From IMG/VR virus record IMGVR_UViG_2910942425_000008, positions 1 through 64,000 of that record: a stretch of DNA of 64,000 bases, one strand, 5' to 3'. This stretch comes from a virus (Duplodnaviria; Caudoviricetes). The notes under the pieces are model-generated. The model was not told where the DNA came from, searched no databases, and saw only the letters and a list, made by a program, of their open reading frames with translations. Positions 1 to 64,000 of this stretch are shown one piece after another; positions within the stretch are counted from its first letter, which is position 1, and each line of letters starts with the position of its first letter. The translations under genes and the position numbers were made by a program.

Positions 1-159
1 GTTTACAACATCTGTATAGTTAAGTTTTAGCTTAAGGGCTGCTTTGGTATCTTCGGGCATGCCTTTGGCGACATAGATTTCTCCGTTACGGCGAAAACCG
101 CAAAGAATAGCCGTTGAAGCGTCTATGATAGCAAAAAGATACTCACTATTCGATATAAT
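1..159 (+). repeat. Direct repeat copy 1 (cut by the window start), shared CotH tail-fibre module
   Basis: 152/159 nt identical to 56558-56716; first 93 nt identical. Confidence 0.97.
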
Positions 160-708
160 ACGTAAGCATTGTGAAGCCTGTAAATCTATATCTTCTTTTT
201 TTACATATTCCCCTAAGTATAACTCAGGGGTAGGGGCTGCTTGTCCTGTGCTAATCCATATTCCATCACTTTTGCATTCATACATGATTCCTGCTACATT
301 AGCATTATCCCCAGCAACAGGAGATGGATGCGCTTCTATCAATGCCTCTTCTGTAGAAAAATATCCTTTATCGTGCTGTTTTGTGTCTTTATAATCTTCA
401 AATTCAGTTTTATCAAGTTTTCCCTCTTTTAAATCTTCTACTTCCGAATTGGTTGTGTTTAATGCAAATTGGTCGGCTTTGGTCGATTTTAATGTGTTAA
501 TATCTTTTCGTACAATTTCTAATTCTTTGTTTTCGGCTTTACTTCTTAGCTTTTTATCAACCTCATCTTCTGTTATAAGATTGCCTAATGGATAAGCCTT
601 ATCATTTCCGACACTATCATAGCCAATAGCATGAAATCCTTCTTTTTGTTCGGTAATTGTTATGTCTGTGATTTCCTTAAATTCCAGATTTTCAATATTT
701 GTTACCAT
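1..708 (-). CDS. Tail fibre/appendage protein, N-terminal 236 aa (runs off the left edge; probably a CotH-domain paralog of 54779-57118)
   Basis: Hand-translated open frame from ATG at 708 (MVTNIENLEFKEIT...) with no stop to position 1; follows Dit; last about 53 codons nearly identical to the CotH gene. Confidence 0.85.
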   Translation of the reverse strand, partial: MVTNIENLEFKEITDITITEQKEGFHAIGYDSVGNDKAYPLGNLITEDEVDKKLRSKAENKELEIVRKDINTLKSTKADQFALNTTNSEVEDLKEGKLDKTEFEDYKDTKQHDKGYFSTEEALIEAHPSPVAGDNANVAGIMYECKSDGIWISTGQAAPTPELYLGEYVKKEDIDLQASQCLRIISNSEYLFAIIDASTAILCGFRRNGEIYVAKGMPEDTKAALKLKLNYTDVVN

Positions 709-717
709 ATTATTATT

Positions 718-1221
718 CTATTTTGTTGTTAATATTTTACCTTGTAATGTGAGAACTTTGCCAAGGGATGATAATACATAAGCCGTAAGAAGGGTGCTTT
801 GCCTGTTGGCCGGATTGGGTTCATTCAACCGTACAGAAAATTTGCCTTCACGAAATCCGATTCCGGATGAAAGGCTTAAAAAACCATTCTCCGGCAGGTA
901 AACTCTATAAATTGTCGAAAGAGGAATTACCTTCAATTCAAATAATCCTTTTCTCATTTCGGCTATAAGAGAATGATATTTATTAAAATAATCTTGTTTT
1001 GAATCACAGGTTATACAAAACATAAGCTGTACATTCCGATCCGCTTGCTTTGGATTCGAGAAAAAGATTTGTTTTCCTGACTGACTACGTGAATTATTCT
1101 CTATATATGCTTTTTGTCCAGCAGGAAGAAGTAAATTATCATACGAATCATCAACCAGCATGGCCGACCATGTTAGCCAGGCATCTTTTCCGTTTATGTA
1201 TAATAGATTGTCTTTTCTCAT
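718..1221 (-). CDS. Distal tail protein (Dit)-like
   Basis: Directly downstream of TMP; YINGKDAW...F...EPNP pattern typical of Bacteroidetes siphophages. Confidence 0.7.
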   Translation of the reverse strand: MRKDNLLYINGKDAWLTWSAMLVDDSYDNLLLPAGQKAYIENNSRSQSGKQIFFSNPKQADRNVQLMFCITCDSKQDYFNKYHSLIAEMRKGLFELKVIPLSTIYRVYLPENGFLSLSSGIGFREGKFSVRLNEPNPANRQSTLLTAYVLSSLGKVLTLQGKILTTK

Positions 1222-1223
1222 GA

Positions 1224-4200
1224 CTAATTAAGCTTTTTGTTTAGTTCACCCATCTTATCATTGATATCATACAACTGCTTGGTATTAGTGTTAATGTCTT
1301 TTAGTTCATAATAAGAATTAATAGCAATATTTCTGTTTTCCTCTATCATACGTTCTATTCGTAAAGAAGATTCATTTAAAGATAGCATCGGGACTGACAT
1401 AGAACTAAAACTTAACTTATCGCTGACAGGTTGGTTCCATTGGGCTATATGTTTTACATTTTCATCTATGGATATTAAACTCATTTGCATAGCTGTGAAA
1501 CGCCCTTCTAAAGCGTCTCCAGTATCTTGTGACATCGTTTCAAATCTTCCGGATGATGCTTGTTGAGATGTTGAATTGTCGTTTAAATCTAATCCTAAAG
1601 TATCTAAAGTAATTCCTAATTTATCACTAGCTTCCTTTATAACCTTATTGAATTCTTCACTCCAGTCTTTTACTGCATTTTTATCTATTTCATCAACAAG
1701 GAATATATCTGTGAGTTTATCATATAATGGTTCTAACGCACCTGCAAGAATCTTATATTTAAATGAAGACAATACAGCCTTTTTTAGCGTATCCTCCGTA
1801 AAGTCTCCCAATTCGGAAACCCCCATCATCATGCTTTCAATGGCCGACATAGCATCACCGAGAAATCCATCGAACGAATTACCTGTAGCAAACTCATCCA
1901 TCTGCTGGCTTAATTCAACAATCTGTTCTCCTAATTGGAGAGTTTCGTCTTTTGCGCTGCTTAATTGTTCAGCCAAATCACCAACTCCTGAAACTCCTGC
2001 AGCAGAAAGTCTTCTTAAGGCTTCCGTAGTATCTATTGTGCCATTTTTCCAATCTTTAAGGACAGGGACTATAGTTTTGCCCCAATTCCCGATTTTTCCT
2101 GCAACACCGTCTGCAAAATCATTATATGCTCCATTCAGAATATCATTTGCTTTTTTATTCAGATTATCAAAATCTTTTTGTGCAGCTAATATATTTTCGT
2201 CCAGAACCTCCGATTGCCTGTTCAGAGCCTCCCATACCGTATAATCCGTATCAGAAATAAAACCTTTCTCAACCAGCCAATACAATGCTTCCAGATTATC
2301 ACGGAAGGCACGGGCATAATCTATTGAGCTTATCAGGTCGTAATTCTGCTGGCGCAGCGAAATATTATATTCTTGCTGCAGTTTTAGCAGTTCACGCTTG
2401 ATTTGAGCTTCTTGTTCTCCCTTATTAAGTATTCCGGATATAAATCCTGAAACGATGCTTAGTCCTGCAGAAGCTGCCCCCAAATAGTCGCCAGAAGCAA
2501 ATGAAGCTATACCTGATACAGCATCACTTAATATACTTAAATCAGTTCCAGTAATTTCACCTAAAGAATTTGCTACCTCAGAAACTATATCTGCTATTTC
2601 TCTTAATTTTTGACCCTCTGTTTTTTTTAATTCTTTATTTAAAATCTTTAATTGGATGTAAGCTTCCCTTAATTGTCTGGCTAATTCATCATTATTTGGG
2701 TCTTGGAATACCTGCTTTTCAAGATTATTAAATATCTTTTTTTGGTCAGATATTTGCTGTTTTAGGGATGCTGCCTGCTTATCTGATTCAAATACATATC
2801 TATCATTTATTAAATCCTGCCATTTCTGATTGTACTGCGCTTCAAATTCAAGTTGTTTTTGAGTAGATTGAAGCCTTACTAGCCGAACTTCCTTATCCCT
2901 ATTATTTGTCAATAACCTCTCGTCCTCAGAGCCTTTTTTAACAAGTTTTAATCGTTCGGTATAATGAGAATTTATATCAGCGATCTGTTGTTGTAACTGT
3001 GAGGCAAAGCGCAAACGTTCTTCCTGAATGAATGTATTATATTCTTTGGATATCTCATTGTTCGCGTTGGCATACGATTTTTTAGCAACATCTTTTAATG
3101 CATTAACCTGCGTTGTTAGAGCTTCATTGCTAAGTTCAGATGGTAACTTAGATTTATCAAATGTAGCAAAATTAAAACCTTCACTTGATCCTGTTTCACT
3201 CACATATATTTGTTTAGCTGTCTCCTGTTGTGCTTTGTATTTATTGGCTTCAAATTCAGCTATAGAAAGAAGCTCTTTTTTATGATTCAGTTCATTTTGC
3301 TTTCGCCGTTTATCGAAGCTGTCTTGCTCAACATCCAATTGCTTTTGTTCCAATTCTAAAGAAGTTTTTATTTGTTCATTGCTTAACTCTTTCTGTTTGT
3401 TTAATAGCCATTGTTGAGCCTCAATACGTTTTTTTGCGGCAGATTCCCCGGATCGTTGAGATTTACCAGAGAAATCCCAAATACCTAATTTTACCTTTGA
3501 TGTATTTAGTTTATTTACCTGTTTTTTCCATTCTTTTGAGCCCTTTTCGGTTTCATCCATTAGCGCTAGAGCATCTTCTGCATCTTTTTTCTCTTTCTCC
3601 CAAAAAGATTTATTTTTTGTAACAGGTTTATTCGAAAGTTTATTTTTTGTATCTTCAATTTTAAATAAAATGTCACCCAACTGATTGTTCAGAGTCACAA
3701 ATAACGGATTGAATTTATTCCATTCATCTTTAACACTACTTATTTGTGGTATCTGCTTTTCAATTAATGATTTTTGATCCTCTAGTTTTTTTAATTGCTC
3801 TTCAAGTACTTTTTTTCGCTCGTATTCTGGCAAAGACATAAGTTCAGCTTCTTTTCTGGCTTCTTCTCTTTTGTCTTTTTCATCTTTCAATAATTTTAAT
3901 GTATTTCTTAACGTATTTCTTACATATTCGGCTGATGCACCTTCAATCTCAAGTTCTTTGCTTATTTCTTTTAAGACAGCTACACTTTCGTTTACTCCCT
4001 TTAATCCTGTTCCGCTACTCGTGCTAAGTTTATCCAGTATTTGAGTATATTTGGTTATAGTTTCATTTATAACATCCCCTGATAGCTCAAAAGCAGATTG
4101 ATCTATTATCTGTTGCTGTTCTTTTAAAGACAGATTCTTAAATTCTGAAAAAGATTTATTCCCTAAATATTTTTGATGTTCTTTTTGTAATTCTTTATAA

Positions 4201-5534
4201 GCGAGTATTTGTTCATGTATAGATTTAGTTTCTGAATTTATAATATTGATTAGTTCAGAAGATTTACTTCCAAGTTCATCTTTTTTTGATTTAGCTTCGT
4301 TTACTATTTTGTTTAGATTATTTTGAGCACTTTCCTGAGCTGTAGTTGCATCATTAAGTGCCCATACAGTAACAACTAATCCAGTTATAGCCGTAGCCAT
4401 TAATACATACGGATTTATTGACATTGTCGCAGTAACAGCTTGCCATATTTTTTGCACTCTGGCAAGTACAGCCCCTAATTGGAATTGTGTTGTAGCTAAT
4501 GACTGAGTAGCTATTGCATTTACGATTAATGCTGTACGATATATTCCATAAGTGGCAACTAATCCGACTAATATTTTACCAACTTTCTCATAGTTTTCAA
4601 CAAGAGTATTTATGCCATCTATAGATTTGTAAATAATACCTTCGCTATCTTTCCCTATCTGATTAAATATAGAATCTATATTATCTTTTAAAGCTTCCAA
4701 TCGACCCCCGATAGATGCAGATTGCTGCTCCATCAATCCTCCATATAAGCCGCCCTGAGCTGTCATGTTTTTGAAAGCCTGCTCAATCTCCTTGAATCCT
4801 ACCTTACCGGCAGATACAAAATCATTTACTTTATCTTTCGAAGTACTGAGAACTTTTGCCAATTCATCATAAATAGGAATACCGCGCCCGGCAAACTGGC
4901 GGATATCCATTAAATAAGCGCGCCCCTGCGTTCTTAGTGTTCCATACAAGTAAACAAGATCATTTAATTGTTGACCTGTACCGGCTGCCACATCTCCGAG
5001 CATAGTCATCTCTTTAATGACAGTTTCAGCCGTTGAGCCGTAAGCAAGAAGCTGTTTTGCTCCTGATGCTGCCGATTGCAATCCGAATGGAGTCTCAGCG
5101 GCAAACTTAGTAAGGTCTTTCATCAAGACGGCTGCTTTCTCTTCGCTTTTCAGCATGGTGCCGAAAGCAATCTCCAGTTGTTGAAACTGATTACGAACAT
5201 TGATGATTTCCGATCCTAAATCTTTTATCTTATCCAGCCCGAAGGTAATACCGGCTAAAGCAGCACCTTTTTTAATATAATTCAATAAACTATTGGAGGC
5301 GTTATCGGTAGCTTTCGATGCCCTGTTTTGCTGCGACACATATTGCTGTATTTCAGTCGTTAACTTGTTGTATCTGATGGTTGATTGCTGCAATTCATTA
5401 TTAAGCCTATCATATAGTCTAGTATTATCTTGCCTTCTCATACCTTGCAAGGTTGCCTTTAGCTCCTCCATCCTCTTCCTAAGGTTAATAACCTCTTGGG
5501 CGTTAGCCTTTATATTGATTGCCGATACTGCCAT
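1224..5534 (-). CDS. Tail tape measure protein (1436 aa)
   Basis: Long helical/coiled-coil protein with a TMP domain (FQQLEIAFGTML...FAAETPF...GIPIY) in the tail operon. Confidence 0.93.
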   Translation of the reverse strand: MAVSAINIKANAQEVINLRKRMEELKATLQGMRRQDNTRLYDRLNNELQQSTIRYNKLTTEIQQYVSQQNRASKATDNASNSLLNYIKKGAALAGITFGLDKIKDLGSEIINVRNQFQQLEIAFGTMLKSEEKAAVLMKDLTKFAAETPFGLQSAASGAKQLLAYGSTAETVIKEMTMLGDVAAGTGQQLNDLVYLYGTLRTQGRAYLMDIRQFAGRGIPIYDELAKVLSTSKDKVNDFVSAGKVGFKEIEQAFKNMTAQGGLYGGLMEQQSASIGGRLEALKDNIDSIFNQIGKDSEGIIYKSIDGINTLVENYEKVGKILVGLVATYGIYRTALIVNAIATQSLATTQFQLGAVLARVQKIWQAVTATMSINPYVLMATAITGLVVTVWALNDATTAQESAQNNLNKIVNEAKSKKDELGSKSSELINIINSETKSIHEQILAYKELQKEHQKYLGNKSFSEFKNLSLKEQQQIIDQSAFELSGDVINETITKYTQILDKLSTSSGTGLKGVNESVAVLKEISKELEIEGASAEYVRNTLRNTLKLLKDEKDKREEARKEAELMSLPEYERKKVLEEQLKKLEDQKSLIEKQIPQISSVKDEWNKFNPLFVTLNNQLGDILFKIEDTKNKLSNKPVTKNKSFWEKEKKDAEDALALMDETEKGSKEWKKQVNKLNTSKVKLGIWDFSGKSQRSGESAAKKRIEAQQWLLNKQKELSNEQIKTSLELEQKQLDVEQDSFDKRRKQNELNHKKELLSIAEFEANKYKAQQETAKQIYVSETGSSEGFNFATFDKSKLPSELSNEALTTQVNALKDVAKKSYANANNEISKEYNTFIQEERLRFASQLQQQIADINSHYTERLKLVKKGSEDERLLTNNRDKEVRLVRLQSTQKQLEFEAQYNQKWQDLINDRYVFESDKQAASLKQQISDQKKIFNNLEKQVFQDPNNDELARQLREAYIQLKILNKELKKTEGQKLREIADIVSEVANSLGEITGTDLSILSDAVSGIASFASGDYLGAASAGLSIVSGFISGILNKGEQEAQIKRELLKLQQEYNISLRQQNYDLISSIDYARAFRDNLEALYWLVEKGFISDTDYTVWEALNRQSEVLDENILAAQKDFDNLNKKANDILNGAYNDFADGVAGKIGNWGKTIVPVLKDWKNGTIDTTEALRRLSAAGVSGVGDLAEQLSSAKDETLQLGEQIVELSQQMDEFATGNSFDGFLGDAMSAIESMMMGVSELGDFTEDTLKKAVLSSFKYKILAGALEPLYDKLTDIFLVDEIDKNAVKDWSEEFNKVIKEASDKLGITLDTLGLDLNDNSTSQQASSGRFETMSQDTGDALEGRFTAMQMSLISIDENVKHIAQWNQPVSDKLSFSSMSVPMLSLNESSLRIERMIEENRNIAINSYYELKDINTNTKQLYDINDKMGELNKKLN

Positions 5535-5537
5535 ATT

Positions 5538-5918
5538 TTATATTTTTCTTGCTTCTGATTCTGCCTTCAAAAACCCACTACTAACCACGTCGTAACCTTT
5601 TCCCTCTACATAGGTGCAATACTCCATTCCGTTACCACACACAAGCTCTAATCCTATTCCAGTGATATAGTTATCTAAGAATTCGCCAGTTATAGACGAT
5701 CCGATGCTTTGGAATAATACTCTTCCATCTTTATAAAGCCTGTAAGAATTAGCATTTCGTAGATTCCCTGTATGATCATCATAGCTTCCTTTTTGTCTGG
5801 CTGTGGCGACATATTGCTCACCTATGCGTTGCAAACGAAATATAAAACGCTGTTCATAAGCTTCTATTTCTTTTAGGGTATCATCTAATCCGTTTAGGTC
5901 TATATCAATGTTTATCAT
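5538..5918 (-). CDS. HK97 gp10-like tail completion protein
   Basis: YDDHTGNLRNA and GMEYCTYVEGKGYDVVS motifs. Confidence 0.7.
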   Translation of the reverse strand: MINIDIDLNGLDDTLKEIEAYEQRFIFRLQRIGEQYVATARQKGSYDDHTGNLRNANSYRLYKDGRVLFQSIGSSITGEFLDNYITGIGLELVCGNGMEYCTYVEGKGYDVVSSGFLKAESEARKI

Positions 5919-6148
5919 CCTTTTATTCTGTTTCCCGCAATTTCCCTACTGCTCGATTGCCTTATTATATCTCCTGTAGACTCTCTTTGCTTATCTGCTT
6001 GCATCATTACCAAATTTCGATAGGGTATCAATTCAAAAACTTCCTTGTATGACAGATGAAGACTATCCATAAAAGAGGATATCTGGCCGAACATCGTATC
6101 ACCCCCTATTATTTGGGTCTTGCTATTATTTTTGCTGCGCTCAAGCAC
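5915..6148 (-). CDS. Tail assembly chaperone, T-frame (GT) portion
   Basis: Lies in the -1 frame of 6109-6525 and overlaps it; GQISSFMDSLHLSY...IPYRNL motif. Confidence 0.65.
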   Translation of the reverse strand: MLERSKNNSKTQIIGGDTMFGQISSFMDSLHLSYKEVFELIPYRNLVMMQADKQRESTGDIIRQSSSREIAGNRIKG

Positions 6149-6525
6149 CCTTGCGCACTTCGAAAAACCTTTTCCTTGTCTATCAGGCTTAAAATGGTGT
6201 CAACCGCAAAGTCTAATTCCTCTTGTGTTACGCTTGGCTCATTATTTACCCATTCGTTATAAATTTTATCAGAATAAATAGTGTCTCCAGCAATAAACTT
6301 GCTGATACCTTTAAGTTGACGTTTTGCATTTTCAGGAATTTGGATAGCTAATGATAAGTTAGTTTGTTCTTTGAGATTCAAATCTATCTTAGCCCATTCA
6401 TTCAGGCCTAAACACATTATTTTTATTGTTGGGGGCTTAATCTCATACGCTTTGCCACAGATGAATATAGTTTTTGAATCTAACCCGAGGAGAGCTTCAG
6501 ATACTAATTGAGCCGCTTCGTTCAT
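6109..6525 (-). CDS. Tail assembly chaperone G
   Basis: Follows the tail tube gene; start moved to MNEAA because the ORF-track start lies inside a terminator. Confidence 0.7.
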   Translation of the reverse strand: MNEAAQLVSEALLGLDSKTIFICGKAYEIKPPTIKIMCLGLNEWAKIDLNLKEQTNLSLAIQIPENAKRQLKGISKFIAGDTIYSDKIYNEWVNNEPSVTQEELDFAVDTILSLIDKEKVFRSAQGCLSAAKIIARPK

Positions 6526-6536
6526 ATTCTTAAATA

Positions 6537-6572
6537 AAAAATGGCAGGCAGAAAACACCGCCTGCCATTTTA
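6537..6572 (-). terminator. Intrinsic terminator after the major tail gene
   Basis: AAAATGGCAGGC/GCCTGCCATTTT 12-bp stem followed by a U-rich tract on the minus strand. Confidence 0.75.
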
Positions 6573-6593
6573 GTTATACATCGTTATTTCTTG

Positions 6594-7166
6594 TTATGGA
6601 TTAGCAGCAGCGTCAACAGCAGATTTCATTACCCACGCCTCAGATTCAATGGCTATATCTGGCTCCAGAGCTGTAGCTTGAACTGAAATTGCAACGGCGT
6701 CATCAGTGGTAACACCTCCTGCAACTATATCTGCTTTCGGATAAACAATATAGCATCCATCTTCTGTTAATGCGACCAGAGTTAAACTTAATGGCGTATA
6801 CTGATCCGGAGCTGAATATTTTGTATCACTTGCTCCCCCACCTTCTAAAGCCGCTTTTGTTTCAAAATCGTATTTGCCGATAGAGAATGTTATTACAGAA
6901 TCTCCCGGATCATCTGTTGATCCTCGATAATTCTTACCTGTAAGCTTATTTTTATAATAAGACTTTGATGGTAGAGATTTCTCATAATTCCAATTATTTT
7001 CGTGAACATTCTTAACTTGTTTTGTTGTATCCAAAGCAAGGAAAGCTTTTAGTTCGGATGGTGATAATCCCGTGGTAGTATCACCATCTACATATGGAGT
7101 AGCTACAGTTGATAATGCAAGACCATAGTATATTTTCTTTACTCCTATTCCTGAAATTTCTGGCAT
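6594..7166 (-). CDS. Major tail (tube) protein
   Basis: Position in the operon; GVKKIYYG N-terminus, YDFETKAALEGG, FPKA-like YPKADI. Confidence 0.8.
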   Translation of the reverse strand: MPEISGIGVKKIYYGLALSTVATPYVDGDTTTGLSPSELKAFLALDTTKQVKNVHENNWNYEKSLPSKSYYKNKLTGKNYRGSTDDPGDSVITFSIGKYDFETKAALEGGGASDTKYSAPDQYTPLSLTLVALTEDGCYIVYPKADIVAGGVTTDDAVAISVQATALEPDIAIESEAWVMKSAVDAAANP

Positions 7167-7170
7167 AATT

Positions 7171-7593
7171 TTATAATTTAAAATTTTGATTTGTTACTTT
7201 TAATCTCACATTCAGAAAGTCACTCCATGTTTCGGAATCATCTTCCTGAACGATATCTTCTAATTTGTAATAGAGTGTTTGACCTTCGATCTCTATGAAT
7301 GTTCTTTTGTAGAATAATTCAGTACATACCCTTTCTAGTTCTGTCAATCGTGATGTATTGGGATATAATTCTGTGCCTGCTTTTATTTTAGGCACATAAA
7401 CGCATATTCTTGCATATGTTCCCTGCCAATCGCTATTATCAGTAGCATTAACAACAACTACAATCCTCTCCTTTACCGTTTGTTCGGTAACGGCTTTGTG
7501 CCTATCCTTTGATATTTCAGGGAACGCTCCCAAAATGTAATGAGCTTTAACCGCTTTGTACAGGATGGTTTTTATATCGTTGGTTGCTATCAT
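7171..7593 (-). CDS. Tail terminator/neck protein
   Basis: Position before the tube gene, size, and FLNVRL C-terminal strand. Confidence 0.6.
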   Translation of the reverse strand: MIATNDIKTILYKAVKAHYILGAFPEISKDRHKAVTEQTVKERIVVVVNATDNSDWQGTYARICVYVPKIKAGTELYPNTSRLTELERVCTELFYKRTFIEIEGQTLYYKLEDIVQEDDSETWSDFLNVRLKVTNQNFKL

Positions 7594-7919
7594 AGAAGAA
7601 TTTGAGTATAATTATTGCCCATATTACTTGTATGCTTGATGTCTACGATTGAGCCTATACCCCTAACGCTGTCATCTTTCTTTTCTCTAGCTTCTACTTT
7701 ATCCCCTAATTTCAAAGAATCATTTCTGTCAAGATTGATCTTCTTTGTGGCTTTTACGCCAACTCCGGCTAATCCGGCCTGTTCCTTAATCGAAATATCA
7801 TGTAAAAAGCAATCACACAGATATTCGGTTGAAGGCTCAGATGTATGCCAGTTGCCATCATCATCCTGATAAGATTCTCCTTCCTTATGGATATATAGTT
7901 TATGAGGCTTGAAATACAC
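7590..7919 (-). CDS. Head closure/head-tail adaptor
   Basis: Position and size; YQDDDGNW motif. Confidence 0.6.
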   Translation of the reverse strand: MYFKPHKLYIHKEGESYQDDDGNWHTSEPSTEYLCDCFLHDISIKEQAGLAGVGVKATKKINLDRNDSLKLGDKVEAREKKDDSVRGIGSIVDIKHTSNMGNNYTQILL

Positions 7920-8233
7920 TATAGAAAGGTTACAGTCGGTTTTTGATTCAATTCGTCTTTTATACCAAGTTGCTTACATAACCAAGCGTAATATTGAAGT
8001 ATGTCTTTAGTATCATATGATACAGAAAATCCACTTTCAGATATTGATTTTGCTCTAAGAAGTAATTGAGGGATAATAAACCGAACCATTGACAGGTAAA
8101 CAGATTTCCTGTTATCATTGGTCAGTTCAGAATCAACATCAACACCAGACAGAGCAACATCAGCAATATCAGCTTCGGAGAAATTTACTCCGAAAGGCTG
8201 AAATTTGCTTGTTATGTAATCTTTTACTGTCAT
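7919..8233 (-). CDS. Head-tail connector (DUF6706-like)
   Basis: Follows the MCP; SISESGFSVSYD motif. Confidence 0.65.
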   Translation of the reverse strand: MTVKDYITSKFQPFGVNFSEADIADVALSGVDVDSELTNDNRKSVYLSMVRFIIPQLLLRAKSISESGFSVSYDTKDILQYYAWLCKQLGIKDELNQKPTVTFL

Positions 8234-9306
8234 GAGAAGTTTGCAAGGTCAATGTTCACCATCTTATGAGGAGCTGCGATGTTTGGAATCCATTCAGCAC
8301 CGTACTCCATGAAACGACCTTCATCGGTTCTTACTTGAGATATATACATACCGCCTTCCGAACGTGTATAGGTTTTACCCGGTACAGGATCGCTCGCCTC
8401 ATAAGGTTCGTGCCACATCATCTTGCCGATCTTGTCGGCTTGTAAAAGAGTTATGCGTTTATCCGCAAATGTCGATACAGTTGTACCATCTGTTTTTGCG
8501 ACATATTCTTCTACTATTCGGACAGGAGGCAATCCAATTCCTGTGAACAACTGGTTAGCCATAGCATCAGTCATAAGACCGCCTGATTGTGCCAATTCAG
8601 CACTACCGAATATCATTTTGTAGTTAGTACCAAATTCGGATGCTCCGATGATATATTTATTAAAAGTTGAACGCGACATCTCAATTACAGAGAAAGCTCC
8701 GATAGTTGCGCGGAGGGATTCTATCAATTCTTTCAAGAATGAAATGAATTTAGCTTGCTCACCTACTTCCGGAGTTATAAACTTCATTGGAAGCTCGATA
8801 TCCAACAATTCAATGCCTTGTGGGTTATCAGCAAGTTTTACTTCTGCTTTGCCTGTTGAACGCAAAGAACCTACAACAATATCCATACGTTTATGAGGCG
8901 CAAGAAGAACTTGTCTCAAATCGTCTGTGATATAGTCTATAATGGCGTTCATAGCATCAATTTGGTCGGCTGTTTTTGCTTGATTGTATTTATCAATCAA
9001 AGATTTCAACTGATCCAAACGGTCGTTATCCATCTGATAGCGGTCACCCAAATAAGCAACCTCTCCGTAACCTTGCCCTAAAGCGCGGCGTTCGCGAAGT
9101 GGTTTGTTTGAGTTTCGGTCAATGATCGAACCGGCTGTAACACCTGTCACAGTACCAAGATAAGTCTTGAATGTACGCGACATTGTTTGTTCGAAGTCAA
9201 GATAACGCTTCCAATAGATGGTATCTAATCTTGTTTGCATTACCCTGTCAATTATCGCTTTAACGATATTAGGATCGTTGAATAATTTATCTAATGTCAA
9301 TTGCAT
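8230..9306 (-). CDS. Major capsid protein
   Basis: 358 aa, phage cap_E-like; follows scaffold and decoration genes. Confidence 0.85.
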   Translation of the reverse strand: MQLTLDKLFNDPNIVKAIIDRVMQTRLDTIYWKRYLDFEQTMSRTFKTYLGTVTGVTAGSIIDRNSNKPLRERRALGQGYGEVAYLGDRYQMDNDRLDQLKSLIDKYNQAKTADQIDAMNAIIDYITDDLRQVLLAPHKRMDIVVGSLRSTGKAEVKLADNPQGIELLDIELPMKFITPEVGEQAKFISFLKELIESLRATIGAFSVIEMSRSTFNKYIIGASEFGTNYKMIFGSAELAQSGGLMTDAMANQLFTGIGLPPVRIVEEYVAKTDGTTVSTFADKRITLLQADKIGKMMWHEPYEASDPVPGKTYTRSEGGMYISQVRTDEGRFMEYGAEWIPNIAAPHKMVNIDLANFS

Positions 9307-9316
9307 AGCTTATAAT

Positions 9317-9907
9317 TTATTGGGGTTGAAACATAAAATTATCACCAAGAGAAGCTTTATCTTTGTCCGAAATAGGAAGTTTGAGCTTGCTTTCTATGAT
9401 CTCGTAAGCACGTCCAACGGCTGTGATAGTCGCTCCCGGCTCTACCTTAGTACGTGCATAGTTCAGTTTGTTAGCTACGTTTTTAGGAGTTGATCCTCCT
9501 ACGGCTGTAGACTCAAAAAGAACCTGGTCTATTGTAACTGCTGCTCCGATTGTAGCACCGACAGTTATAAGGTCGTAATCTGCATTTGTCTTATCAATGG
9601 CTGTTACCTCTGCGCCTTTTGAACCTGTTCCTAGAAACATACCCACAGAAACCAGGGAGTTTTTAGCAATCTTGTATTCTGTGGCGGTAGCAGTAGCGGC
9701 TTCTACTATGGTAACATTCTTAACAACCTTTACTTTTCTAGTGGCGAAATCCACTGCAATAGGAGCTAATACCGGAATGATAGAACCTTCGACCAAAGAA
9801 GAATCATCCAAATTGAAACCTCCCGAATGACGGAAGACTGTTTCAAAACGGCAAAGTTCTTCGATTACCGGTTCTGCATTCAGGTTATACTTAAATCCTG
9901 CTGGCAT
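9317..9907 (-). CDS. Head decoration protein
   Basis: Between scaffold and MCP; GGFNLD motif. Confidence 0.65.
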   Translation of the reverse strand: MPAGFKYNLNAEPVIEELCRFETVFRHSGGFNLDDSSLVEGSIIPVLAPIAVDFATRKVKVVKNVTIVEAATATATEYKIAKNSLVSVGMFLGTGSKGAEVTAIDKTNADYDLITVGATIGAAVTIDQVLFESTAVGGSTPKNVANKLNYARTKVEPGATITAVGRAYEIIESKLKLPISDKDKASLGDNFMFQPQ

Positions 9908-9909
9908 AA

Positions 9910-10587
9910 TTAATTTTGATTTTGTTGTTCGACAATTTTTCTTGTACCTGCATTAATAGCGGCTGCGATAATTTCAGAATCTTTCACATCATCGTTTCCA
10001 CTTCCCGGAGGCACTGTTTCTCTGAATCCGTTGTTTGTAAGTTCCTGATTGCGTTCGCCCCATTTGGTACTGATTTTTTCAGCCCAAGTATTTACATCGT
10101 TCTCGTCTTTGAAAGTCCGACCATCCAATATGTCAGAAGAGTACCATTCAGGCACTTTCTTTTCGGTAAGTAGGCTTGTTAGTTTTTGAGAGAGCGTTTC
10201 ATGCGTTTTTTCAGCTTGTTGCGCTCCAACGGTAGATGCAAGGGTTTGAACCGTTGCAGTCAGCCCCTCAATAGCTTTTTGCCATTCGGGAACTTCCACG
10301 TCAGGATTCTTTGTTGGTTCGGGGATTGATTTTTTCAATTCCTCGATAGTTTTGTTAAGCTCGGATTCTTTAGCTGTAACAGAACTTGCAGCAACACTAT
10401 TAATATTCGCTTGTACCGCTTGCAATACAGGAACAAACGGCTTAATAGCTTCTGCAATTTGGTTCTCATCGGTGATTTTTTCAACGTCGATAAGACCTAC
10501 ATAAGTGTTAATTGTAGCATCCGATACAGAGGTTTTTCCTCCGACCAGAATTGCCGTTTTTAGTGCATTAAAGATTTTTTCTTTCAT
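9910..10587 (-). CDS. Capsid scaffolding protein
   Basis: MKEKIFNALKT N-terminus, coiled coil, VPEW motifs; upstream of the capsid genes. Confidence 0.7.
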   Translation of the reverse strand: MKEKIFNALKTAILVGGKTSVSDATINTYVGLIDVEKITDENQIAEAIKPFVPVLQAVQANINSVAASSVTAKESELNKTIEELKKSIPEPTKNPDVEVPEWQKAIEGLTATVQTLASTVGAQQAEKTHETLSQKLTSLLTEKKVPEWYSSDILDGRTFKDENDVNTWAEKISTKWGERNQELTNNGFRETVPPGSGNDDVKDSEIIAAAINAGTRKIVEQQNQN

Positions 10588-10686
10588 TGCTTATGAAGAT
10601 TTATTAAATAAAAAAAGCGTGACTACCCCCGATTTGGGAATAATCACGCCTAGCTATAATTATCTTATTTTATATGTATGTATATT

Positions 10687-11256
10687 TTAATCCAGTTCTT
10701 TCGCTTTTGTTTCTTTCACGAAATACTTAAAGCTTTTTTTGCTGAATTTATCAAACACGGTTCCACTGTCGTTCTTTTCTACAACTGATAATCCTCGCTT
10801 ATTGATAATACATTTAGCTTCTTCTATTGGGATTATATTCCCAAAGTAAACGTAAGAAACCACATCAATGCACTCTGCATCTCCATTGACATCAACAATA
10901 ACTGTATTTGCTTTAGTGGCAAGCGACATAACTTCGTATATTTCCTCAACGCCATTTCCAAACATATGTCTTGTTGAAAAATATTTTATTACCATTGTTG
11001 GGAGGTTCCTCAATATTGATGTTTCAATAACATTGAACTTTCTCCCTAATACATCTTTTATGTCCTTTTTTTCAATTTGAAATTCTTTACATTTTGGATA
11101 CAATCTTTGAACTATTCTTTTTGCTAGCCTAGGATAAATCAATGAGAATTGTATGCTTCTGAGAACATACCCTTTCTCATTGACAATATTATACCCATTG
11201 AGTATTTCACTCAATTTGCTATTTATAAGATCTTCTTTGTTTGCAAGCTCGCTCAT
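10687..11256 (-). CDS. Hypothetical protein
   Basis: 189-aa ORF flanked by terminator-like hairpins. Confidence 0.6.
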   Translation of the reverse strand: MSELANKEDLINSKLSEILNGYNIVNEKGYVLRSIQFSLIYPRLAKRIVQRLYPKCKEFQIEKKDIKDVLGRKFNVIETSILRNLPTMVIKYFSTRHMFGNGVEEIYEVMSLATKANTVIVDVNGDAECIDVVSYVYFGNIIPIEEAKCIINKRGLSVVEKNDSGTVFDKFSKKSFKYFVKETKAKELD

Positions 11257-11410
11257 TTACTACAATTTTCCACTAAGTTACTTGCAATAAAAGGTATAGG
11301 AAAGGAATTTAAAGGAGGGGAATAAACAGTTTTGTTTTAGTTTGTGAGTAGGTGCAAAAAGAAAAAGACACTCTATAGCAGGGTGTCTTTTAGTGGGGTG
11401 TTTCGGAGTT

Positions 11411-11761
11411 TTATCTTAGCGATGGGGGTGTTGTACTCCTGTATTTATCGTTTATTGCTTTTATATCATCGTATATCGAGACAGGCGCAATAATTCTTCC
11501 ATTAGGAGCAATAAGGCCTTCTTTTTTGTAGAACCGTGTAAGATAGAAAGACACATACAATTTATTTGTACTGTTTACTTTCAATCCATATAGGATAAAA
11601 GCAGCATCTAATAAATCTTTAAATTCCACTCTCATATCTCGACAGACACGATCTTCGCCTTTAAATAGGAAAAGTTCTTTCATTACATCAAAACCGTTAA
11701 TGCTGTCATATACATCAATCGTTTCTTTATCCACTTTGTCTTTACTTTCTATCTTTTTCAT
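11411..11761 (-). CDS. Hypothetical protein
   Basis: 116-aa ORF in a co-oriented cluster. Confidence 0.55.
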   Translation of the reverse strand: MKKIESKDKVDKETIDVYDSINGFDVMKELFLFKGEDRVCRDMRVEFKDLLDAAFILYGLKVNSTNKLYVSFYLTRFYKKEGLIAPNGRIIAPVSIYDDIKAINDKYRSTTPPSLR

Positions 11762-11797
11762 TTCATTTTCAATTTATATTCAATAAAACCTTTTCTG

Positions 11798-11995
11798 CTA
11801 TTTGTGCCTTAAATAATGATTATCAGTTAATATATCGTTATCAGGGTCAAGGATAGACACAAGTTCAAAGACAAGACCTTCGGTTATATTCATTGCATAT
11901 TGGTCATTTATGGCACGTCCTAGTTTTATGATTACTTTAGCTCGCGTCTCTTTGCTCACTTCTTCCATTCGGAAAACATCAATAATACTTTTCAT
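11798..11995 (-). CDS. Small hypothetical protein, paralog of 29964-30161
   Basis: Highly similar 65-aa protein occurs twice; 35 nt identical. Confidence 0.75.
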   Translation of the reverse strand: MKSIIDVFRMEEVSKETRAKVIIKLGRAINDQYAMNITEGLVFELVSILDPDNDILTDNHYLRHK

Positions 11996-11998
11996 ATC

Positions 11999-12223
11999 TC
12001 AATCTATAAATCCATTCAACGTTAAGCTATCAAGATCGCAAAGCATCCTTAGCGCCTTACCGTCCTTTTCCACATATACAGGCTGTTTGCCGTTGATAAG
12101 ACTATCTTTGTGATAAGTCCTACCTTTTAAGCCTGTTTTAGTCGTTACCAGATAACCAGAATTAGAATGACTATCTGTCATACGTTCACAGAACCAGATA
12201 TCATCGGGGGTTAGTTCGCTCAT
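11999..12223 (-). CDS. Hypothetical protein
   Basis: Tightly packed ORF. Confidence 0.6.
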   Translation of the reverse strand: MSELTPDDIWFCERMTDSHSNSGYLVTTKTGLKGRTYHKDSLINGKQPVYVEKDGKALRMLCDLDSLTLNGFID

Positions 12224-12447
12224 GTCTTTAAGTTTTTATAATTTTCAAAAGCTTCTTTAAATAATATATCTTGCAGATTAGAGAACTCGATAAATAGCTG
12301 TTCGCTGTCTGATTGAGCCATATCGTGCCACAAAACTGACTCTTCCATTTCGCCACTTAAATACATACCCAAATCTAAATACCTCGCAACATTATCGCTA
12401 CTGCTATAATATGGGTGATAGGTTTCTATAAATAATTGTAAATTCAT
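12220..12447 (-). CDS. Hypothetical protein
   Basis: ATGA overlap with its neighbour. Confidence 0.6.
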   Translation of the reverse strand: MNLQLFIETYHPYYSSSDNVARYLDLGMYLSGEMEESVLWHDMAQSDSEQLFIEFSNLQDILFKEAFENYKNLKT

Positions 12448-12450
12448 ATC

Positions 12451-12642
12451 TCATTCTTCTACATATTCGTTGTAAAAAATACTGATAGTTATGTTTTTCT
12501 CGCATTCTGATTGCAGGATATTGAGAATTACACATTTGCCATCTTTGGTGTTTTCGGCAAGCCATTCGTTTATTGATGCTTGAAAATCGAATTGTAGTCT
12601 ACCGTTACTTCTGAAAATCTTTACTTTTAATTGATGTGTCAT
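12451..12642 (-). CDS. Hypothetical protein
   Basis: Tightly packed ORF. Confidence 0.55.
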   Translation of the reverse strand: MTHQLKVKIFRSNGRLQFDFQASINEWLAENTKDGKCVILNILQSECEKNITISIFYNEYVEE

Positions 12643-12648
12643 GATTAT

Positions 12649-12903
12649 TTATTTTTCAAGTTGTTTCGTAAAATCGTTTAATAACTCTTTATATCTTTTT
12701 TCGCAGGCATCTAAACCACAATAGTTTTCTAAATATGTAGCAAAAGCGGCAACCGCTTTGCCTTTCATTACATTTGCACCTGAAAGGAAGCCGAGTTCAA
12801 CAGGTCGGGCTATATTTGTATTTGGGAAGCCGACAGCTTTATTTGATTTTTCAGCATATTCTTTCGCTCGTTTTTCGATTGAGGATAATTCTTTATTTGC
12901 CAT
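12649..12903 (-). CDS. Hypothetical protein
   Basis: Tightly packed ORF. Confidence 0.55.
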   Translation of the reverse strand: MANKELSSIEKRAKEYAEKSNKAVGFPNTNIARPVELGFLSGANVMKGKAVAAFATYLENYCGLDACEKRYKELLNDFTKQLEK

Positions 12904-12907
12904 TATG

Positions 12908-13141
12908 TTATTGTCTTATTTGTTTTAGTAATTTATTTAATCCACGCCCAGATATAACACCTTTACCTGTATGCCAACCCGAATAAGGAAATAACTTAAC
13001 GGTATTGCCGTTAAACTCAAATCGTATTTCTGTATCATTCTCGAAGCTTATCTCATAACCTAATTTTTGAATTTGCTCTTTTGCATAAGCCATTCTTTTA
13101 GGTTCTAATTCTTTTTGTCGTTCTATATCTAATCGTGCCAT
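12908..13141 (-). CDS. Conserved phage hypothetical protein
   Basis: KLFPYSGWHTGKGVISGRG motif recurrent in phages. Confidence 0.65.
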   Translation of the reverse strand: MARLDIERQKELEPKRMAYAKEQIQKLGYEISFENDTEIRFEFNGNTVKLFPYSGWHTGKGVISGRGLNKLLKQIRQ

Positions 13142-13145
13142 ATTT

Positions 13146-13424
13146 TTACAAATAATTTTCTCTTTTGCCCTTTTCGGGATTCAATGATAATTGACCTTTG
13201 TTTAACAGGTGATAACCTACATTGAGGCTAAAACCGCCTTGACCTCTATTGCCTTTCTCGGTATAATACACATACTGAATTGTATTCGTGTACTTATTGT
13301 ATTTAGGTCTGAAAGAACCTATCTTTTGACTACCCTTTACCATGATATAGCCGTAAAGGGTAGGTTTGGTTTGAAGTAGGTTGAATAGCGTCATGATTCT
13401 GATAATTTTACATATTGCAAACAT
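13146..13424 (-). CDS. Hypothetical protein
   Basis: ORF downstream of a structured leader. Confidence 0.5.
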   Translation of the reverse strand: MFAICKIIRIMTLFNLLQTKPTLYGYIMVKGSQKIGSFRPKYNKYTNTIQYVYYTEKGNRGQGGFSLNVGYHLLNKGQLSLNPEKGKRENYL

Positions 13425-13563
13425 GCAACGAACTCATTACTATCTCTAAAGGTTATGACTGCGACATTGCCCGATCTAATTATTTTGCAAAAGTCACCTT
13501 TGTACGAATTGAGTTCTTCTAAAAACTCATCATAATTTGTGAAATGATAAATCTGTTTCATTA

Positions 13564-13887
13564 CTATATATTTATAATATTATAATTTGCTTTCTTGAAA
13601 CAGCGATATTCTTGTACTTCTGTATCGAAGTATGTTTGTACTGTGTCGTTTGATTTTCTTTCGCCCTTTGTTTCAGGCAAAACAGATTCTTGAAGTGTGC
13701 CATAGGCTTCACGAGTCGAACCATCTACCTTTTTGAAGTAGAACTTCACAATTTTACTTTTCATAGCAATTTTCAGTTTTATATTAACCCAAGCTACCTT
13801 TAACGCTTCACTCATAGAAAAACCATTTCTACGCACAAATTGCCATGCGAGCGACATTACTGATCTTAATACTTCTTTTGTTTTCAT
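13564..13887 (-). CDS. SH3-fold/WYL-like phage protein (MSLAW...MSEALKVAW family)
   Basis: VKFYFKKVDGSTREAYGTL...YFDTE...RCFKKAN motifs. Confidence 0.75.
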   Translation of the reverse strand: MKTKEVLRSVMSLAWQFVRRNGFSMSEALKVAWVNIKLKIAMKSKIVKFYFKKVDGSTREAYGTLQESVLPETKGERKSNDTVQTYFDTEVQEYRCFKKANYNIINI

Positions 13888-13905
13888 TGTCGTGTGATTA
13901 TATTG

Positions 13906-14109
13906 TTAGATTACTTCTACTGCTTCTACTTTATATGAATTAGCTATGTAACAGCCAGCTTCTTTATCATCTTGTTCGTAGACAGGTATCAATTCTAAAG
14001 CTTCGCTTTCAAATCTTAGAACTTCTGATACTTCATTGCCTGTGATTGTATCTACTACTACGAATCTTGTTTTTGTTGAACTTGCTATTCTCATATCTGT
14101 TGTTATCAA
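13906..14109 (-). CDS. Hypothetical protein
   Basis: First ORF of the operon diverging from the Xre gene. Confidence 0.55.
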   Translation of the reverse strand: MITTDMRIASSTKTRFVVVDTITGNEVSEVLRFESEALELIPVYEQDDKEAGCYIANSYKVEAVEVI

Positions 14110-14227
14110 TAATTCAAACTATGTTTTTATTTTCTTTATACAAATATCAATATATAATTTGAAATGCACAAATATTTTTCAATAAATTTTCAAATTATTT
14201 TTTGATTTATTTATCAATACATATAGT

Positions 14228-14276
14228 TATAGTTTGAAAACAAGTACTATATTTGCATCAAACTATAGTTTGAAAA
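14228..14276 (+). promoter_or_regulatory. Promoter and operator of Xre gene 14278
   Basis: TATATTTG -7 box; perfect palindrome CAAACTATAGTTTG at 14259-14272; TATAGTTTGAAAA occurs twice. Confidence 0.6.
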
Positions 14277-14277
14277 T

Positions 14278-14553
14278 ATGTTATTAGAAAGAGTAAAATC
14301 AATCTGCGACGAAAAAGGCATAACGCTAAAGATTCTCGCAGAGAAAAGGATGAATATAACCTATCAGGCGTTATACGCTGCGTTATCAGGAAACCCCACC
14401 ATAGGAAAGGTGAAAGATATTGCCAACGCTCTTGGAGTTGATTATATAGAGCTTCTTGAAGAAAGATCAGAAGTGAAAATATTAATCGAATATCAGGGAG
14501 AAACCAAACGTATAACCGAAACTGATTTAATTAAACTTTTTAATGAGAAATAA
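14278..14553 (+). CDS. Xre-family HTH regulator
   Basis: KGITLKILAE...NPTIGKVKDIANALGV HTH_3 pattern. Confidence 0.85.
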   Translation: MLLERVKSICDEKGITLKILAEKRMNITYQALYAALSGNPTIGKVKDIANALGVDYIELLEERSEVKILIEYQGETKRITETDLIKLFNEK

Positions 14554-14555
14554 AT

Positions 14556-14771
14556 ATGAATACGAAAGAGTTTTTCAAAGAAGCAATTATTCAAAAACTA
14601 GAAAATGAATATAAAGGTGTTACTCGTTATGCTAACATATATAACATGTATAGTAAAGATTTTACGGTATCCCAAACTATATTCATTGAAGCTTTAAATG
14701 AATTGGAGACAGAAGGTAAAATAATAGTTTCCCAAAATCGAAATTTCATTGAACTCCCAAATAGAAGATAG
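14556..14771 (+). CDS. Small winged-helix-like protein
   Basis: EALNELETEGKI pattern; co-transcribed with the Xre gene. Confidence 0.5.
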   Translation: MNTKEFFKEAIIQKLENEYKGVTRYANIYNMYSKDFTVSQTIFIEALNELETEGKIIVSQNRNFIELPNRR

Positions 14772-14780
14772 CCAATAACC

Positions 14781-15170
14781 ATGACCGAATTAGAACAATA
14801 TCAAAAAACGACTGAACTCCTGAATATGCAGGGAGAAAAGCCAACCGATGAACAGGTACAGGAGACAATCTCAATCATTAACGATAGATTGGCGTATAAA
14901 CCTATCAACCGGCACGTAAATGCAGCCGTAAAAGAGGGCTATTTGAAAGCAGTCGAAATACTCGAAAGCAAAGAAGTCGATTTCAATAAAGTGGATGCTT
15001 CAGGCCTCAAAACTGTGCAAGGTCGTGCGATTGCTTCCCTCGCTTGTGATTATTTAGTGGGGTTATGCGCTAAAAATACGCTCCTTATGGTCCCGCTCAA
15101 AGATGAAACTTGGGGCAAGCATAAGAGAGAATTAGAAGATAAGTTAGGAATAAAGGAGGTTGAGTTATGA
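14781..15170 (+). CDS. Hypothetical protein
   Basis: 129-aa ORF in the plus-strand operon. Confidence 0.6.
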   Translation: MTELEQYQKTTELLNMQGEKPTDEQVQETISIINDRLAYKPINRHVNAAVKEGYLKAVEILESKEVDFNKVDASGLKTVQGRAIASLACDYLVGLCAKNTLLMVPLKDETWGKHKRELEDKLGIKEVEL

Positions 15171-15316
15171 GCATCCAAGAAGAAATAATAGAATTACGGG
15201 CGACTATTGAGCAGTTCGCCAAAGCTAATAATTTGACTATTGATGAAGCTTGCAAATTGTTACTAATGAAAGGCAAAGACGTGCAAAATGAAGTGAAAGA
15301 GCAGACAGACCTATAA
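15167..15316 (+). CDS. 49-aa hypothetical protein
   Basis: Hand-translated MSIQEEIIELRATIEQ...; ATGA overlap. Confidence 0.45.
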   Translation: MSIQEEIIELRATIEQFAKANNLTIDEACKLLLMKGKDVQNEVKEQTDL

Positions 15317-16234
15317 TTCTATCACTGGCATCTCCGGTTGTTTAGGTACATAGCTCTCATCTTCCAATATCCTATCAAATTCTTCATCAGAGCATAATAT
15401 AGGGATGGTAACACACATGCACATGACGTGAAATCCGCTAAACTTAAACGTCTTAGGAAATACAAGACCATTCATAGCCGTACATATTGGACATATTGTG
15501 GCAACTCTATTTGAATTTTGAATGCGATAGCCTATAACAGCGGGGTTTTGCTGAAATCTTAGATACTCCGCCTCCCTGTAAGCCCTATTAATTTCATTTC
15601 TTGCGAGACGAAGGGCATTTTGATAGGAAGATCGGTAGACTCCACGCCCCGGATTAAATTTCAAATCCTTTGGAGAAACTCTTAAATCTCCGAATTTATC
15701 TCTAACACGTCTAATCCGTGAATTTGAATCTAACAGATATTTTTTAATGTCTTTCGCTAAAGACTTCGCAGACTGGCCATTGCTAACAGCCGCATTCAAA
15801 GCAGATTCAAGTTCATTTCTCAAATTAGCGTTTGAGTTCCACACCCTATCAGATAGGGTCAAGCCTTTAATTTTGCTTTCTCTGAAAGTTTTTAAAGCTT
15901 TTCCGTTGTGTGGTTTAAAAGCCCTTGGAGTTACTTTATTTCTTTTACCGAATACTTGATCTACCAAAGTATCGTTCTTCTCATTTGACAAAGCCCAGAC
16001 CTCCGTAGTGCGATTGTTTACATACAAGAATAACCGGACATTGACTTTATTAATCAAATCATCTGCTTTCTTTTTTATTGCAGGGTGATTTTTGAATAAG
16101 AAGTATTCTTTATCGGAAATACCGGCTAAAGATGCAGCAACGACAAGATCATCTACTAAATTGCCATAGATATTTTCGAGGTCTTTTAGTATTCGGAGTT
16201 GAGTTTCTTTATATTTTTTGTCGTATTTGTTCAT
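15311..16234 (-). CDS. Minor head morphogenesis protein (SPP1 gp7/Mu F family)
   Basis: YQNALRLARNEINRAY...CPIC...FHVMCMC motifs; downstream of the portal. Confidence 0.85.
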   Translation of the reverse strand: MNKYDKKYKETQLRILKDLENIYGNLVDDLVVAASLAGISDKEYFLFKNHPAIKKKADDLINKVNVRLFLYVNNRTTEVWALSNEKNDTLVDQVFGKRNKVTPRAFKPHNGKALKTFRESKIKGLTLSDRVWNSNANLRNELESALNAAVSNGQSAKSLAKDIKKYLLDSNSRIRRVRDKFGDLRVSPKDLKFNPGRGVYRSSYQNALRLARNEINRAYREAEYLRFQQNPAVIGYRIQNSNRVATICPICTAMNGLVFPKTFKFSGFHVMCMCVTIPILCSDEEFDRILEDESYVPKQPEMPVIEL

Positions 16235-16701
16235 ATATTACAGAAGAAAATATCTTTATTATAGAAATCTCGAAAGCTGAATAATCCGTACACCTTTGGG
16301 TAATAAGACTTCAATTCAGTCCAGTCATAGAGATAAAAAGGTTCATCGAGTAAACTATCGCAAACCTCTATCGTTTGCCCTGAACGCCCACCGTTATGCA
16401 TCTTGATACCTATCATGTGGTTTTTTTCCCTTGTTGCTTGAATCGAAATAAGAGCAGGCCAGTAAAGAACGTTACTTTCAAATTTTATATCTATTTTCGG
16501 GAGTGAAACGAGTTTCCCTGTATATTTTAGTGTATCAATCCAAAAGGAGTGACCATCTTGAAATAACCAGTTCGTAATTTGACCAATATTGTTGCCAGCT
16601 TTGCTTAGCTCTAATCGTTCGTCCGTTACGAAGTTTTCTAAATTAATAACATTTGCAACTGAGTACAGTCCACAACCATAACCTCTTTCTTGTGTTAGCA
16701 T
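16231..16701 (-). CDS. Hypothetical protein, possibly papain-like peptidase fold
   Basis: GCGLYSVAN N-terminal Cys motif, NHMIG His, later DS. Confidence 0.45.
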   Translation of the reverse strand: MLTQERGYGCGLYSVANVINLENFVTDERLELSKAGNNIGQITNWLFQDGHSFWIDTLKYTGKLVSLPKIDIKFESNVLYWPALISIQATREKNHMIGIKMHNGGRSGQTIEVCDSLLDEPFYLYDWTELKSYYPKVYGLFSFRDFYNKDIFFCNI

Positions 16702-16959
16702 TGTTTTTCGAATAAAGTTTTAAAGAATACTTTCACCCACATACATGACGCTTTAGTAAACACTTTTACCCACAACCAAGCAATATACCATTTGCGAGGC
16801 TGAATATTTACAGATAATCTACTACCTATTGAGGGAGCTTGTGATATTTTGAATTTAAGTAGGTTCATAATTAAATAGACTTCCGTTTACCGCTTTTGTA
16901 TCTTCTCGTTGGTCTATTCTCTCTGTGATATAGAGAGCGGAGGAAATTTAGGATTGCTT

Positions 16960-17163
16960 TCATTTGTTATCTTTTTTTATTCTTTCATTAAATCTCATTA
17001 CCAACTCACCGACCAATAAATCATAGTCGCTATCAGGTTTTGCAGGGATATGCCTTGTGGGTATTTCCCTCTTTTGGAACATTTCATCTGTCATTTTATC
17101 TACCTTTTCGAGTAGTTCTTCATCTGACAGCTTGCATAATCTAAATGATACAATTGAGTTCAT
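16960..17163 (-). CDS. Conserved phage hypothetical protein
   Basis: IPTRHIPAKPDSDYDLL motif. Confidence 0.6.
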   Translation of the reverse strand: MNSIVSFRLCKLSDEELLEKVDKMTDEMFQKREIPTRHIPAKPDSDYDLLVGELVMRFNERIKKDNK

Positions 17164-17175
17164 GTTGGTTCAATT

Positions 17176-17342
17176 TATGGTTCAAAATTCAATACAAAAG
17201 ATTTAGGTATAAGCATAAATAGCTCCGTTTCACTCAACCCTCTATTCTGTTCTCTCTGTATGGATGTAGTTATTACAATCCATAATGATATTATGCAAAT
17301 TGCATAGAAAATATATTCATTTATTTTTTTACCTTTTTTCAT
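17176..17342 (-). CDS. 55-aa membrane peptide
   Basis: Hand-translated MKKGKKINEYIFYAICIISLWIVIT...; overlaps the portal stop codon. Confidence 0.45.
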
Positions 17343-18829
17343 TCTTCATTTCCTCCTATCGGATAATTACTATACTCATTTTTCTTTGCTTCATCGGCTT
17401 CGATTGCATCAATTTCCGTTTCAATATCATCTTCTTCTACTAGTCCGGCAAGGATAATACCAGTCTTTCTTGATGCGATACCAGAACCCACCGCATCAGA
17501 TGCATCTTTTATTTTTTCTGACACGGAATCAATCATATAAGGCACAATCTGTACATCTATATCTATTGTTTCGGCTGCATCAGCATACGCAGTATTAACC
17601 GAACCGATAGCAGACACAAGGAAGTTATACCTACGTTGCAAATGTTCGCCTAAAGTTTCAGCGTGCATCTCTACGGCCATGTGAGCCCCCATAAATGCAT
17701 ATTTGAAGCTCACCCCGGAGAAAGCATTACCTAAGCCTTGCAAGTTCTCGAAACTGATACGAGGCGTATTTGTAAGCGAATAGACTCTTTCTGTCAACGT
17801 ATCTATCTCCAACTTTGCAGCTTCAGGTGTTTGCTGCCAGGACAGATATTTAAGATCGCCACCGTTCTCGACTTTAACCATACCTCCCCGTGCTGCTTTT
17901 GGATTGTTGCCTGTCACTTCACCGATAGCGACCAATTTCGGGAAGAAATTATAATCAATACAATCACCATAGTTCGATAAAATAGTCTCAAGACGATTTC
18001 GGATAGGGCGTATTTTTGCACATAGCGATTCAGGTCGTGGACTGTATATTGTTGGATTTTTAGGAAAGTTATGTCTGAAAGGATGTTTATCCGCATCTTT
18101 CCAATCTGCACCATTTTGCACCCACAAATAAACATGCATATCATCTACGAATTGAAAATAATTAACGACAGTGCCGTCAGTCTGTTTTACCTTGTATTCG
18201 CGCCCCAACCCCTTGTAATCATTCACATCATCAAAAAACGGATAAAGCACATCTCCGCGAAAAGGAGACCAAATAGCACACTTAAATTTGCGGGTAGCAT
18301 TAGCCTTAACTCCAAAAGCTGATTTTACTTTATTCAGAATAAGTTTCCAGAAGCTTTTATCTTCAACTGTATACCAATACTCTGCAACTTCTGTTTCTGC
18401 CAACCAAGATCGGACAATGCGTTTATTGTGATACTTAATTTTATTTTTGCGATCGATAGTCTTAACCACTTTGAAAAGCTCTTTCTCTTTATCATCGTCA
18501 GTTTCACAGGTCAAGTTAGGCTCTGTACCGACAGTAAAGGCAGTATGAATATTGACTATATCCTGTTCGAGTGGTAACGGAATACGATTAACCGGTTCTT
18601 CTTTGGTTACAGCAATCTTTATAATCTTATTCGTTAATGGATCTCTTTCTTCCGGCTTGATAACTTTTATTTCATCAGGGCGTTTTTCCTTATCCATAAC
18701 ATCATGAAGCATCGGATCCCAATCTTTACGGAGTTGATCTACATCAGGCAAAGGCGTTTTTCTAGCCTGCTTGATTAGCTTTATCTTTTCGGATATATTT
18801 TCTTGAGCTAATATTTCTTGTAATGTCAT
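17339..18829 (-). CDS. Portal protein, SPP1 type
   Basis: 496 aa directly after TerL; TNTPRISFENLQGLG motif. Confidence 0.9.
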   Translation of the reverse strand: MTLQEILAQENISEKIKLIKQARKTPLPDVDQLRKDWDPMLHDVMDKEKRPDEIKVIKPEERDPLTNKIIKIAVTKEEPVNRIPLPLEQDIVNIHTAFTVGTEPNLTCETDDDKEKELFKVVKTIDRKNKIKYHNKRIVRSWLAETEVAEYWYTVEDKSFWKLILNKVKSAFGVKANATRKFKCAIWSPFRGDVLYPFFDDVNDYKGLGREYKVKQTDGTVVNYFQFVDDMHVYLWVQNGADWKDADKHPFRHNFPKNPTIYSPRPESLCAKIRPIRNRLETILSNYGDCIDYNFFPKLVAIGEVTGNNPKAARGGMVKVENGGDLKYLSWQQTPEAAKLEIDTLTERVYSLTNTPRISFENLQGLGNAFSGVSFKYAFMGAHMAVEMHAETLGEHLQRRYNFLVSAIGSVNTAYADAAETIDIDVQIVPYMIDSVSEKIKDASDAVGSGIASRKTGIILAGLVEEDDIETEIDAIEADEAKKNEYSNYPIGGNEE

Positions 18830-18840
18830 ACAACTTTATT

Positions 18841-20016
18841 TTAATGAAACACCCCCGATAAATCGAATGACTTCCTATTTCTACCTAATATTTCCGAAAG
18901 AACAACATACCTACTCGCATCTATCCCATGATTATATGCATCAATAGGTTCATTCAACCATCTCTCGTCTTTATCTTGAAGGTATGTGTAGTTCTTAAAC
19001 TCTTTAATCAGATTCACAGACCGTTTCGTTACCTTTATATTCAATTCGAGCATCTTGTTTATTCCTGCCATAATAGAACCTTTGAATTTTTCGACAGGAT
19101 AAATATTAATACCTGCATTTTTAACCTCCTGTATCAGGCGGGGATCTGCGCTTTCTGATATTACTTTTAGTCCACTATACGGCTTTAGTTCTTTAACAAT
19201 ATCGGCAGATAGCATTTGTGTCCGATAAAATAATTCATCCAAATACAAAGTGTTATCCAATAGGGAAACATCAATTCCCGTTGACGGGTCATTGGTATAA
19301 CCAAAATCCAATCCTATCCACCTCTTCTTTACCCATTGCGGCACTTCGTCTACAATCTCAATATCCTTAAATATAAGCCCCTCAATTTGCGCTTGTAATC
19401 CTAATCCATATATCTGCCAGAGAGATTTATTTTTATGCTGTAAGCTCTCTATTTCGTCTATGATAGTTTTCTCCAAAAAAGGATTGTCTTTATATGTAGA
19501 AATGAAATGAAATGTTTTTTCTTCTTTATTTAGGTCACATAGCCAATGGTCATCGCTAAAGGAAGGATTATAGTCAACAATGGCAAACTTTGTTGTACGC
19601 ATCTTGAGTTGTTGCCATTCTATGAAAAGAAGCTCGTTAGCCTCATTCACATATAAAATATCTCTTTTACGCCCTCTCAATTTTTGCTCTGAATCGGTTG
19701 AGAAAAATTCAATCCAAGATCCATTAGGGAGAGTGTAAATCATCTCCGTTTTATTCAAACACCCGGAGTCAAAAATCCCCATATTATATAATATCTCTTT
19801 GAAGTCGACAAATACAGATCCCTTTATAGCAGGGAGGGTTGCACGTACAATAGACAGACGTGTAAATGGATGTTTAAGGCAATAATTTATAAGCCAAATC
19901 AGTATATTATACGTCTTGGAGCTTCGACTACTACCTTGAGCTGAAACAACATTGAATCCATCCTTTATAGCTTCGTCAACCTTACTGTATATCGGTGTTG
20001 TCTGAATCTTTGGCAT
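18841..20016 (-). CDS. Terminase large subunit, PBSX type
   Basis: Walker A QGSSRSSKT, YVNEANE, DFGYTNDP, NHGIDASRY. Confidence 0.93.
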   Translation of the reverse strand: MPKIQTTPIYSKVDEAIKDGFNVVSAQGSSRSSKTYNILIWLINYCLKHPFTRLSIVRATLPAIKGSVFVDFKEILYNMGIFDSGCLNKTEMIYTLPNGSWIEFFSTDSEQKLRGRKRDILYVNEANELLFIEWQQLKMRTTKFAIVDYNPSFSDDHWLCDLNKEEKTFHFISTYKDNPFLEKTIIDEIESLQHKNKSLWQIYGLGLQAQIEGLIFKDIEIVDEVPQWVKKRWIGLDFGYTNDPSTGIDVSLLDNTLYLDELFYRTQMLSADIVKELKPYSGLKVISESADPRLIQEVKNAGINIYPVEKFKGSIMAGINKMLELNIKVTKRSVNLIKEFKNYTYLQDKDERWLNEPIDAYNHGIDASRYVVLSEILGRNRKSFDLSGVFH

Positions 20017-20509
20017 CTACTTTATCTCTACTGTCTATTACTTCAATGATTATAGGATCGGTCTTAAAATCTTTTCCATTTGTTGTTATATCTACCTTCT
20101 CTGTTTGTTTGTTCCATTGTTCAGGCTTCCTGTTTTTAAGCCAGAATATCATAGAAGTAGGGTCAGGGGGGAGTTCTTGGTCTAATTCTACAATTTCAAC
20201 CCTCTCTGTCTCGAACCTCTTACCTTCTTCTGTATATGTTACCTCTTTAACCTTGAAAGCTTGCTGCGTTTTTATTTTCATGCCAATCGCCCGTCGATAA
20301 AGGGTACTTTCTACAATTACATCAAGCGGAGCACGTCCCTTTTTTAATGCTTCGGATAATTCGGTAATACGACCCTTTAATTCAGAGAAATAAGTTTCAT
20401 TATATCCGATATTGGCGGCAATCTGCTTGTCGTCTAACCCATCTCTCGCCCATCCTTCGATACGGAGAATGTTTTGTTTATCAGTAAAATCAAACTTAAC
20501 TTTTGCCAT
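19982..20509 (-). CDS. Terminase small subunit
   Basis: IEGWARDGLDDKQIA HTH; PPDPTSMIFWLKNRKPEQW. Confidence 0.9.
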   Translation of the reverse strand: MAKVKFDFTDKQNILRIEGWARDGLDDKQIAANIGYNETYFSELKGRITELSEALKKGRAPLDVIVESTLYRRAIGMKIKTQQAFKVKEVTYTEEGKRFETERVEIVELDQELPPDPTSMIFWLKNRKPEQWNKQTEKVDITTNGKDFKTDPIIIEVIDSRDKVDAKDSDNTDIQ

Positions 20510-20554
20510 TGCTCAACTCTCTATCATGTTTTCAAATAATTCACCTTTCACAAA

Positions 20555-21253
20555 CTACCCTATTCTTTCCACCATATTAGCAAATTCTTCTCCTTGGATA
20601 AATTTGGAATCTTGAGTAAACCCAAATCTTTGAAGAAACGATTCTTTTGCTTTTGTGTTTTTAAACACTAAGGATACGTATGTCTCATGATTGTCTACCA
20701 TTTCATTTGATTGCTTACGAACTTCCGCCTTTACATTCTTAACATGATCTTTCATCTCTTCATATGGCTTAGATAACTCTTGAAAATCTGCAACGATATC
20801 ATTTTGCACATCGAACGATATATCAATACCGATGATACTTAAATCTTGTTCTGTTAATCCCGCATTTTTGTAGTCTATATCTGGAATAATAGACGCCAGT
20901 ATATCGTAATCCCAACTACCCATTGCATTTGGGTTATTGAAAAATATATTCAACTCTTTCTCAGTTTTCTCATCAACCTCTATGAGCTCTACTTTTATCT
21001 TGTAGTCGTTTTCGGGGAAGTTATTCAGTTCATCAAGAATACTTACTTTTTGGTGCCCGGAAACAAGTGTATTGCTTGTTGTCTTATTTACGACAAGCCC
21101 CCCGACGACACCATATTTCTTTAAGCTACCTTTTAATTGCTTTCTTGCCTCATTTGATATTTTGCGTGGATTATATCCTGCAAGTTGAATCTCGGAGCGA
21201 TATAATTCAACTGTTTCAGACTTGAAGTATTTATTTAATTCGTCCTCTTTCAT
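20555..21253 (-). CDS. ParB/Srx N-terminal domain protein
   Basis: YNPRKIS...GGLVVN...LVSGHQ motifs. Confidence 0.85.
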   Translation of the reverse strand: MKEDELNKYFKSETVELYRSEIQLAGYNPRKISNEARKQLKGSLKKYGVVGGLVVNKTTSNTLVSGHQKVSILDELNNFPENDYKIKVELIEVDEKTEKELNIFFNNPNAMGSWDYDILASIIPDIDYKNAGLTEQDLSIIGIDISFDVQNDIVADFQELSKPYEEMKDHVKNVKAEVRKQSNEMVDNHETYVSLVFKNTKAKESFLQRFGFTQDSKFIQGEEFANMVERIG

Positions 21254-21944
21254 CGTTTTGGCTTCTTAGTGATTGTTGGTAATCGTATAGTATTTTTTCG
21301 CTTAACGGGAAAGCGGAAAGTATTTTCTGTAAATCTTGAGGATAATTATCTTTCAAAAAAAGATACACCTTTAGGTCAAACCATAGTCCGTTGCCTGCCT
21401 CTTTAGAATATTGTATCGGTTCAGGCAAGTTTCTTGATTTCAAATAAGCTAACACCTCTTTCTTTTTCCATAAAGACAATGGGTATACATTCTTTGTTTT
21501 ATTATTTATAGCCTGTAGATCGTAATCATCCCCACGGAGCATAAGCCTTCTATTGAGACTATCTGCTTGCTTCATGCCATAGAAACACCATTCGATGCCA
21601 GTTTTGACACGAACACGTTCTACAATGTCTTTAAGCAACAATAATTTTATTTTAGGATCAGGCTTGCAGTATAAGCCTATTTTTAATACCCTTGACATAT
21701 TCCAATGTGGGACTTCAATGAAAGAAACATTTGGGTATTTTACTTTTGAGTAGTTTATAAAGCGGTCAATATGGCTAAGCCCTTTTACGAAATACATATA
21801 AACGCACATCACCTCTTTGAAATGTGGTGCAATCAAATCCAACATCGCTATTGAATCTTTACCACAAGAGTAAAAAAGTAAAATGCGGTCGGTCTTTTGA
21901 CTAACCGCTTTTACAACTTGTTCTGTATGCGTTAGAACATTCAT
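21231..21944 (-). CDS. PAPS-reductase-family (PP-loop) protein
   Basis: FYSCGKDS PP-loop; GMKQADSLNRR; YPLSLW. Confidence 0.85.
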   Translation of the reverse strand: MNVLTHTEQVVKAVSQKTDRILLFYSCGKDSIAMLDLIAPHFKEVMCVYMYFVKGLSHIDRFINYSKVKYPNVSFIEVPHWNMSRVLKIGLYCKPDPKIKLLLLKDIVERVRVKTGIEWCFYGMKQADSLNRRLMLRGDDYDLQAINNKTKNVYPLSLWKKKEVLAYLKSRNLPEPIQYSKEAGNGLWFDLKVYLFLKDNYPQDLQKILSAFPLSEKILYDYQQSLRSQNDERGRIK

Positions 21945-22036
21945 TTTGCGCCAAAGAGCTTATTGTAGTCTCTTTGTTGCTGCGTCCTACTTTGAATACG
22001 CCCGTCAGCACCTCGTCTTGATCCAATTCTTGCCAT
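21941..22036 (-). CDS. 31-aa Arg/Gln-rich peptide
   Basis: MARIGSRRGADGRIQSRTQQQRDYNKLFGAK; its stop overlaps the PAPS-family start (ATGA). Confidence 0.55.
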   Translation of the reverse strand: MARIGSRRGADGRIQSRTQQQRDYNKLFGAK

Positions 22037-22040
22037 ATGT

Positions 22041-22433
22041 TTAACAATTAGTTTTATTTAATATTTTACCTAAAGAATATTCTATTTCTGAATAAATATA
22101 CTCTTTACCATCAAGTTCATATGTCAAATCTTTACCATCGTCATCAGTCAACATGTACACCATAGCGTCTTTCACTTCAATTAACATACTCCGCCTATCG
22201 GTTTCATAACCATGATAGAATTGAATAGCATCATATTTCACAGGCACGACCTCGTAATCTACGTCATCGGGCACCAGATTTTCGCTTTTGTAAGTTTTGC
22301 CGTTAACATCTACACATATTGCGTATTTGCTGAAACTCGCATTTGGGCGAATTTCTCTAACTTCACTTTTCTGTTCGCCTGACAATATACTATCAAACGT
22401 TTCTTTTCTTAAAACAAGTTGTAATACTTTCAT
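22041..22433 (-). CDS. ASCH/PUA-like domain protein
   Basis: FDSILSGEQKSEVREIRP ASCH signature; start moved to MKVLQL. Confidence 0.75.
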   Translation of the reverse strand: MKVLQLVLRKETFDSILSGEQKSEVREIRPNASFSKYAICVDVNGKTYKSENLVPDDVDYEVVPVKYDAIQFYHGYETDRRSMLIEVKDAMVYMLTDDDGKDLTYELDGKEYIYSEIEYSLGKILNKTNC

Positions 22434-22576
22434 TTTTAATGCAATCTTATTTGTTAAAGTTACCACTAATAAACACTATCTCTTAAAAATACGAATTATT
22501 GAGGCAAACCGTTTGCAAAGTGTTCGTAAAATAAAGACACCCATAAAAAAATGAGTGTCTTTTGAGTGACAAAACG

Positions 22577-23293
22577 CTATACTTCTATAGCTAGAAACTT
22601 GTTAATAAAATATATTTGACCTTTGCCAGTTACTTTTGTCGTTTTGTTGATTGTTGTATGATCTGAATGGGTAACAACGGTTTCTTTGATTTCGAACAGA
22701 CCTAAATCCATAGCTCTTTGAGTGGGCGCGTTATAGTCTGTGCCTTTGCGACTGATAAGGTAATTGTTTTGCCTTAACCATTCGAAAAGACGGTTTTGAC
22801 CGATTTCGACACCATTCTGTTTTAATATTTTAGCAAGCTCACCTATAAGGATAGATGTTTTTGCAGCACTTACAGCATTTGTAAATAATACTTTCGGGGC
22901 ATTCTCTTTGGCTTCTATTTTCAGCCGTTCGTTTTCTTCTGCTTTATCGGCTAACTCTCGCAAAGCTTCTGAATAACTTTGTGGCAAAGCAATCTTTTGA
23001 GCTTTTAGTTCCAATTCTTCCCAACGGAGGATAAGTTTCGCTCTCGCTTCATCATTGAATTTTGTTGCGACATAGAGGCTTTCTGTTTTTGAAAGTTCGT
23101 ACATAGGTAATTTTCTGCCTGTTGAATCTTTATAATCACTGACGTTAAATTTGACGCCAGTAATTCTAGCCCAGGCATCTTCCATGTTCCTGATCGCCTT
23201 TAACACATTATCATGTGTTTTACCTGTAATCTCTGCAATTTCTCTACTAGAGATTGTTTTCTGATTAAATTTTTCTAATTTTGTTGCTGTCAT
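22577..23293 (-). CDS. Rha-family/KilA-C (ANT) phage antirepressor
   Basis: ISSREIAEITGKTHDNVLKAIR (Rha); APKVLF...TTKVTGKGQIYFINKF (ANT). Confidence 0.9.
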   Translation of the reverse strand: MTATKLEKFNQKTISSREIAEITGKTHDNVLKAIRNMEDAWARITGVKFNVSDYKDSTGRKLPMYELSKTESLYVATKFNDEARAKLILRWEELELKAQKIALPQSYSEALRELADKAEENERLKIEAKENAPKVLFTNAVSAAKTSILIGELAKILKQNGVEIGQNRLFEWLRQNNYLISRKGTDYNAPTQRAMDLGLFEIKETVVTHSDHTTINKTTKVTGKGQIYFINKFLAIEV

Positions 23294-23320
23294 AAGATTT
23301 GATTATTTAATGTTTATGAT

Positions 23321-23520
23321 AACAAAGAGGTTATCGCACCGGCCAAAGTTTGATTGACCTCTTTGTTTTTATTACTACTCTCTTTCATTTTCATATATCA
23401 TTTTATTAAAAGAAAAGTCATCAATCAAAAAGTTGCATGTTGTGGCAGTCTGCAACTAATCAATTAATGACTTCTTATATTTTTATCAACGACTGCCACG
23501 AAGTTGAATTATTTTGCAAT
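23321..23520 (-). ncRNA. Structured leader or putative antisense-type RNA upstream of the antirepressor
   Basis: Nested stems with a loop complementary to an upstream 9-mer, plus a second 11-bp hairpin. Confidence 0.45.
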
Positions 23521-23639
23521 ATTAAGAATAAAATTTATCAAAAACAAACTTAATTGTCTGATTATTAATGTATTGTATTGTTGTAACGCTACAATATATA
23601 CGGTGTAACTGATTGATTTTTATGGGGTGGCTTTAAGCA

Positions 23640-23891
23640 TTATAAATAAGTCTCTGAAACATCCTCTCTGACAAGTTCGCTTATTGCCGAACTAATATCA
23701 CAGATAGTTGATGTGCAATCTGATTCAGCATCGGTTACCGAGTTTCTGTACCCTACTAATTCGCAACCCTCTTTATAATCTGGCACATTTGCTAATATGA
23801 TTTCTTTCGCAGCATTCAAAAGTTTTAAGGCTTCTGTAAAAGCGTCTATTCTTTTTTGGTATCTTGAACCTTTGATTTCTATTGTTGCCAT
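23640..23891 (-). CDS. Hypothetical protein
   Basis: Co-oriented small ORF. Confidence 0.55.
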   Translation of the reverse strand: MATIEIKGSRYQKRIDAFTEALKLLNAAKEIILANVPDYKEGCELVGYRNSVTDAESDCTSTICDISSAISELVREDVSETYL

Positions 23892-23902
23892 GATGGTAGG
23901 TA

Positions 23903-24154
23903 TTAAAATATTTCTTCTATTCTATTTCTCACCTTTTTGTAATAACCTTTTTCGAGCATACTGACTTCCGTGTGGCAATTTATATCTGTTAGCCGGTATT
24001 CTATCAGAGCGCATTTGTAGGGGTCGATATCTCTTGCTTTTTCATGTTCGCTTACAAGCTTCATGATGCCATCATAATCTATACCCCAACGGTTCTTTGC
24101 ATTTAAGGCTCTCATTTTGTCCATATCGGACTCTTTTAATTTAATTGTACTCAT
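23903..24154 (-). CDS. Hypothetical protein
   Basis: IEYRLTDINCH motif seen in Bacteroidetes phages. Confidence 0.55.
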   Translation of the reverse strand: MSTIKLKESDMDKMRALNAKNRWGIDYDGIMKLVSEHEKARDIDPYKCALIEYRLTDINCHTEVSMLEKGYYKKVRNRIEEIF

Positions 24155-24206
24155 AATCGTTGATATTTATATTATTTATATTTATTCTCTGTTTTTGGGG
24201 GGTAAA

Positions 24207-24434
24207 TTAATCACCTGAATATGCACCATTAGCATAATAACTGTCTATCTGGTATTGGCTCATTACTGTAGGGCTTGATACTCTCTGAGGCTTTAATACT
24301 TCGATAACCATATAGAACTTATCCCTGCGAGCTTTAGACCACGCCAGTGTCAAAGCCTGTGACATTGTGAAGCCTTCATGTTTTCTCAGGTGGTGAGCAA
24401 GGCGCATGATTTTGGATTTGTTGTAACGTATCAT
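24207..24434 (-). CDS. Hypothetical protein with MSQALTLAW motif
   Basis: Related to the N-terminus of 13564-13887; start moved to MIRYNK. Confidence 0.65.
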   Translation of the reverse strand: MIRYNKSKIMRLAHHLRKHEGFTMSQALTLAWSKARRDKFYMVIEVLKPQRVSSPTVMSQYQIDSYYANGAYSGD

Positions 24435-24590
24435 AATTGTAGCGTTTAAATTACTTTCTTGATTCAAAAGTAATATATAAATTACACAGAACAATAGGTA
24501 ATAGAAACTTTAACATTACTTTAATATTTACATAGTAGTTTATATATTACAATTGCTTATTTTTGCATGTAACTTATAAATTACTATAAT

Positions 24591-24872
24591 ATGTCATTGA
24601 GAATAAAAGAGGTTTTAAAAGAGAAAGGATATACTATACAATCATTATCAGAAGTGATGGGAGTAAATAGAGTGTCTCTTACGAATAGTATTAATGGTAA
24701 TCCAACTGTTGAAACTTTAGAGAAAATAGCATCAACAATAGGAGTAGATATTTCAGAACTATTTATTAGTGATGGGATAATGGGTATAATAAGGGCGAAA
24801 GGAATTACTTACGAAATAAATTCCATTGAGGATTTGAAAAAAATTTTGGCTGAAATAGAAAGTGTTAAATAA
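24591..24872 (+). CDS. Xre-family HTH regulator
   Basis: LRIKEVLKEKG...GNPTVETLEKIASTIGV. Confidence 0.88.
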   Translation: MSLRIKEVLKEKGYTIQSLSEVMGVNRVSLTNSINGNPTVETLEKIASTIGVDISELFISDGIMGIIRAKGITYEINSIEDLKKILAEIESVK

Positions 24873-24908
24873 TTTTATAGCTTTGTATCATAATCTAAAA
24901 TTTATGAT

Positions 24909-25493
24909 ATGAAGAAATTATTATTAGTTCTGCCTTTAATATCTTTTTTCATCAGTGGATGTTCTACTTCCAATAAGAATCAATCAGATGTACTAACACA
25001 TAAAGCCGATTCACTTCATAATGTAATTCAGGAGATAACAAAAAACGAGGACAACTACATAGAAATCCCATTTTCTAAACTTATCTCATTATTCAATTCT
25101 GATTCATTGCATTTTGATAAATCTATAAAAGATATTGGCTTTAATCGAAACGAAAATTCTATACTATATTTCAAAGATGGGTTTAGAGTTGACACTAAGG
25201 GTATAGGGATAGGTCATTTCATGTTTCATAATATACCTATGATTTTTAGAACGTACGATGTAGATTGGCTTACATATACCTTCCCTATCAATCGTCTTTC
25301 ATATTATAAAACTTCAATTTTAGAGAAAGGCGAATTCACAAAATTATATGAACAAGAAGTCGTTTTTATAGATAAATACAATATTAATTTTGTTCGTGAA
25401 GTTTATGTTGACCGCATAAGCAAATTAGAGTATGAAGTTTCATATTATAAAGATTATGGTAAAATAAGGATATCAACAAGAAATTATTGGTAA
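24909..25493 (+). CDS. Lipoprotein (moron; possible superinfection exclusion)
   Basis: MKKLLL...FISGC lipobox; opposite strand to the lytic operons. Confidence 0.7.
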   Translation: MKKLLLVLPLISFFISGCSTSNKNQSDVLTHKADSLHNVIQEITKNEDNYIEIPFSKLISLFNSDSLHFDKSIKDIGFNRNENSILYFKDGFRVDTKGIGIGHFMFHNIPMIFRTYDVDWLTYTFPINRLSYYKTSILEKGEFTKLYEQEVVFIDKYNINFVREVYVDRISKLEYEVSYYKDYGKIRISTRNYW

Positions 25494-25507
25494 CTCTTAA
25501 TCTTTAT

Positions 25508-25609
25508 GTTGTGATAATCTTTCAAATAAAGAGGATATACACCCAGCGCAGGGATTTTCCGGAGTAATCAAAAGTTGTGATAATCTTTCAAATAAAGAGG
25601 ATATACACC
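25508..25609 (-). CRISPR. Mini CRISPR array: two identical 36-bp repeats and one 30-bp spacer, type VI-B-like, no cas genes
   Basis: Repeat GGTGTATATCCTCTTTATTTGAAAGATTATCACAAC at 25508-25543 and 25574-25609; spacer TTTTGATTACTCCGGAAAATCCCTGCGCTG; 36/30 geometry and CACAAC end as in Cas13b repeats. Confidence 0.72.
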
Positions 25610-25620
25610 ATATCCTCTAT

Positions 25621-26040
25621 TTATTTCAACCCCTCCATTTCGACCTTAAATTGCATCTCGGCTAACACAACATCACAATTTCCCCTAAATTTAGTGTACT
25701 TTTCGTAATAGAAAGTAAGATTCTTCATTAGGTTACTGATATGCGAGGGCGAAAGTCCGAATAATATAGCTAACGATTGACGTAAACCCCTTATGAGAAA
25801 GTCATCCGCTAAAGCACGAGGACAATAAAGTATCAATATGCAATATAAAAACACTTGCCTATATTCGGTGTTGTCTTTCCCCGGAAAATCCTGTATTTCG
25901 TTCGCTATAACTTCGAACCAATTATACAGCAAAGGAATATGTTGCAGATCTGTTAATTGAGGCTTTAGTATCTTTGATTCCAGAATCTCAATTCTTTGTC
26001 TTAATTCTGATAATTCTTGTAAGTTTTTTATTGTTTCCAT
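25621..26040 (-). CDS. Conserved Bacteroidetes phage protein, possibly a transcriptional regulator
   Basis: FLYCILILYCPRALA...GLRQSLA...PSHISN pattern. Confidence 0.6.
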   Translation of the reverse strand: METIKNLQELSELRQRIEILESKILKPQLTDLQHIPLLYNWFEVIANEIQDFPGKDNTEYRQVFLYCILILYCPRALADDFLIRGLRQSLAILFGLSPSHISNLMKNLTFYYEKYTKFRGNCDVVLAEMQFKVEMEGLK

Positions 26041-26104
26041 ACTCTGAAATATAAATTAATGTTTAACTTTGTATTACAGAGTTCTTTTTATAAAATTAGA
26101 CGTT

Positions 26105-26172
26105 TAAAGGGGCAGCCTTAGTCGTGTGGGGTTGCCTTTTTTTATGAAAAAAGCCTCCGGGATTGGAGGCTA
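26105..26172 (-). terminator. Tandem intrinsic terminators
   Basis: AGCCTCC/GGAGGCT stem followed by U6, and a second GC-rich hairpin. Confidence 0.65.
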
Positions 26173-26202
26173 AAATGTTCGGCGTTTTTTTTAAATGGTA
26201 AA

Positions 26203-26850
26203 TTATCCCGTTTTTTTAGATAATAGAGCTATATGAATATCAGAGTCCAAAACTAAACCTCCATTAAGGACATGTTCTATTAATCCATCCGGCAATGCCC
26301 TTGTTTGCTCAAGCGTTGGTCTTTTCCATTTATATACACGAACATAGTCCGGTATATTCTTATACGATTTTGTATGTTGCATAAAAGCTCCGCAATCGCA
26401 TTTTATCATAAAAGGAGTAACCCCTTTGTCTTCGTATAATGTAACTTTATGCCTGTTACATTTTTCACATTCGTATAAATCATATATTCCGCGCCCGTCA
26501 TATATATTAGCATCTTCAATGGTTGATGCCATTTCAATATATCTTTCTGTTATTGTTTCTTTATTCATGGAACTTTCTTTTTTAAATGGTAAATCACTCT
26601 TTTCTATATACTTTAACCGGAAATAATCAATGAGAGTCCTAATCTTAAAGCATATCCCTTTCACAAAGCAGTAAGGTTGTAACAGTAAGCCCCCTCTACG
26701 CCAAATCATATCAGGTTTGAATCCCAGGCTTTCAGCGCCGGAATAATGGTAATACTCGTGGCTCTGACATCTTTTGCATATCAAATACCCCGAATCGTTA
26801 TAGTCTTTGCCGGTCTTATGACCAAATAGTGTACATAGTATATTTCTCAT
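26203..26850 (-). CDS. Cys-rich hypothetical protein, possibly two genes fused in frame
   Basis: CTLFGH...CKRC N-terminal module; second ATG (MNKET) followed by CEKC/CDC motifs. Confidence 0.5.
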   Translation of the reverse strand: MRNILCTLFGHKTGKDYNDSGYLICKRCQSHEYYHYSGAESLGFKPDMIWRRGGLLLQPYCFVKGICFKIRTLIDYFRLKYIEKSDLPFKKESSMNKETITERYIEMASTIEDANIYDGRGIYDLYECEKCNRHKVTLYEDKGVTPFMIKCDCGAFMQHTKSYKNIPDYVRVYKWKRPTLEQTRALPDGLIEHVLNGGLVLDSDIHIALLSKKTG

Positions 26851-26865
26851 TATTATGATATTTTA

Positions 26866-27084
26866 TTACCAATATTCTTTTACCTGACCTCTCATCCACG
26901 AATTGTAAGGATGATAAGATTTAGGAAATTTCCTATCCATTTTGTCCCAATTATCCTCGAAACTTAATTCGTTCACATAGATTATCCCTGAGTATTGAGT
27001 CCTGCCAATAGCTTTTATACAGGCTTTTTTTCTTTTTCTAGGTAGCTTGACCTTCTTTGTTTTTATAATGGTTCTTTCAATCAT
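26866..27084 (-). CDS. Hypothetical protein
   Basis: KLPRKRKKA motif. Confidence 0.55.
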   Translation of the reverse strand: MIERTIIKTKKVKLPRKRKKACIKAIGRTQYSGIIYVNELSFEDNWDKMDRKFPKSYHPYNSWMRGQVKEYW

Positions 27085-27757
27085 GTTTCTCTGGTTTATC
27101 AGTCAATTCATAATCATATACCCATACATAAGGGTTGCTCTCCCAAGTGCCTTTACCGTTTATTCTGTTAATGAGAGCTGCGTAAGCATCTCGGGGCGAA
27201 TCATACAATGTTCTTGTTTTCTCCCAAATTCCATCTAATTTACTCTTTCCCCATACATCATTGACATAATGGCGGTTATCATATTTACTAACTTCGATAC
27301 CCTCTTTGATACAATCTTCATCCGATATATCTTGCAACCGCTCGGCTCTGAGGTCTGTAACCTTTATAAAGTGTCGGGCAGCAGAAGCAGGCATAAAGAG
27401 TTTGTTTTGCCATTTTACCAAATCTCCATATACAGAATCTAAAATACTTGTATCATTTCCATACTGATACAATATTTTTCCTCCCTTGTATGTTAGAGTT
27501 TCATGTATGGGAAAAACGGTAAAGAACATATCGCTATCATCAATATATGGCTCTTTGAGATACAGCACCTCTCCAACATTATAACGAGGTCTTATTATCT
27601 TCTCTTTACCGTATACATCTACGCCTGCTACTGATATAGCCTTATCATATATTCTTATGTTGAATAACCCCTTTGTGCCAATTATCCGTCTTGTTTGGGT
27701 TTTTATTCCTTTCACCGTTTTTTCGTGCAACGGTGGTATAAAGCAAATTCCTTTCAT
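27077..27757 (-). CDS. ASCH/PUA-like phage protein (KTQTRR family)
   Basis: KTQTRRII...FMPASAAR...ERLQDISDEDCIKEG...WESNPYVWVY. Confidence 0.75.
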   Translation of the reverse strand: MKGICFIPPLHEKTVKGIKTQTRRIIGTKGLFNIRIYDKAISVAGVDVYGKEKIIRPRYNVGEVLYLKEPYIDDSDMFFTVFPIHETLTYKGGKILYQYGNDTSILDSVYGDLVKWQNKLFMPASAARHFIKVTDLRAERLQDISDEDCIKEGIEVSKYDNRHYVNDVWGKSKLDGIWEKTRTLYDSPRDAYAALINRINGKGTWESNPYVWVYDYELTDKPEKHD

Positions 27758-28059
27758 GATTGATTCCTCCTTTTTCTGATTGTTTTTACATATACAACTT
27801 CCATTTCTGGATTATCCTCTGAATATTTATATAGTTCATTGTAGGCTTCTATTAGAGAGTCTATATCTTTAAATTCCCTATCATCGTTATCGATATAATA
27901 TGTTGTACTTGGCTTGCCAAAGCTGAATCCATCTGATAGTCTTGGAGTAACTGTTTCGGCAGAAATTTTATTGACATCATCTCTGTATTGTGATATATGA
28001 CCATCGGATAGACCTATGCTATGTATAAATTTTAGATGTATATCCATTCTGGTTATCAT
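27754..28059 (-). CDS. Hypothetical protein
   Basis: Overlapping chain of ORFs. Confidence 0.6.
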   Translation of the reverse strand: MITRMDIHLKFIHSIGLSDGHISQYRDDVNKISAETVTPRLSDGFSFGKPSTTYYIDNDDREFKDIDSLIEAYNELYKYSEDNPEMEVVYVKTIRKRRNQS

Positions 28060-28427
28060 ATCTTCTCTATTAAATAGGTTAATACTGCATCAAGTAAATC
28101 GGATTCGGCTTGATGGTAAGTGTTTCCATAAATATCCTCACAAACGAAATATGGATTGTCGGTAAAAAAATGGCCATGATAATAGATTTCGTTATCTACA
28201 TCGTATCCGCAACCAACACCGCAATAAATACCCTTGTTATCTCTTATCCATTGCAGAGCCTCGGAGGCAGAAGGTGCGGAAATACAATCTTCATCGTTTT
28301 GATTATTCCAGTCGAACCTTCCGTAGTTTTCTTCCATATCTCCATCCATCCAATATATATCGCTTGTCTCTCTGTCAAAACCCAATTTTTTCAGCTTCTT
28401 TGCTTGCTCAAATGTTACTATATTCAT
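28056..28427 (-). CDS. Conserved phage hypothetical protein
   Basis: VTFEQAKKLKKLGF...SAP...ALQWIR motif. Confidence 0.7.
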   Translation of the reverse strand: MNIVTFEQAKKLKKLGFDRETSDIYWMDGDMEENYGRFDWNNQNDEDCISAPSASEALQWIRDNKGIYCGVGCGYDVDNEIYYHGHFFTDNPYFVCEDIYGNTYHQAESDLLDAVLTYLIEKI

Positions 28428-28591
28428 ATTTTAAAGTTCTTTTCCGTCAATTGGTAAATTTTCCATGCAGTAATCATCCCAGCATTGGTAACACATTGCG
28501 TAAGGCGTGTTATCAGGCACTTCGGTTGCGTCAAATTCCTTTCCGCAATCTTCACAAATGTTTGTTTCTGTTTCGTTCATGATGTGTAGTA

Positions 28592-28837
28592 TCAGTTTCT
28601 GAATGCTTTAATAAAATCTTCTAATTCTTCATCGCATGAAAAGCAAATAGGTATAGGGCTTGCATCTGTAAAGGGTTCTACTTGAAAATCCCAAAAAGCA
28701 TCCATGTGTAATATTGATTTATCATTTAGTTTTAGTTCGTTCCATCTTTCGTATGGGTGATTTCCCCCATTGTCTGTTTCAATAAAACCTAATCCCCATA
28801 GGTATTCATATTCTGGTCTATAATCTTGATATGCCAT
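28592..28837 (-). CDS. Hypothetical protein
   Basis: Co-oriented ORF. Confidence 0.55.
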   Translation of the reverse strand: MAYQDYRPEYEYLWGLGFIETDNGGNHPYERWNELKLNDKSILHMDAFWDFQVEPFTDASPIPICFSCDEELEDFIKAFRN

Positions 28838-28844
28838 AGTTTTT

Positions 28845-29402
28845 TTACTTTAAAGTGTTGATATCAATTGCTAAATCTCGCTCTATTAGTCCGTTTACAT
28901 CGAAATGCCATTCATAGAGCTTTTGGAACAATTCTGTTTGATTAAATACAGCTCCCGGCCTATCATCATAGGCTTGTATCTTCTTGCTATTTTGCGAAGA
29001 GAAAAAAAGCGACATTGCCATAAATCCTTTGTGGCTAATATCATACATGAATGAATATTGCTTAGCCTTTATGTTATTGATGGCATAGCATCTCCCGTCT
29101 TCCAGAATGGCGTCATACTCAGCTTTCCTGTAGCATATTTTTGCCAGCTCCACTATAGGAATCTTCCCATCTTCTAAGCAAGACTCGTATAGGTCGGACA
29201 TCGGACGAAGAATAGGACGTAGTTCTTGAATACCCAACAGAAAATATCCGACTTCTTTATTTGTTATGGAAATTTCTTCATTTTTATACCCATTACCATC
29301 CCAATAATCTACTTTCCCTATAAAATCTATCCCATTCTTCCTGGCTTTCAGTTCATACGGCAAATAACCGGCTATATCTTCTAATTGTAGTTGTTTTTCC
29401 AT
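28845..29402 (-). CDS. Conserved phage hypothetical protein
   Basis: YLPYELK...PILRPMSDL...WHFDVNGLIE motif. Confidence 0.7.
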   Translation of the reverse strand: MEKQLQLEDIAGYLPYELKARKNGIDFIGKVDYWDGNGYKNEEISITNKEVGYFLLGIQELRPILRPMSDLYESCLEDGKIPIVELAKICYRKAEYDAILEDGRCYAINNIKAKQYSFMYDISHKGFMAMSLFFSSQNSKKIQAYDDRPGAVFNQTELFQKLYEWHFDVNGLIERDLAIDINTLK

Positions 29403-29422
29403 TGATTTTAATTTTTACTGGC

Positions 29423-29851
29423 TCACAGTTTCAACCATTCTTTGTTTTTTAAATCGTATTTGTCTGTCGGAGTACAAACCCATTGAGGATTTACAAACAC
29501 ATACTTTTCTACAATAGGGAGCAAGGCTTGAACAGCCTCTTTGGCAAATGTCTCTTTGTCTTTTCTTGAGACATAACATTCAGATTCAAAGTCGCAACCC
29601 GATGAGAAGTCGTGCAATTGTTCTCCGATATAATCTTCAATATTATCTACTATTATATTTACAGATTTTTGCACATCGAAATGTCTGACCGAGCCAATAG
29701 ATATAATAGGCGAAGATTCATCTTTATCCTCAAACTCTTCATACCCTTCGTCATACTTATGTTGAGCATCTTTAATAGCTTCCTCGATGCTATCGAATAA
29801 ATCGGTGCAATTCCCATTTTCAGGGAACCATGAATACTTGTTTTCTTCCAT
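29423..29851 (-). CDS. Hypothetical acidic protein
   Basis: Co-oriented ORF. Confidence 0.6.
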   Translation of the reverse strand: MEENKYSWFPENGNCTDLFDSIEEAIKDAQHKYDEGYEEFEDKDESSPIISIGSVRHFDVQKSVNIIVDNIEDYIGEQLHDFSSGCDFESECYVSRKDKETFAKEAVQALLPIVEKYVFVNPQWVCTPTDKYDLKNKEWLKL

Positions 29852-29963
29852 TGCTTTCTTTTTTTATTGTTATTAATATCATTGGCACAAGGCATACATA
29901 GATAATCCATTTATTTGAAACATATTACCTATCATTATTCCGTTTGGTTTTATCGTTCATAAT

Positions 29964-30161
29964 TTATTTATGGTTTAAATATCGTTCATCCTTCAATATA
30001 TCATTATCCGGGTCTAATATCGACACAAGTTCAAAGACAAGACCTTCGGTTATATTTGCTGCATATTGGTAATTAATAGCATTGCCCAGCTTGATAATGA
30101 TTTTTGCCCTTGTTTTAGATTCAATCTCATTCATTCGGAAAACATCTATAATACTTTTCAT
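29964..30161 (-). CDS. Small hypothetical protein, paralog of 11798-11995
   Basis: Near-duplicate of the other 65-aa protein. Confidence 0.75.
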   Translation of the reverse strand: MKSIIDVFRMNEIESKTRAKIIIKLGNAINYQYAANITEGLVFELVSILDPDNDILKDERYLNHK

Positions 30162-30183
30162 AATACTTCTTTTAATATTATTT

Positions 30184-30513
30184 TTATACCTTCCCCAACG
30201 CTTTATCTATTGTTTCTCTAAATGTGGTTCTACTCGTAGCGTTCGCTAATGTATTGTACAGTCCTTCCAGATCATCATTAACGAAACTTCTGTAAGCACT
30301 ATCCAGTAGCTCTACGGCCTCTTGAAGTTCTGTTAACAATTCGGGGGCTGTAGCTATCAATTGTGCATTGGCTATTTGTTCCTCCATTCCGTGTTTTCCT
30401 TTCGATTCACATACAGAATAATAAGAATCGGCCGTTAATACTTGAAAGCCCATACCTGACCGATTCCATTTGAATGATCCGTCTTTACATTTTGTTCCTT
30501 TAAATTCTTTCAT
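30184..30513 (-). CDS. Conserved phage hypothetical protein
   Basis: ANAQLIATAPELL motif. Confidence 0.7.
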   Translation of the reverse strand: MKEFKGTKCKDGSFKWNRSGMGFQVLTADSYYSVCESKGKHGMEEQIANAQLIATAPELLTELQEAVELLDSAYRSFVNDDLEGLYNTLANATSRTTFRETIDKALGKV

Positions 30514-30575
30514 TCTTATTTTGTATTTATGGCGAAATCGCCGTAATTAAAATATCGATGTTCTCTTTTTGTAAC

Positions 30576-31076
30576 TTAAATATTCATCCTATCCTCAATC
30601 AAATTATTTACTTCGTCCGCTATATCAGCCATCTCAATAGCAGCATCAATACCCGTTATTTTAGATACCTTTTCTGTAAACGAAAGAATGCTATCCCTTA
30701 GCTGCTGTAAGTCCTTTGTTACCTCTCCGAATAAGTCTAGCCCGTCCAGAACTTTCAAGCTGTTGATGCTATCCTGAAAGCAGACAGACAGGATGTTTAT
30801 AGCCTTCATGTCTCTTATCAGTTTTTCGCCCTGCTCTCTGGTTAGGTTTCTGAGTGGACTTGTGCTGTACATCCAATTGTTGTATTCGGATTCCAGTACC
30901 TCGCACACCTCTTTTACCGATGCTCCGCTTTCCTCTATTTGCCTTCGGTAGATATTTGCCAAGGTTATCTTTCCGGTAGAATTATACCGGCTGGCAATCC
31001 GAGTCTTTATCATTCCGTTGGATTGGAATATGCGGATGGTATTTTCTATTTTATTGGGTTCAAATAATAGTTTCAT
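30576..31076 (-). CDS. Hypothetical protein
   Basis: Directly downstream of the helicase. Confidence 0.55.
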   Translation of the reverse strand: MKLLFEPNKIENTIRIFQSNGMIKTRIASRYNSTGKITLANIYRRQIEESGASVKEVCEVLESEYNNWMYSTSPLRNLTREQGEKLIRDMKAINILSVCFQDSINSLKVLDGLDLFGEVTKDLQQLRDSILSFTEKVSKITGIDAAIEMADIADEVNNLIEDRMNI

Positions 31077-31091
31077 ATTGGTTGTTTTTTT

Positions 31092-32564
31092 TCAGAATGG
31101 CGTACCCTCTGATGCTGTGCCCCTGGTAGTTGCCGTGGGGAATTGCGTACTGTGATGGATGGGGTAATCAGATATCCGTTTAAATCTATCATCGTGGTGA
31201 AATATGACCGAATGGTTTCTTATACCATCCCTGTCTTTAGCAATTAAGATTTTACCTCTATTCTGCCACGATTCGCCCTTAGAGTCTGAGATATCCTCTT
31301 TGTAGTAGGCCGGGCGGTGGATAAAACATACCTTATCCGCATCCTGCTCTATGTTTCCCGATTCCCTTAGGTCTTCCAAATCAGGCTCCTTTACAGCTTT
31401 AGCTTCATCAGATAGTCCTTTGGGTGGACGGTTCAACTGGGCTAGCAAGATGGTGGGGATATCAAGCTCTTTGCATAAACTTTTTAGTGAGCGGGTGATA
31501 AATCCTATTTCTAAGTCGCGTCTTTCGAACCGGGCGCTTGTACCTATAAGCCCCAGATAGTCGATAACCAGAAGGTCTAGCTTTTGTTTTCGCTTCTGTT
31601 TTCGGGCTATCGACTTTATTTCGCTAACCGTAATCGAAGGCTTGTCTACAATTGTCAGATTCCGGTTGTAGAACATAGATGCTTGCCTATCCAGCGCTTC
31701 CCATTCATGCTGGCTCATTTGCCCGGTTTTCAGGTTGTAGTTGCTTATAGATTCATCCTCCAACAAGTATCGCGATATAAGCTGATTCGCTGACATCTCT
31801 ATCGAGATAAACAATACATGCCTCCCTGCATTGAAAGCCGCTTTAGAGAACGACAAGGCCAGTTGCGTTTTACCCATCGACGGTCTTGCTCCGACTACAA
31901 TCAGGTCGGGCGAACGCCATCCGCCCAGAAAAGCATCATCCAAGCCTTTCAGCCCGGTGGTTATGGATATATCCAAACCCTGCTGTTTCAGCTTCTGAAC
32001 CTCAGACGCTTTATCCAGTGTGTTTTTGATCGCTTCATTGATAGTGATGGTGCTCTCTCCGGTTGAACTGATAACGATTTCCGTACATTTCTTCTCAAAT
32101 TCTTCGAGCGTCTCAGATACATCTATCGTGTCATCGAAAGCCATTTGCTGAATAGCTGATGTGGCTGAAATTATCTGCCGGGCAATAGACATTTGCTTTA
32201 TTATCCGTGCATGATGTTCGATGTTTGCGGCCGAGCCGATATTCCCGGTCAGGTCTGATACATATACTGGACCGCCAACCGACTCCAGTTCGCCCATTTT
32301 TCTCAATTCTTGGCTCACAGTCAGCATATCAATTGGCTCCGACCTAAGTCCCAGATTGGATACAGCCTTGAATATCGTTTGATGAACGGGATCGTAAAAG
32401 TCATCTTCGGAAAGAAAGCCATCTATAGACTGAAACGCTTCTTTTTCGAGCATAACCGCGCCCAGTACCGCTTTTTCCAGTTCTCTGGCTTGCGGTTGAA
32501 TCCTGCCCATTTCAGTCATAGGTAATCTTTCCTGTTTCTTCTTGTTGTGATTTTGGTTTTCCAT
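31092..32564 (-). CDS. dnaB: Replicative DNA helicase
   Basis: GARPSMGKT Walker A, VIDYLGL, DLRESGNIEQDAD. Confidence 0.95.
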   Translation of the reverse strand: MENQNHNKKKQERLPMTEMGRIQPQARELEKAVLGAVMLEKEAFQSIDGFLSEDDFYDPVHQTIFKAVSNLGLRSEPIDMLTVSQELRKMGELESVGGPVYVSDLTGNIGSAANIEHHARIIKQMSIARQIISATSAIQQMAFDDTIDVSETLEEFEKKCTEIVISSTGESTITINEAIKNTLDKASEVQKLKQQGLDISITTGLKGLDDAFLGGWRSPDLIVVGARPSMGKTQLALSFSKAAFNAGRHVLFISIEMSANQLISRYLLEDESISNYNLKTGQMSQHEWEALDRQASMFYNRNLTIVDKPSITVSEIKSIARKQKRKQKLDLLVIDYLGLIGTSARFERRDLEIGFITRSLKSLCKELDIPTILLAQLNRPPKGLSDEAKAVKEPDLEDLRESGNIEQDADKVCFIHRPAYYKEDISDSKGESWQNRGKILIAKDRDGIRNHSVIFHHDDRFKRISDYPIHHSTQFPTATTRGTASEGTPF

Positions 32565-33285
32565 ATTCTTTTTTAGCCCAGTTTAGTACGGTTCGATACA
32601 GATTTACATAACGTTTCCTCAAATCCTTGCGATTCTCTATCTGTTCCACAATATCCGCTATTTGGCGGCTCGAGTAACATTCTTTCAATTTAAGAAACTC
32701 TACCTCTGTGATTTGCGAAGGAAAGTTCTTAGGATTGGCGCAATATGGCGCTGCTTTTTTTATCCAATCATCAAATTTCTCAAAATCCGAAAGGGCGGGT
32801 GAAGAAACGCCAGTTTCTTTCTTATCTCCGTTAGGAGATTCTTTCTTTGTATTATCTACTTTACTATACTCTGTTGGAATTTTGCTCAACGGTCGTTGAA
32901 CGGTCGTTGAACGGCTGTTCTTTTTTGCTCGCTTTTCTGCCGATTTTTTACCAGCCAAGCTCCTTTGCTCACGGATATTTTCAAGAGGTATCATTCTATC
33001 ATTAAAACTTTCGGAATAAAAGAAGTCTCCATCATCGGTAGATTTAAACTTAAATAAGTCGAAGTTCTCTACAATGCTTTTTACTAATTCAGAACTTACA
33101 TGTAAATCGAAGGCTATTAAATTATAATCTTTGGTACACATGTAGTTTGAACTTTCAAGCAGTCTTTCGAGAATAGCAAAATATACCCCATATCCTTCCA
33201 TCTTATGCCTCATCCGCACGGCGATAATCTTATCATCATTACGAGCATTGCCATCATGTGGAAAATAAAAAGATTTCTTTGCCAT
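32512..33285 (-). CDS. Replication initiator-like protein (Lin1244/DUF4373 N-terminal domain)
   Basis: YFPHDGNARNDDKI...GYGVYFAILE; lies upstream of dnaB. Confidence 0.8.
   Translation of the reverse strand: MAKKSFYFPHDGNARNDDKIIAVRMRHKMEGYGVYFAILERLLESSNYMCTKDYNLIAFDLHVSSELVKSIVENFDLFKFKSTDDGDFFYSESFNDRMIPLENIREQRSLAGKKSAEKRAKKNSRSTTVQRPLSKIPTEYSKVDNTKKESPNGDKKETGVSSPALSDFEKFDDWIKKAAPYCANPKNFPSQITEVEFLKLKECYSSRQIADIVEQIENRKDLRKRYVNLYRTVLNWAKKEYGKPKSQQEETGKITYD
32888..32914 (+). repeat. Iteron-like tandem repeat within the initiator gene
   Basis: AACGGTCGTTG twice plus AACGG, in the low-complexity linker, as for lambdoid origins. Confidence 0.45.
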
Positions 33286-33286
33286 A

Positions 33287-33478
33287 TTACTTAAATTCTA
33301 ATTGATTCTGTCCCCTTCTTTCAAGTTCGTCTTTGTATTGCATCAGAGCCTCTTTCACTCTTGTTTCGGTACGCATCAGCCCCAACGGCAGGACGCCATG
33401 TAGCCGGTCCTCACACCGGGCTACTCCGTGTTGTAATTGTTCATTTGAGTAATCTTTGATTGTTTTCATAATCTTCAA
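33287..33478 (-). CDS. Hypothetical protein
   Basis: Packed between the MTase and the initiator. Confidence 0.55.
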   Translation of the reverse strand: MKIMKTIKDYSNEQLQHGVARCEDRLHGVLPLGLMRTETRVKEALMQYKDELERRGQNQLEFK

Positions 33479-34340
33479 CAGCTTTAAATATTTGATAAAT
33501 AAGAAGTGGCGCTACTGCGTTGCCTCCGGCCTTGATAGATTCTGCTCTAACTTTTGTAACCGCTTTTGAAATGATTTTGTCGATTTCTTTTTCAGATAGT
33601 AATCCCATACTATCGTCTCTAATGCGATGTCGCAGTAGTTCGGTGGAAAACCCATCATCTCCATTACAAACCGGTGATTGAGTCGGGAAGTCTCGCCAGT
33701 CTGCTGGAATGCTCTTTTCTGTAAAGAATCCTGATTTCTTTTTCCAGTGTTCTTTGCTGGATTGTCGTTTGCTGTTGGGGTAGGTAACAGTTTTAAGTCC
33801 ATAAACTCCGTTTTTCCATTCTGGTTGCAGACTTTTAATCCCTGTGTCTGTGCGGTGGGCAATAAAGAATGTTCTATCTCTTCTGTGTGGAGCATTGACG
33901 GCACAAGCTGGAAGTATATACGGTGTGACTTCGTACCCGACAGCCTCCAAGTCAGATTGCACCTCGTTGAATACCATCCCTCCATTCCAACTAATAATGC
34001 CGCGAACGTTTTCGCCCACAACCCAACGCGGGGAAATCTCCCGAATTGCTCTAAGCATTTCCGGCCAGATGTGCCGGTCATCGTTCTTTCCGAGCCTTTT
34101 CCCCGCAACACTGTGGGGTTGGCAAGGGAATCCTCCCGCAAGGACATCCACTTTTCCTCTCCAAATAGAGAAGTTTGTTTGTTTAATGTTTCCATAGTGA
34201 GGTATATTGGGTTTATAGTGGTTTAGAATTATATTACAAAACTCATCTATCTCACAGGTGAAGACGGTTTCCCATCCGAGCCAATCACCAGCAAGCGAGA
34301 ATCCGTCTATACCGCTGAATAATGTCGCAAGTTTCATCAC
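33441..34340 (-). CDS. C5-cytosine DNA methyltransferase, alpha polypeptide (lacks motif IX)
   Basis: FSGIDG (I), GGFPCQ (IV), ENV (VI), HRRDR (VIII), GNAV (X). Confidence 0.92.
   Translation of the reverse strand: MMKLATLFSGIDGFSLAGDWLGWETVFTCEIDEFCNIILNHYKPNIPHYGNIKQTNFSIWRGKVDVLAGGFPCQPHSVAGKRLGKNDDRHIWPEMLRAIREISPRWVVGENVRGIISWNGGMVFNEVQSDLEAVGYEVTPYILPACAVNAPHRRDRTFFIAHRTDTGIKSLQPEWKNGVYGLKTVTYPNSKRQSSKEHWKKKSGFFTEKSIPADWRDFPTQSPVCNGDDGFSTELLRHRIRDDSMGLLSEKEIDKIISKAVTKVRAESIKAGGNAVAPLLIYQIFKAVEDYENNQRLLK
33512..34195 (-). CDS. Nested out-of-frame beta polypeptide of the C5 MTase
   Basis: 227-aa ORF wholly inside alpha, same strand, carrying LLPTP repeats and the motif-IX-like RLNHRFVMEMMGFP. 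Confidence 0.75.
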   Translation of the reverse strand: METLNKQTSLFGEEKWMSLREDSLANPTVLRGKGSERTMTGTSGRKCLEQFGRFPRVGLWAKTFAALLVGMEGWYSTRCNLTWRLSGTKSHRIYFQLVPSMLHTEEIEHSLLPTAQTQGLKVCNQNGKTEFMDLKLLPTPTANDNPAKNTGKRNQDSLQKRAFQQTGETSRLNHRFVMEMMGFPPNYCDIALETIVWDYYLKKKSTKSFQKRLQKLEQNLSRPEATQ

Positions 34341-34530
34341 TTCATCAATTTATAACTATCCATATAATTGCCCACCCTGTACGGTTTCTTTCCCCGGGTG
34401 GCTGATATTGTTTCCAATACATGCAGCTCGTTTGCAATCCTGTAAAACTCAGGTATGCTCATCTCCGCCATATTGTGAGAAAGGAGATAGTTGTATATCT
34501 CCTCTATCCGGGATTGGGTCTATTGTTGGT

Positions 34531-35397
34531 TCATACAAACATTGTTAGTTGTTTTTTCGACTCCAAGGCGGCATTGCAGTTCCTTACAGCCGCATTAAAG
34601 TAACTCTCTTTCAGTTCAACGCCTATTGCTCTGCGGCCTCTCAGTATTGCCTGATAAGGTTCTGAGCCTATCCCCAGAAAAGGAGTGTAAATTGTATCAC
34701 CTTCGTTCGAATAAAGAGTCAATAACCTGTCTATAGTGTCTAATTGCAGGGGGCATATATGCTTCTCGTCCTTTTCGTCTCGGCTGCCTTTCAGGTTCAG
34801 CGTATTAGAGTAATTTATATCATACCATACAGGGGATGCGTATTTTTGCCATGTATCTACTGAAATATCACATTTTACAGGATTGTCCCTATCACCATCC
34901 CTCCGAAACACAAGCACATAATCGGGCAATCCTACCCTGCTCATTGTAGCGTCTTTCTTTACTTGTTTGTGAAGCAACCCTAATGCTTTTGTGCGTTGCA
35001 TCTCGACTACCGGGTCTTTCCAGATGGTTATGCGTGAGTGATAAATAAACCCTTCTTTTTCGAAAGATTCTCTTATCATATTCGAAAAATCGCGCAATCC
35101 AATAAACCCTTCTTTTCCTTTCTGTATAGGCAAATCCATACAATGAACACATACATTACGTCCTTGCATCATTACCCTGTGCAACTCCTTTACCAGAAAA
35201 GAGAAAGCAAACAGAAACTCATTGTAGTCTTTAGAGTTTCCCATATCTGCTATATCATCCGAATACGTGTACAGCTCAGCAAACGGAGGGGAAAATATGG
35301 ATAGCCCTATTGATTCATCCGGCAATAGTGGCGTTACTTCCACGCAATCGCCATGATACAAAGCATATTCATCTGTAATTAATTGATTCCTTATCAT
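34531..35397 (-). CDS. N4-C/N6-A DNA methyltransferase (beta class)
   Basis: SPPF catalytic motif before TPFLGIGS SAM-binding motif; HICPLQ. Confidence 0.9.
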   Translation of the reverse strand: MIRNQLITDEYALYHGDCVEVTPLLPDESIGLSIFSPPFAELYTYSDDIADMGNSKDYNEFLFAFSFLVKELHRVMMQGRNVCVHCMDLPIQKGKEGFIGLRDFSNMIRESFEKEGFIYHSRITIWKDPVVEMQRTKALGLLHKQVKKDATMSRVGLPDYVLVFRRDGDRDNPVKCDISVDTWQKYASPVWYDINYSNTLNLKGSRDEKDEKHICPLQLDTIDRLLTLYSNEGDTIYTPFLGIGSEPYQAILRGRRAIGVELKESYFNAAVRNCNAALESKKQLTMFV

Positions 35398-35399
35398 AG

Positions 35400-36776
35400 T
35401 TATGATACTTTTAAAAATGTTGGCAACTTAAATTCAATCTGATTCTGCTCTTTTTTTTCTCTGAAAGTGAAAATGTTTCGCATGGCATCTACCATGTGGC
35501 GTTGCATTGAGTGAAACTTCTTTTGTTTCTCCTTAATGTTAGCAATTACATTCTGCATCGTATCAGTGGTAATAATGTAGATATTTACTGTATGCTTTTG
35601 TCCAAAACGCAGCGAACGCCTGATCGCTTGATAAAGCGATTCGAAAGAGAAATCCAGCGAGGCAAATATCTGGTTGTGGCAGTTTTGGTAATTAAGCCCG
35701 TATTGGGCTATTTTGGCTTTTGTTATCAATACGCGAAACTCGTTATTAGCAAAGCCCAGCAACCTGCTTTCTTTTACATCAGGCTTGTCACTTCCCTTAA
35801 CCTCTACTGCGCCAGGTATGATTTTTCTCAGGTACTCGCCTTCCATATCTTGTTTGATCCAGATTATAAAATTCTCGGATGAGTTATTTACAATATCGGC
35901 CACATTACTCAGTCTATCTACCAGCGTCAGTCTCAGTTCCTTGTTGAAGTTCGTTGCATTCACGGCAATGTCGTTAAACAACATTCCATTATCCCGTTTG
36001 TGTGTTTCTATGATATTCTCTATCATATTCAGTTCAGGAAGTATGTATCCGGTATCATCAAAGCCGATATCTGATGGTTTGCTAATCATTATAGCCCATG
36101 TAGATACCCACTGCCAGAAGTCTTTTTCGGCATGACCTTTTATCCTCCATTTGGATGTGTCTCCACCATCATGAACGAAATACATAGACAGCATTTCGTT
36201 TCGCGACATTACTCCCAAAAATTCAGAATGATTGCCTAGCTCCATCGGGTCATTTGGCGATGGCGTGGCTGTCCAGCAACTTTTGTAAGGGGTATTCACA
36301 AACCTTTCCATCAAGCTGTTTCGCATCTTGCCTTCGAAGTTCTTCAGTATTGAACTCTCATCTAAGGCAACCCCGCAAAACAGTGAGGCGTCTATATTAT
36401 CCAGTTGCTCATAATTGGTAATATAAATTTTAGGAGATAAGAACGCATCATCCTTCAACCGCTCAATTGAATAGCCAAATTTTTCAGCCTCTTTTATAGT
36501 TTGCCCCGACACGGCTAGCGGAGTGAGTATAATCACAGGCCTCTGCTCTCTGTCACAAACCTGTTTGCACCACTCCAATTGTTGGAAGGTTTTACCGAGT
36601 CCGCAATCTTCAAATAGTGCAAATCGCCCTGTCTCAATGGCTCTCTTTACACAGTACTTTTGAAAAGCGAACATTTGCGTATTTAGTGTCGATTCATCAA
36701 CCGAAAAACCCCATTCTTTGGGTCGTTTCTTTTTTCGTTCAAGGTGTTCTGCATATTCCTTAATTCTTGTTTCCAT
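35400..36776 (-). CDS. SNF2-like SF2 helicase
   Basis: DCGLGKT, LDESS, TATP, YQAIRRSLRFGQ. Confidence 0.88.
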   Translation of the reverse strand: METRIKEYAEHLERKKKRPKEWGFSVDESTLNTQMFAFQKYCVKRAIETGRFALFEDCGLGKTFQQLEWCKQVCDREQRPVIILTPLAVSGQTIKEAEKFGYSIERLKDDAFLSPKIYITNYEQLDNIDASLFCGVALDESSILKNFEGKMRNSLMERFVNTPYKSCWTATPSPNDPMELGNHSEFLGVMSRNEMLSMYFVHDGGDTSKWRIKGHAEKDFWQWVSTWAIMISKPSDIGFDDTGYILPELNMIENIIETHKRDNGMLFNDIAVNATNFNKELRLTLVDRLSNVADIVNNSSENFIIWIKQDMEGEYLRKIIPGAVEVKGSDKPDVKESRLLGFANNEFRVLITKAKIAQYGLNYQNCHNQIFASLDFSFESLYQAIRRSLRFGQKHTVNIYIITTDTMQNVIANIKEKQKKFHSMQRHMVDAMRNIFTFREKKEQNQIEFKLPTFLKVS

Positions 36777-36884
36777 TTTTAATACAAGTTCTTAACCGGG
36801 CCCGATTGTGGTTAATACTTATTTTCGTAACTGGTGGGAGACTCGACCTCCCACACAAATACCACCTCCAAATGGGAGGATTAT

Positions 36885-37262
36885 TTACAGCCATTCGTCC
36901 AACTCTGCAAACTCAGAGATTAGTTTTTCGCGCCAATTTTCGATAATCCCATTTTCGTCAATGTCCATGATGATATAGTCGCCATCCCATTCACCGCCCG
37001 GACACATAATTTCGGGCACATAGCCCTCTTTACGTATTATCTCAGATTTATCTTCATCCAGCAGGCAGTATATTCCGGCATCGCATACCTTGTAGTGTAT
37101 AGAAGCTGTTTTGCCCTGCTCCCAATTTAGGATTTTGCCTTCATCAATATCTATTAGCGGCTTCCATCCGTCACCATCTTTACATGGTATGTTATCGCCA
37201 TCTTCGGTATCCGGATTTCCATCATCTTTTCGTAACTTATCTTACATTCAAACCAATTCATA
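36885..37262 (-). pseudogene. Chimeric remnant: DUF4494-like 5' end joined out of frame to the 3' part of another phage gene
   Basis: ATG frame MNWFECKISYEKMME stops after 35 codons; a second frame (DGDNIPCKDG...HYKVCDAG...) has no start. Confidence 0.5.
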
Positions 37263-37787
37263 TTCTTTAATTTTAATTTTATAATATTCTATCTGCTCTT
37301 TTATTTCTTCGGTCGTCATTTTCAGTGGTTTATTTCTTATCTCTAATAGTTGTTCATATCTCTCTATGCCAATACGCATAGGAAGAGATAGCGAATATTC
37401 AGTAGTATTGCCGTGACGGTGTTGGTTGCAGGCGACACACTGACCGTGTACGTTGTCTTCGTTGAACCTTAGATTGGGATAAGCCCCGAGTGAGAAAAAA
37501 TGCCCTGCATCGTATTTTCCTACTAAAGAACATCCACACGATATGCACGGCATACCTTTGTCTCTCAACCTGATATATTTATTGAATACCTTTTGCAGAT
37601 CGTTTAGCCACTGCGAATGCGTTTTTAGCCGCTCTTTCGCCTTCGCTTTTTCCTTCGCCTTGTCTTTCTGCACCTTGCTTTTCGCCTTGGTTGCTATACA
37701 AGAAAGGCATAGCCTCGATACGATTATGCCATTTCTGTATATGGGCTCAAAGTTGGTTTTGCACGATCGGCATTTGATTACAACCAT
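37248..37787 (-). CDS. ninG: NinG/Rap-like Holliday junction nuclease
   Basis: FNKYIRLRD...PCISCG...DAGHF...LRFNEDNVHGQCVACN. Confidence 0.88.
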   Translation of the reverse strand: MVVIKCRSCKTNFEPIYRNGIIVSRLCLSCIATKAKSKVQKDKAKEKAKAKERLKTHSQWLNDLQKVFNKYIRLRDKGMPCISCGCSLVGKYDAGHFFSLGAYPNLRFNEDNVHGQCVACNQHRHGNTTEYSLSLPMRIGIERYEQLLEIRNKPLKMTTEEIKEQIEYYKIKIKEYELV

Positions 37788-38215
37788 TGTCTTTGTCTTT
37801 TCGTTTCTTCCTGAATATGTTCCAGAAACTTATCTTCGTTAGCTTCGGGCAGATAGATACCGGCTTCATTGGCGCTCCAATTCCTAAACCGGTCTATGGC
37901 ATCTGTCATTTGTTTGGTATCTATTTCTGCTGAACTCCTTATTATTGTCACACTTCCCAGATAATCATCTTCACGCTCGTACAGGAATATATCAGGATTG
38001 CATAACTTCTTGAAGTATTCCTTTTTCACAAATTTGAGATTATTTCCTGTCTCTATGCAGAACCACGAAATAATAAGGTGTAGATAGTTATTCTGCGATA
38101 ATATCCGTTTCTCCCGCTTTTCTGTGAGGTCTACTTTCTTTTTTTTGTCAATCATGTATTGCACTCTGGTTAAGAAAGATTTTACCCCTGTTTCCGTTGT
38201 AAGATCGAAATACAT
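37778..38215 (-). CDS. NinB-like protein
   Basis: SQNNYLHL...SSAEIDTKQMTDAIDRFRNWS...IYLP. Confidence 0.6.
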   Translation of the reverse strand: MYFDLTTETGVKSFLTRVQYMIDKKKKVDLTEKREKRILSQNNYLHLIISWFCIETGNNLKFVKKEYFKKLCNPDIFLYEREDDYLGSVTIIRSSAEIDTKQMTDAIDRFRNWSANEAGIYLPEANEDKFLEHIQEETKRQRQWL

Positions 38216-38227
38216 AAGTCCAGATAA

Positions 38228-38596
38228 TTAGAAGGGCAAATCATCATCAGCCGGTGCGCTATTCCCCTGTGACGTATTTTGCACCGATTGCGGCCTGCCG
38301 CCCAACAACTGCAAATTGTTTACAAACACACATTGGTCGGCGATGGCTTTGTTGTCTTTATTGATGTAGGCCGATGTGTAAGGCATGCCACTGATATACA
38401 CCTGCTGGCCTTTCTTCAGGTAGTTGCCAAGCTTGTTGCTTTCGCCTACCAGCCTCAGGCATCGCACCCAGTAGGTCTTATTCTGTCCGTTACGCTTCTC
38501 GGTGTAAGCTATAGAGAACGAATAGTAATCTTTGCCGTTGATAGGCTTCGTTTCGGCATCTTGTCCGATATTGCCTATGATTTCTAGTCTGTACAT
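38228..38596 (-). CDS. ssb: Single-stranded DNA-binding protein
   Basis: IIGNIGQDAE OB fold; acidic DDDLPF tail. Confidence 0.9.
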   Translation of the reverse strand: MYRLEIIGNIGQDAETKPINGKDYYSFSIAYTEKRNGQNKTYWVRCLRLVGESNKLGNYLKKGQQVYISGMPYTSAYINKDNKAIADQCVFVNNLQLLGGRPQSVQNTSQGNSAPADDDLPF

Positions 38597-38601
38597 GATT
38601 A

Positions 38602-39222
38602 TCAATATTTTACGTAATAGTTTTTTATTTGTTGTAATATAGTACATCTGCCCCTAATGCTGTTTATAAATTCTTCGTTGCGAGGAATGCGAAACTCGAT
38701 ATATTCGTCAGGCGTTATATTTCTTTTGATATTTTCTTCGTCATCGTATGTCTGGACTTCGAGATAGCACAAGGTTGCAGCATCTAATTCTGAACAGAAT
38801 AGCTGGTATTGAACTTGCTCATAATTATGCTTGTAGTGTTTCCGTATAAATTCAAGATATTCTTCTTCCGGAGATTCGCGATACATATTTATATCGAGAT
38901 AGTCATTTGCAAAGACCGTTTTCAGCTCAATGAAATCAACAACTTTATTGTGTTCCACCTTCGCAAAATCTAGAGTCGCCCTGCAAACATCCATTTCTTT
39001 GCTCACCACTTTATATTGTGGCAGATATTCATCACTCAATGCCAAAAAGAAGCGGTCTTCGAGTATCGCTCCTGCCCGGAGCGCATTTATAGGGCTACGT
39101 TTTGCATTATAGTGTGGTATTTCATCCGAAACAAAGCGCCTCAATAGTTTTCTGTGTGACTCAGTAGTGATGCCCGACATTAAAGCGACTACATCACCGC
39201 TACCTATATACATACTCCTCAT
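38602..39222 (-). CDS. YqaJ-like PD-(D/E)xK exonuclease
   Basis: IGSGD...ATLDF...IELKT...QVQYQL; ATGA-coupled to the ERF gene. Confidence 0.7.
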   Translation of the reverse strand: MRSMYIGSGDVVALMSGITTESHRKLLRRFVSDEIPHYNAKRSPINALRAGAILEDRFFLALSDEYLPQYKVVSKEMDVCRATLDFAKVEHNKVVDFIELKTVFANDYLDINMYRESPEEEYLEFIRKHYKHNYEQVQYQLFCSELDAATLCYLEVQTYDDEENIKRNITPDEYIEFRIPRNEEFINSIRGRCTILQQIKNYYVKY

Positions 39223-39797
39223 ACCTTTTCCTTTATATGCCCACTTTTTACCCAAGCGTTATAAGTAGTTTCTATTTGCTTGTTCGTCAGGTCTTCCATA
39301 ACACCAATATCATATCTTTTAAGAATGGTATTCAGGGCATTATTATTTGCAAGCATTACATCATATACAGCCTTTCGCTTGTCCGACAACACTTCTTCGG
39401 GTGTTCGATTTTCATGTTTTTCGCTGTCTATTTCCTTGGAGTCATCTATGCAGAATAATCCATTCAGGGCGTATTTGCGGGCGTACGAACTTGCCGAACC
39501 TGTTATCTGAGCTGCGTCCATCCCTTTCTTTGTTTCTTCCTCACGGGCATAGGCCTTGACTATCGCCGATTTACCTTTTTCATTAGTTAGAATTGCAGTA
39601 GCCTCTATGTATACCCTGCCGCCTACATCTTTGACTTCGTCCGATAAAACAAGTGTGCATTGCATTTCCTCTAAAAGGGGCTTAACTGCCTCCAAGATAT
39701 CCTCACAACTGCGATAATTGTAATTGCCAAACTTGTTTAGCTGATTTTTGGGGGCTTTTAACCGAGATTGTATTTTTATTAATTCTTCCATTGTCAT
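39219..39797 (-). CDS. ERF-family ssDNA annealing recombinase
   Basis: KAPKNQLNKFGNYNYRSCEDIL...GSASSYARKYAL; start moved to MTMEE. Confidence 0.9.
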   Translation of the reverse strand: MTMEELIKIQSRLKAPKNQLNKFGNYNYRSCEDILEAVKPLLEEMQCTLVLSDEVKDVGGRVYIEATAILTNEKGKSAIVKAYAREEETKKGMDAAQITGSASSYARKYALNGLFCIDDSKEIDSEKHENRTPEEVLSDKRKAVYDVMLANNNALNTILKRYDIGVMEDLTNKQIETTYNAWVKSGHIKEKV

Positions 39798-39804
39798 TAT
39801 AATT

Positions 39805-40125
39805 TTAAGTGAACTGAAAACTTTTCTGGTTCCCGTTACCATATCTGATTTGTTTGATTGTTGCTTTGAATGGAAAGTCATCTTTGTTTATCTGGTCTAA
39901 GTCATGTTTGATGTATTTGGAATCGGTAAAAAACTTACATTCCTTTCCATCAAATCTGACTTTAACAATGTATCTGTTATCGCCATGCTGGGTCTTTATC
40001 CCGGCCTGAAAATCAATCACCTCTACCTCACAATTTAAGATGTCGCTAATAGACACTACCTGAACATCAAATATGGCTTTACCGTCATCCAGTGGCTTTA
40101 TGCCAAGTTCTGAGAACTTCTTCAT
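39805..40125 (-). CDS. Small conserved protein overlapping the RT 3' end; candidate non-Avd DGR accessory factor
   Basis: MKKFSELGI...FFTDSK...DFPFKATI; 41-nt overlap with the RT gene. Confidence 0.6.
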   Translation of the reverse strand: MKKFSELGIKPLDDGKAIFDVQVVSISDILNCEVEVIDFQAGIKTQHGDNRYIVKVRFDGKECKFFTDSKYIKHDLDQINKDDFPFKATIKQIRYGNGNQKSFQFT

Positions 40126-41098
40126 TTTTCACAACAGTTTTAATCAGGTTCAGCGAATTACAATATTTTGTCCAGCCTATCCACGCACAAATGGCTATCC
40201 GGTACTCTTTTGGTGTGATGTTTTTATACTTATTCAACTTCGCTATACGCCTGCAAAATTTCTTCTTGATGCGTTTGCGTAGCCGAGTGTGGGTATGGTA
40301 GAAAACATATCCGACAAAGTCGATACCGCGAGCTGTGACAGGAAATACTTGGAAATTATCTTTAAGTTCGAGTTTCAACCTGTCATTCAGATATTTCCCT
40401 ATTTCTATCTGTAAGTCATGCAAATAGTTTTTATCATCGCTCAATATTACCATGTCGTCTGCGTACCTGTAATAGTATTTTACTTGTTTCTCCTCTTTCA
40501 ACCAGTGATCGAAATAAGACAGATACAGGTTAGCCAAAAATTGAGAAAGGTAATTCCCGATCGGCAAACCGGGTGCAGAGTTGATAATGTCATCCAAAAG
40601 GTTCAATAGCCGTGCATCCTTTATTTTCTTTCTGACTATTAATTTCATTACTTCGTGGTCAATAGATGGATAGAACTTTCGTATGTCCATTTTCAGACAG
40701 TAACTTGTATTTTCACTGTCTTTTAAATCACGTTTGATGTGCTTTAATGCACCATGAATCCCCCTGCCTTTGATGCAGGAATAAGTATGCGAAATAAATA
40801 CAGATGCCCATATCGGTTCTAATATATTCATTATGGTATGTTGCACAACCCTGTCGCGGAAAGGAAGCCGGTATATTATCCGTTCTTTCGGGTCGGTAAT
40901 TGTAAATACATCATATTCCGATATCGTATAAGTTCCATTTATCAAATCGTCTTGAATCATTTGCATGTTTTCAATCAGATTGCTTTCGAATTGTTTTACA
41001 CCATAAGATTTTCCTTTGCCTTTCCTCGCTTTGCTATAAGCCAGATAAAGGTTATCGGCGTCACAGATTTTATCATATAAATTCCCAAATCGCTTCAT
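40085..41098 (-). CDS. DGR reverse transcriptase (337 aa)
   Basis: RDRVVQH, KMDIRKFYPSIDH, GLPIGNYLSQ, YADD; likely start MKRFG at 41098, downstream of TR and spacer. Confidence 0.95.
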   Translation of the reverse strand: MKRFGNLYDKICDADNLYLAYSKARKGKGKSYGVKQFESNLIENMQMIQDDLINGTYTISEYDVFTITDPKERIIYRLPFRDRVVQHTIMNILEPIWASVFISHTYSCIKGRGIHGALKHIKRDLKDSENTSYCLKMDIRKFYPSIDHEVMKLIVRKKIKDARLLNLLDDIINSAPGLPIGNYLSQFLANLYLSYFDHWLKEEKQVKYYYRYADDMVILSDDKNYLHDLQIEIGKYLNDRLKLELKDNFQVFPVTARGIDFVGYVFYHTHTRLRKRIKKKFCRRIAKLNKYKNITPKEYRIAICAWIGWTKYCNSLNLIKTVVKNEEVLRTWHKATG

Positions 41099-41310
41099 AT
41101 AGCCTTTGTTTCTAATCGGAGCCTTCGGTTTCCCTACCAGCACCTTTTGAATTGTTATTTTTCGCCAAGGGGCGAGGCCTTTGCCTTGATTTTTTATCTT
41201 TACATAGGTGGGAGCTGCTCCCTGCATTCGCATTCGTATTATCGTAGTTCGAGTTGTTGAACGTGAAGGCCGCAGGAGAGCCGACTCTAAGGCAAACAGC
41301 CCTTTTTCAT
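41099..41310 (-). ncRNA. DGR template RNA region (5' leader, TR and spacer)
   Basis: Non-coding interval between target gene and RT that contains the TR and GC-rich spacer segments. Confidence 0.7.
41206..41282 (-). repeat. DGR template repeat (TR), 77 bp with 20 adenines
   Basis: GGCTCTCCTGCGGCCTTCACGTTCAACAACTCGAACTACGATAATACGAATGCGAATGCAGGGAGCAGCTCCCACCT; rich in AAC/AAT codons. Confidence 0.97.
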
Positions 41311-41705
41311 TATTTCAATTGCACTGCTTCCCATATTTCAGGGAATGTTTTACCGATGTGGTCGGACGCTTCACGGCTCAAAACGCGAAGGCGGGAGCAG
41401 CTCCCCGCAACCGCAAACGTAAGATCGCAGCGCGAGAAGAAGAACGTGAAGGCCGCAGGAGACATCCAAAACCACGGTGTATATTTCCATTGGTTATGAT
41501 TATTCCAGTCTATTTCACCTAGTCCACATTCACGTTCAATCTTACGAGCTGCCTCTACTATTACTTTCGCATTATAGCAGGCTTCTTCATGCTCTCTCAT
41601 ATCTTCCGGATAAAATGAAAAGTCAATATGAGGGCGGCCTGTTTCGGCATAAGCATTATCTAATGTTTTTAGCCTTTCTTCGAGTAGTTGTTTTAAGTTT
41701 TTCAT
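41310..41705 (-). CDS. DGR target protein 1 (131 aa)
   Basis: Contains VR1 in frame (SPAAFTFFFSRCDLTFAVAGSCSRL). Confidence 0.92.
   Translation of the reverse strand: MKNLKQLLEERLKTLDNAYAETGRPHIDFSFYPEDMREHEEACYNAKVIVEAARKIERECGLGEIDWNNHNQWKYTPWFWMSPAAFTFFFSRCDLTFAVAGSCSRLRVLSREASDHIGKTFPEIWEAVQLK
41389..41462 (-). repeat. DGR variable repeat VR1
   Basis: 74 bp; 16 mismatches to TR, all at TR adenines. Confidence 0.97.
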
Positions 41706-41735
41706 TGTGATAACTATTTTTCTTGATGTTATAAA

Positions 41736-42194
41736 TTATGATTCCAGATATTCACGATAAAAATCAATATGCTTTGTGCCTACGATTTTAGAGAGTTTCT
41801 CGCTTTTTAGGGCGAGGCGGGAGCCGCTCCCCGCAAACGCAAGCGAATTAACGCAGTTCGAGCCGCGGAACGCGAAGGCCGCAGGAGAGCCTTGTGTCAG
41901 GAATCGCGGAAAATACCTCCACTTTGAACTATTATAGATATCCATTTTCTCCCCTTCGTTGTATGCCTCGGTCATCACAACGCATCGGTAGTATTTACGG
42001 AAGTGGTCGCGTAACCGCTCAGGTAGCTCTGTAAATTCAGGCGTATCTGGTAGTCCTGTTTCGGCGAGCATATCTTCCCATGTGTTGATACGCTCTGTGA
42101 TGTCTTTGCCGAAAGTTGATTCTAATGCAGACTTCATACTGTCAGACGATTTGTATAATCCTCTGAGTTTCTGTTCTAATGATTTTGTTTCCAT
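41736..42194 (-). CDS. DGR target protein 2 (152 aa), paralog of target 1
   Basis: Contains VR2 in frame (GSPAAFAFRGSNCVNSLAFAGSGSRL). Confidence 0.92.
   Translation of the reverse strand: METKSLEQKLRGLYKSSDSMKSALESTFGKDITERINTWEDMLAETGLPDTPEFTELPERLRDHFRKYYRCVVMTEAYNEGEKMDIYNSSKWRYFPRFLTQGSPAAFAFRGSNCVNSLAFAGSGSRLALKSEKLSKIVGTKHIDFYREYLES
41815..41891 (-). repeat. DGR variable repeat VR2
   Basis: 77 bp; 15 mismatches to TR, all at TR adenines. Confidence 0.97.
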
Positions 42195-42482
42195 AAGTTA
42201 TTATTGGTTTAAATTGGTAATGATTCTAAAATTGCCAGTCCCTTCTAGTCTAACAAGCGCGTATCTGTTTCGACCTGTATCCGGCGTTTATCGGGATTCT
42301 GTCCCCCTGAAACCGCCAAAGGTTATTACATCGAATTGTACGAACAGGGGTATATCGTATGTACATGGTTTGGTTTTTCACCGCGGCACCATAAGCATAG
42401 CTTTTAGCAGTACATATTTTATCTTTTTTCTTGTCGCTTTCTTTTAAGAACTCACATATCGATTTAGAGAGAGAAAGCTTTT

Positions 42483-42548
42483 CAATACGTCAAAGAACTT
42501 GTCTTTGTGGCTACCCCTAACCGAATAGGGACGGTCTTACCTGTAGCC
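42483..42548 (-). promoter_or_regulatory. boxA-like element preceded by nested hairpins (possible nut-type antitermination site)
   Basis: AGTTCTTTGACGTATTG after GGCTAC/GTAGCC and CCCTA/TAGGG stems. Confidence 0.4.
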
Positions 42549-42715
42549 TAATATCTTTTTATTGTTGGTACATCATAGGCTATCTGCTCACTCAGTTTGC
42601 TCTGAATTCTATTGCATTTGTGGCAGCTGTGAAAGCATAGCCAGATGGAGATGAATAGTATAAGCCCAAGCGCTATATCAAAAAATTCGATCCGGGGTAG
42701 TCTCTTTTTTTTCAT
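42548..42715 (-). CDS. 55-aa membrane peptide
   Basis: Hand-translated MKKKRLPRIEFFDIALGLILFISIWLCF... Confidence 0.45.
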   Translation of the reverse strand: MKKKRLPRIEFFDIALGLILFISIWLCFHSCHKCNRIQSKLSEQIAYDVPTIKRY

Positions 42716-42878
42716 AAGTATTGTTTTTGTAGTTCGTATACATCTATCCGGCCGATTGATTCTTCTACTATCATGCCTACCGCCTTGTCAGACAAGTAGG
42801 GCTTGTAATCGTGGATATCTAATTTTTGTACTGTCATGGTTGTATTAGTTTTCTGAGTTTATTGATTTTGCTGCATTA

Positions 42879-43280
42879 TTAAATTAGAAATGGATCTGTT
42901 TCAAGTCCTTTAGGACGTTTTGAGCGTCTCATTCTTGATGTTTCCGCAATCTCTATTCTTCTGTAAAAAGATGTTGTTTCTTGAACTATATCAAAGCAGA
43001 TAAGTGAAATAAATACACAAACGATTGTCGTTTTTATAGCATCTTTATTTTTAGCTATGAAAACCCTAGCCTTCTTTATGGCTATGCGTTTTGCATACAA
43101 AATGCTTAATTCGCTTCTGTTTCGAACACCTAACACATCAAATGCTGTCATTATCTGGTTGTTGATTGTACATAAGGCCTTAAAATATTTATCGGCTATT
43201 TCTTGCTTTTCCATTCCGGAAGCATAATCCTGCGAAACAACATCTACACGCTCAGTCAGTTCAGTAAATACTCTTTCCAT
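42879..43280 (-). CDS. LuxR-type HTH protein
   Basis: GMEKQEIADK...TINNQ...LGVRNRSEL. Confidence 0.75.
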   Translation of the reverse strand: MERVFTELTERVDVVSQDYASGMEKQEIADKYFKALCTINNQIMTAFDVLGVRNRSELSILYAKRIAIKKARVFIAKNKDAIKTTIVCVFISLICFDIVQETTSFYRRIEIAETSRMRRSKRPKGLETDPFLI

Positions 43281-43304
43281 AATGTCGTGTGTTAGAAAGA
43301 TTAT

Positions 43305-43568
43305 TTATGCTTCTCCCTTTGAATGATCTCTATAGACAATCGAAGTGTAGCCTTCCTCTAGTGTTCGCAATACAGAGAACTTTACTTGCCAGAACTCAAT
43401 TTCTTTCAATAATCTAGCTTTATCATTATGCCTTAAAGCTTCTTGTCTTATCGATTGGTAACGATCTCTTTTTTCATCCTTAACATGAAGTATATCCCCC
43501 GGGTACTTTAGTTTTTTAAATAACCCCACGATGGTATCGCCTGGTTTTAACTCAATTTTCTTTTTCAT
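43305..43568 (-). CDS. Hypothetical protein
   Basis: Early-operon ORF. Confidence 0.55.
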   Translation of the reverse strand: MKKKIELKPGDTIVGLFKKLKYPGDILHVKDEKRDRYQSIRQEALRHNDKARLLKEIEFWQVKFSVLRTLEEGYTSIVYRDHSKGEA

Positions 43569-43630
43569 ACTTTAGCGATTGATTTATGTAGTATCTTAAT
43601 GTTCTATCATTTATATTTTGCGCGGCTATA

Positions 43631-44128
43631 TTACATTTGATATATTTCATTTTCTTTATTTATACGTTCTACCATTGCGCGAACTGAACTCTTAAGTTCT
43701 TCAATAAGCCTAGGTAATTCGTCATATTCTATATTATAAGCGTCTACATAGCTTCTATTATGGTCAATATCCACAAGCTCAATGCATCTATACTCAAAAC
43801 CTCTAACTACTATACCTACTTCAATAGTTACGTTCATAAATTCTACTTCGATAGTTTCTTCTGTGTTGTAATCGAAATAGTTTATTTTTTCTTCTATTTT
43901 TCCGAGAAGTAAGCTAAGGTTTGACAGAATATTATCCTCTTGATATTCAATAACCCTATCTTTTTCAAAGTATCTTTTGTTCAAATACTTTACTGAGCGA
44001 GAGAAGATATTGTTAGGATTAATTCTGTCTACATGCCTGCGAGTAATGCCTAATACATTAGCCACTTCATCAATACTGTAAGCTTTGGCTATATCTATTT
44101 GTGGTTTTTTATAATCTTTAGTTCTCAT
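43631..44128 (-). CDS. Excisionase/Cro-like HTH protein
   Basis: YSIDEVANVLGITRRHV N-terminal HTH; diverges from the 44254 HTH gene. Confidence 0.6.
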   Translation of the reverse strand: MRTKDYKKPQIDIAKAYSIDEVANVLGITRRHVDRINPNNIFSRSVKYLNKRYFEKDRVIEYQEDNILSNLSLLLGKIEEKINYFDYNTEETIEVEFMNVTIEVGIVVRGFEYRCIELVDIDHNRSYVDAYNIEYDELPRLIEELKSSVRAMVERINKENEIYQM

Positions 44129-44134
44129 GGCTAA

Positions 44135-44620
44135 ATGATATTTATGTATTATTGTATGTTGTTTTTTATTCGTTACTTTTGTATTGTTATAAACTTATAG
44201 TGCAAATATCAAATATATTATTGGTATATGCAAATAAATTATTGGTTATTTTTATGGATTTCAATAATATTTTTGATAGAATTTCTTATATAATTGAAAA
44301 AGAGGGTCTTAATATATCTTCTTTTGCTAAGAAAATTGGGGTTGGGGATCAGACGATTAGAAATATAATCACCTATCAGCGCAGTAATCCAGGATATGAG
44401 GTATTATTAAAAATAATCCAAACATTTAATTGGGTAGATGCAAATTGGTTGATATCCGGTGAATCCAAAAAAATGAGTGATTTGGCGAATGATGGGTGTT
44501 CAGAAGAATTAATAAAAACCAATCTAAACTTATCAGAAACCATTAAGAATCTCTCAGAAACCATTAAATCATTAACCAATAAATCAAAGAGCGATTGAAT
44601 ATGATATTTATGTATTATTG
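44135..44620 (+). repeat. Exact 20-bp direct repeats flanking the second repressor-like gene
   Basis: ATGATATTTATGTATTATTG at 44135-44154 and 44601-44620. Confidence 0.9.
44254..44598 (+). CDS. CI-like HTH regulator without peptidase domain
   Basis: EGLNISSFAKKIGV...WVDANWLISGE; C-terminal heptad repeats. Confidence 0.8.
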   Translation: MDFNNIFDRISYIIEKEGLNISSFAKKIGVGDQTIRNIITYQRSNPGYEVLLKIIQTFNWVDANWLISGESKKMSDLANDGCSEELIKTNLNLSETIKNLSETIKSLTNKSKSD

Positions 44621-44690
44621 ACTTTGTTTTCTTATTTATTTTATCTTTGTAATTGTAATCGTATTGTTATAAGATTACGATACAAAGGTA

Positions 44691-44734
44691 GTGAACTAGT
44701 TCACAATTCATATATAATTTGTGAATTTATTCAC
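44691..44734. promoter_or_regulatory. Two GTGAA-N4-TTCAC operators beside divergent -7 boxes
   Basis: GTGAACTAGTTCAC 44691-44704 and GTGAATTTATTCAC 44721-44734; TATCTTTG (+) at 44642 and TACCTTTG (-) at 44683-44690. Confidence 0.7.
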
Positions 44735-44784
44735 ACGGTTAACTTTATTTAATACTATTCATTTTTTAACTTAAAATTAAGGGT

Positions 44785-45207
44785 ATGGAAAATGATAGAT
44801 ATAGGCTTGTGTTGCTTGAACATATAAAGGATAGAACGAAGCATAACGACAAGGAATTTAATCGTTTACTATTGAACTACCCTGATTATGTGATTGGCAG
44901 ATTTGATATAGAAAGAGACTTGCTAAAGAGAGGATTTTTAAAGTCTGTTGATTTGCGACCCGATCTACCCAATCAGGATGATGATGGCAATTACATAGAC
45001 TATAATAAAAGGGGAATAAAAAAGTATGAGACTATTACCACCGAAAGCGGCATAGCCTCATTAAAGAGCAATATATTTTCATCAGAAATACTTGCTAAGA
45101 AAAGAGAAGAAATGCTTAGGCTTCTTGATATTGCTGTCAAGTGGTTTGCCGTCATTGGTGGTGCGCTTGGCTTGTATAGCTTCTTGCGTACATTCTTTTG
45201 CCTTTAA
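44785..45207 (+). CDS. Hypothetical protein with a C-terminal membrane anchor
   Basis: 140-aa ORF with a hydrophobic tail. Confidence 0.55.
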   Translation: MENDRYRLVLLEHIKDRTKHNDKEFNRLLLNYPDYVIGRFDIERDLLKRGFLKSVDLRPDLPNQDDDGNYIDYNKRGIKKYETITTESGIASLKSNIFSSEILAKKREEMLRLLDIAVKWFAVIGGALGLYSFLRTFFCL

Positions 45208-45447
45208 CCTAATATAGTCTTTAATCAGTTCGGAATATGTCATTTGATGAGATTCAGTATGCAGGTAATTGCCTTCGTTATCTCTCAATATTATGACTAC
45301 TTTTAATTTATCTTCTTTAATGAAATTGTATATATCTTTTGCATCGGCAGTGATATAATCTAAATTAAAGAAGTTGCATTTATTGGAAGCAATCTTAATG
45401 CATTCAAGCATTAAATCATGGTCAATTTCTGGGTGATTGTCATTCAT
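45082..45447 (-). CDS. Hypothetical protein
   Basis: Start moved to MNDNH; overlaps its neighbour convergently. Confidence 0.4.
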   Translation of the reverse strand: MNDNHPEIDHDLMLECIKIASNKCNFFNLDYITADAKDIYNFIKEDKLKVVIILRDNEGNYLHTESHQMTYSELIKDYIRLKAKECTQEAIQAKRTTNDGKPLDSNIKKPKHFFSFLSKYF

Positions 45448-45472
45448 AACTATAAATATTAAATTAAACGAT

Positions 45473-45691
45473 ATGAACAGATTTTTAGAACTAAGCATTG
45501 ATGGAAATATAGCATTAATACAAGAGGATAGCATATCTTACATAGCTGTATTCAATGAAAAGACTAATATATTTTTTATCGGAGGAGATTCCATAATAGT
45601 TGATGAATCCTTAGATTCAATAAGAAATATATTAACTAAAAGGAAGCCATCAACAAGAGATAGTATAGATACCGGTGGGGTATTCTACTAA
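45473..45691 (+). CDS. Hypothetical protein
   Basis: FIGGDSIIVDESLDSI flagellar-FlbD-like pattern. Confidence 0.5.
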   Translation: MNRFLELSIDGNIALIQEDSISYIAVFNEKTNIFFIGGDSIIVDESLDSIRNILTKRKPSTRDSIDTGGVFY

Positions 45692-45873
45692 TCTTCGTTA
45701 GCAATAGATTTGAAATTTGCATTAGCCTTTTCGTGGGCATCTATGTATTCTTTGACAATGGATGACAATTCTTTAGCGAAAAAAGCAAGACCACTGATCC
45801 CTTGTCTTTCAAATAAATTTACAGCTTCTTGTCTGGCTGCAATTTCAAGTTTAGTTTTTGTTATTGGCTCCAT
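45688..45873 (-). CDS. Hypothetical protein
   Basis: Diverges from CI. Confidence 0.4.
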   Translation of the reverse strand: MEPITKTKLEIAARQEAVNLFERQGISGLAFFAKELSSIVKEYIDAHEKANANFKSIANED

Positions 45874-46008
45874 AATTCTAAATATTAAAACAGAAAGCAG
45901 CATACAAATTGGGATTGCATACTACTTTCAAGGTTTAAACTAATTTCTTAATTATTGCAATCGCCCTAATTTATCGTAATGCAAATATAACTATTAATCA
46001 TTAATGCA

Positions 46009-46022
46009 GTGAATTAATTCAC
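46009..46022. promoter_or_regulatory. Third GTGAA-N4-TTCAC operator, upstream of CI
   Basis: GTGAATTAATTCAC, 17 nt before the start codon. Confidence 0.7.
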
Positions 46023-46039
46023 ATTTTAACTATTTAAAT

Positions 46040-46678
46040 ATGGAACTTAACATAAAAGAACTAAGAGATAAATTTGGAAAATCACAACAAGCGGTATCAA
46101 ATGATACTGGAATATCTAGGGATAAAATAGCTAAATGGGAAACTACATCTCACAGACCTAAAACAGAAGATTATATTAAATTAAAAAATTATTTCGAATC
46201 GCTAGCTAAAGAAGATGGAAATACAGATATTCCTTTAAAATTCTTACAAGCTGAAAATCAAGGTCAACCAATACTTGATATACGTGTATGTGCTGGATAT
46301 GGCATTGGATTAGAGGGTGATGAAAATAAAGTGATTGAGTGGGTAAATATTCCAAAGTTTAACGGCTGCTATGGCGTTACCGTTTATGGAGATAGTATGT
46401 ATGATAAATATAAATCTGGAGATATAATATTCGTTAGACCGATAGAGGGACGTAACGACTTTGACTTTGGGCAATGTTATGTAATAATCACAAGCGAAGA
46501 TCGATATATAAAAAATATATATGAAAGTGGAAGGGGTGACGAATATATTACTATGACATCATATAACACAGATATAAATCCTGATGGAAGGCGAAAGTTT
46601 CCAGATAGAGATATGCTTGTGGACGACATAAAATTTTTATATAAAGTAGCAGGGAAATTAACAAGAGATCAACTATAA
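46040..46678 (+). CDS. CI-like repressor (HTH plus S24 autopeptidase)
   Basis: HTH; CAG cleavage-site motif; VYGDSMY (Ser) and RYIK (Lys). Confidence 0.9.
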   Translation: MELNIKELRDKFGKSQQAVSNDTGISRDKIAKWETTSHRPKTEDYIKLKNYFESLAKEDGNTDIPLKFLQAENQGQPILDIRVCAGYGIGLEGDENKVIEWVNIPKFNGCYGVTVYGDSMYDKYKSGDIIFVRPIEGRNDFDFGQCYVIITSEDRYIKNIYESGRGDEYITMTSYNTDINPDGRRKFPDRDMLVDDIKFLYKVAGKLTRDQL

Positions 46679-46689
46679 AAATTAACATT

Positions 46690-47085
46690 ATGAAAAAACT
46701 ATTATTGTTACTTATACTTCCATTATTTTTTTCGTGTGGAGGAGATGATGAACAGGATCAAAACATAACGCCTAACCGAAAATATAAATATGTTATTTAT
46801 AATGATCCTGACTACATTAATAAGTGTGATGTTTATGATATAGTAATAATAAATAATGATGCTTTCGGAAAACTTGTTGATACAGATAAAATTGAGGAAA
46901 TAAAGTTTGGTGAAAAATCGGATACAATATACACGAATGGATGTAATATTTTCTTTACTCATAAATACAAGGATAAAGACGGAAAAGAGCAATATGGACG
47001 GATTAAAAATGATATATTCATTGAGGAAGATTATCCTAATATTATAAGTCTATCCGGATTTCACGATGATAGAAAAAGAAATTAA
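46690..47085 (+). CDS. Lipoprotein co-transcribed with CI
   Basis: MKKLLLLLILPLFFSC lipobox. Confidence 0.75.
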   Translation: MKKLLLLLILPLFFSCGGDDEQDQNITPNRKYKYVIYNDPDYINKCDVYDIVIINNDAFGKLVDTDKIEEIKFGEKSDTIYTNGCNIFFTHKYKDKDGKEQYGRIKNDIFIEEDYPNIISLSGFHDDRKRN

Positions 47086-47107
47086 CCTCATTTATAAATA
47101 TTTCATC

Positions 47108-47530
47108 ATGCTAACACTTTCATTCGGCAAATCTACATCGCCTCGTTATCGCGACGCCGTAAAGCTTGCAGAGAAATTCACCGGGTATAAAAATACAGGA
47201 GGTAAAATATCTGTGTTGCTATCAGTGAAAGAAGTATTTGAGAAGTGGGAGTATTTCAATCAATTGTTTTGGACTGCTGTAGATTGGAAAGAAACAACAT
47301 TATCTTATGAAGATATGACTTATCATTCGCATACGGATAAAACACGTATTTTTTATGCTCTGCAAAATTCACATTGGAAATGGATAAATTATGTAGAACA
47401 AAAGTTATCTTTGCAATTCAATATTTCGGAAGATAATCTTGATTTATCAAAATTGGATACTACGAATATTGATGATAAAACAGCAGATTTGTTGATAGAC
47501 TTCTATAGCATAAAAAAGCAGGGTTTTTAA
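47108..47530 (+). CDS. Hypothetical protein
   Basis: Third gene of the lysogenic operon. Confidence 0.55.
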   Translation: MLTLSFGKSTSPRYRDAVKLAEKFTGYKNTGGKISVLLSVKEVFEKWEYFNQLFWTAVDWKETTLSYEDMTYHSHTDKTRIFYALQNSHWKWINYVEQKLSLQFNISEDNLDLSKLDTTNIDDKTADLLIDFYSIKKQGF

Positions 47531-47545
47531 ACTGTTTGTCGCTAT

Positions 47546-47748
47546 TTTGTTACTTTGAAATATAACTTGTTGATTATGTATATAATACATAGTTCCGGTC
47601 GTGCTACTGGGAAACCCGCCTGGAAAGGCGGGTTTCTTTGTTTATAAAGGGTTTGAGGGTGTTTCTGTTTTCTGAAACTATCTATATTTTGTTACTTTTA
47701 GGACATTTTTTGTTACTAATTTGTTACCTTTGTTTTATTGGTAACAAA
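47546..47748 (+). other. attP-like site: tRNA-3'-end-like core, terminator and integrase arm repeats
   Basis: CCGGTCGTGCTAC 47595-47607; TTTGTTAC at 47546, 47688, 47709, 47720 and inverted at 47741, i.e. on both sides of the core. Confidence 0.7.
47611..47640 (+). terminator. Intrinsic terminator
   Basis: GAAACCCGCC/GGCGGGTTTC perfect 10-bp stem followed by TTTG. Confidence 0.85.
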
Positions 47749-47765
47749 AATCAGTAACACACGGT

Positions 47766-48893
47766 ATGGTTGGATTATCTATAAATTTTATTTTTGATGT
47801 AAAAGGTGTATCTAGTCTTGAAAAGCAGGGCTTGTTACAGATAGTTATAAGGCAAAATAAAACATCTCGGAGGAAATACATATCTACTGGTATCAGATTG
47901 TACAAAAATCAATTCTCAGATAAAAAAGGATTTACCTGTATTAACCATGAAAATGCAAAAGACGTTACGTCTACAGCATGGGAAATGTATAATAAAATAG
48001 AGAAGTTCTGTCTATCTGACAGATGCATAAAATGGGAAGATATAGAAAAATGGGATAAAGATAAAAACGATCTTGACTCCGTTATTAAATTTATTGAATC
48101 GGAGATGAAGTTGCGAAATATGGAATATAACACTTTGAAGGCGCATGTTACTTTGGTGAATAAGTTAAATGACTTCAAGAAGATAAAGATTTTCTCTGAT
48201 CTAACCTATTCCAATATAACAGAGTTTGATAAATACATGCGAGACAAAGGTATTGGAAATGTTTCTATAAATAAAAATCATTCTCTTTTCAATTTGTATA
48301 TCAAAATAGCAATAAACAAGGATTTGATAGAGAAAAATCCATATAATAAATTCACTCCGCCCAAAGGGAAAAATAACGATCCTGTTTTTCTCACACAAGA
48401 TGAAGTGGAAAATATTAAAAAAATATCAGGGCTTAACGATAAACTTGAAAAGGTCAAAGATTTGTTTATTTTCCAATGCTACACCGGTATGGCATATATT
48501 GATATGCAGGGTTTCTCAAAAAATAGTATTCAAGTTGTAGACGAACAAGAAGTCATTAGGAGTAGTCGAACCAAGACGGATGAATCTTTTATTTTATTAT
48601 TTCTGCCTGATGCAAAAAAAATAGCTGAAAAGTATAATTACAATTTACCTAAAATAAGTAATCAAAAATACAATGACTATTTAAAATTATTGATTGCTCA
48701 TCCCAATATTAATATAAATAAAAAGGTGACCTCTCACACCGCCAGACACACATTTGCCACATATCTACTAAATAAAGGAATACCAATAGAAACAGTATCC
48801 AAAACCTTGGGGCATGCAAGCATAAAGCAGACACAGTTATATGCCAGATTGTTAGGCAAGAAGGTTATAGATGACATGAAGAAATTATTATAG
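47766..48893 (+). CDS. Tyrosine integrase
   Basis: YTGM(R-like), SHTARHTFAT, LGHA, Y in TQLYA. Confidence 0.93.
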   Translation: MVGLSINFIFDVKGVSSLEKQGLLQIVIRQNKTSRRKYISTGIRLYKNQFSDKKGFTCINHENAKDVTSTAWEMYNKIEKFCLSDRCIKWEDIEKWDKDKNDLDSVIKFIESEMKLRNMEYNTLKAHVTLVNKLNDFKKIKIFSDLTYSNITEFDKYMRDKGIGNVSINKNHSLFNLYIKIAINKDLIEKNPYNKFTPPKGKNNDPVFLTQDEVENIKKISGLNDKLEKVKDLFIFQCYTGMAYIDMQGFSKNSIQVVDEQEVIRSSRTKTDESFILLFLPDAKKIAEKYNYNLPKISNQKYNDYLKLLIAHPNININKKVTSHTARHTFATYLLNKGIPIETVSKTLGHASIKQTQLYARLLGKKVIDDMKKLL

Positions 48894-48950
48894 AATGCGA
48901 TAAACCGCCCTACTTTCACAAGCAAGACGGCTGCCAATAGAGAATTAATA

Positions 48951-49391
48951 CTAAAACATCTTTTTTAAATACCTGATACCTATATAACCTAAAACGATCA
49001 AAATTAAAACCCTCCCGCACCATACTTGAAAGCCCTGAAAAGGTGTAAGCCTGTTCACTTCCTTCTCAATCTCTACAGGATATGGAACTTGTATGCTATC
49101 TTTAATAAATATCGAATCCCTCATTAGTTTATCCCTATACAAGTATCTGTACTTATTCAGAAAAACAGTATCATTTTTTGAATAAATAAAAACAGAATCC
49201 ATTACATGAATTGAATCTCGATGCCATCTATCAATATATTCTTTTTCCGTTTTTGTCGTTTCTATCGGTAAAGGAACATATTTTGTTTTGCACCCGGATA
49301 ATCCAACAATTAGAAGCAATAATGATAATATTATTATTGCTATAGTATTTACCTTTGATTGATCTGCGTTATTCTTCATATCTATAGTCAT
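48951..49391 (-). CDS. Unimolecular spanin-like lipoprotein
   Basis: LSGC lipobox plus C-terminal TM helix; follows the endolysin. Confidence 0.65.
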   Translation of the reverse strand: MTIDMKNNADQSKVNTIAIIILSLLLLIVGLSGCKTKYVPLPIETTKTEKEYIDRWHRDSIHVMDSVFIYSKNDTVFLNKYRYLYRDKLMRDSIFIKDSIQVPYPVEIEKEVNRLTPFQGFQVWCGRVLILIVLGYIGIRYLKKMF

Positions 49392-49890
49392 TTAAACGGT
49401 TCAACCATCCTTTTAAAAATACCTTTTGTGATGGATTGTGCTGTGCAATACTTTCAAAATGCTGTTTTCTTCTATCCCAAAGCTTTTGAAACAATTCCTT
49501 TTGATCCGGGTATTCATTCACAGCTGCAAGTGTCTTTTTCCCTACTATGCCATCAGCAACCACGCCAAGTACCTGTTGAGGGTATTTTATACCATAGCTA
49601 CCAGAACCCCACACCCAATCTACAAGAAGATTGGCTATTGACTGGTTGTTTATCAGATCGGCTTTCCACTTATCCCAATAAAGGGTTTTTAGCACATCCA
49701 TCCATTCTTCATTGGATATATTTTTCAAGTCATTTACCGATGGTTGGGGTAAGCCTTTTAATTTTCGGTAGTAAGTACATGTGCCGATGGTAATCCCCTT
49801 ATTTGTTGCACCACCCTTATCATTTGGATGATTCACAAAACCACCTTCCCATTTTAGAATTTTAGGCACTAAAAATTCAATCTTTGCCAT
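49369..49890 (-). CDS. Endolysin, glycoside hydrolase family 108 with PG-binding domain
   Basis: WEGGFVNHPNDKGGATNKGIT; FLKGWLNRL. Confidence 0.92.
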   Translation of the reverse strand: MAKIEFLVPKILKWEGGFVNHPNDKGGATNKGITIGTCTYYRKLKGLPQPSVNDLKNISNEEWMDVLKTLYWDKWKADLINNQSIANLLVDWVWGSGSYGIKYPQQVLGVVADGIVGKKTLAAVNEYPDQKELFQKLWDRRKQHFESIAQHNPSQKVFLKGWLNRLNDYRYEE

Positions 49891-50389
49891 GATCTTCTTC
49901 TGTTTTTTTGTGAGAGTGATTTTTATTCTTCTTGATTACTTCCGATAAAGCAGTTAATAAATCATCCTTATTTTCAATCAAGGTTACAATATCATCTAGG
50001 TTTTTGGATAACCTAATTTTTTCTTTGTCTTCTGCCTTTTCCAACACTGACCGTCCTTCAACATATATCAAGTATATGCTTGCTAAAATTGTTACAAAAG
50101 GTATTGGTGGAATAGGTGCATCAAATGATGTTATAACAAAAGTTATTATAACATCAAGCATAAAAGCAAAAAATAGGGCTGTGTAATACAAATTTACCTT
50201 TGAAATGGTTCTTTTCAAACCATAGGATGTTCTTGCTTCACCTCTTATTTTTGCTTTCATATAACCGCTTCTTAGGTCAATTGCAATGGCAGCAAAAACA
50301 AACAACCACATGATTGCAACAATGATAAGTTTAATTTTTAGTGATGAATAATCACCTTCTAAAATTGATTTTATAAACAATAATTTCAT
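49877..50389 (-). CDS. Holin
   Basis: Three TM segments; AIDLRSG...RTSYGLKRTISK. Confidence 0.8.
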   Translation of the reverse strand: MKLLFIKSILEGDYSSLKIKLIIVAIMWLFVFAAIAIDLRSGYMKAKIRGEARTSYGLKRTISKVNLYYTALFFAFMLDVIITFVITSFDAPIPPIPFVTILASIYLIYVEGRSVLEKAEDKEKIRLSKNLDDIVTLIENKDDLLTALSEVIKKNKNHSHKKTEEDHGKD

Positions 50390-50428
50390 TACTTTTGGAA
50401 TTTAACAATAACGCAATATTTAACAATT

Positions 50429-50782
50429 ATGAAAAAGATATTCTTCCTTTTACTGATATTGCCTTTAATGGCATGTTCATCTGATGATGAAAATGAAAGC
50501 GATAGTAGAATAAAACCTACCACCGAAAACATTATTGGATATTGGGTTGACAAGACTAGAACGGAACATAATTTTTTCCAATTCATAGATAGTAAAAATG
50601 GAAAACTTGGCTTTTATACGGAAAAAAATTCTTTTTTGAAAACGGATTTTTCATATACTATTTCAGAATATTCAATTAAATATGTTACATCGTATGGAAA
50701 ATCATATTCCTTTGATTTCTATTTCAAGGATGATTTTCTTTATATAGGAAATAGTAAGTACGAAAAATTAATCTCAAATTAA
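50429..50782 (+). CDS. Lipoprotein moron
   Basis: LPLMAC lipobox; antisense to the late operon. Confidence 0.7.
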   Translation: MKKIFFLLLILPLMACSSDDENESDSRIKPTTENIIGYWVDKTRTEHNFFQFIDSKNGKLGFYTEKNSFLKTDFSYTISEYSIKYVTSYGKSYSFDFYFKDDFLYIGNSKYEKLISN

Positions 50783-50797
50783 TCTCAAATTAATAAT

Positions 50798-53104
50798 TTA
50801 TGATATATTTAACGCTTTTCCATTCCTAAATAATCTACCACTTTGATTAGGATCAGAAGAAGGCAATCCATTCATACTAACTTCTAAATTATAACTTCCT
50901 TCACCATTATCATTTGGTATATAATATCTACTTGCTGAGAATGACGGTTGTGATTGATCCTCCCTATTAAAGAATCCCACATTTTCAGGGTTCAAATAGG
51001 ACATATATCCGGTTGAATTATCTAAAAATCTAATTTCATACCCTGTTATATCTAATACATAAGCAGGTTCGTCCCCGGTTTTCCATCCAAAATGATTTAA
51101 AAGAATTCTTGGTAAAAAGAATTTTTCGCCATCATCACCCTCATCTTCCTCGAAATACATATGAATCAAAGTTTGCCCTATACTATTTATAAACTTTAAA
51201 CTCCTATCTTCAGGATCAATCTCTATCCTATTCCCATTCTTATTACTCTCAAATTTCCCCGATAATAAAAGATTCCCTAATGCATCCCAGATAATATTCT
51301 GGTTTGCCAACCACCCCGAACCATCTACTTTAAACCCAATTGGAGTTTTTCCTTCCGCAGCATCATCAAGTGGTCCACCGAAATAAGCGACTACATCATC
51401 CGGCTCTATTGCTGCTCCGTTTATGCCTGCTACCTCTTTCCATTCATCACCAACGACAGCGCCCAGACGTATAAGGGTCGTCAATAATAGACCTTTGTCA
51501 ATCATGGTTTCGTTTTCCAGGGCAATACGAAGATAGTTTAACGCCTTTATGTTTTTTAAGTTCCCGTTAACAGCTTTCATTGCTTCCAGATATTGAACAT
51601 CAGCTTCTTTTTTATTTCCCTCAATGCTGTTTTCAATTCGGGCAAGACGCTTGTAGTCCATTACATTTCCTACAACATATTCATCCTTCGCAGTTATCGG
51701 ATATTTCCGGTACCCATATACCCGCGATAATTTTTCGCCCGATTCGAAGATCATGCTAACCATCCTTACCCGTTGGCCAATCTGTAAGTCAAGGTCATTT
51801 TCAAGCCGGAAGACAGGATTTACAATACAGGTATAAGTTGCTGTATCGGTAGCGATAGTTTTCAAATATTCCCTTGCAGCATCTTCCAGTTCCTTCTCTG
51901 CTTCCGGAATGTATTGATCGCCCACAAGAGAAATATCGAAACCATATAACACATATTCATCCCCTATCTTCGGCTTCAATATTTCATTTGGAATATAATT
52001 GTCGCCTTCAGTAATAACGATAATCTCAAATTCATCTGTTTTATCACTATATGAAAGTTCAAAATCACGACCAGCCAACCAGCTGTTATTACCGAATTGG
52101 AGCATCAATGTTTCGTTTGCCAGTATATATTCAGACTTAAACTGTAACCCCGCATCTTTAATATAATAGATTATAAATGGATCGCCGTTTTCATCTGTTT
52201 TCTCGACCTGTCGCAAGCTGGTAACATTACCGATACGTTTGGGGTAAATATCTTCGAATATTTTTACCCTTTCGATTATATCAAGCCTGTTCATACCGGG
52301 GAAGGCATCAACATAATCGCCCACTTCTGCCGGAAGCCGCAACTTCTTTTGAACAATAGCGTCTATTACTTCATCATCGCTTATCTGCCGGTAATTTTTA
52401 GGGATATTACGTGTGGAGCCAAAAGCAAACAGTCGTGTACAATAATCTTCCTCACTTTCATTTGCTTTTTGAATATCGATTAATGATACTTCACGGCGTA
52501 AAGTAACTATATCCGAACTTTCACGCTGATATACCAGGTTTATAGTTTTAAGCTCGTAATCCACATACCATTCCGCTTTGAATGCTTCGGCAATATCAGT
52601 CAGACCATCAAATACATTCTGGCTGTTGAAAGTAATGTTTTGCAGATCCGTTGGTTCAATAATACCAACAGTCCATTCTTCATTCAGATAGTTACTTATA
52701 TTATCAGCTGCTATCTCAAGAAATTGCTGGGCTTTGCCATACAATACCCATTCCACTTCCTTATAGCCCTGCATGGTGTAGAACATAACACAATCAAGAA
52801 AGAACATCTCCGAAGCCTCGAATTTCAACTCATATTTATATAATTGTGTATTTACCTCTTTCGGCTTGCAATCTTCCCTTAATCTATACTTTATACCATT
52901 ATAGTTGATATAGTCTGCACGTTTAAAAAATTCTCTGGTTGGGTAATCAAATGAGAATTGGATGTAATGTTCACCCATTACCTCATTGCTTACAACCATA
53001 TCGTCCGGCATGGCAATAGATGCTTTTGGCTTTATTGCTTTACTATCATACACCCAAAGGACATATTCTTTAGGTGTATGCTTTATGTTACCTACTTCAA
53101 TCAT
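50798..53104 (-). CDS. Baseplate hub/minor tail protein (Tal-like)
   Basis: 768 aa; TRLFAFGSTRNIP, FEDIYPKRIG motifs of Bacteroidetes siphophage tail proteins. Confidence 0.75.
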   Translation of the reverse strand: MIEVGNIKHTPKEYVLWVYDSKAIKPKASIAMPDDMVVSNEVMGEHYIQFSFDYPTREFFKRADYINYNGIKYRLREDCKPKEVNTQLYKYELKFEASEMFFLDCVMFYTMQGYKEVEWVLYGKAQQFLEIAADNISNYLNEEWTVGIIEPTDLQNITFNSQNVFDGLTDIAEAFKAEWYVDYELKTINLVYQRESSDIVTLRREVSLIDIQKANESEEDYCTRLFAFGSTRNIPKNYRQISDDEVIDAIVQKKLRLPAEVGDYVDAFPGMNRLDIIERVKIFEDIYPKRIGNVTSLRQVEKTDENGDPFIIYYIKDAGLQFKSEYILANETLMLQFGNNSWLAGRDFELSYSDKTDEFEIIVITEGDNYIPNEILKPKIGDEYVLYGFDISLVGDQYIPEAEKELEDAAREYLKTIATDTATYTCIVNPVFRLENDLDLQIGQRVRMVSMIFESGEKLSRVYGYRKYPITAKDEYVVGNVMDYKRLARIENSIEGNKKEADVQYLEAMKAVNGNLKNIKALNYLRIALENETMIDKGLLLTTLIRLGAVVGDEWKEVAGINGAAIEPDDVVAYFGGPLDDAAEGKTPIGFKVDGSGWLANQNIIWDALGNLLLSGKFESNKNGNRIEIDPEDRSLKFINSIGQTLIHMYFEEDEGDDGEKFFLPRILLNHFGWKTGDEPAYVLDITGYEIRFLDNSTGYMSYLNPENVGFFNREDQSQPSFSASRYYIPNDNGEGSYNLEVSMNGLPSSDPNQSGRLFRNGKALNIS

Positions 53105-53358
53105 TACAAAATATATTTATCTATCAACAATAATATTGCGATGGGAATCGCGCCCATCCATGTCGCAATTGTATCCATCCATGTGAATCCGGTTTTCCTT
53201 ACATACTTATCAATAAATTCTTTTCCTAAACCGGCAATCAATGGGAACAAAAGAAACCACACCCATAAATAAGCCAATTGAGCCAAAAGAAGCCCGACAA
53301 TAAAGTGTAAAACCTTATCAATATTATTCCTGCACCAGTTCTCTATTTTCGTCTGCAT
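53104..53358 (-). CDS. Small membrane protein
   Basis: DKVLHF...GKEFID pattern with TM helices. Confidence 0.65.
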   Translation of the reverse strand: MQTKIENWCRNNIDKVLHFIVGLLLAQLAYLWVWFLLFPLIAGLGKEFIDKYVRKTGFTWMDTIATWMGAIPIAILLLIDKYIL

Positions 53359-53524
53359 TGTCCTGATAGATTAATTGATTGTCTTTAATATACTGCTTAG
53401 CTTCGTCAATAGAAGTAAATTCCATATACACCACATCATCGGCGGGGTATATCGTTGCCCCTCTCGGCATTTCCTGTAACGGCATTATCAATTTGCCGTC
53501 TTTATGTAAAACGATGTACTTCAT
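53324..53524 (-). CDS. Small tail-fibre-associated protein
   Basis: Coupled to the end of the 412-aa gene. Confidence 0.5.
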   Translation of the reverse strand: MKYIVLHKDGKLIMPLQEMPRGATIYPADDVVYMEFTSIDEAKQYIKDNQLIYQDNADENRELVQE

Positions 53525-54759
53525 GCTCCTAAATTTATTATTGTTACTCCTTTAGCCTGTAATGTTTCGACCGCTGCATCTGATGCAATTGTGCGTGTGC
53601 CGTAATACGACATGATTTTCAGCCACGAACTTTCGGGCAAGGTAGGTGCAAAATCACAAGTTGCCATATCGTTAAGAAACCTGTCTACATCACCTGATGT
53701 AGCAAATCTGACAGCTTCCAACGCCATAATATATGTCCGTGAAGCCAGTTTGCCCGACCATGTAAATACCGATTTTCCGTTTTGATTCGAGAAAAATGTA
53801 AGGTTGTTGCTTGTAAACTGGCTTATATCCCCATATACGCCATCAACACCTTTCAAACCCATTGTATAACCTACTGTTGCTGCACATTTATGAAATACGG
53901 ATATATCGCCTGTAATACCTTTACAGTTCTCAAAATTGACATTGCTTAGGTTCAAGCCCGCAGGAATATGTCCTGTCAATACGGACAAGTCACCTGCAAT
54001 CTTCGTGTTTGGAACGGAGAACAAATAAAGGTTGTGATGTATGCCAGTAGTAAGACTTCCCGCCACATCATCAAAATTAGCCCGGCACGCTATCTGAAGA
54101 TTGCCCAGATATAGTTTGTTCAATATCCGTGTAGCATCGCCCGTTAGCGGTGTCATATCCTTATATATGGCTGACGATGCACCAGAACGGGTTATCATAA
54201 AGTCCGTCAGGTTAGAATAAGTAGAGAAGCCGGACAAGTCGCCGCCTATTGCCGTCTGTAAGGCTACAAAATGTTCGTTCCTTATATTGGCAAATATGGA
54301 TATATCGCCTTTCAGCCCGATTGCAGAACGCACGGAACGCAAATCATTGTATTTCAAAGCATCTATATCAAAGTCAATATAAGCGGGCATGGAGCTTATA
54401 GAGTTATTGGCGTTGGTAAAAAAATAAGTAGTCAGCGTTCCTAGCCCTATTATTCTGAACTTATTGTTCAATGAAATATATTCCGCTTCGGTAGCTTTGA
54501 AATATATGCTCACTTCCGCGCCCCAGTTTGCCGTACCCGATACCGTTTTGCCGATAACAGTCGTAAGGTCACTCTTATAAAAATTGCCGTCACCTTTCAA
54601 TGTGAACGTATAAGCACCATTCAGCCTGAAAGTCATTTTCACAAAATCGTTTTGTGTATTGTGGCTTCCTGTAGGGACAACCATAAAACGGGCTTCGTTC
54701 AATTTTAACAAATCAGTTGTCACCGATTCAGTTAATTTTATTTGTAAACATTCTGCCAT
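53521..54759 (-). CDS. LRR-like repeat tail-fibre/receptor-binding candidate
   Basis: Repeated (I/L)xGD(I/L)S units; MAECLQIKL N-terminus. Confidence 0.6.
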   Translation of the reverse strand: MAECLQIKLTESVTTDLLKLNEARFMVVPTGSHNTQNDFVKMTFRLNGAYTFTLKGDGNFYKSDLTTVIGKTVSGTANWGAEVSIYFKATEAEYISLNNKFRIIGLGTLTTYFFTNANNSISSMPAYIDFDIDALKYNDLRSVRSAIGLKGDISIFANIRNEHFVALQTAIGGDLSGFSTYSNLTDFMITRSGASSAIYKDMTPLTGDATRILNKLYLGNLQIACRANFDDVAGSLTTGIHHNLYLFSVPNTKIAGDLSVLTGHIPAGLNLSNVNFENCKGITGDISVFHKCAATVGYTMGLKGVDGVYGDISQFTSNNLTFFSNQNGKSVFTWSGKLASRTYIMALEAVRFATSGDVDRFLNDMATCDFAPTLPESSWLKIMSYYGTRTIASDAAVETLQAKGVTIINLGA

Positions 54760-54778
54760 ATTATTGTATTTTTTAATT

Positions 54779-57118
54779 TTAATTGTAATTGAAATATAAG
54801 TCCAGGTTCACGAGTTTAGCCGTTACCCATTTTTCGATGCGTTCAATCGAATTGTAAAAGCCGAGCGCATTGGGTACGTTATCGTATAGCTTTGTTAAAG
54901 GCGCATTGCCCGTTGATGGATCTATACATTCAAAAAGGAAAGTTTGGTATTTGCATTTATCGCCTACATTGTAAGCAGTTGCGTTGTTATACTCTGTGCC
55001 GTTATCCCACTCATCGCCGACAAGCTTCCAATATGCTTCATTAATATAGGATTTGCGATATGAAGGTGTTTCGCCCCATTTCTCAAACTCCTTTTTATAC
55101 ATGTCCGAACCTATCATTTCAACCCACTCATTAAAGAGATTGACAACGTTTTCAGCCGTAAATATCCCTTTATCCCTTAACTCCTTATAGCGGGCTTGAA
55201 TTTCGGGTTTATATAATTGGTTAAGCCAATAAGACGGCAAACGGTTTTCGAGCCCAAGAATAGCGCTCAAACTGTTACGTTTTACCATATTGCCCCGCCA
55301 GTGCATACCGAACACACTATCATGGTCGTAAAAAGTAGGACACCATTTAAGCCCATCCCATGTACACCATATCCAATTTTTGGCGAAACCGTCAAAATTG
55401 TAGACAAATTGAGCGTGTACGAAATAATCAATAAAGAAAGGCACATCGAAGTATTGTTCAAATTCGGCTTTGGTAGTAGACCCCGAAAAAGTAGGCAAGG
55501 CATTACTGAGCCTCACAATATTATCTTTCACCTCTTTTGAAAAAACGTCCGTATTTGACAGTTCTTTCGGATAGTCGCCGTTATACTCATTTCCGTTTAT
55601 GTCTATCAAGTCTTTCGGGTTGCGTACTTCAAATTCAGACCATACGATATTGTTTTGCCAAAATGTACTTAAAGATAAATTGCCGTCCAGAATGATATGT
55701 TTTGAATCACCTTTATTGGCTGCATAATTATCGCGATGCTTCTTAAGGTTGAGAGCATACAGGCCGTAAAATTCTTCATTGACGTATATAACAACGGGAA
55801 AGCCATCAGGATGGCATAAAGCCTCGTTTACTATATCAGCTTTCAATATGCCTGTGCCATCGTATGCAGTTGCAGACGGGTAAACGCTTTGATAAGGCTT
55901 TCTTTCCCCAACCGGGCGTGTTTGGTACATTTGTTCGCATAGCTTGTAACTTACGTTACATTGCCCCCTGAAAGCGTCTATATAATATTTCTTTATATGG
56001 AAGCTGTCTTGTGCTACCCAGTTCCCAAACTTGATTTTACAGTCGGTAAAGTCTACAGATAGGTTTTTTACCATGTATGCCATTGACGATGTGCCCTGTG
56101 CATTCAGAATAATGGGCTTCCTGAAATAGTTACCGTCCTTATCCCAATATTCCAATATTGCGTGTATATCGTCAAATTTACCCGATGGCATCCTTGAAAC
56201 AATAAGGTTTATCCGCGCCGCAACTCTCGGTATAGGTATGGCAATATCGGATTGTTCCGACCAGTCGCCTGTACCTTTGCCCGGAGAAAAACCGCTGTCT
56301 ATTAAATCCTGTTTAAGTTGGGTTATGGCTTTGACAGATAGTTTTATCCTGTCATTTATGGTTGCTGTTTCAGTCTCAAAGGTACATTCCCACTTTGTAC
56401 CGTCCTTACGGCGATACGATAAAATCCTGTTTTCAGCGTCCAGCGTCACTTCTATTCGCCCCTCGTTATCGGTTACAACGGATAGTATTCTCGATATTGC
56501 GCCGATAGCGGCGTTCACGGCTGTGTCGGATATAGGTTTGCCCGTGTTGCCTAATACGTTTACAACATCTGTATAGTTAAGTTTTAGCTTAAGGGCTGCT
56601 TTGGTATCTTCGGGCATGCCTTTGGCGACATAGATTTCTCCGTTACGGCGGAAACCGCAAAGGATAGCCGTTGATGTGTCTGTGATGGCGAAAAGATACT
56701 CACTATTCGATATAATGGATAATTGAGCATACACGGCGGGTATATCTTCGGATATTGCTACACCTGTATCAGACCACGAATCGTTTTTATACTCCCATAT
56801 AGTGCCAGTATCTAAAATACCCGCTTTGTCGCCCGCTTGTGGTTGTCGCACCGTACCGCTAGCAATATCCGCCTCCAACTTTTCAAGCGTGGAAAAATAG
56901 CCGAGATTGTGTTTGTTTTCTTCTTTTACGGCTTCCAAATCCGCATGAGAGGCTTTATTTTGTTCTAAATCATTGAGGGCATCGGTTAGACCGAGTATTT
57001 GCGTTTGCGGTAATCTTTCCGATTTATGCCAAAAAGACTTCCATGAATCCGCAAATTGCTTTTCTGTAGGCTCTTTTCCTTTTTTATAATATGATAATAT
57101 TGTAAGTAAATCTATCAT
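54779..57118 (-). CDS. Tail-fibre protein with a C-terminal CotH-like kinase domain
   Basis: N-terminal FWHKSE fibre anchor; DGFPVVIYVNEEFYGLY, DGFAKNW, FYDHDSVFG kinase-like motifs. Confidence 0.75.
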   Translation of the reverse strand: MIDLLTILSYYKKGKEPTEKQFADSWKSFWHKSERLPQTQILGLTDALNDLEQNKASHADLEAVKEENKHNLGYFSTLEKLEADIASGTVRQPQAGDKAGILDTGTIWEYKNDSWSDTGVAISEDIPAVYAQLSIISNSEYLFAITDTSTAILCGFRRNGEIYVAKGMPEDTKAALKLKLNYTDVVNVLGNTGKPISDTAVNAAIGAISRILSVVTDNEGRIEVTLDAENRILSYRRKDGTKWECTFETETATINDRIKLSVKAITQLKQDLIDSGFSPGKGTGDWSEQSDIAIPIPRVAARINLIVSRMPSGKFDDIHAILEYWDKDGNYFRKPIILNAQGTSSMAYMVKNLSVDFTDCKIKFGNWVAQDSFHIKKYYIDAFRGQCNVSYKLCEQMYQTRPVGERKPYQSVYPSATAYDGTGILKADIVNEALCHPDGFPVVIYVNEEFYGLYALNLKKHRDNYAANKGDSKHIILDGNLSLSTFWQNNIVWSEFEVRNPKDLIDINGNEYNGDYPKELSNTDVFSKEVKDNIVRLSNALPTFSGSTTKAEFEQYFDVPFFIDYFVHAQFVYNFDGFAKNWIWCTWDGLKWCPTFYDHDSVFGMHWRGNMVKRNSLSAILGLENRLPSYWLNQLYKPEIQARYKELRDKGIFTAENVVNLFNEWVEMIGSDMYKKEFEKWGETPSYRKSYINEAYWKLVGDEWDNGTEYNNATAYNVGDKCKYQTFLFECIDPSTGNAPLTKLYDNVPNALGFYNSIERIEKWVTAKLVNLDLYFNYN
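56558..56716 (+). repeat. Direct repeat copy 2, inside the CotH-domain gene
   Basis: Matches 1-159 with 7 mismatches; encodes IISNSEYLFAI...KLKLNYTDVVN in both genes. Confidence 0.97.
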
Positions 57119-57124
57119 TGCTAT

Positions 57125-57967
57125 TCAATATTTAACTTTAATAATATAGGCCAATACATAATATTCGGGCCGAATGTCTATTTCTTCACCGCCTCCTACA
57201 GCTTCAGTTTGCGCTGTATATCCCGCTGAACCTGTTGCGTCCGGGAAAGGACGACTGTTTGCATTGTCACCCCACTTGTTTTCGGTAAATTTGATGCCGT
57301 GTGCGTGGTTTGGCATTTGTTCTATGCTTAGTGTAATCTTTGAATTTCCTCCACTTTTGCCAATAGAATCATAATCCGTTTTAGTAGAATCATAGCCTGT
57401 AATAAACATGTGACGTAAATCGGGCAACGTAAAGCTTTCTTCATTCTCCTTGCCATAAAACCAGGCTAAATCGGGATATTCAGAAGTTTTCATTATACGA
57501 CCATCAGCCAGCATGTAATTATCAGGGATGCGATCCAGCCTGCCAGTCCAGTCAATTTTCATGCCTGGCGGTTCACCTCTTACCTGTGATATCTTTGTTT
57601 CCAGTTCCTGATTGGTTAATACCTGTTTAAAGTCAGCCCAATTGTACTGGCCTTCATTAGCAAATACGGCAACCCGATCAATATATGCTTCCGGATATGT
57701 TTCATCAAAGGCCTCAAGTGTTGTTTTGGTTTCCTGGATAGTGATCTTGCTTTTCTTCGCACCTCCCTGAAACGGTAAGATCTCACCATTGATTACGATC
57801 ATACCCGGCGCAACATTTGAACCATCATCCGCACACCCTGATAATATATAGTTTGCACCACCTAACAATGCCAAAGCTGCAACCATATATGTTGCATTCT
57901 GTAGCCTGTCAAGATCATCAGAGGCTGCAGGAAAATCATCTTTTGCTAAAAAATTAGTCTTATCCAT
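57125..57967 (-). CDS. Tail fibre with collar domain
   Basis: IPDNYMLADG...FTLPDLR...LSIEQMPNHAH...RPEYYVLAYII. Confidence 0.8.
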   Translation of the reverse strand: MDKTNFLAKDDFPAASDDLDRLQNATYMVAALALLGGANYILSGCADDGSNVAPGMIVINGEILPFQGGAKKSKITIQETKTTLEAFDETYPEAYIDRVAVFANEGQYNWADFKQVLTNQELETKISQVRGEPPGMKIDWTGRLDRIPDNYMLADGRIMKTSEYPDLAWFYGKENEESFTLPDLRHMFITGYDSTKTDYDSIGKSGGNSKITLSIEQMPNHAHGIKFTENKWGDNANSRPFPDATGSAGYTAQTEAVGGGEEIDIRPEYYVLAYIIKVKY

Positions 57968-58457
57968 TTGTTATAATATATGTTTTAGAAGCCAGTTTAT
58001 TCTGATTTATCAATGCGCGCATATAGGTTTCTTCATTTTCAGAAAGCGTAAAACCAACAGGCAATACAATTTCAAAATCTGGGTTCTCAGTGCCTATAAA
58101 CCCTTTCCTACTCATTAGCCTGGGTACAAATCCGGGTGAAGACCTTTTATACAATCGTACAGGTTTATTGGTGTTTCTTTTCCAAAACAAAAAGGCATCT
58201 TCATCCAGTGCTGCCTGCCTGATCCTGATTCGTCTTTCCAGTGGATCGAAATTGTCATTAATAAGGCCCTGCAGGTAACATACCTGGGAATAAGTCCCAA
58301 TATCAAGTGATTCCCTGTATTCATTAAACTCATCATTCATATTATCCAAAGGTTGCATTATAGCCCTTATAAAAGCTGAAGCAATTGGCTGCCTTAAAAA
58401 TGTAGGAAGCAGCAACACACCTATACGTGAATAATTGATGTTGTAATAGTTACTCAT
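57960..58457 (-). CDS. Baseplate wedge (gp48/I-like)
   Basis: LLPTFLRQP...QVCYLQGLINDNFD. Confidence 0.65.
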   Translation of the reverse strand: MSNYYNINYSRIGVLLLPTFLRQPIASAFIRAIMQPLDNMNDEFNEYRESLDIGTYSQVCYLQGLINDNFDPLERRIRIRQAALDEDAFLFWKRNTNKPVRLYKRSSPGFVPRLMSRKGFIGTENPDFEIVLPVGFTLSENEETYMRALINQNKLASKTYIITNG

Positions 58458-59310
58458 AAGGAATATACTTTAGGATCAGGTTTGCATCCGAAATAGTATA
58501 ATAGCCTGCATGTGCTATTTCAATAGCGTCTATTTCTTTAAAATCGGTATAAACACCATACCTGGATGATGCTTTTTTCAGTTCTGGCAGTTCCACACCA
58601 TCAACAGCCTGTACAGCATCTACCAGCTTCACATTGGCATACCTGCTGTTAAAAATCAGGTTGTGCACATAGTTGCGGATAGCATCAGGCACAGGTGTAT
58701 CATTCGTGCCGTCCAGGCGTTTACCATTCTTATCCAGTACCAACGGATTGTAATACACATCCATTTCAACACGCATTTCATCTGCAGGATCATTAATGAA
58801 CTTAATCTTAACACCTGCATCCTGGATTTTAAGAATATAAGCTTTGAAAGCAGCAAACACTTCATCGGGCAACGGTTGCTTCACGCCATTTACCTCAGTT
58901 GCGGTCTTTATGTATAAGATACTTTTATTCATTGGGCTTACTGCAGCAGCGAACTTAACCACCCGTGAAGCTTCAATTTGTTCTTCAGTAAGCCCTGAAT
59001 TATCATAAGCATCTGTGTCGCCTGCCAGCTCGTAACCATACTGGAACAATAAAGCCATCATAGTGTACCATCCAGTACTGTGTACCTTTTCGTCTTTCAG
59101 CTTCCTGTCAATATCCGTTGTATGCTGGGTGTATGTCTGGTAATTTACATACATGGCAACAGCAGCATTAAAAAACATAATCCTCTCGATAGAAGCTGCA
59201 GAAAATTGCTCATCAAAGGTTTTGCCTTCTGTCAGTCCATATCTGGCAATCACTTCAGGATCGCTTATATAGGCATCAGTCATTATTTTATATATGTCAT
59301 TTACTGTCAT
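58450..59310 (-). CDS. Baseplate J-like protein
   Basis: WYTMMALLFQYG...IQDAGV...FNSRY pattern; position. Confidence 0.7.
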   Translation of the reverse strand: MTVNDIYKIMTDAYISDPEVIARYGLTEGKTFDEQFSAASIERIMFFNAAVAMYVNYQTYTQHTTDIDRKLKDEKVHSTGWYTMMALLFQYGYELAGDTDAYDNSGLTEEQIEASRVVKFAAAVSPMNKSILYIKTATEVNGVKQPLPDEVFAAFKAYILKIQDAGVKIKFINDPADEMRVEMDVYYNPLVLDKNGKRLDGTNDTPVPDAIRNYVHNLIFNSRYANVKLVDAVQAVDGVELPELKKASSRYGVYTDFKEIDAIEIAHAGYYTISDANLILKYIPYE

Positions 59311-59593
59311 CAGATACTATAAAGTCTTTTTCAATTGCCATATTCCCGATACCTCTCAATCTTATTTCACCGGGGTTTGATGAATAAGTTGTGGGTTTCA
59401 GATTCTTTAATTTGTAATATTCTGTAAATCGCCTGTTTAAGATGGAAGTATTTTCAAGTGAAGTATTAGCCGATACTTCACCCGAAATACTTATATCATT
59501 TGCTACAGATAAAGCAAAGGCAGCTTCAGCAGAACCTGATTGCTGAATTGCAATATCAAACAAACTTTGTCCATCTAAAACAATCGTTTCCAT
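59297..59593 (-). CDS. LysM/tail-X-like baseplate protein
   Basis: GQSLFDIAIQQSGS motif. Confidence 0.7.
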   Translation of the reverse strand: METIVLDGQSLFDIAIQQSGSAEAAFALSVANDISISGEVSANTSLENTSILNRRFTEYYKLKNLKPTTYSSNPGEIRLRGIGNMAIEKDFIVSDDSK

Positions 59594-60063
59594 TTCAAAA
59601 CCAATACTATTAAACCAATACCTATAACAGCCATAAATATTTTACCGAACCACCCGCAAACGATCTGCCAATCGGTTTGCTTATATACAATCACTTCTTT
59701 CACCACTTCCACCGGAACATCCTGATATATGTACCTGTCTTTGCCCGGTATATAAATTGTATCGGGCGGCTGGTACATTTTATATTGCAGGAAACCATTG
59801 TTGAAAAAGAAGCTGCTTTGCCAGCCTTTTGCTTTCAGTTCTTTCAGTTCCTTCAGTTGCACCTGGTTCAGGCTGTCACATTCAAACAGGGCTTCGATTG
59901 CGGCACTATCAGGCGGTAAAGCGTATGGCACAAGTTTCTCGACTTCTTTTTCAATGGTTTTTATCTCTACCTGTGTTTGTGGCTGTTGTGTTTTGCAGCT
60001 AACAGCCAAAGCCAGTACTGAACCTATGAAGGCTATTTTTAAAGTTGTTTTAAAGTTTTTCAT
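59575..60063 (-). CDS. Unimolecular spanin-like lipoprotein
   Basis: LAVSC lipobox plus C-terminal TM helix; start moved to MKNFK. Confidence 0.65.
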   Translation of the reverse strand: MKNFKTTLKIAFIGSVLALAVSCKTQQPQTQVEIKTIEKEVEKLVPYALPPDSAAIEALFECDSLNQVQLKELKELKAKGWQSSFFFNNGFLQYKMYQPPDTIYIPGKDRYIYQDVPVEVVKEVIVYKQTDWQIVCGWFGKIFMAVIGIGLIVLVLKWKRLF

Positions 60064-60463
60064 CGTTGTATTCTTTTTGTACGTCAAAACATGGGCAGGC
60101 CTTATTTGCAAATTCATAATGTCCGTGAATCGTAGCATCCGGCAAAAAAGCTTTCAAGCCGGATATAAGCGCAGCCATTGCTGCTATTTGTTCCGGTGTG
60201 CGTGTATCTTTCGGGTTGCCGTTAGCATCTAAGCCCCCGATGTAGCAGATGCCGATGCTGCCAGCGTTATGCCCTGCAACGTGTGCGCCTATTTCGGATA
60301 TATCGCGGCCTTTGTGTACAGTGCCATCCAGATAGATGACAAAGTGATAACCGATTGTCCTGAAACCTCGCGCCTTGTGCCACCGGGTGATATCTTCTAC
60401 GGTGAAGCTTTGCCCTTCTTGTGTCGCCGAACAATGCAGGATTATGTTATTTATCTTTCTCAT
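60050..60463 (-). CDS. N-acetylmuramoyl-L-alanine amidase (T7-lysozyme-like endolysin)
   Basis: IILHCSAT, IGYHF, GAHVAGHN, KACPCF. Confidence 0.92.
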   Translation of the reverse strand: MRKINNIILHCSATQEGQSFTVEDITRWHKARGFRTIGYHFVIYLDGTVHKGRDISEIGAHVAGHNAGSIGICYIGGLDANGNPKDTRTPEQIAAMAALISGLKAFLPDATIHGHYEFANKACPCFDVQKEYNDEKL

Positions 60464-60896
60464 TGTTATCTGCCTTTTTCAAATATTCATCAATGGCTTT
60501 GATAAAATCTTCCCTGCTGGATAATATTGCAGTTACATCTTTTGCCCCGCCGGCAATCCGTTTCCGTTCCTTTTCATCAGCACGTTCAAAAACCGACTTG
60601 CCTTCAATCACCAAGACAAACAGGCAAAACAGAATAGAAAATATTGGTATCGATACCATTTCCGAACCATAAATTGTGATATCTATCATACCTCCGAAAG
60701 CCATCAGGGCAAGATATAGCAGCAATTTTGGCACACTGCGTTTCAATCCGTCTGAAGTGATCAGGTAACGCAGGCTTTTGGCCTTATACAGCCCTGCCAT
60801 CAGGTCAATGAAAACTGCGATGATTACAAATAGCCAAAGAAGCATTACAAGCTTCGATTTTGGCAGATACTGATCTATGTGTATTAAAAAGTCCAT
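60447..60896 (-). CDS. Holin
   Basis: TM segments; IDLMAG...TSDGLKRS; related to 49877-50389. Confidence 0.8.
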   Translation of the reverse strand: MDFLIHIDQYLPKSKLVMLLWLFVIIAVFIDLMAGLYKAKSLRYLITSDGLKRSVPKLLLYLALMAFGGMIDITIYGSEMVSIPIFSILFCLFVLVIEGKSVFERADEKERKRIAGGAKDVTAILSSREDFIKAIDEYLKKADNNEKDK

Positions 60897-60899
60897 ATA

Positions 60900-61220
60900 T
60901 TAAATGTCGATTGTGAATTTTGAAATATCATTGCCTGTGATCCTGATTTGAGCTTTGATGCCATCGGATGACAATTCAGATTTCAATTCTGTTATAAATT
61001 TTTGCTTTTCGTGTGCTGATATGGTTTTCTTCAGGTAGTTATCAATACCTAAACCAAGCGTTGGCACTTGTTTAAATTCACCTTTTTGCGCAATGATGAT
61101 AAACTTGCAACGCTGGTAATCGATATTACCAAGCACAAGGCCTTGTGTGATCAGCCCGTTGCTGTCTCTTTTCACAGCTACCTGCAGATCGTAATTTTCG
61201 TCAACTAATATGCCTGTCAT
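60900..61220 (-). CDS. Baseplate wedge (gp25/W-like)
   Basis: KGEFKQVPTLGLGI motif; position. Confidence 0.6.
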   Translation of the reverse strand: MTGILVDENYDLQVAVKRDSNGLITQGLVLGNIDYQRCKFIIIAQKGEFKQVPTLGLGIDNYLKKTISAHEKQKFITELKSELSSDGIKAQIRITGNDISKFTIDI

Positions 61221-61762
61221 TGTTTTATCTTTTCGTTTTCAAACATCTTTACTGAAGGTGAAGGTGTTATTGGATTAAAGATTAAACCAAGCGGTGAACC
61301 GTTACCCGCTACCAGGTGTGTAGATAAGAGGTCCTTCAATGTTTGTAAGTCAGTGTATAGCTTTACCATCCAATCAACCATATTAACAATCTTCACTAAA
61401 CCTTGATTCTTACCATCATTGAAAACAAAACCTTCTTTATCCATTATAAGAGTTTGTTCACCGATCTTGATTTTAACCTTTTCAACCTCTGAACATTTGA
61501 CAATCACTGCTTCAGTTTTCAGATTCTCTACAATAGCTACCAGCACGTTGCTACCCACTTCCGGATATACTGTTACATAGCTTTGCAGATCATCATCAAT
61601 AGCATTCAGCAATACATCATACAGGGTGGGCGCTTCATCACGTTCTACCGTGCATGTTGTTTCGGTCACCTCTGTAACCACACCCCAACACACTGTTTTT
61701 ATCTGCATCTTACCAGCCTGTGATTTTATTGCCTGCTCGATTGTTTGTTCCAGTTGTCCCAT
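61217..61762 (-). CDS. Baseplate spike (gp45/V-like)
   Basis: YPEVGSNVLV...FNDGKNQGLVKI. Confidence 0.65.
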   Translation of the reverse strand: MGQLEQTIEQAIKSQAGKMQIKTVCWGVVTEVTETTCTVERDEAPTLYDVLLNAIDDDLQSYVTVYPEVGSNVLVAIVENLKTEAVIVKCSEVEKVKIKIGEQTLIMDKEGFVFNDGKNQGLVKIVNMVDWMVKLYTDLQTLKDLLSTHLVAGNGSPLGLIFNPITPSPSVKMFENEKIKQ

Positions 61763-61855
61763 TTATATACTTTAATACCGCTTTAAAATCGTTTAATTTC
61801 AATTTTACACCTGTAAGCCGTATGTTTTATCAATCACACAGTTTTAAGCCTTAAA

Positions 61856-63034
61856 TCAATTTGAAAATGTGCCAATATGAGAATGTGCCAATTGACGCAA
61901 AGCGACAATATTGTTAGCTAATTAGCACATTAGATTTTATAGCTTAATGTATTCTTCCTGGAAAAGCCGGATGAATCGCTATAATTAATATTTACTTTTT
62001 CTATCAGGTATTTGCCGGCGCGATCAGGTTCCAGGCTATCGCGTATTTCAAGTGCATCACCAGCGTGTGTGCGTGGCAAACCAAAGCCTGTAATATCCCC
62101 GGTATAGCCATCATAGACCGTTTTTGCCATCACTGCGTTGGCACGTTCACGAAGTTCTGCTTCAGTCATTGGCCCGGCAAAGTTCAGCGTGCGTTCTGAT
62201 GCATCTTTTTCCTTATTACCCACTATAACGGTTGTTTTTTTACCATTCGGATTGTTGGATATCGCTTTATACCTTACTTTAAAATCTTCTTTTCGCTTGA
62301 ATTTCAGATCGTTCTTTTTTACATTAGCCAGGTACATATTATCAGCTGGAGCATTGATGGTGTAAATATGCGTGTCTGTTTTTTCACCAAACTCATAAGC
62401 CAGGCCAACCTTCAAGATACCTTCCTGCAGCCTGCTGTATAATCCGTAATGCTTCATCAAGTCCTGAAGCACGGCAAAGGCACTGGCATTATCTATCTGG
62501 TATTTGCCGATCCTTACATCAGGACAATCAAATTTTATTGATGATGGTATAATATCAGTCAGTACCTGTTTTAGTGTTGCATCCTTATAGCTTTTCACAT
62601 AATTGGTTTGTCGCAAAGGATAGGTTTCATCATCACAGTGAATAATCAGCGGTATATCGCTTTCTATCTCGCGGATGTAGCCGGTAAATTCACGCGCAAG
62701 CACACCATCATAACCGGCATCAATTGTGACTTTATCACCAGCCTTGATTTGTTCCAGGATTGATTTGCCTTCCAGTTTTACATAGTTGCGTGGTATGGTG
62801 ATTTGAGCCGTATTACTCATTTCAAGTATGTTCTCGTCAATGTCAAAAGCATTGACGTTTTTTAGAGAAACATTACCAAGCTGTACTTGTGCTGTCATAT
62901 TCATAAATAGTAACATAGCACTGATTATTAAAATTAAATTCTTCATTTTTTAATTTGTAAATTAGCTAATTAGCATATTCGTAAATAACTTGTTGTTTTG
63001 CGCCAATTGGCACATTGGCATATTTTCAAATTGA
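61856..63034. repeat. REP-like palindromic elements in inverted arrangement around the hub gene
   Basis: TCAATTTGAAAATGTGCCAAT 61856-61876 vs reverse complement of 63014-63034 (20/21); TTAGCTAATTAGCA on both sides. Confidence 0.75.
61930..62946 (-). CDS. Baseplate hub (Mu gp44/P2 gpD-like)
   Basis: IDAGYDG...EFTGYI...YDGYTGDITGFGLP...GKYLIEKV. Confidence 0.8.
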   Translation of the reverse strand: MKNLILIISAMLLFMNMTAQVQLGNVSLKNVNAFDIDENILEMSNTAQITIPRNYVKLEGKSILEQIKAGDKVTIDAGYDGVLAREFTGYIREIESDIPLIIHCDDETYPLRQTNYVKSYKDATLKQVLTDIIPSSIKFDCPDVRIGKYQIDNASAFAVLQDLMKHYGLYSRLQEGILKVGLAYEFGEKTDTHIYTINAPADNMYLANVKKNDLKFKRKEDFKVRYKAISNNPNGKKTTVIVGNKEKDASERTLNFAGPMTEAELRERANAVMAKTVYDGYTGDITGFGLPRTHAGDALEIRDSLEPDRAGKYLIEKVNINYSDSSGFSRKNTLSYKI

Positions 63035-63643
63035 CTAATTCTCATTGATTAATTGATATTCTATTGATTTGGTTGCCCTTGCTGTAATATTGTATGCAAT
63101 GGTATCTTCGTATCCTTCTACAAATTCGATATCCAAATCCTGAATCACGATGGAATCGACACGCACAGCCGATAGTATTTCACTATCTACCTTCCAGATG
63201 CTGTTTACTTCGAATATGTCATTAAGCGTTTCCAGCTTATCAAGTGGAAAGCAGTGTTCTTCCATATCTATCAGCAATCCTCGCATCGTTATCTGGTAAG
63301 GCTCTGTACTGAACCGCTCGATAACCTCAATATCGCTGTTGTCAACAGGCGTAATGATTAGTCTTTTACTCCTTTTCAGGCTGATAACCGGAGGCGTGGC
63401 AAATACTTCACTGTATTCTTCAGCCAGTTCGCGGTAAGCAAACAGATATTCTTTGGAATTGTTTCTTAACGTCACGGCATCAAAGTGGGTGTTATTGTCA
63501 AACGCATACACCGATGCCTGAAAATTAGTATCATGCCTTTGCTTGATTGCCCTGTCGAAACCAGCTTCGATAAGTGCATTGCTGATGTGTCCTGGTGTGA
63601 AACCAAACGCAGCCTGATACCTGCCTGAAAAATCGAAATTCAT
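63035..63643 (-). CDS. DUF6046-like tail tube initiator
   Basis: LIITPV...EPYQITMRG pattern; upstream of the hub gene. Confidence 0.6.
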   Translation of the reverse strand: MNFDFSGRYQAAFGFTPGHISNALIEAGFDRAIKQRHDTNFQASVYAFDNNTHFDAVTLRNNSKEYLFAYRELAEEYSEVFATPPVISLKRSKRLIITPVDNSDIEVIERFSTEPYQITMRGLLIDMEEHCFPLDKLETLNDIFEVNSIWKVDSEILSAVRVDSIVIQDLDIEFVEGYEDTIAYNITARATKSIEYQLINEN

Positions 63644-63861
63644 AACCTTATACCTCTTAAAAAGCCTTCGTTACCTAACCATTGTAATTCTTTCCACCGT
63701 TTTACATATTCAAAATCATCCAGCATATCGGGATTCTCTTTGAAATAAAAGCGTATCATTGCATCCAACATAGCAAAGAACTGATCGTCTTTACCTTCCT
63801 GTAAGCAACTTTCTAAATCCTCAATTTTGGGAATGTCAGAAAGTTGCGTTAGCAGTTTTTT
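63640..63861 (-). CDS. Tail chaperone T-frame extension (GT) reached by -1 frameshift
   Basis: Open -1 frame (KKLLTQ...MIRFYFKENPD...RWKELQW) after slippery A_AAA_AAC at 63855-63861. Confidence 0.7.
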   Translation of the reverse strand, partial: KKLLTQLSDIPKIEDLESCLQEGKDDQFFAMLDAMIRFYFKENPDMLDDFEYVKRWKELQWLGNEGFLRGIRL

Positions 63862-64000
63862 ACTACTGCACGTCTTACAGGGATGAGTTCGGCGATACCA
63901 GATAAAGCACCGTTAAATAAACCGTCATCAGCAACGACAATATCTTTATGCGAAAGCAGGCACGCCTTTACCAGAAGCTCATCAGCCCTTTTAGGGTCAA
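63849..64000 (-). CDS. Tail assembly chaperone G, C-terminal part (partial)
   Basis: Hand-translated ...DELLVKACLL...VVKNC-stop, ending just after the slippery site. Confidence 0.7.
   Translation of the reverse strand, partial: DPKRADELLVKACLLSHKDIVVADDGLFNGALSGIAELIPVRRAVVKNC

What the first reader, a model, noticed from the sequence alone, without database searches (positions are those of the whole stretch)
1..56716. Complete siphophage with an internal attP, joined to a second phage through a shared tail-fibre module
Seen: 1-159 repeats at 56558-56716 (152/159). The tail genes leave position 1 and resume at 56716 (CotH C-terminus, LRR protein, Tal, lysis, integrase). The att core has arm repeats and phage genes on both sides. 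Inference: a 56,557-bp circle did not integrate at its tRNA att site but is joined by a single crossover inside the CotH gene of a contractile-tail prophage, giving two reciprocal chimeric fibre genes. An assembly join through the repeat would look the same.
Basis: partly seen in the sequence, partly recalled or inferred. Interest (0 to 1): 0.7.

Follow-up and report, generated by a model that had tools for sequence, protein, structure and literature searches.

The report
Circular-form siphophage joined to myophage prophage
A complete temperate phage genome in its unintegrated (attP) form is attached in this record to a second, contractile-tailed prophage through a tail-fibre cassette that both phages carry, and the record stops just as it re-enters that shared stretch, so the join is more likely an assembly walk than a real insertion.

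Summary
Bases 1-159 repeat at 56558-56716 (152/159; 1-93 exact). A complete 56.6-kb temperate siphophage (S) wraps around the window start, and its attP is intact.

Comparative evidence supports this:
- A sipho relative has the same order: Dit, S-type fibre N-terminus, 768-aa protein, holin, lysin, integrase.
- The closest integrase relatives sit beside an intact tRNA-Arg (attL).
- An S-like repressor gene abuts the identical core next to host genes in another genome (attR).

The right-hand block (M) belongs to a contractile-tailed prophage lineage common in Dysgonomonadaceae.

The repeat starts at a universal module boundary of a CotH fibre family. "M N-terminus + CotH body" already exists at 87% identity in another Dysgonomonas strain, so it is not a chimera made here.

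The second "reciprocal" gene is not observable. The source's own protein is only 237 aa, which implies that the 188,640-base contig starts about 2 bases left of the window, 95 bases into the exact shared stretch. That is the signature of a de Bruijn graph path re-entering a visited node.

No reads could be obtained. An assembly walk through a collapsed shared cassette (about 0.5) and a true homologous-recombination cointegrate (about 0.3) remain unseparated. This is ordinary modular fibre exchange, and interest is modest.

The parts
1..159 (-). S copy of the first 53 codons of the shared fibre module (repeat copy 1). The source protein adds one more Val, so the contig probably starts about 2 nt further left.
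160..708 (-). Sipho-type N-terminal adaptor of the fibre gene, immediately after Dit. Homologous N-termini follow Dit in L020 (40%) and occur in P0003 (33%) with other C-termini.
718..5534 (-). Distal tail protein (718-1221, phrog_6305) and tape measure protein (1224-5534, phrog_9959) of phage S
5538..20509 (-). S morphogenesis block: tail and head genes, major head protein 8230-9306, MuF-like 15311-16234, portal 17339-18829, TerL 18841-20016, TerS 19982-20509
30184..44128 (-). S early/replication block: DnaB-like helicase 31092-32564, replication initiator, two methyltransferases, helicase, NinG/Rap, exonuclease-like, Erf-like annealing protein 39219-39881, DGR reverse transcriptase 40085-41233 with TR/VR repeats 41206-41891
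44152..47530 (+). Lysogeny-side genes: HTH regulator 44152-44598, HTH+S24 (CI/LexA-like) repressor 46040-46678, and two unknown genes 46690-47530 that are absent from the G042 attR arm
47547..47747 (+). attP: a core of about 50 nt (about 47590-47640) that matches the 3' end of tRNA-Arg(CCT) plus the following hairpin, with TTGTTAC arm-type repeats on both sides
47766..48893 (+). Tyrosine integrase. 73-74% identical homologues lie about 170 bp downstream of intact tRNA-Arg(CCT) in Dysgonomonas genomes.
48951..50389 (-). S lysis cassette: holin 49877-50389, GH108 + PG_binding_3 lysin 49369-49890, 146-aa protein. L020 has the same three at 95%, 87% and 60%.
50798..53104 (-). 768-aa Tal-position protein of the S lineage: 73% to L020, and directly after Dit in L022-L026
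53104..54759 (-). Cassette companions: 84-aa (53104-53358), 66-aa (53324-53524) and 412-aa (53521-54759) genes. The 412-aa and 66-aa genes follow the CotH gene in most of the 18 IMG/VR relatives, and the 84-aa gene does so in L068.
54779..56557 (-). CotH fibre body (aa 188-779 of the 779-aa protein). This is the only copy in the record and the presumed collapsed or shared region.
56558..56716 (-). M copy of the module start (repeat copy 2). The module boundary at aa 134 is shared by the whole family.
56717..57118 (-). Myo-type N-terminal adaptor. It follows the collar fibre in M-like prophages L064-L067 and is 87% identical in P0008 of Dysgonomonas sp. 521.
57125..64000 (-). Late genes of prophage M: collar fibre 57125-57967, 165/286/98-aa baseplate-region genes, its own Amidase_2 lysin 60050-60463 and holin 60447-60896, hub-like 61930-62946, DUF6046 63035-63643

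Best explanation
The window holds two phages of a Dysgonomonas-like host.

Phage S (bases 1-56557, closed through the repeat) is a complete temperate siphophage of about 56.6 kb, recorded in its circular, unintegrated form. Its attP has both arms and a core copied from the 3' end of a tRNA-Arg, and it lies between the repressor-side genes and the integrase.

Phage M (56717 onward) is a contractile-tailed prophage that continues to the right into a 188.6-kb chromosomal contig.

Both phages carry the same receptor-binding cassette: a CotH fibre body plus small companion genes. Each places it behind its own lineage-specific N-terminal adaptor, which docks the fibre to a sipho tail tip or to a myo baseplate. 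This is ordinary modular fibre exchange, and S's own Erf-type recombinase could drive it.

The two cassette copies are so alike that the assembly holds only one. The assembler walked from M's adaptor into the shared cassette, out into S's downstream genes and once around the S circle. It stopped when S's adaptor led back into the node it had already used, 95 exact bases in.

On this reading the M-to-S adjacency is a graph path, not a demonstrated molecule. S exists mainly as free circular or concatemeric DNA (induced, replicating or in a carrier state).

Shown: the gene content, the circular closure, the attP form, the module boundary, and that each adaptor is native to its lineage.
Inferred: the contig edge, the collapse of two copies, and the assembler's walk.
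For: S is complete and wraps:
- L020 has TMP, Dit (49%), an S-type fibre N-terminus (40%), the 768-aa homologue (73%), holin (95%), lysin (87%), the 146-aa protein (60%) and an integrase on the opposite strand.
- L022-L026 place the 768-aa homologue right after Dit.

attP:
- There is no tRNA in the window.
- All 10 integrase relatives scanned lie next to an intact tRNA, and for the three closest it is tRNA-Arg(CCT). The window aligns only to its 3' end plus the hairpin.
- In G042 an S24-repressor homologue is followed by the identical core, the hairpin and then host genes (OMP, PriA, TonB), which is an attR.
- The arm repeats are clustered.

M lineage: 21 of 169 family genomes carry it, with conserved order up to the M-type N-terminus, and L066 has a sheath.

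Shared module:
- The two N-termini are about 33% identical, then 49/51 identical.
- 14 of 18 IMG/VR relatives and more than 1,100 proteins align from about aa 134 onward.
- P0008 is 87% identical across the boundary.

One copy only: the 779-aa cluster has 1 member and the next best hit is 48% identical.

Contig edge:
- The source protein is 237 aa, i.e. 236 plus Val, and no 414-2000-aa version exists.
- The contig is 188,640 nt.
- 93 + 2 = 95 exact nt. Another family assembly (G042) shows contig ends that overlap by exactly 95 nt.

Precedent: in Dysgonomonas sp. 521 two different N-termini share this module, and both contigs break inside it.
Against: - No reads, depth or mate information could be obtained, so the walk is inferred rather than seen.
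- A conservative assembler should break at a two-in, two-out repeat instead of crossing it once. Crossing it may mean that read pairs really link M's adaptor to S's downstream genes.
- An intact attP inside a long chromosomal contig is also what a homologous-recombination cointegrate predicts.
- The contig edge is deduced from a one-residue difference and from the window tiling, not observed.
- No S-type N-terminus joined to a full CotH body has been found anywhere else.
Confidence: 0.5

Rival explanations
1. True cointegrate. The circular S genome entered the chromosome by a single homologous crossover between its own CotH cassette and that of the resident M prophage, possibly helped by S's Erf/exonuclease pair, and not by Int at a tRNA attB. 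The chromosome then reads M adaptor - cassette - S - S adaptor - cassette - rest of M - host. The two cassette copies collapse in a short-read assembly, so the contig ends at the second copy.
For: - attP is intact and contiguous within a record that belongs to a 188,640-nt contig.
- The contig crosses the shared region once without a break, as if supported by read pairs.
- Coding is seamless from 57967 to 50798.
- No intact tRNA with exactly this 3' end was found in 169 family genomes, so a matching attB may be missing from the host.
- S encodes an Erf-like annealing protein.
- Homologous recombination with a resident prophage is a discussed route to tandem prophages (PMC9934374), and relaxed recombination by phage recombinases is cited in PMC7305329 (De Paepe et al. 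2014).
Against: - The second cassette copy and the rest of M are not in the record.
- Neither fibre gene needs a crossover to explain it, because M adaptor + CotH pre-exists in another strain.
- Such cointegrates are rare, unstable between direct repeats, and would disrupt neither phage visibly.
- The contig end 95 nt into the repeat is equally expected from a free circle.
- No read evidence.
Confidence: 0.3
2. The fibre gene at the left really stops after 237 codons and the contig continues leftward. S would then be a fixed, rearranged or truncated prophage lying beside M. The repeat would be just the conserved adaptor-proximal segment of two independent fibre genes, with no circle at all.
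For: - The source protein is 237 aa and could be complete.
- In the M copy the codon after the Val is TTA (Leu), one substitution from a stop.
- L021 shows the conserved segment alone on another kind of fibre.
Against: - It requires the window (and the 76,671-nt piece) to begin by chance 3 nt before a gene end.
- It would leave S without a fibre body while every other S module is intact.
- S-lineage genes (768-aa, lysis, int) lie at 48.9-53.1 kb, exactly where circular closure puts them.
- attP is intact with no attL or attR.
Confidence: 0.08
3. Tandem or concatemeric S copies integrated next to M (attL - S - attP - S - attR type polylysogeny), with the M link arising elsewhere.
For: An internal attP flanked by phage genes is the hallmark of tandem lysogens (PMC9934374).
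Against: - There is no attL, attR or tRNA anywhere in 64 kb.
- M adjoins S in the fibre gene, not at an att site.
Confidence: 0.05

Closest known systems
Modular tail-fibre exchange between unrelated phages (P2/Mu/lambda/T-even fibre mosaics; Haggard-Ljungquist et al. 1992; from my own knowledge)
   Same: A receptor-binding C-terminal body is shared at high identity between phages of different tail types, behind lineage-specific N-terminal attachment parts. There is a sharp mosaic joint at a domain boundary.
   Different: The shared body here is a CotH-domain protein with conserved small companion genes, in Dysgonomonas-type Bacteroidales phages. The same boundary (about aa 134) is reused by more than 1,100 database proteins.
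tRNA-targeting tyrosine-integrase temperate phages (attP carries a copy of the tRNA 3' end)
   Same: The integrase lies next to attP. The core equals the tRNA 3' end plus the terminator hairpin, with arm-type repeats on both sides. Relatives are integrated beside intact tRNA genes.
   Different: The site is seen here in the unrecombined attP form inside a record tied to a chromosomal contig. The core differs at 2 positions from the tRNA-Arg(CCT) of the closest relatives.
Tandem prophages, or phage integration by homologous recombination with a resident prophage (Mycobacterium abscessus prophiT36-2a/b, PMC9934374; lambda insertion into cryptic prophage homology, from my own knowledge)
   Same: Two different prophages lie adjacent with shared sequence segments, and homologous recombination with a resident prophage is a discussed route.
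   Different: In those cases both junctions were sequenced and the att sites were attL/attR-type hybrids. Here only one junction is in the record, attP is untouched, and the second copy is missing.
Circular-contig or 'lollipop' signature of de Bruijn graph assemblers (a contig end repeats an earlier k-mer-length stretch; from my own knowledge)
   Same: The record ends an exact 93 (+2 inferred) nt into a stretch already present internally. Another family assembly shows 95-nt contig overlaps.
   Different: The overlap is with an internal position, not with the other contig end, so the path has a 20-kb+ stem (M and host) attached to the circle.

Membership tests
attP of a tRNA-targeting tyrosine integrase | Tyrosine integrase gene adjacent to the site | tested here: met
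   47766-48893 matches phrog_1 integrase at E 5e-35. The site lies 120-220 nt upstream.
attP of a tRNA-targeting tyrosine integrase | Core identical or near-identical to the 3' end of a host tRNA, without the tRNA 5' half | tested here: met
   The window aligns to the last ~20 nt of tRNA-Arg(CCT) plus the hairpin in L027-L029, with 2 mismatches in the acceptor strand. ARAGORN finds no tRNA in the window. An intact tRNA with exactly this end was not found in 169 family genomes.
attP of a tRNA-targeting tyrosine integrase | Integrated relatives show attL (tRNA + int arm) and attR (other arm + host) | tested here: met
   attL-type: all 10 integrase relatives scanned sit beside an intact tRNA. attR-type: G042 has an S24-repressor homologue, the identical core, then host genes.
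attP of a tRNA-targeting tyrosine integrase | Arm-type repeats on both sides of the core | tested here: met
   TTGTTAC occurs at 47547 (left arm) and at 47689, 47710, 47721 and 47741 (inverted) on the right arm. Binding was not tested.
Campbell-type cointegrate by homologous recombination | Two full direct copies of the homology flanking the inserted circle | not testable with these tools
   Only 159 (+2-3) nt of the second copy are in the record. No second copy is annotated in the collection.
Campbell-type cointegrate by homologous recombination | The recipient element (M) resumes beyond the second copy | not testable with these tools
Campbell-type cointegrate by homologous recombination | Reads span both junctions at chromosomal depth | not testable with these tools
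   No sequencing run was listed.
Assembly path through a collapsed inter-phage repeat | Contig terminates inside the repeat, by an exact k-mer-length overlap | tested here: inconclusive
   93 nt are exact in the window. The source protein is one residue longer, which implies about 95 nt. G042 shows 95-nt overlaps. The edge itself is inferred, not seen.
Assembly path through a collapsed inter-phage repeat | Different depth of the circle and the stem | not testable with these tools
   No reads.
Modular tail fibre (N-terminal adaptor + exchangeable body) | Each N-terminus is specific to its virion lineage | tested here: met
   The S-type follows Dit in L020. The M-type follows the collar fibre in L064-L067 with other C-termini, and 10+ family genomes have the M-type N-terminus on 826-876-aa ORFs.
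Modular tail fibre (N-terminal adaptor + exchangeable body) | The body is shared, with a conserved junction | tested here: met
   49/51 aa are identical after the junction. Relatives align from aa 134-136, and 83% query coverage is seen in nearly all top hits.
CotH (PF08757) | Pfam match above the gathering score | tested here: met
   63.5 bits against a cut-off of 23.8, aa 433-685. Kinase activity was not tested.
Siphovirus Dit/Tal tail-tip module | Dit then Tal directly after the tape measure | tested here: inconclusive
   Dit-like phrog_6305. The 768-aa protein scores below the Pfam Prophage_tail threshold (16.5 against 31.3) but occupies the Tal position in L022-L026. Here the fibre cassette is interposed, as in L020.

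The most novel reading that the evidence does not exclude
S is physically inserted in the fibre gene of prophage M by a single homologous crossover in the shared CotH cassette. A temperate phage with a working integrase and an intact attP would then be lysogenising through another prophage's receptor-binding gene, perhaps because its host lacks the matching tRNA attB, and using its own Erf-type recombinase. This would be a natural phage-in-phage cointegrate between a siphovirus and a myovirus.
Probability: 0.3. Interest if true: 0.55.

Novelty: new member of a known kind. Interest (0 to 1): 0.3.

Why it matters
What is secure is a clean example of one receptor-binding cassette (a CotH body plus companion genes) used by a siphovirus and a myovirus of the same Dysgonomonas-type host, each through its own N-terminal adaptor. 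The junction is reused across more than a thousand database proteins. That is useful for host-range prediction and for annotating Bacteroidales phage fibres, but it is the known principle of modular fibre exchange.

The case is also a practical warning. Co-resident phages that share such cassettes break or mis-join short-read assemblies; the same break is seen in Dysgonomonas sp. 521. A 'prophage' of 76 kb with two terminases and two portals should therefore not be taken at face value.

If the join were physical, it would document lysogeny by homologous recombination into a resident prophage in nature, with an unused attP. That is uncommon and worth a PCR.

Tried and rejected
Routes that were closed or empty:
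- No whole genome is held for the window.
- An exact 47-mer from 275-321 and a 42-mer from the shared stretch were absent from viral, genome and metagenome contigs.
- The look-up of sequencing runs: none was listed.
- Megablast of 1-25000 against the phage collection gave no match. A second query was one base too long and was not repeated.
- A nucleotide search of 50700-57200 in 169 family genomes gave only 65-72% fragments.
- The scan's own index has no look-alike windows.

Ideas dropped:
- I first thought the record was a 76,671-nt contig starting at base 1, from the 12,671 offset of the other window. I revised this when the proteins turned out to lie on a 188,640-nt contig and the source protein was 237 aa rather than 236 aa. 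The best fit now is a piece cut from the contig's left end, starting at the first in-frame codon.
- The similar length (about 75 kb) of three IMG/VR contigs that carry the cassette is coincidence, because their flanks share no genes with the window.
- The search for an intact tRNA ending in the exact core gave 4 matches against about 10 for the reversed control, none of them in a tRNA.
- 'LRR' for the 412-aa protein was not confirmed.
- GC content (cassette 41%, M late genes 40-42%, S tail genes 36%) hints that the cassette is compositionally M-like, but it cannot decide physical linkage.
- Reasoning from assembler behaviour, on whether a path may cross a two-in, two-out repeat once, proved inconclusive.

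Full report
**Observation.** Bases 1-159 and 56558-56716 are a direct repeat, 152/159 identical, with a spacing of 56,557. Bases 1-93 are exact. All seven mismatches lie at 94-133 (five synonymous, two codons changed). Past base 159 the ungapped identity falls to 28/100. The repeat abuts window base 1, so the window cannot show how long it really is.

**Layout.** Almost everything is on the minus strand. Reading from high to low coordinates:
- DUF6046, a hub-like protein, a holin plus Amidase_2 pair, three conserved baseplate-region genes and a collar-domain fibre (63643->57125).
- A 779-aa CotH-domain protein (57118->54779; Pfam CotH 63.5 bits).
- Genes of 412, 66 and 84 aa, then a 768-aa protein, a holin, a GH108 lysin and a 146-aa protein (to 48951).
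- On the plus strand, a tyrosine integrase (47766-48893) preceded by a 236-bp non-coding region. Further left lie an HTH+S24 repressor-like gene (46040-46678) and an HTH regulator.
- The minus strand then resumes with a DGR reverse transcriptase, Erf, exonuclease-like, NinG/Rap, helicases, two methyltransferases, a replication initiator and DnaB.
- Next come TerS, TerL, portal, MuF, major head protein, tail genes, a 1436-aa tape measure and a Dit-like protein.
- Last is a 236-codon open frame that runs off base 1.

**The left and right parts belong to one siphophage (S).**
- IMG/VR relative L020 has the order TMP, Dit (49%), a fibre with the same N-terminus type (40%), the 768-aa homologue (73%), holin (95%), GH108 lysin (87%), the 146-aa homologue (60%) and an integrase on the opposite strand.
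- Five further relatives (L022-L026) place the 768-aa homologue directly after Dit, and L025 and L026 also share the head and tail genes.
- So the genes at 48.9-53.1 kb are the continuation of the tail module that leaves the window at base 1. Closing the sequence through the repeat gives a coherent 56.6-kb temperate siphophage with every expected module.

**The att site is in attP form.**
- The quoted motif is unique, at 47595-47607, and ARAGORN finds no tRNA in 64 kb.
- Eighteen integrase relatives were found in bacterial genomes. The three closest (73-74%) are from two Dysgonomonas genomes and a Bacteroidetes MAG.
- In all ten relatives scanned, the integrase lies roughly 170-290 bp downstream of an intact tRNA, and for the three closest it is tRNA-Arg(CCT).
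- The window aligns with those loci only over the last ~20 nt of the tRNA and the hairpin that follows. The acceptor strand has two differences, and upstream the window has AT-rich phage DNA instead of the tRNA body.
- In family genome G042, a 58% homologue of the S24 repressor-like gene ends 63 nt before the identical core and hairpin. The sequence then continues into host genes: an outer-membrane beta-barrel protein, PriA and TonB. That is an attR.
- Relatives therefore show attL and attR, while the window shows the two phage arms joined.
- Five of the window's fifteen TTGTTAC heptamers lie within 201 nt on both sides of the core (binomial 9e-10).
- An intact tRNA with exactly this 3' end was not found in 169 family genomes.

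**The right-hand block (M) is a different, contractile-tailed lineage.**
- Homologues of the 286-aa protein occur in 21 of 169 Dysgonomonadaceae genomes.
- Four fetched loci (L064-L067) keep the order hub..., 98-aa, 286-aa, 165-aa, collar fibre, then a fibre whose first 64-134 residues match the N-terminus of the 779-aa protein. Each then carries a different C-terminus, and nothing downstream matches any window gene.
- In L065 the fibre is followed by an acyltransferase, an ATPase and a GH76 gene, so it lies at or near the prophage end.
- L066 has a tail sheath (phrog_907) and a tube-like gene upstream of a short tape measure.
- No sheath lies inside the window, so 'contractile' is shown for the lineage, not for this copy.

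**What the repeat is.**
- The two fibre N-termini are homologous but diverged: about 33% identity over S aa 74-185 against M aa 32-136. They then become 49/51 identical.
- That switch point is a general module boundary. Fourteen of 18 IMG/VR relatives align with the 779-aa protein from aa 134-138 onward. More than 1,100 database proteins match at 42-48% over 83% of the query, with total lengths from 694 to 1246 aa.
- Most relatives carry the 412-aa and 66-aa genes after it, so it is a mobile cassette.
- At least ten family genomes have the M-type N-terminus on ORFs with other bodies.
- A partial protein of Dysgonomonas sp. 521 (P0008) is 87% identical to the 779-aa protein over all its 293 residues, straight across the boundary. 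'M adaptor + CotH body' is therefore an established gene, not a chimera created in this genome.
- The cassette's downstream end overlaps the start of the S-lineage 768-aa gene by one base. Somewhere between aa 293 of the CotH gene and 53104 the sequence passes from M-native to S-native without a seam. The simplest reading is that both phages own a near-identical cassette and the record holds one copy.

**Where the record ends.**
- The window's proteins lie on a single NCBI contig of 188,640 nt.
- The truncated 236-aa product is not in the collection, but a 237-aa protein from that contig is. It is 100% identical plus one final Val.
- The M copy also has Val (GTA) at that position, followed by Leu-Gly-Asn.
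- No 414-2000-aa protein with this N-terminus exists in the collection, and the 779-aa protein's 90% cluster has one member.
- The scan's other window on this piece is offset by 12,671, which is what two-window tiling of a 76,671-nt piece would give.
- The most economical reading is an inference. The contig starts two bases left of the window, since a partial GT- codon is unambiguously Val. The piece was cut from the contig's left end at the first in-frame codon. The fibre gene is simply truncated by the contig edge.
- The contig then runs 93 + 2 = 95 exact bases into the shared stretch. In family genome G042, two contig ends overlap by exactly 95 nt. That is the kind of vertex overlap a de Bruijn graph assembler leaves, which makes the same explanation plausible here.

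**Interpretation.** The record has the topology of a stem (host and M) entering a cycle (S) through a shared node and stopping on re-entry. Two physical situations give this graph:
- *(a) Free S.* S is free circular or concatemeric DNA and M has its own cassette copy. Only one module copy is assembled. The same break occurs in Dysgonomonas sp. 521, where two different N-termini share the module and both contigs end in it. Cointegrates are rare. Neither fibre gene needs a crossover to be explained.
- *(b) Cointegrate.* S is inserted into M by one homologous crossover in the cassette. The contig crosses the shared region once rather than breaking. An intact attP sits in a record tied to a chromosomal contig. 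No matching attB tRNA was found in the family. S carries an Erf-type recombinase. Homologous recombination with a resident prophage is a discussed route to tandem prophages (PMC9934374), and phage recombinases are known to recombine with prophages (De Paepe et al. 2014, as cited in PMC7305329).
- I put (a) near 0.5 and (b) near 0.3. The rest goes to a real stop after codon 237 with the contig continuing leftward, or to tandem arrays.
- Reads would decide, and none could be listed.

**Comparison and novelty.** The attP fits the tRNA-targeting tyrosine-integrase pattern on every feature that could be tested. The fibre architecture is the classical adaptor-plus-exchangeable-body mosaic, here with a CotH body shared between a siphovirus and a myovirus of one host family. 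Both are new members of known kinds. The cointegrate, the only unusual claim, is not demonstrated.

Noticed in passing
window 40085-42194: DGR: a reverse transcriptase (phrog_1423, E 1e-129) with one 77-nt template-like repeat (41206-41282) and two diverged copies (41389-41465 at 75%, 41815-41891 at 81%) inside two small paralogous ORFs (131 and 152 aa), not in a fibre gene. L025 has a 47% RT homologue.
   Followed up: partly
window 25508-25609: Two identical 36-nt direct repeats separated by 30 nt, between convergent genes. This is CRISPR-like geometry with no cas gene in the window.
   Followed up: no
window 11798-11996 and 29964-30162: Internal duplication within phage S: about 200 nt at 78-92% identity, spaced 18,166 apart, each covering a 65-aa ORF and its upstream region.
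   Followed up: no
window 60050-60896: Prophage M carries its own holin (Phage_holin_4_1) and Amidase_2 lysin in the middle of the baseplate/fibre operon. The record therefore has two lysis cassettes of different lysin types (GH108 in S).
   Followed up: partly
window 61856-61908 and 62990-63040: A 51-nt inverted repeat (78% complementary, containing TGTGCCAAT motifs) brackets the hub-like gene 61930-62946. It could be a regulatory or invertible element; not examined.
   Followed up: no
window 48951-49391; L067 9805-10089; L068 5015-5290: The 146-aa gene at the end of S's lysis cassette has homologues (54-66%) in the lysis regions of an M-like prophage and of a third phage type. Lysis genes are therefore exchanged between these lineages too.
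   Followed up: no
window 46690-47530: Two genes of unknown function sit between the repressor-like gene and attP. They are absent from the corresponding arm in G042, where the repressor gene ends 63 nt from the core, so they are likely morons at the prophage end.
   Followed up: partly
L080 (G042:C33) and L079 (G042:C14): Two contigs of another Dysgonomonadaceae assembly overlap by exactly 95 nt at an attR-like site of an S-like prophage. The 2,681-nt contig may mark excision heterogeneity or a repeat.
   Followed up: partly
L067 17913-19952: Downstream of an M-like prophage's fibre lie reverse-strand genes that include DUF3164 and a KaiC-like ATPase. DUF3164 suggests a Mu-like (transposable) early region, from my own knowledge; whether M is transposable was not tested.
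   Followed up: no
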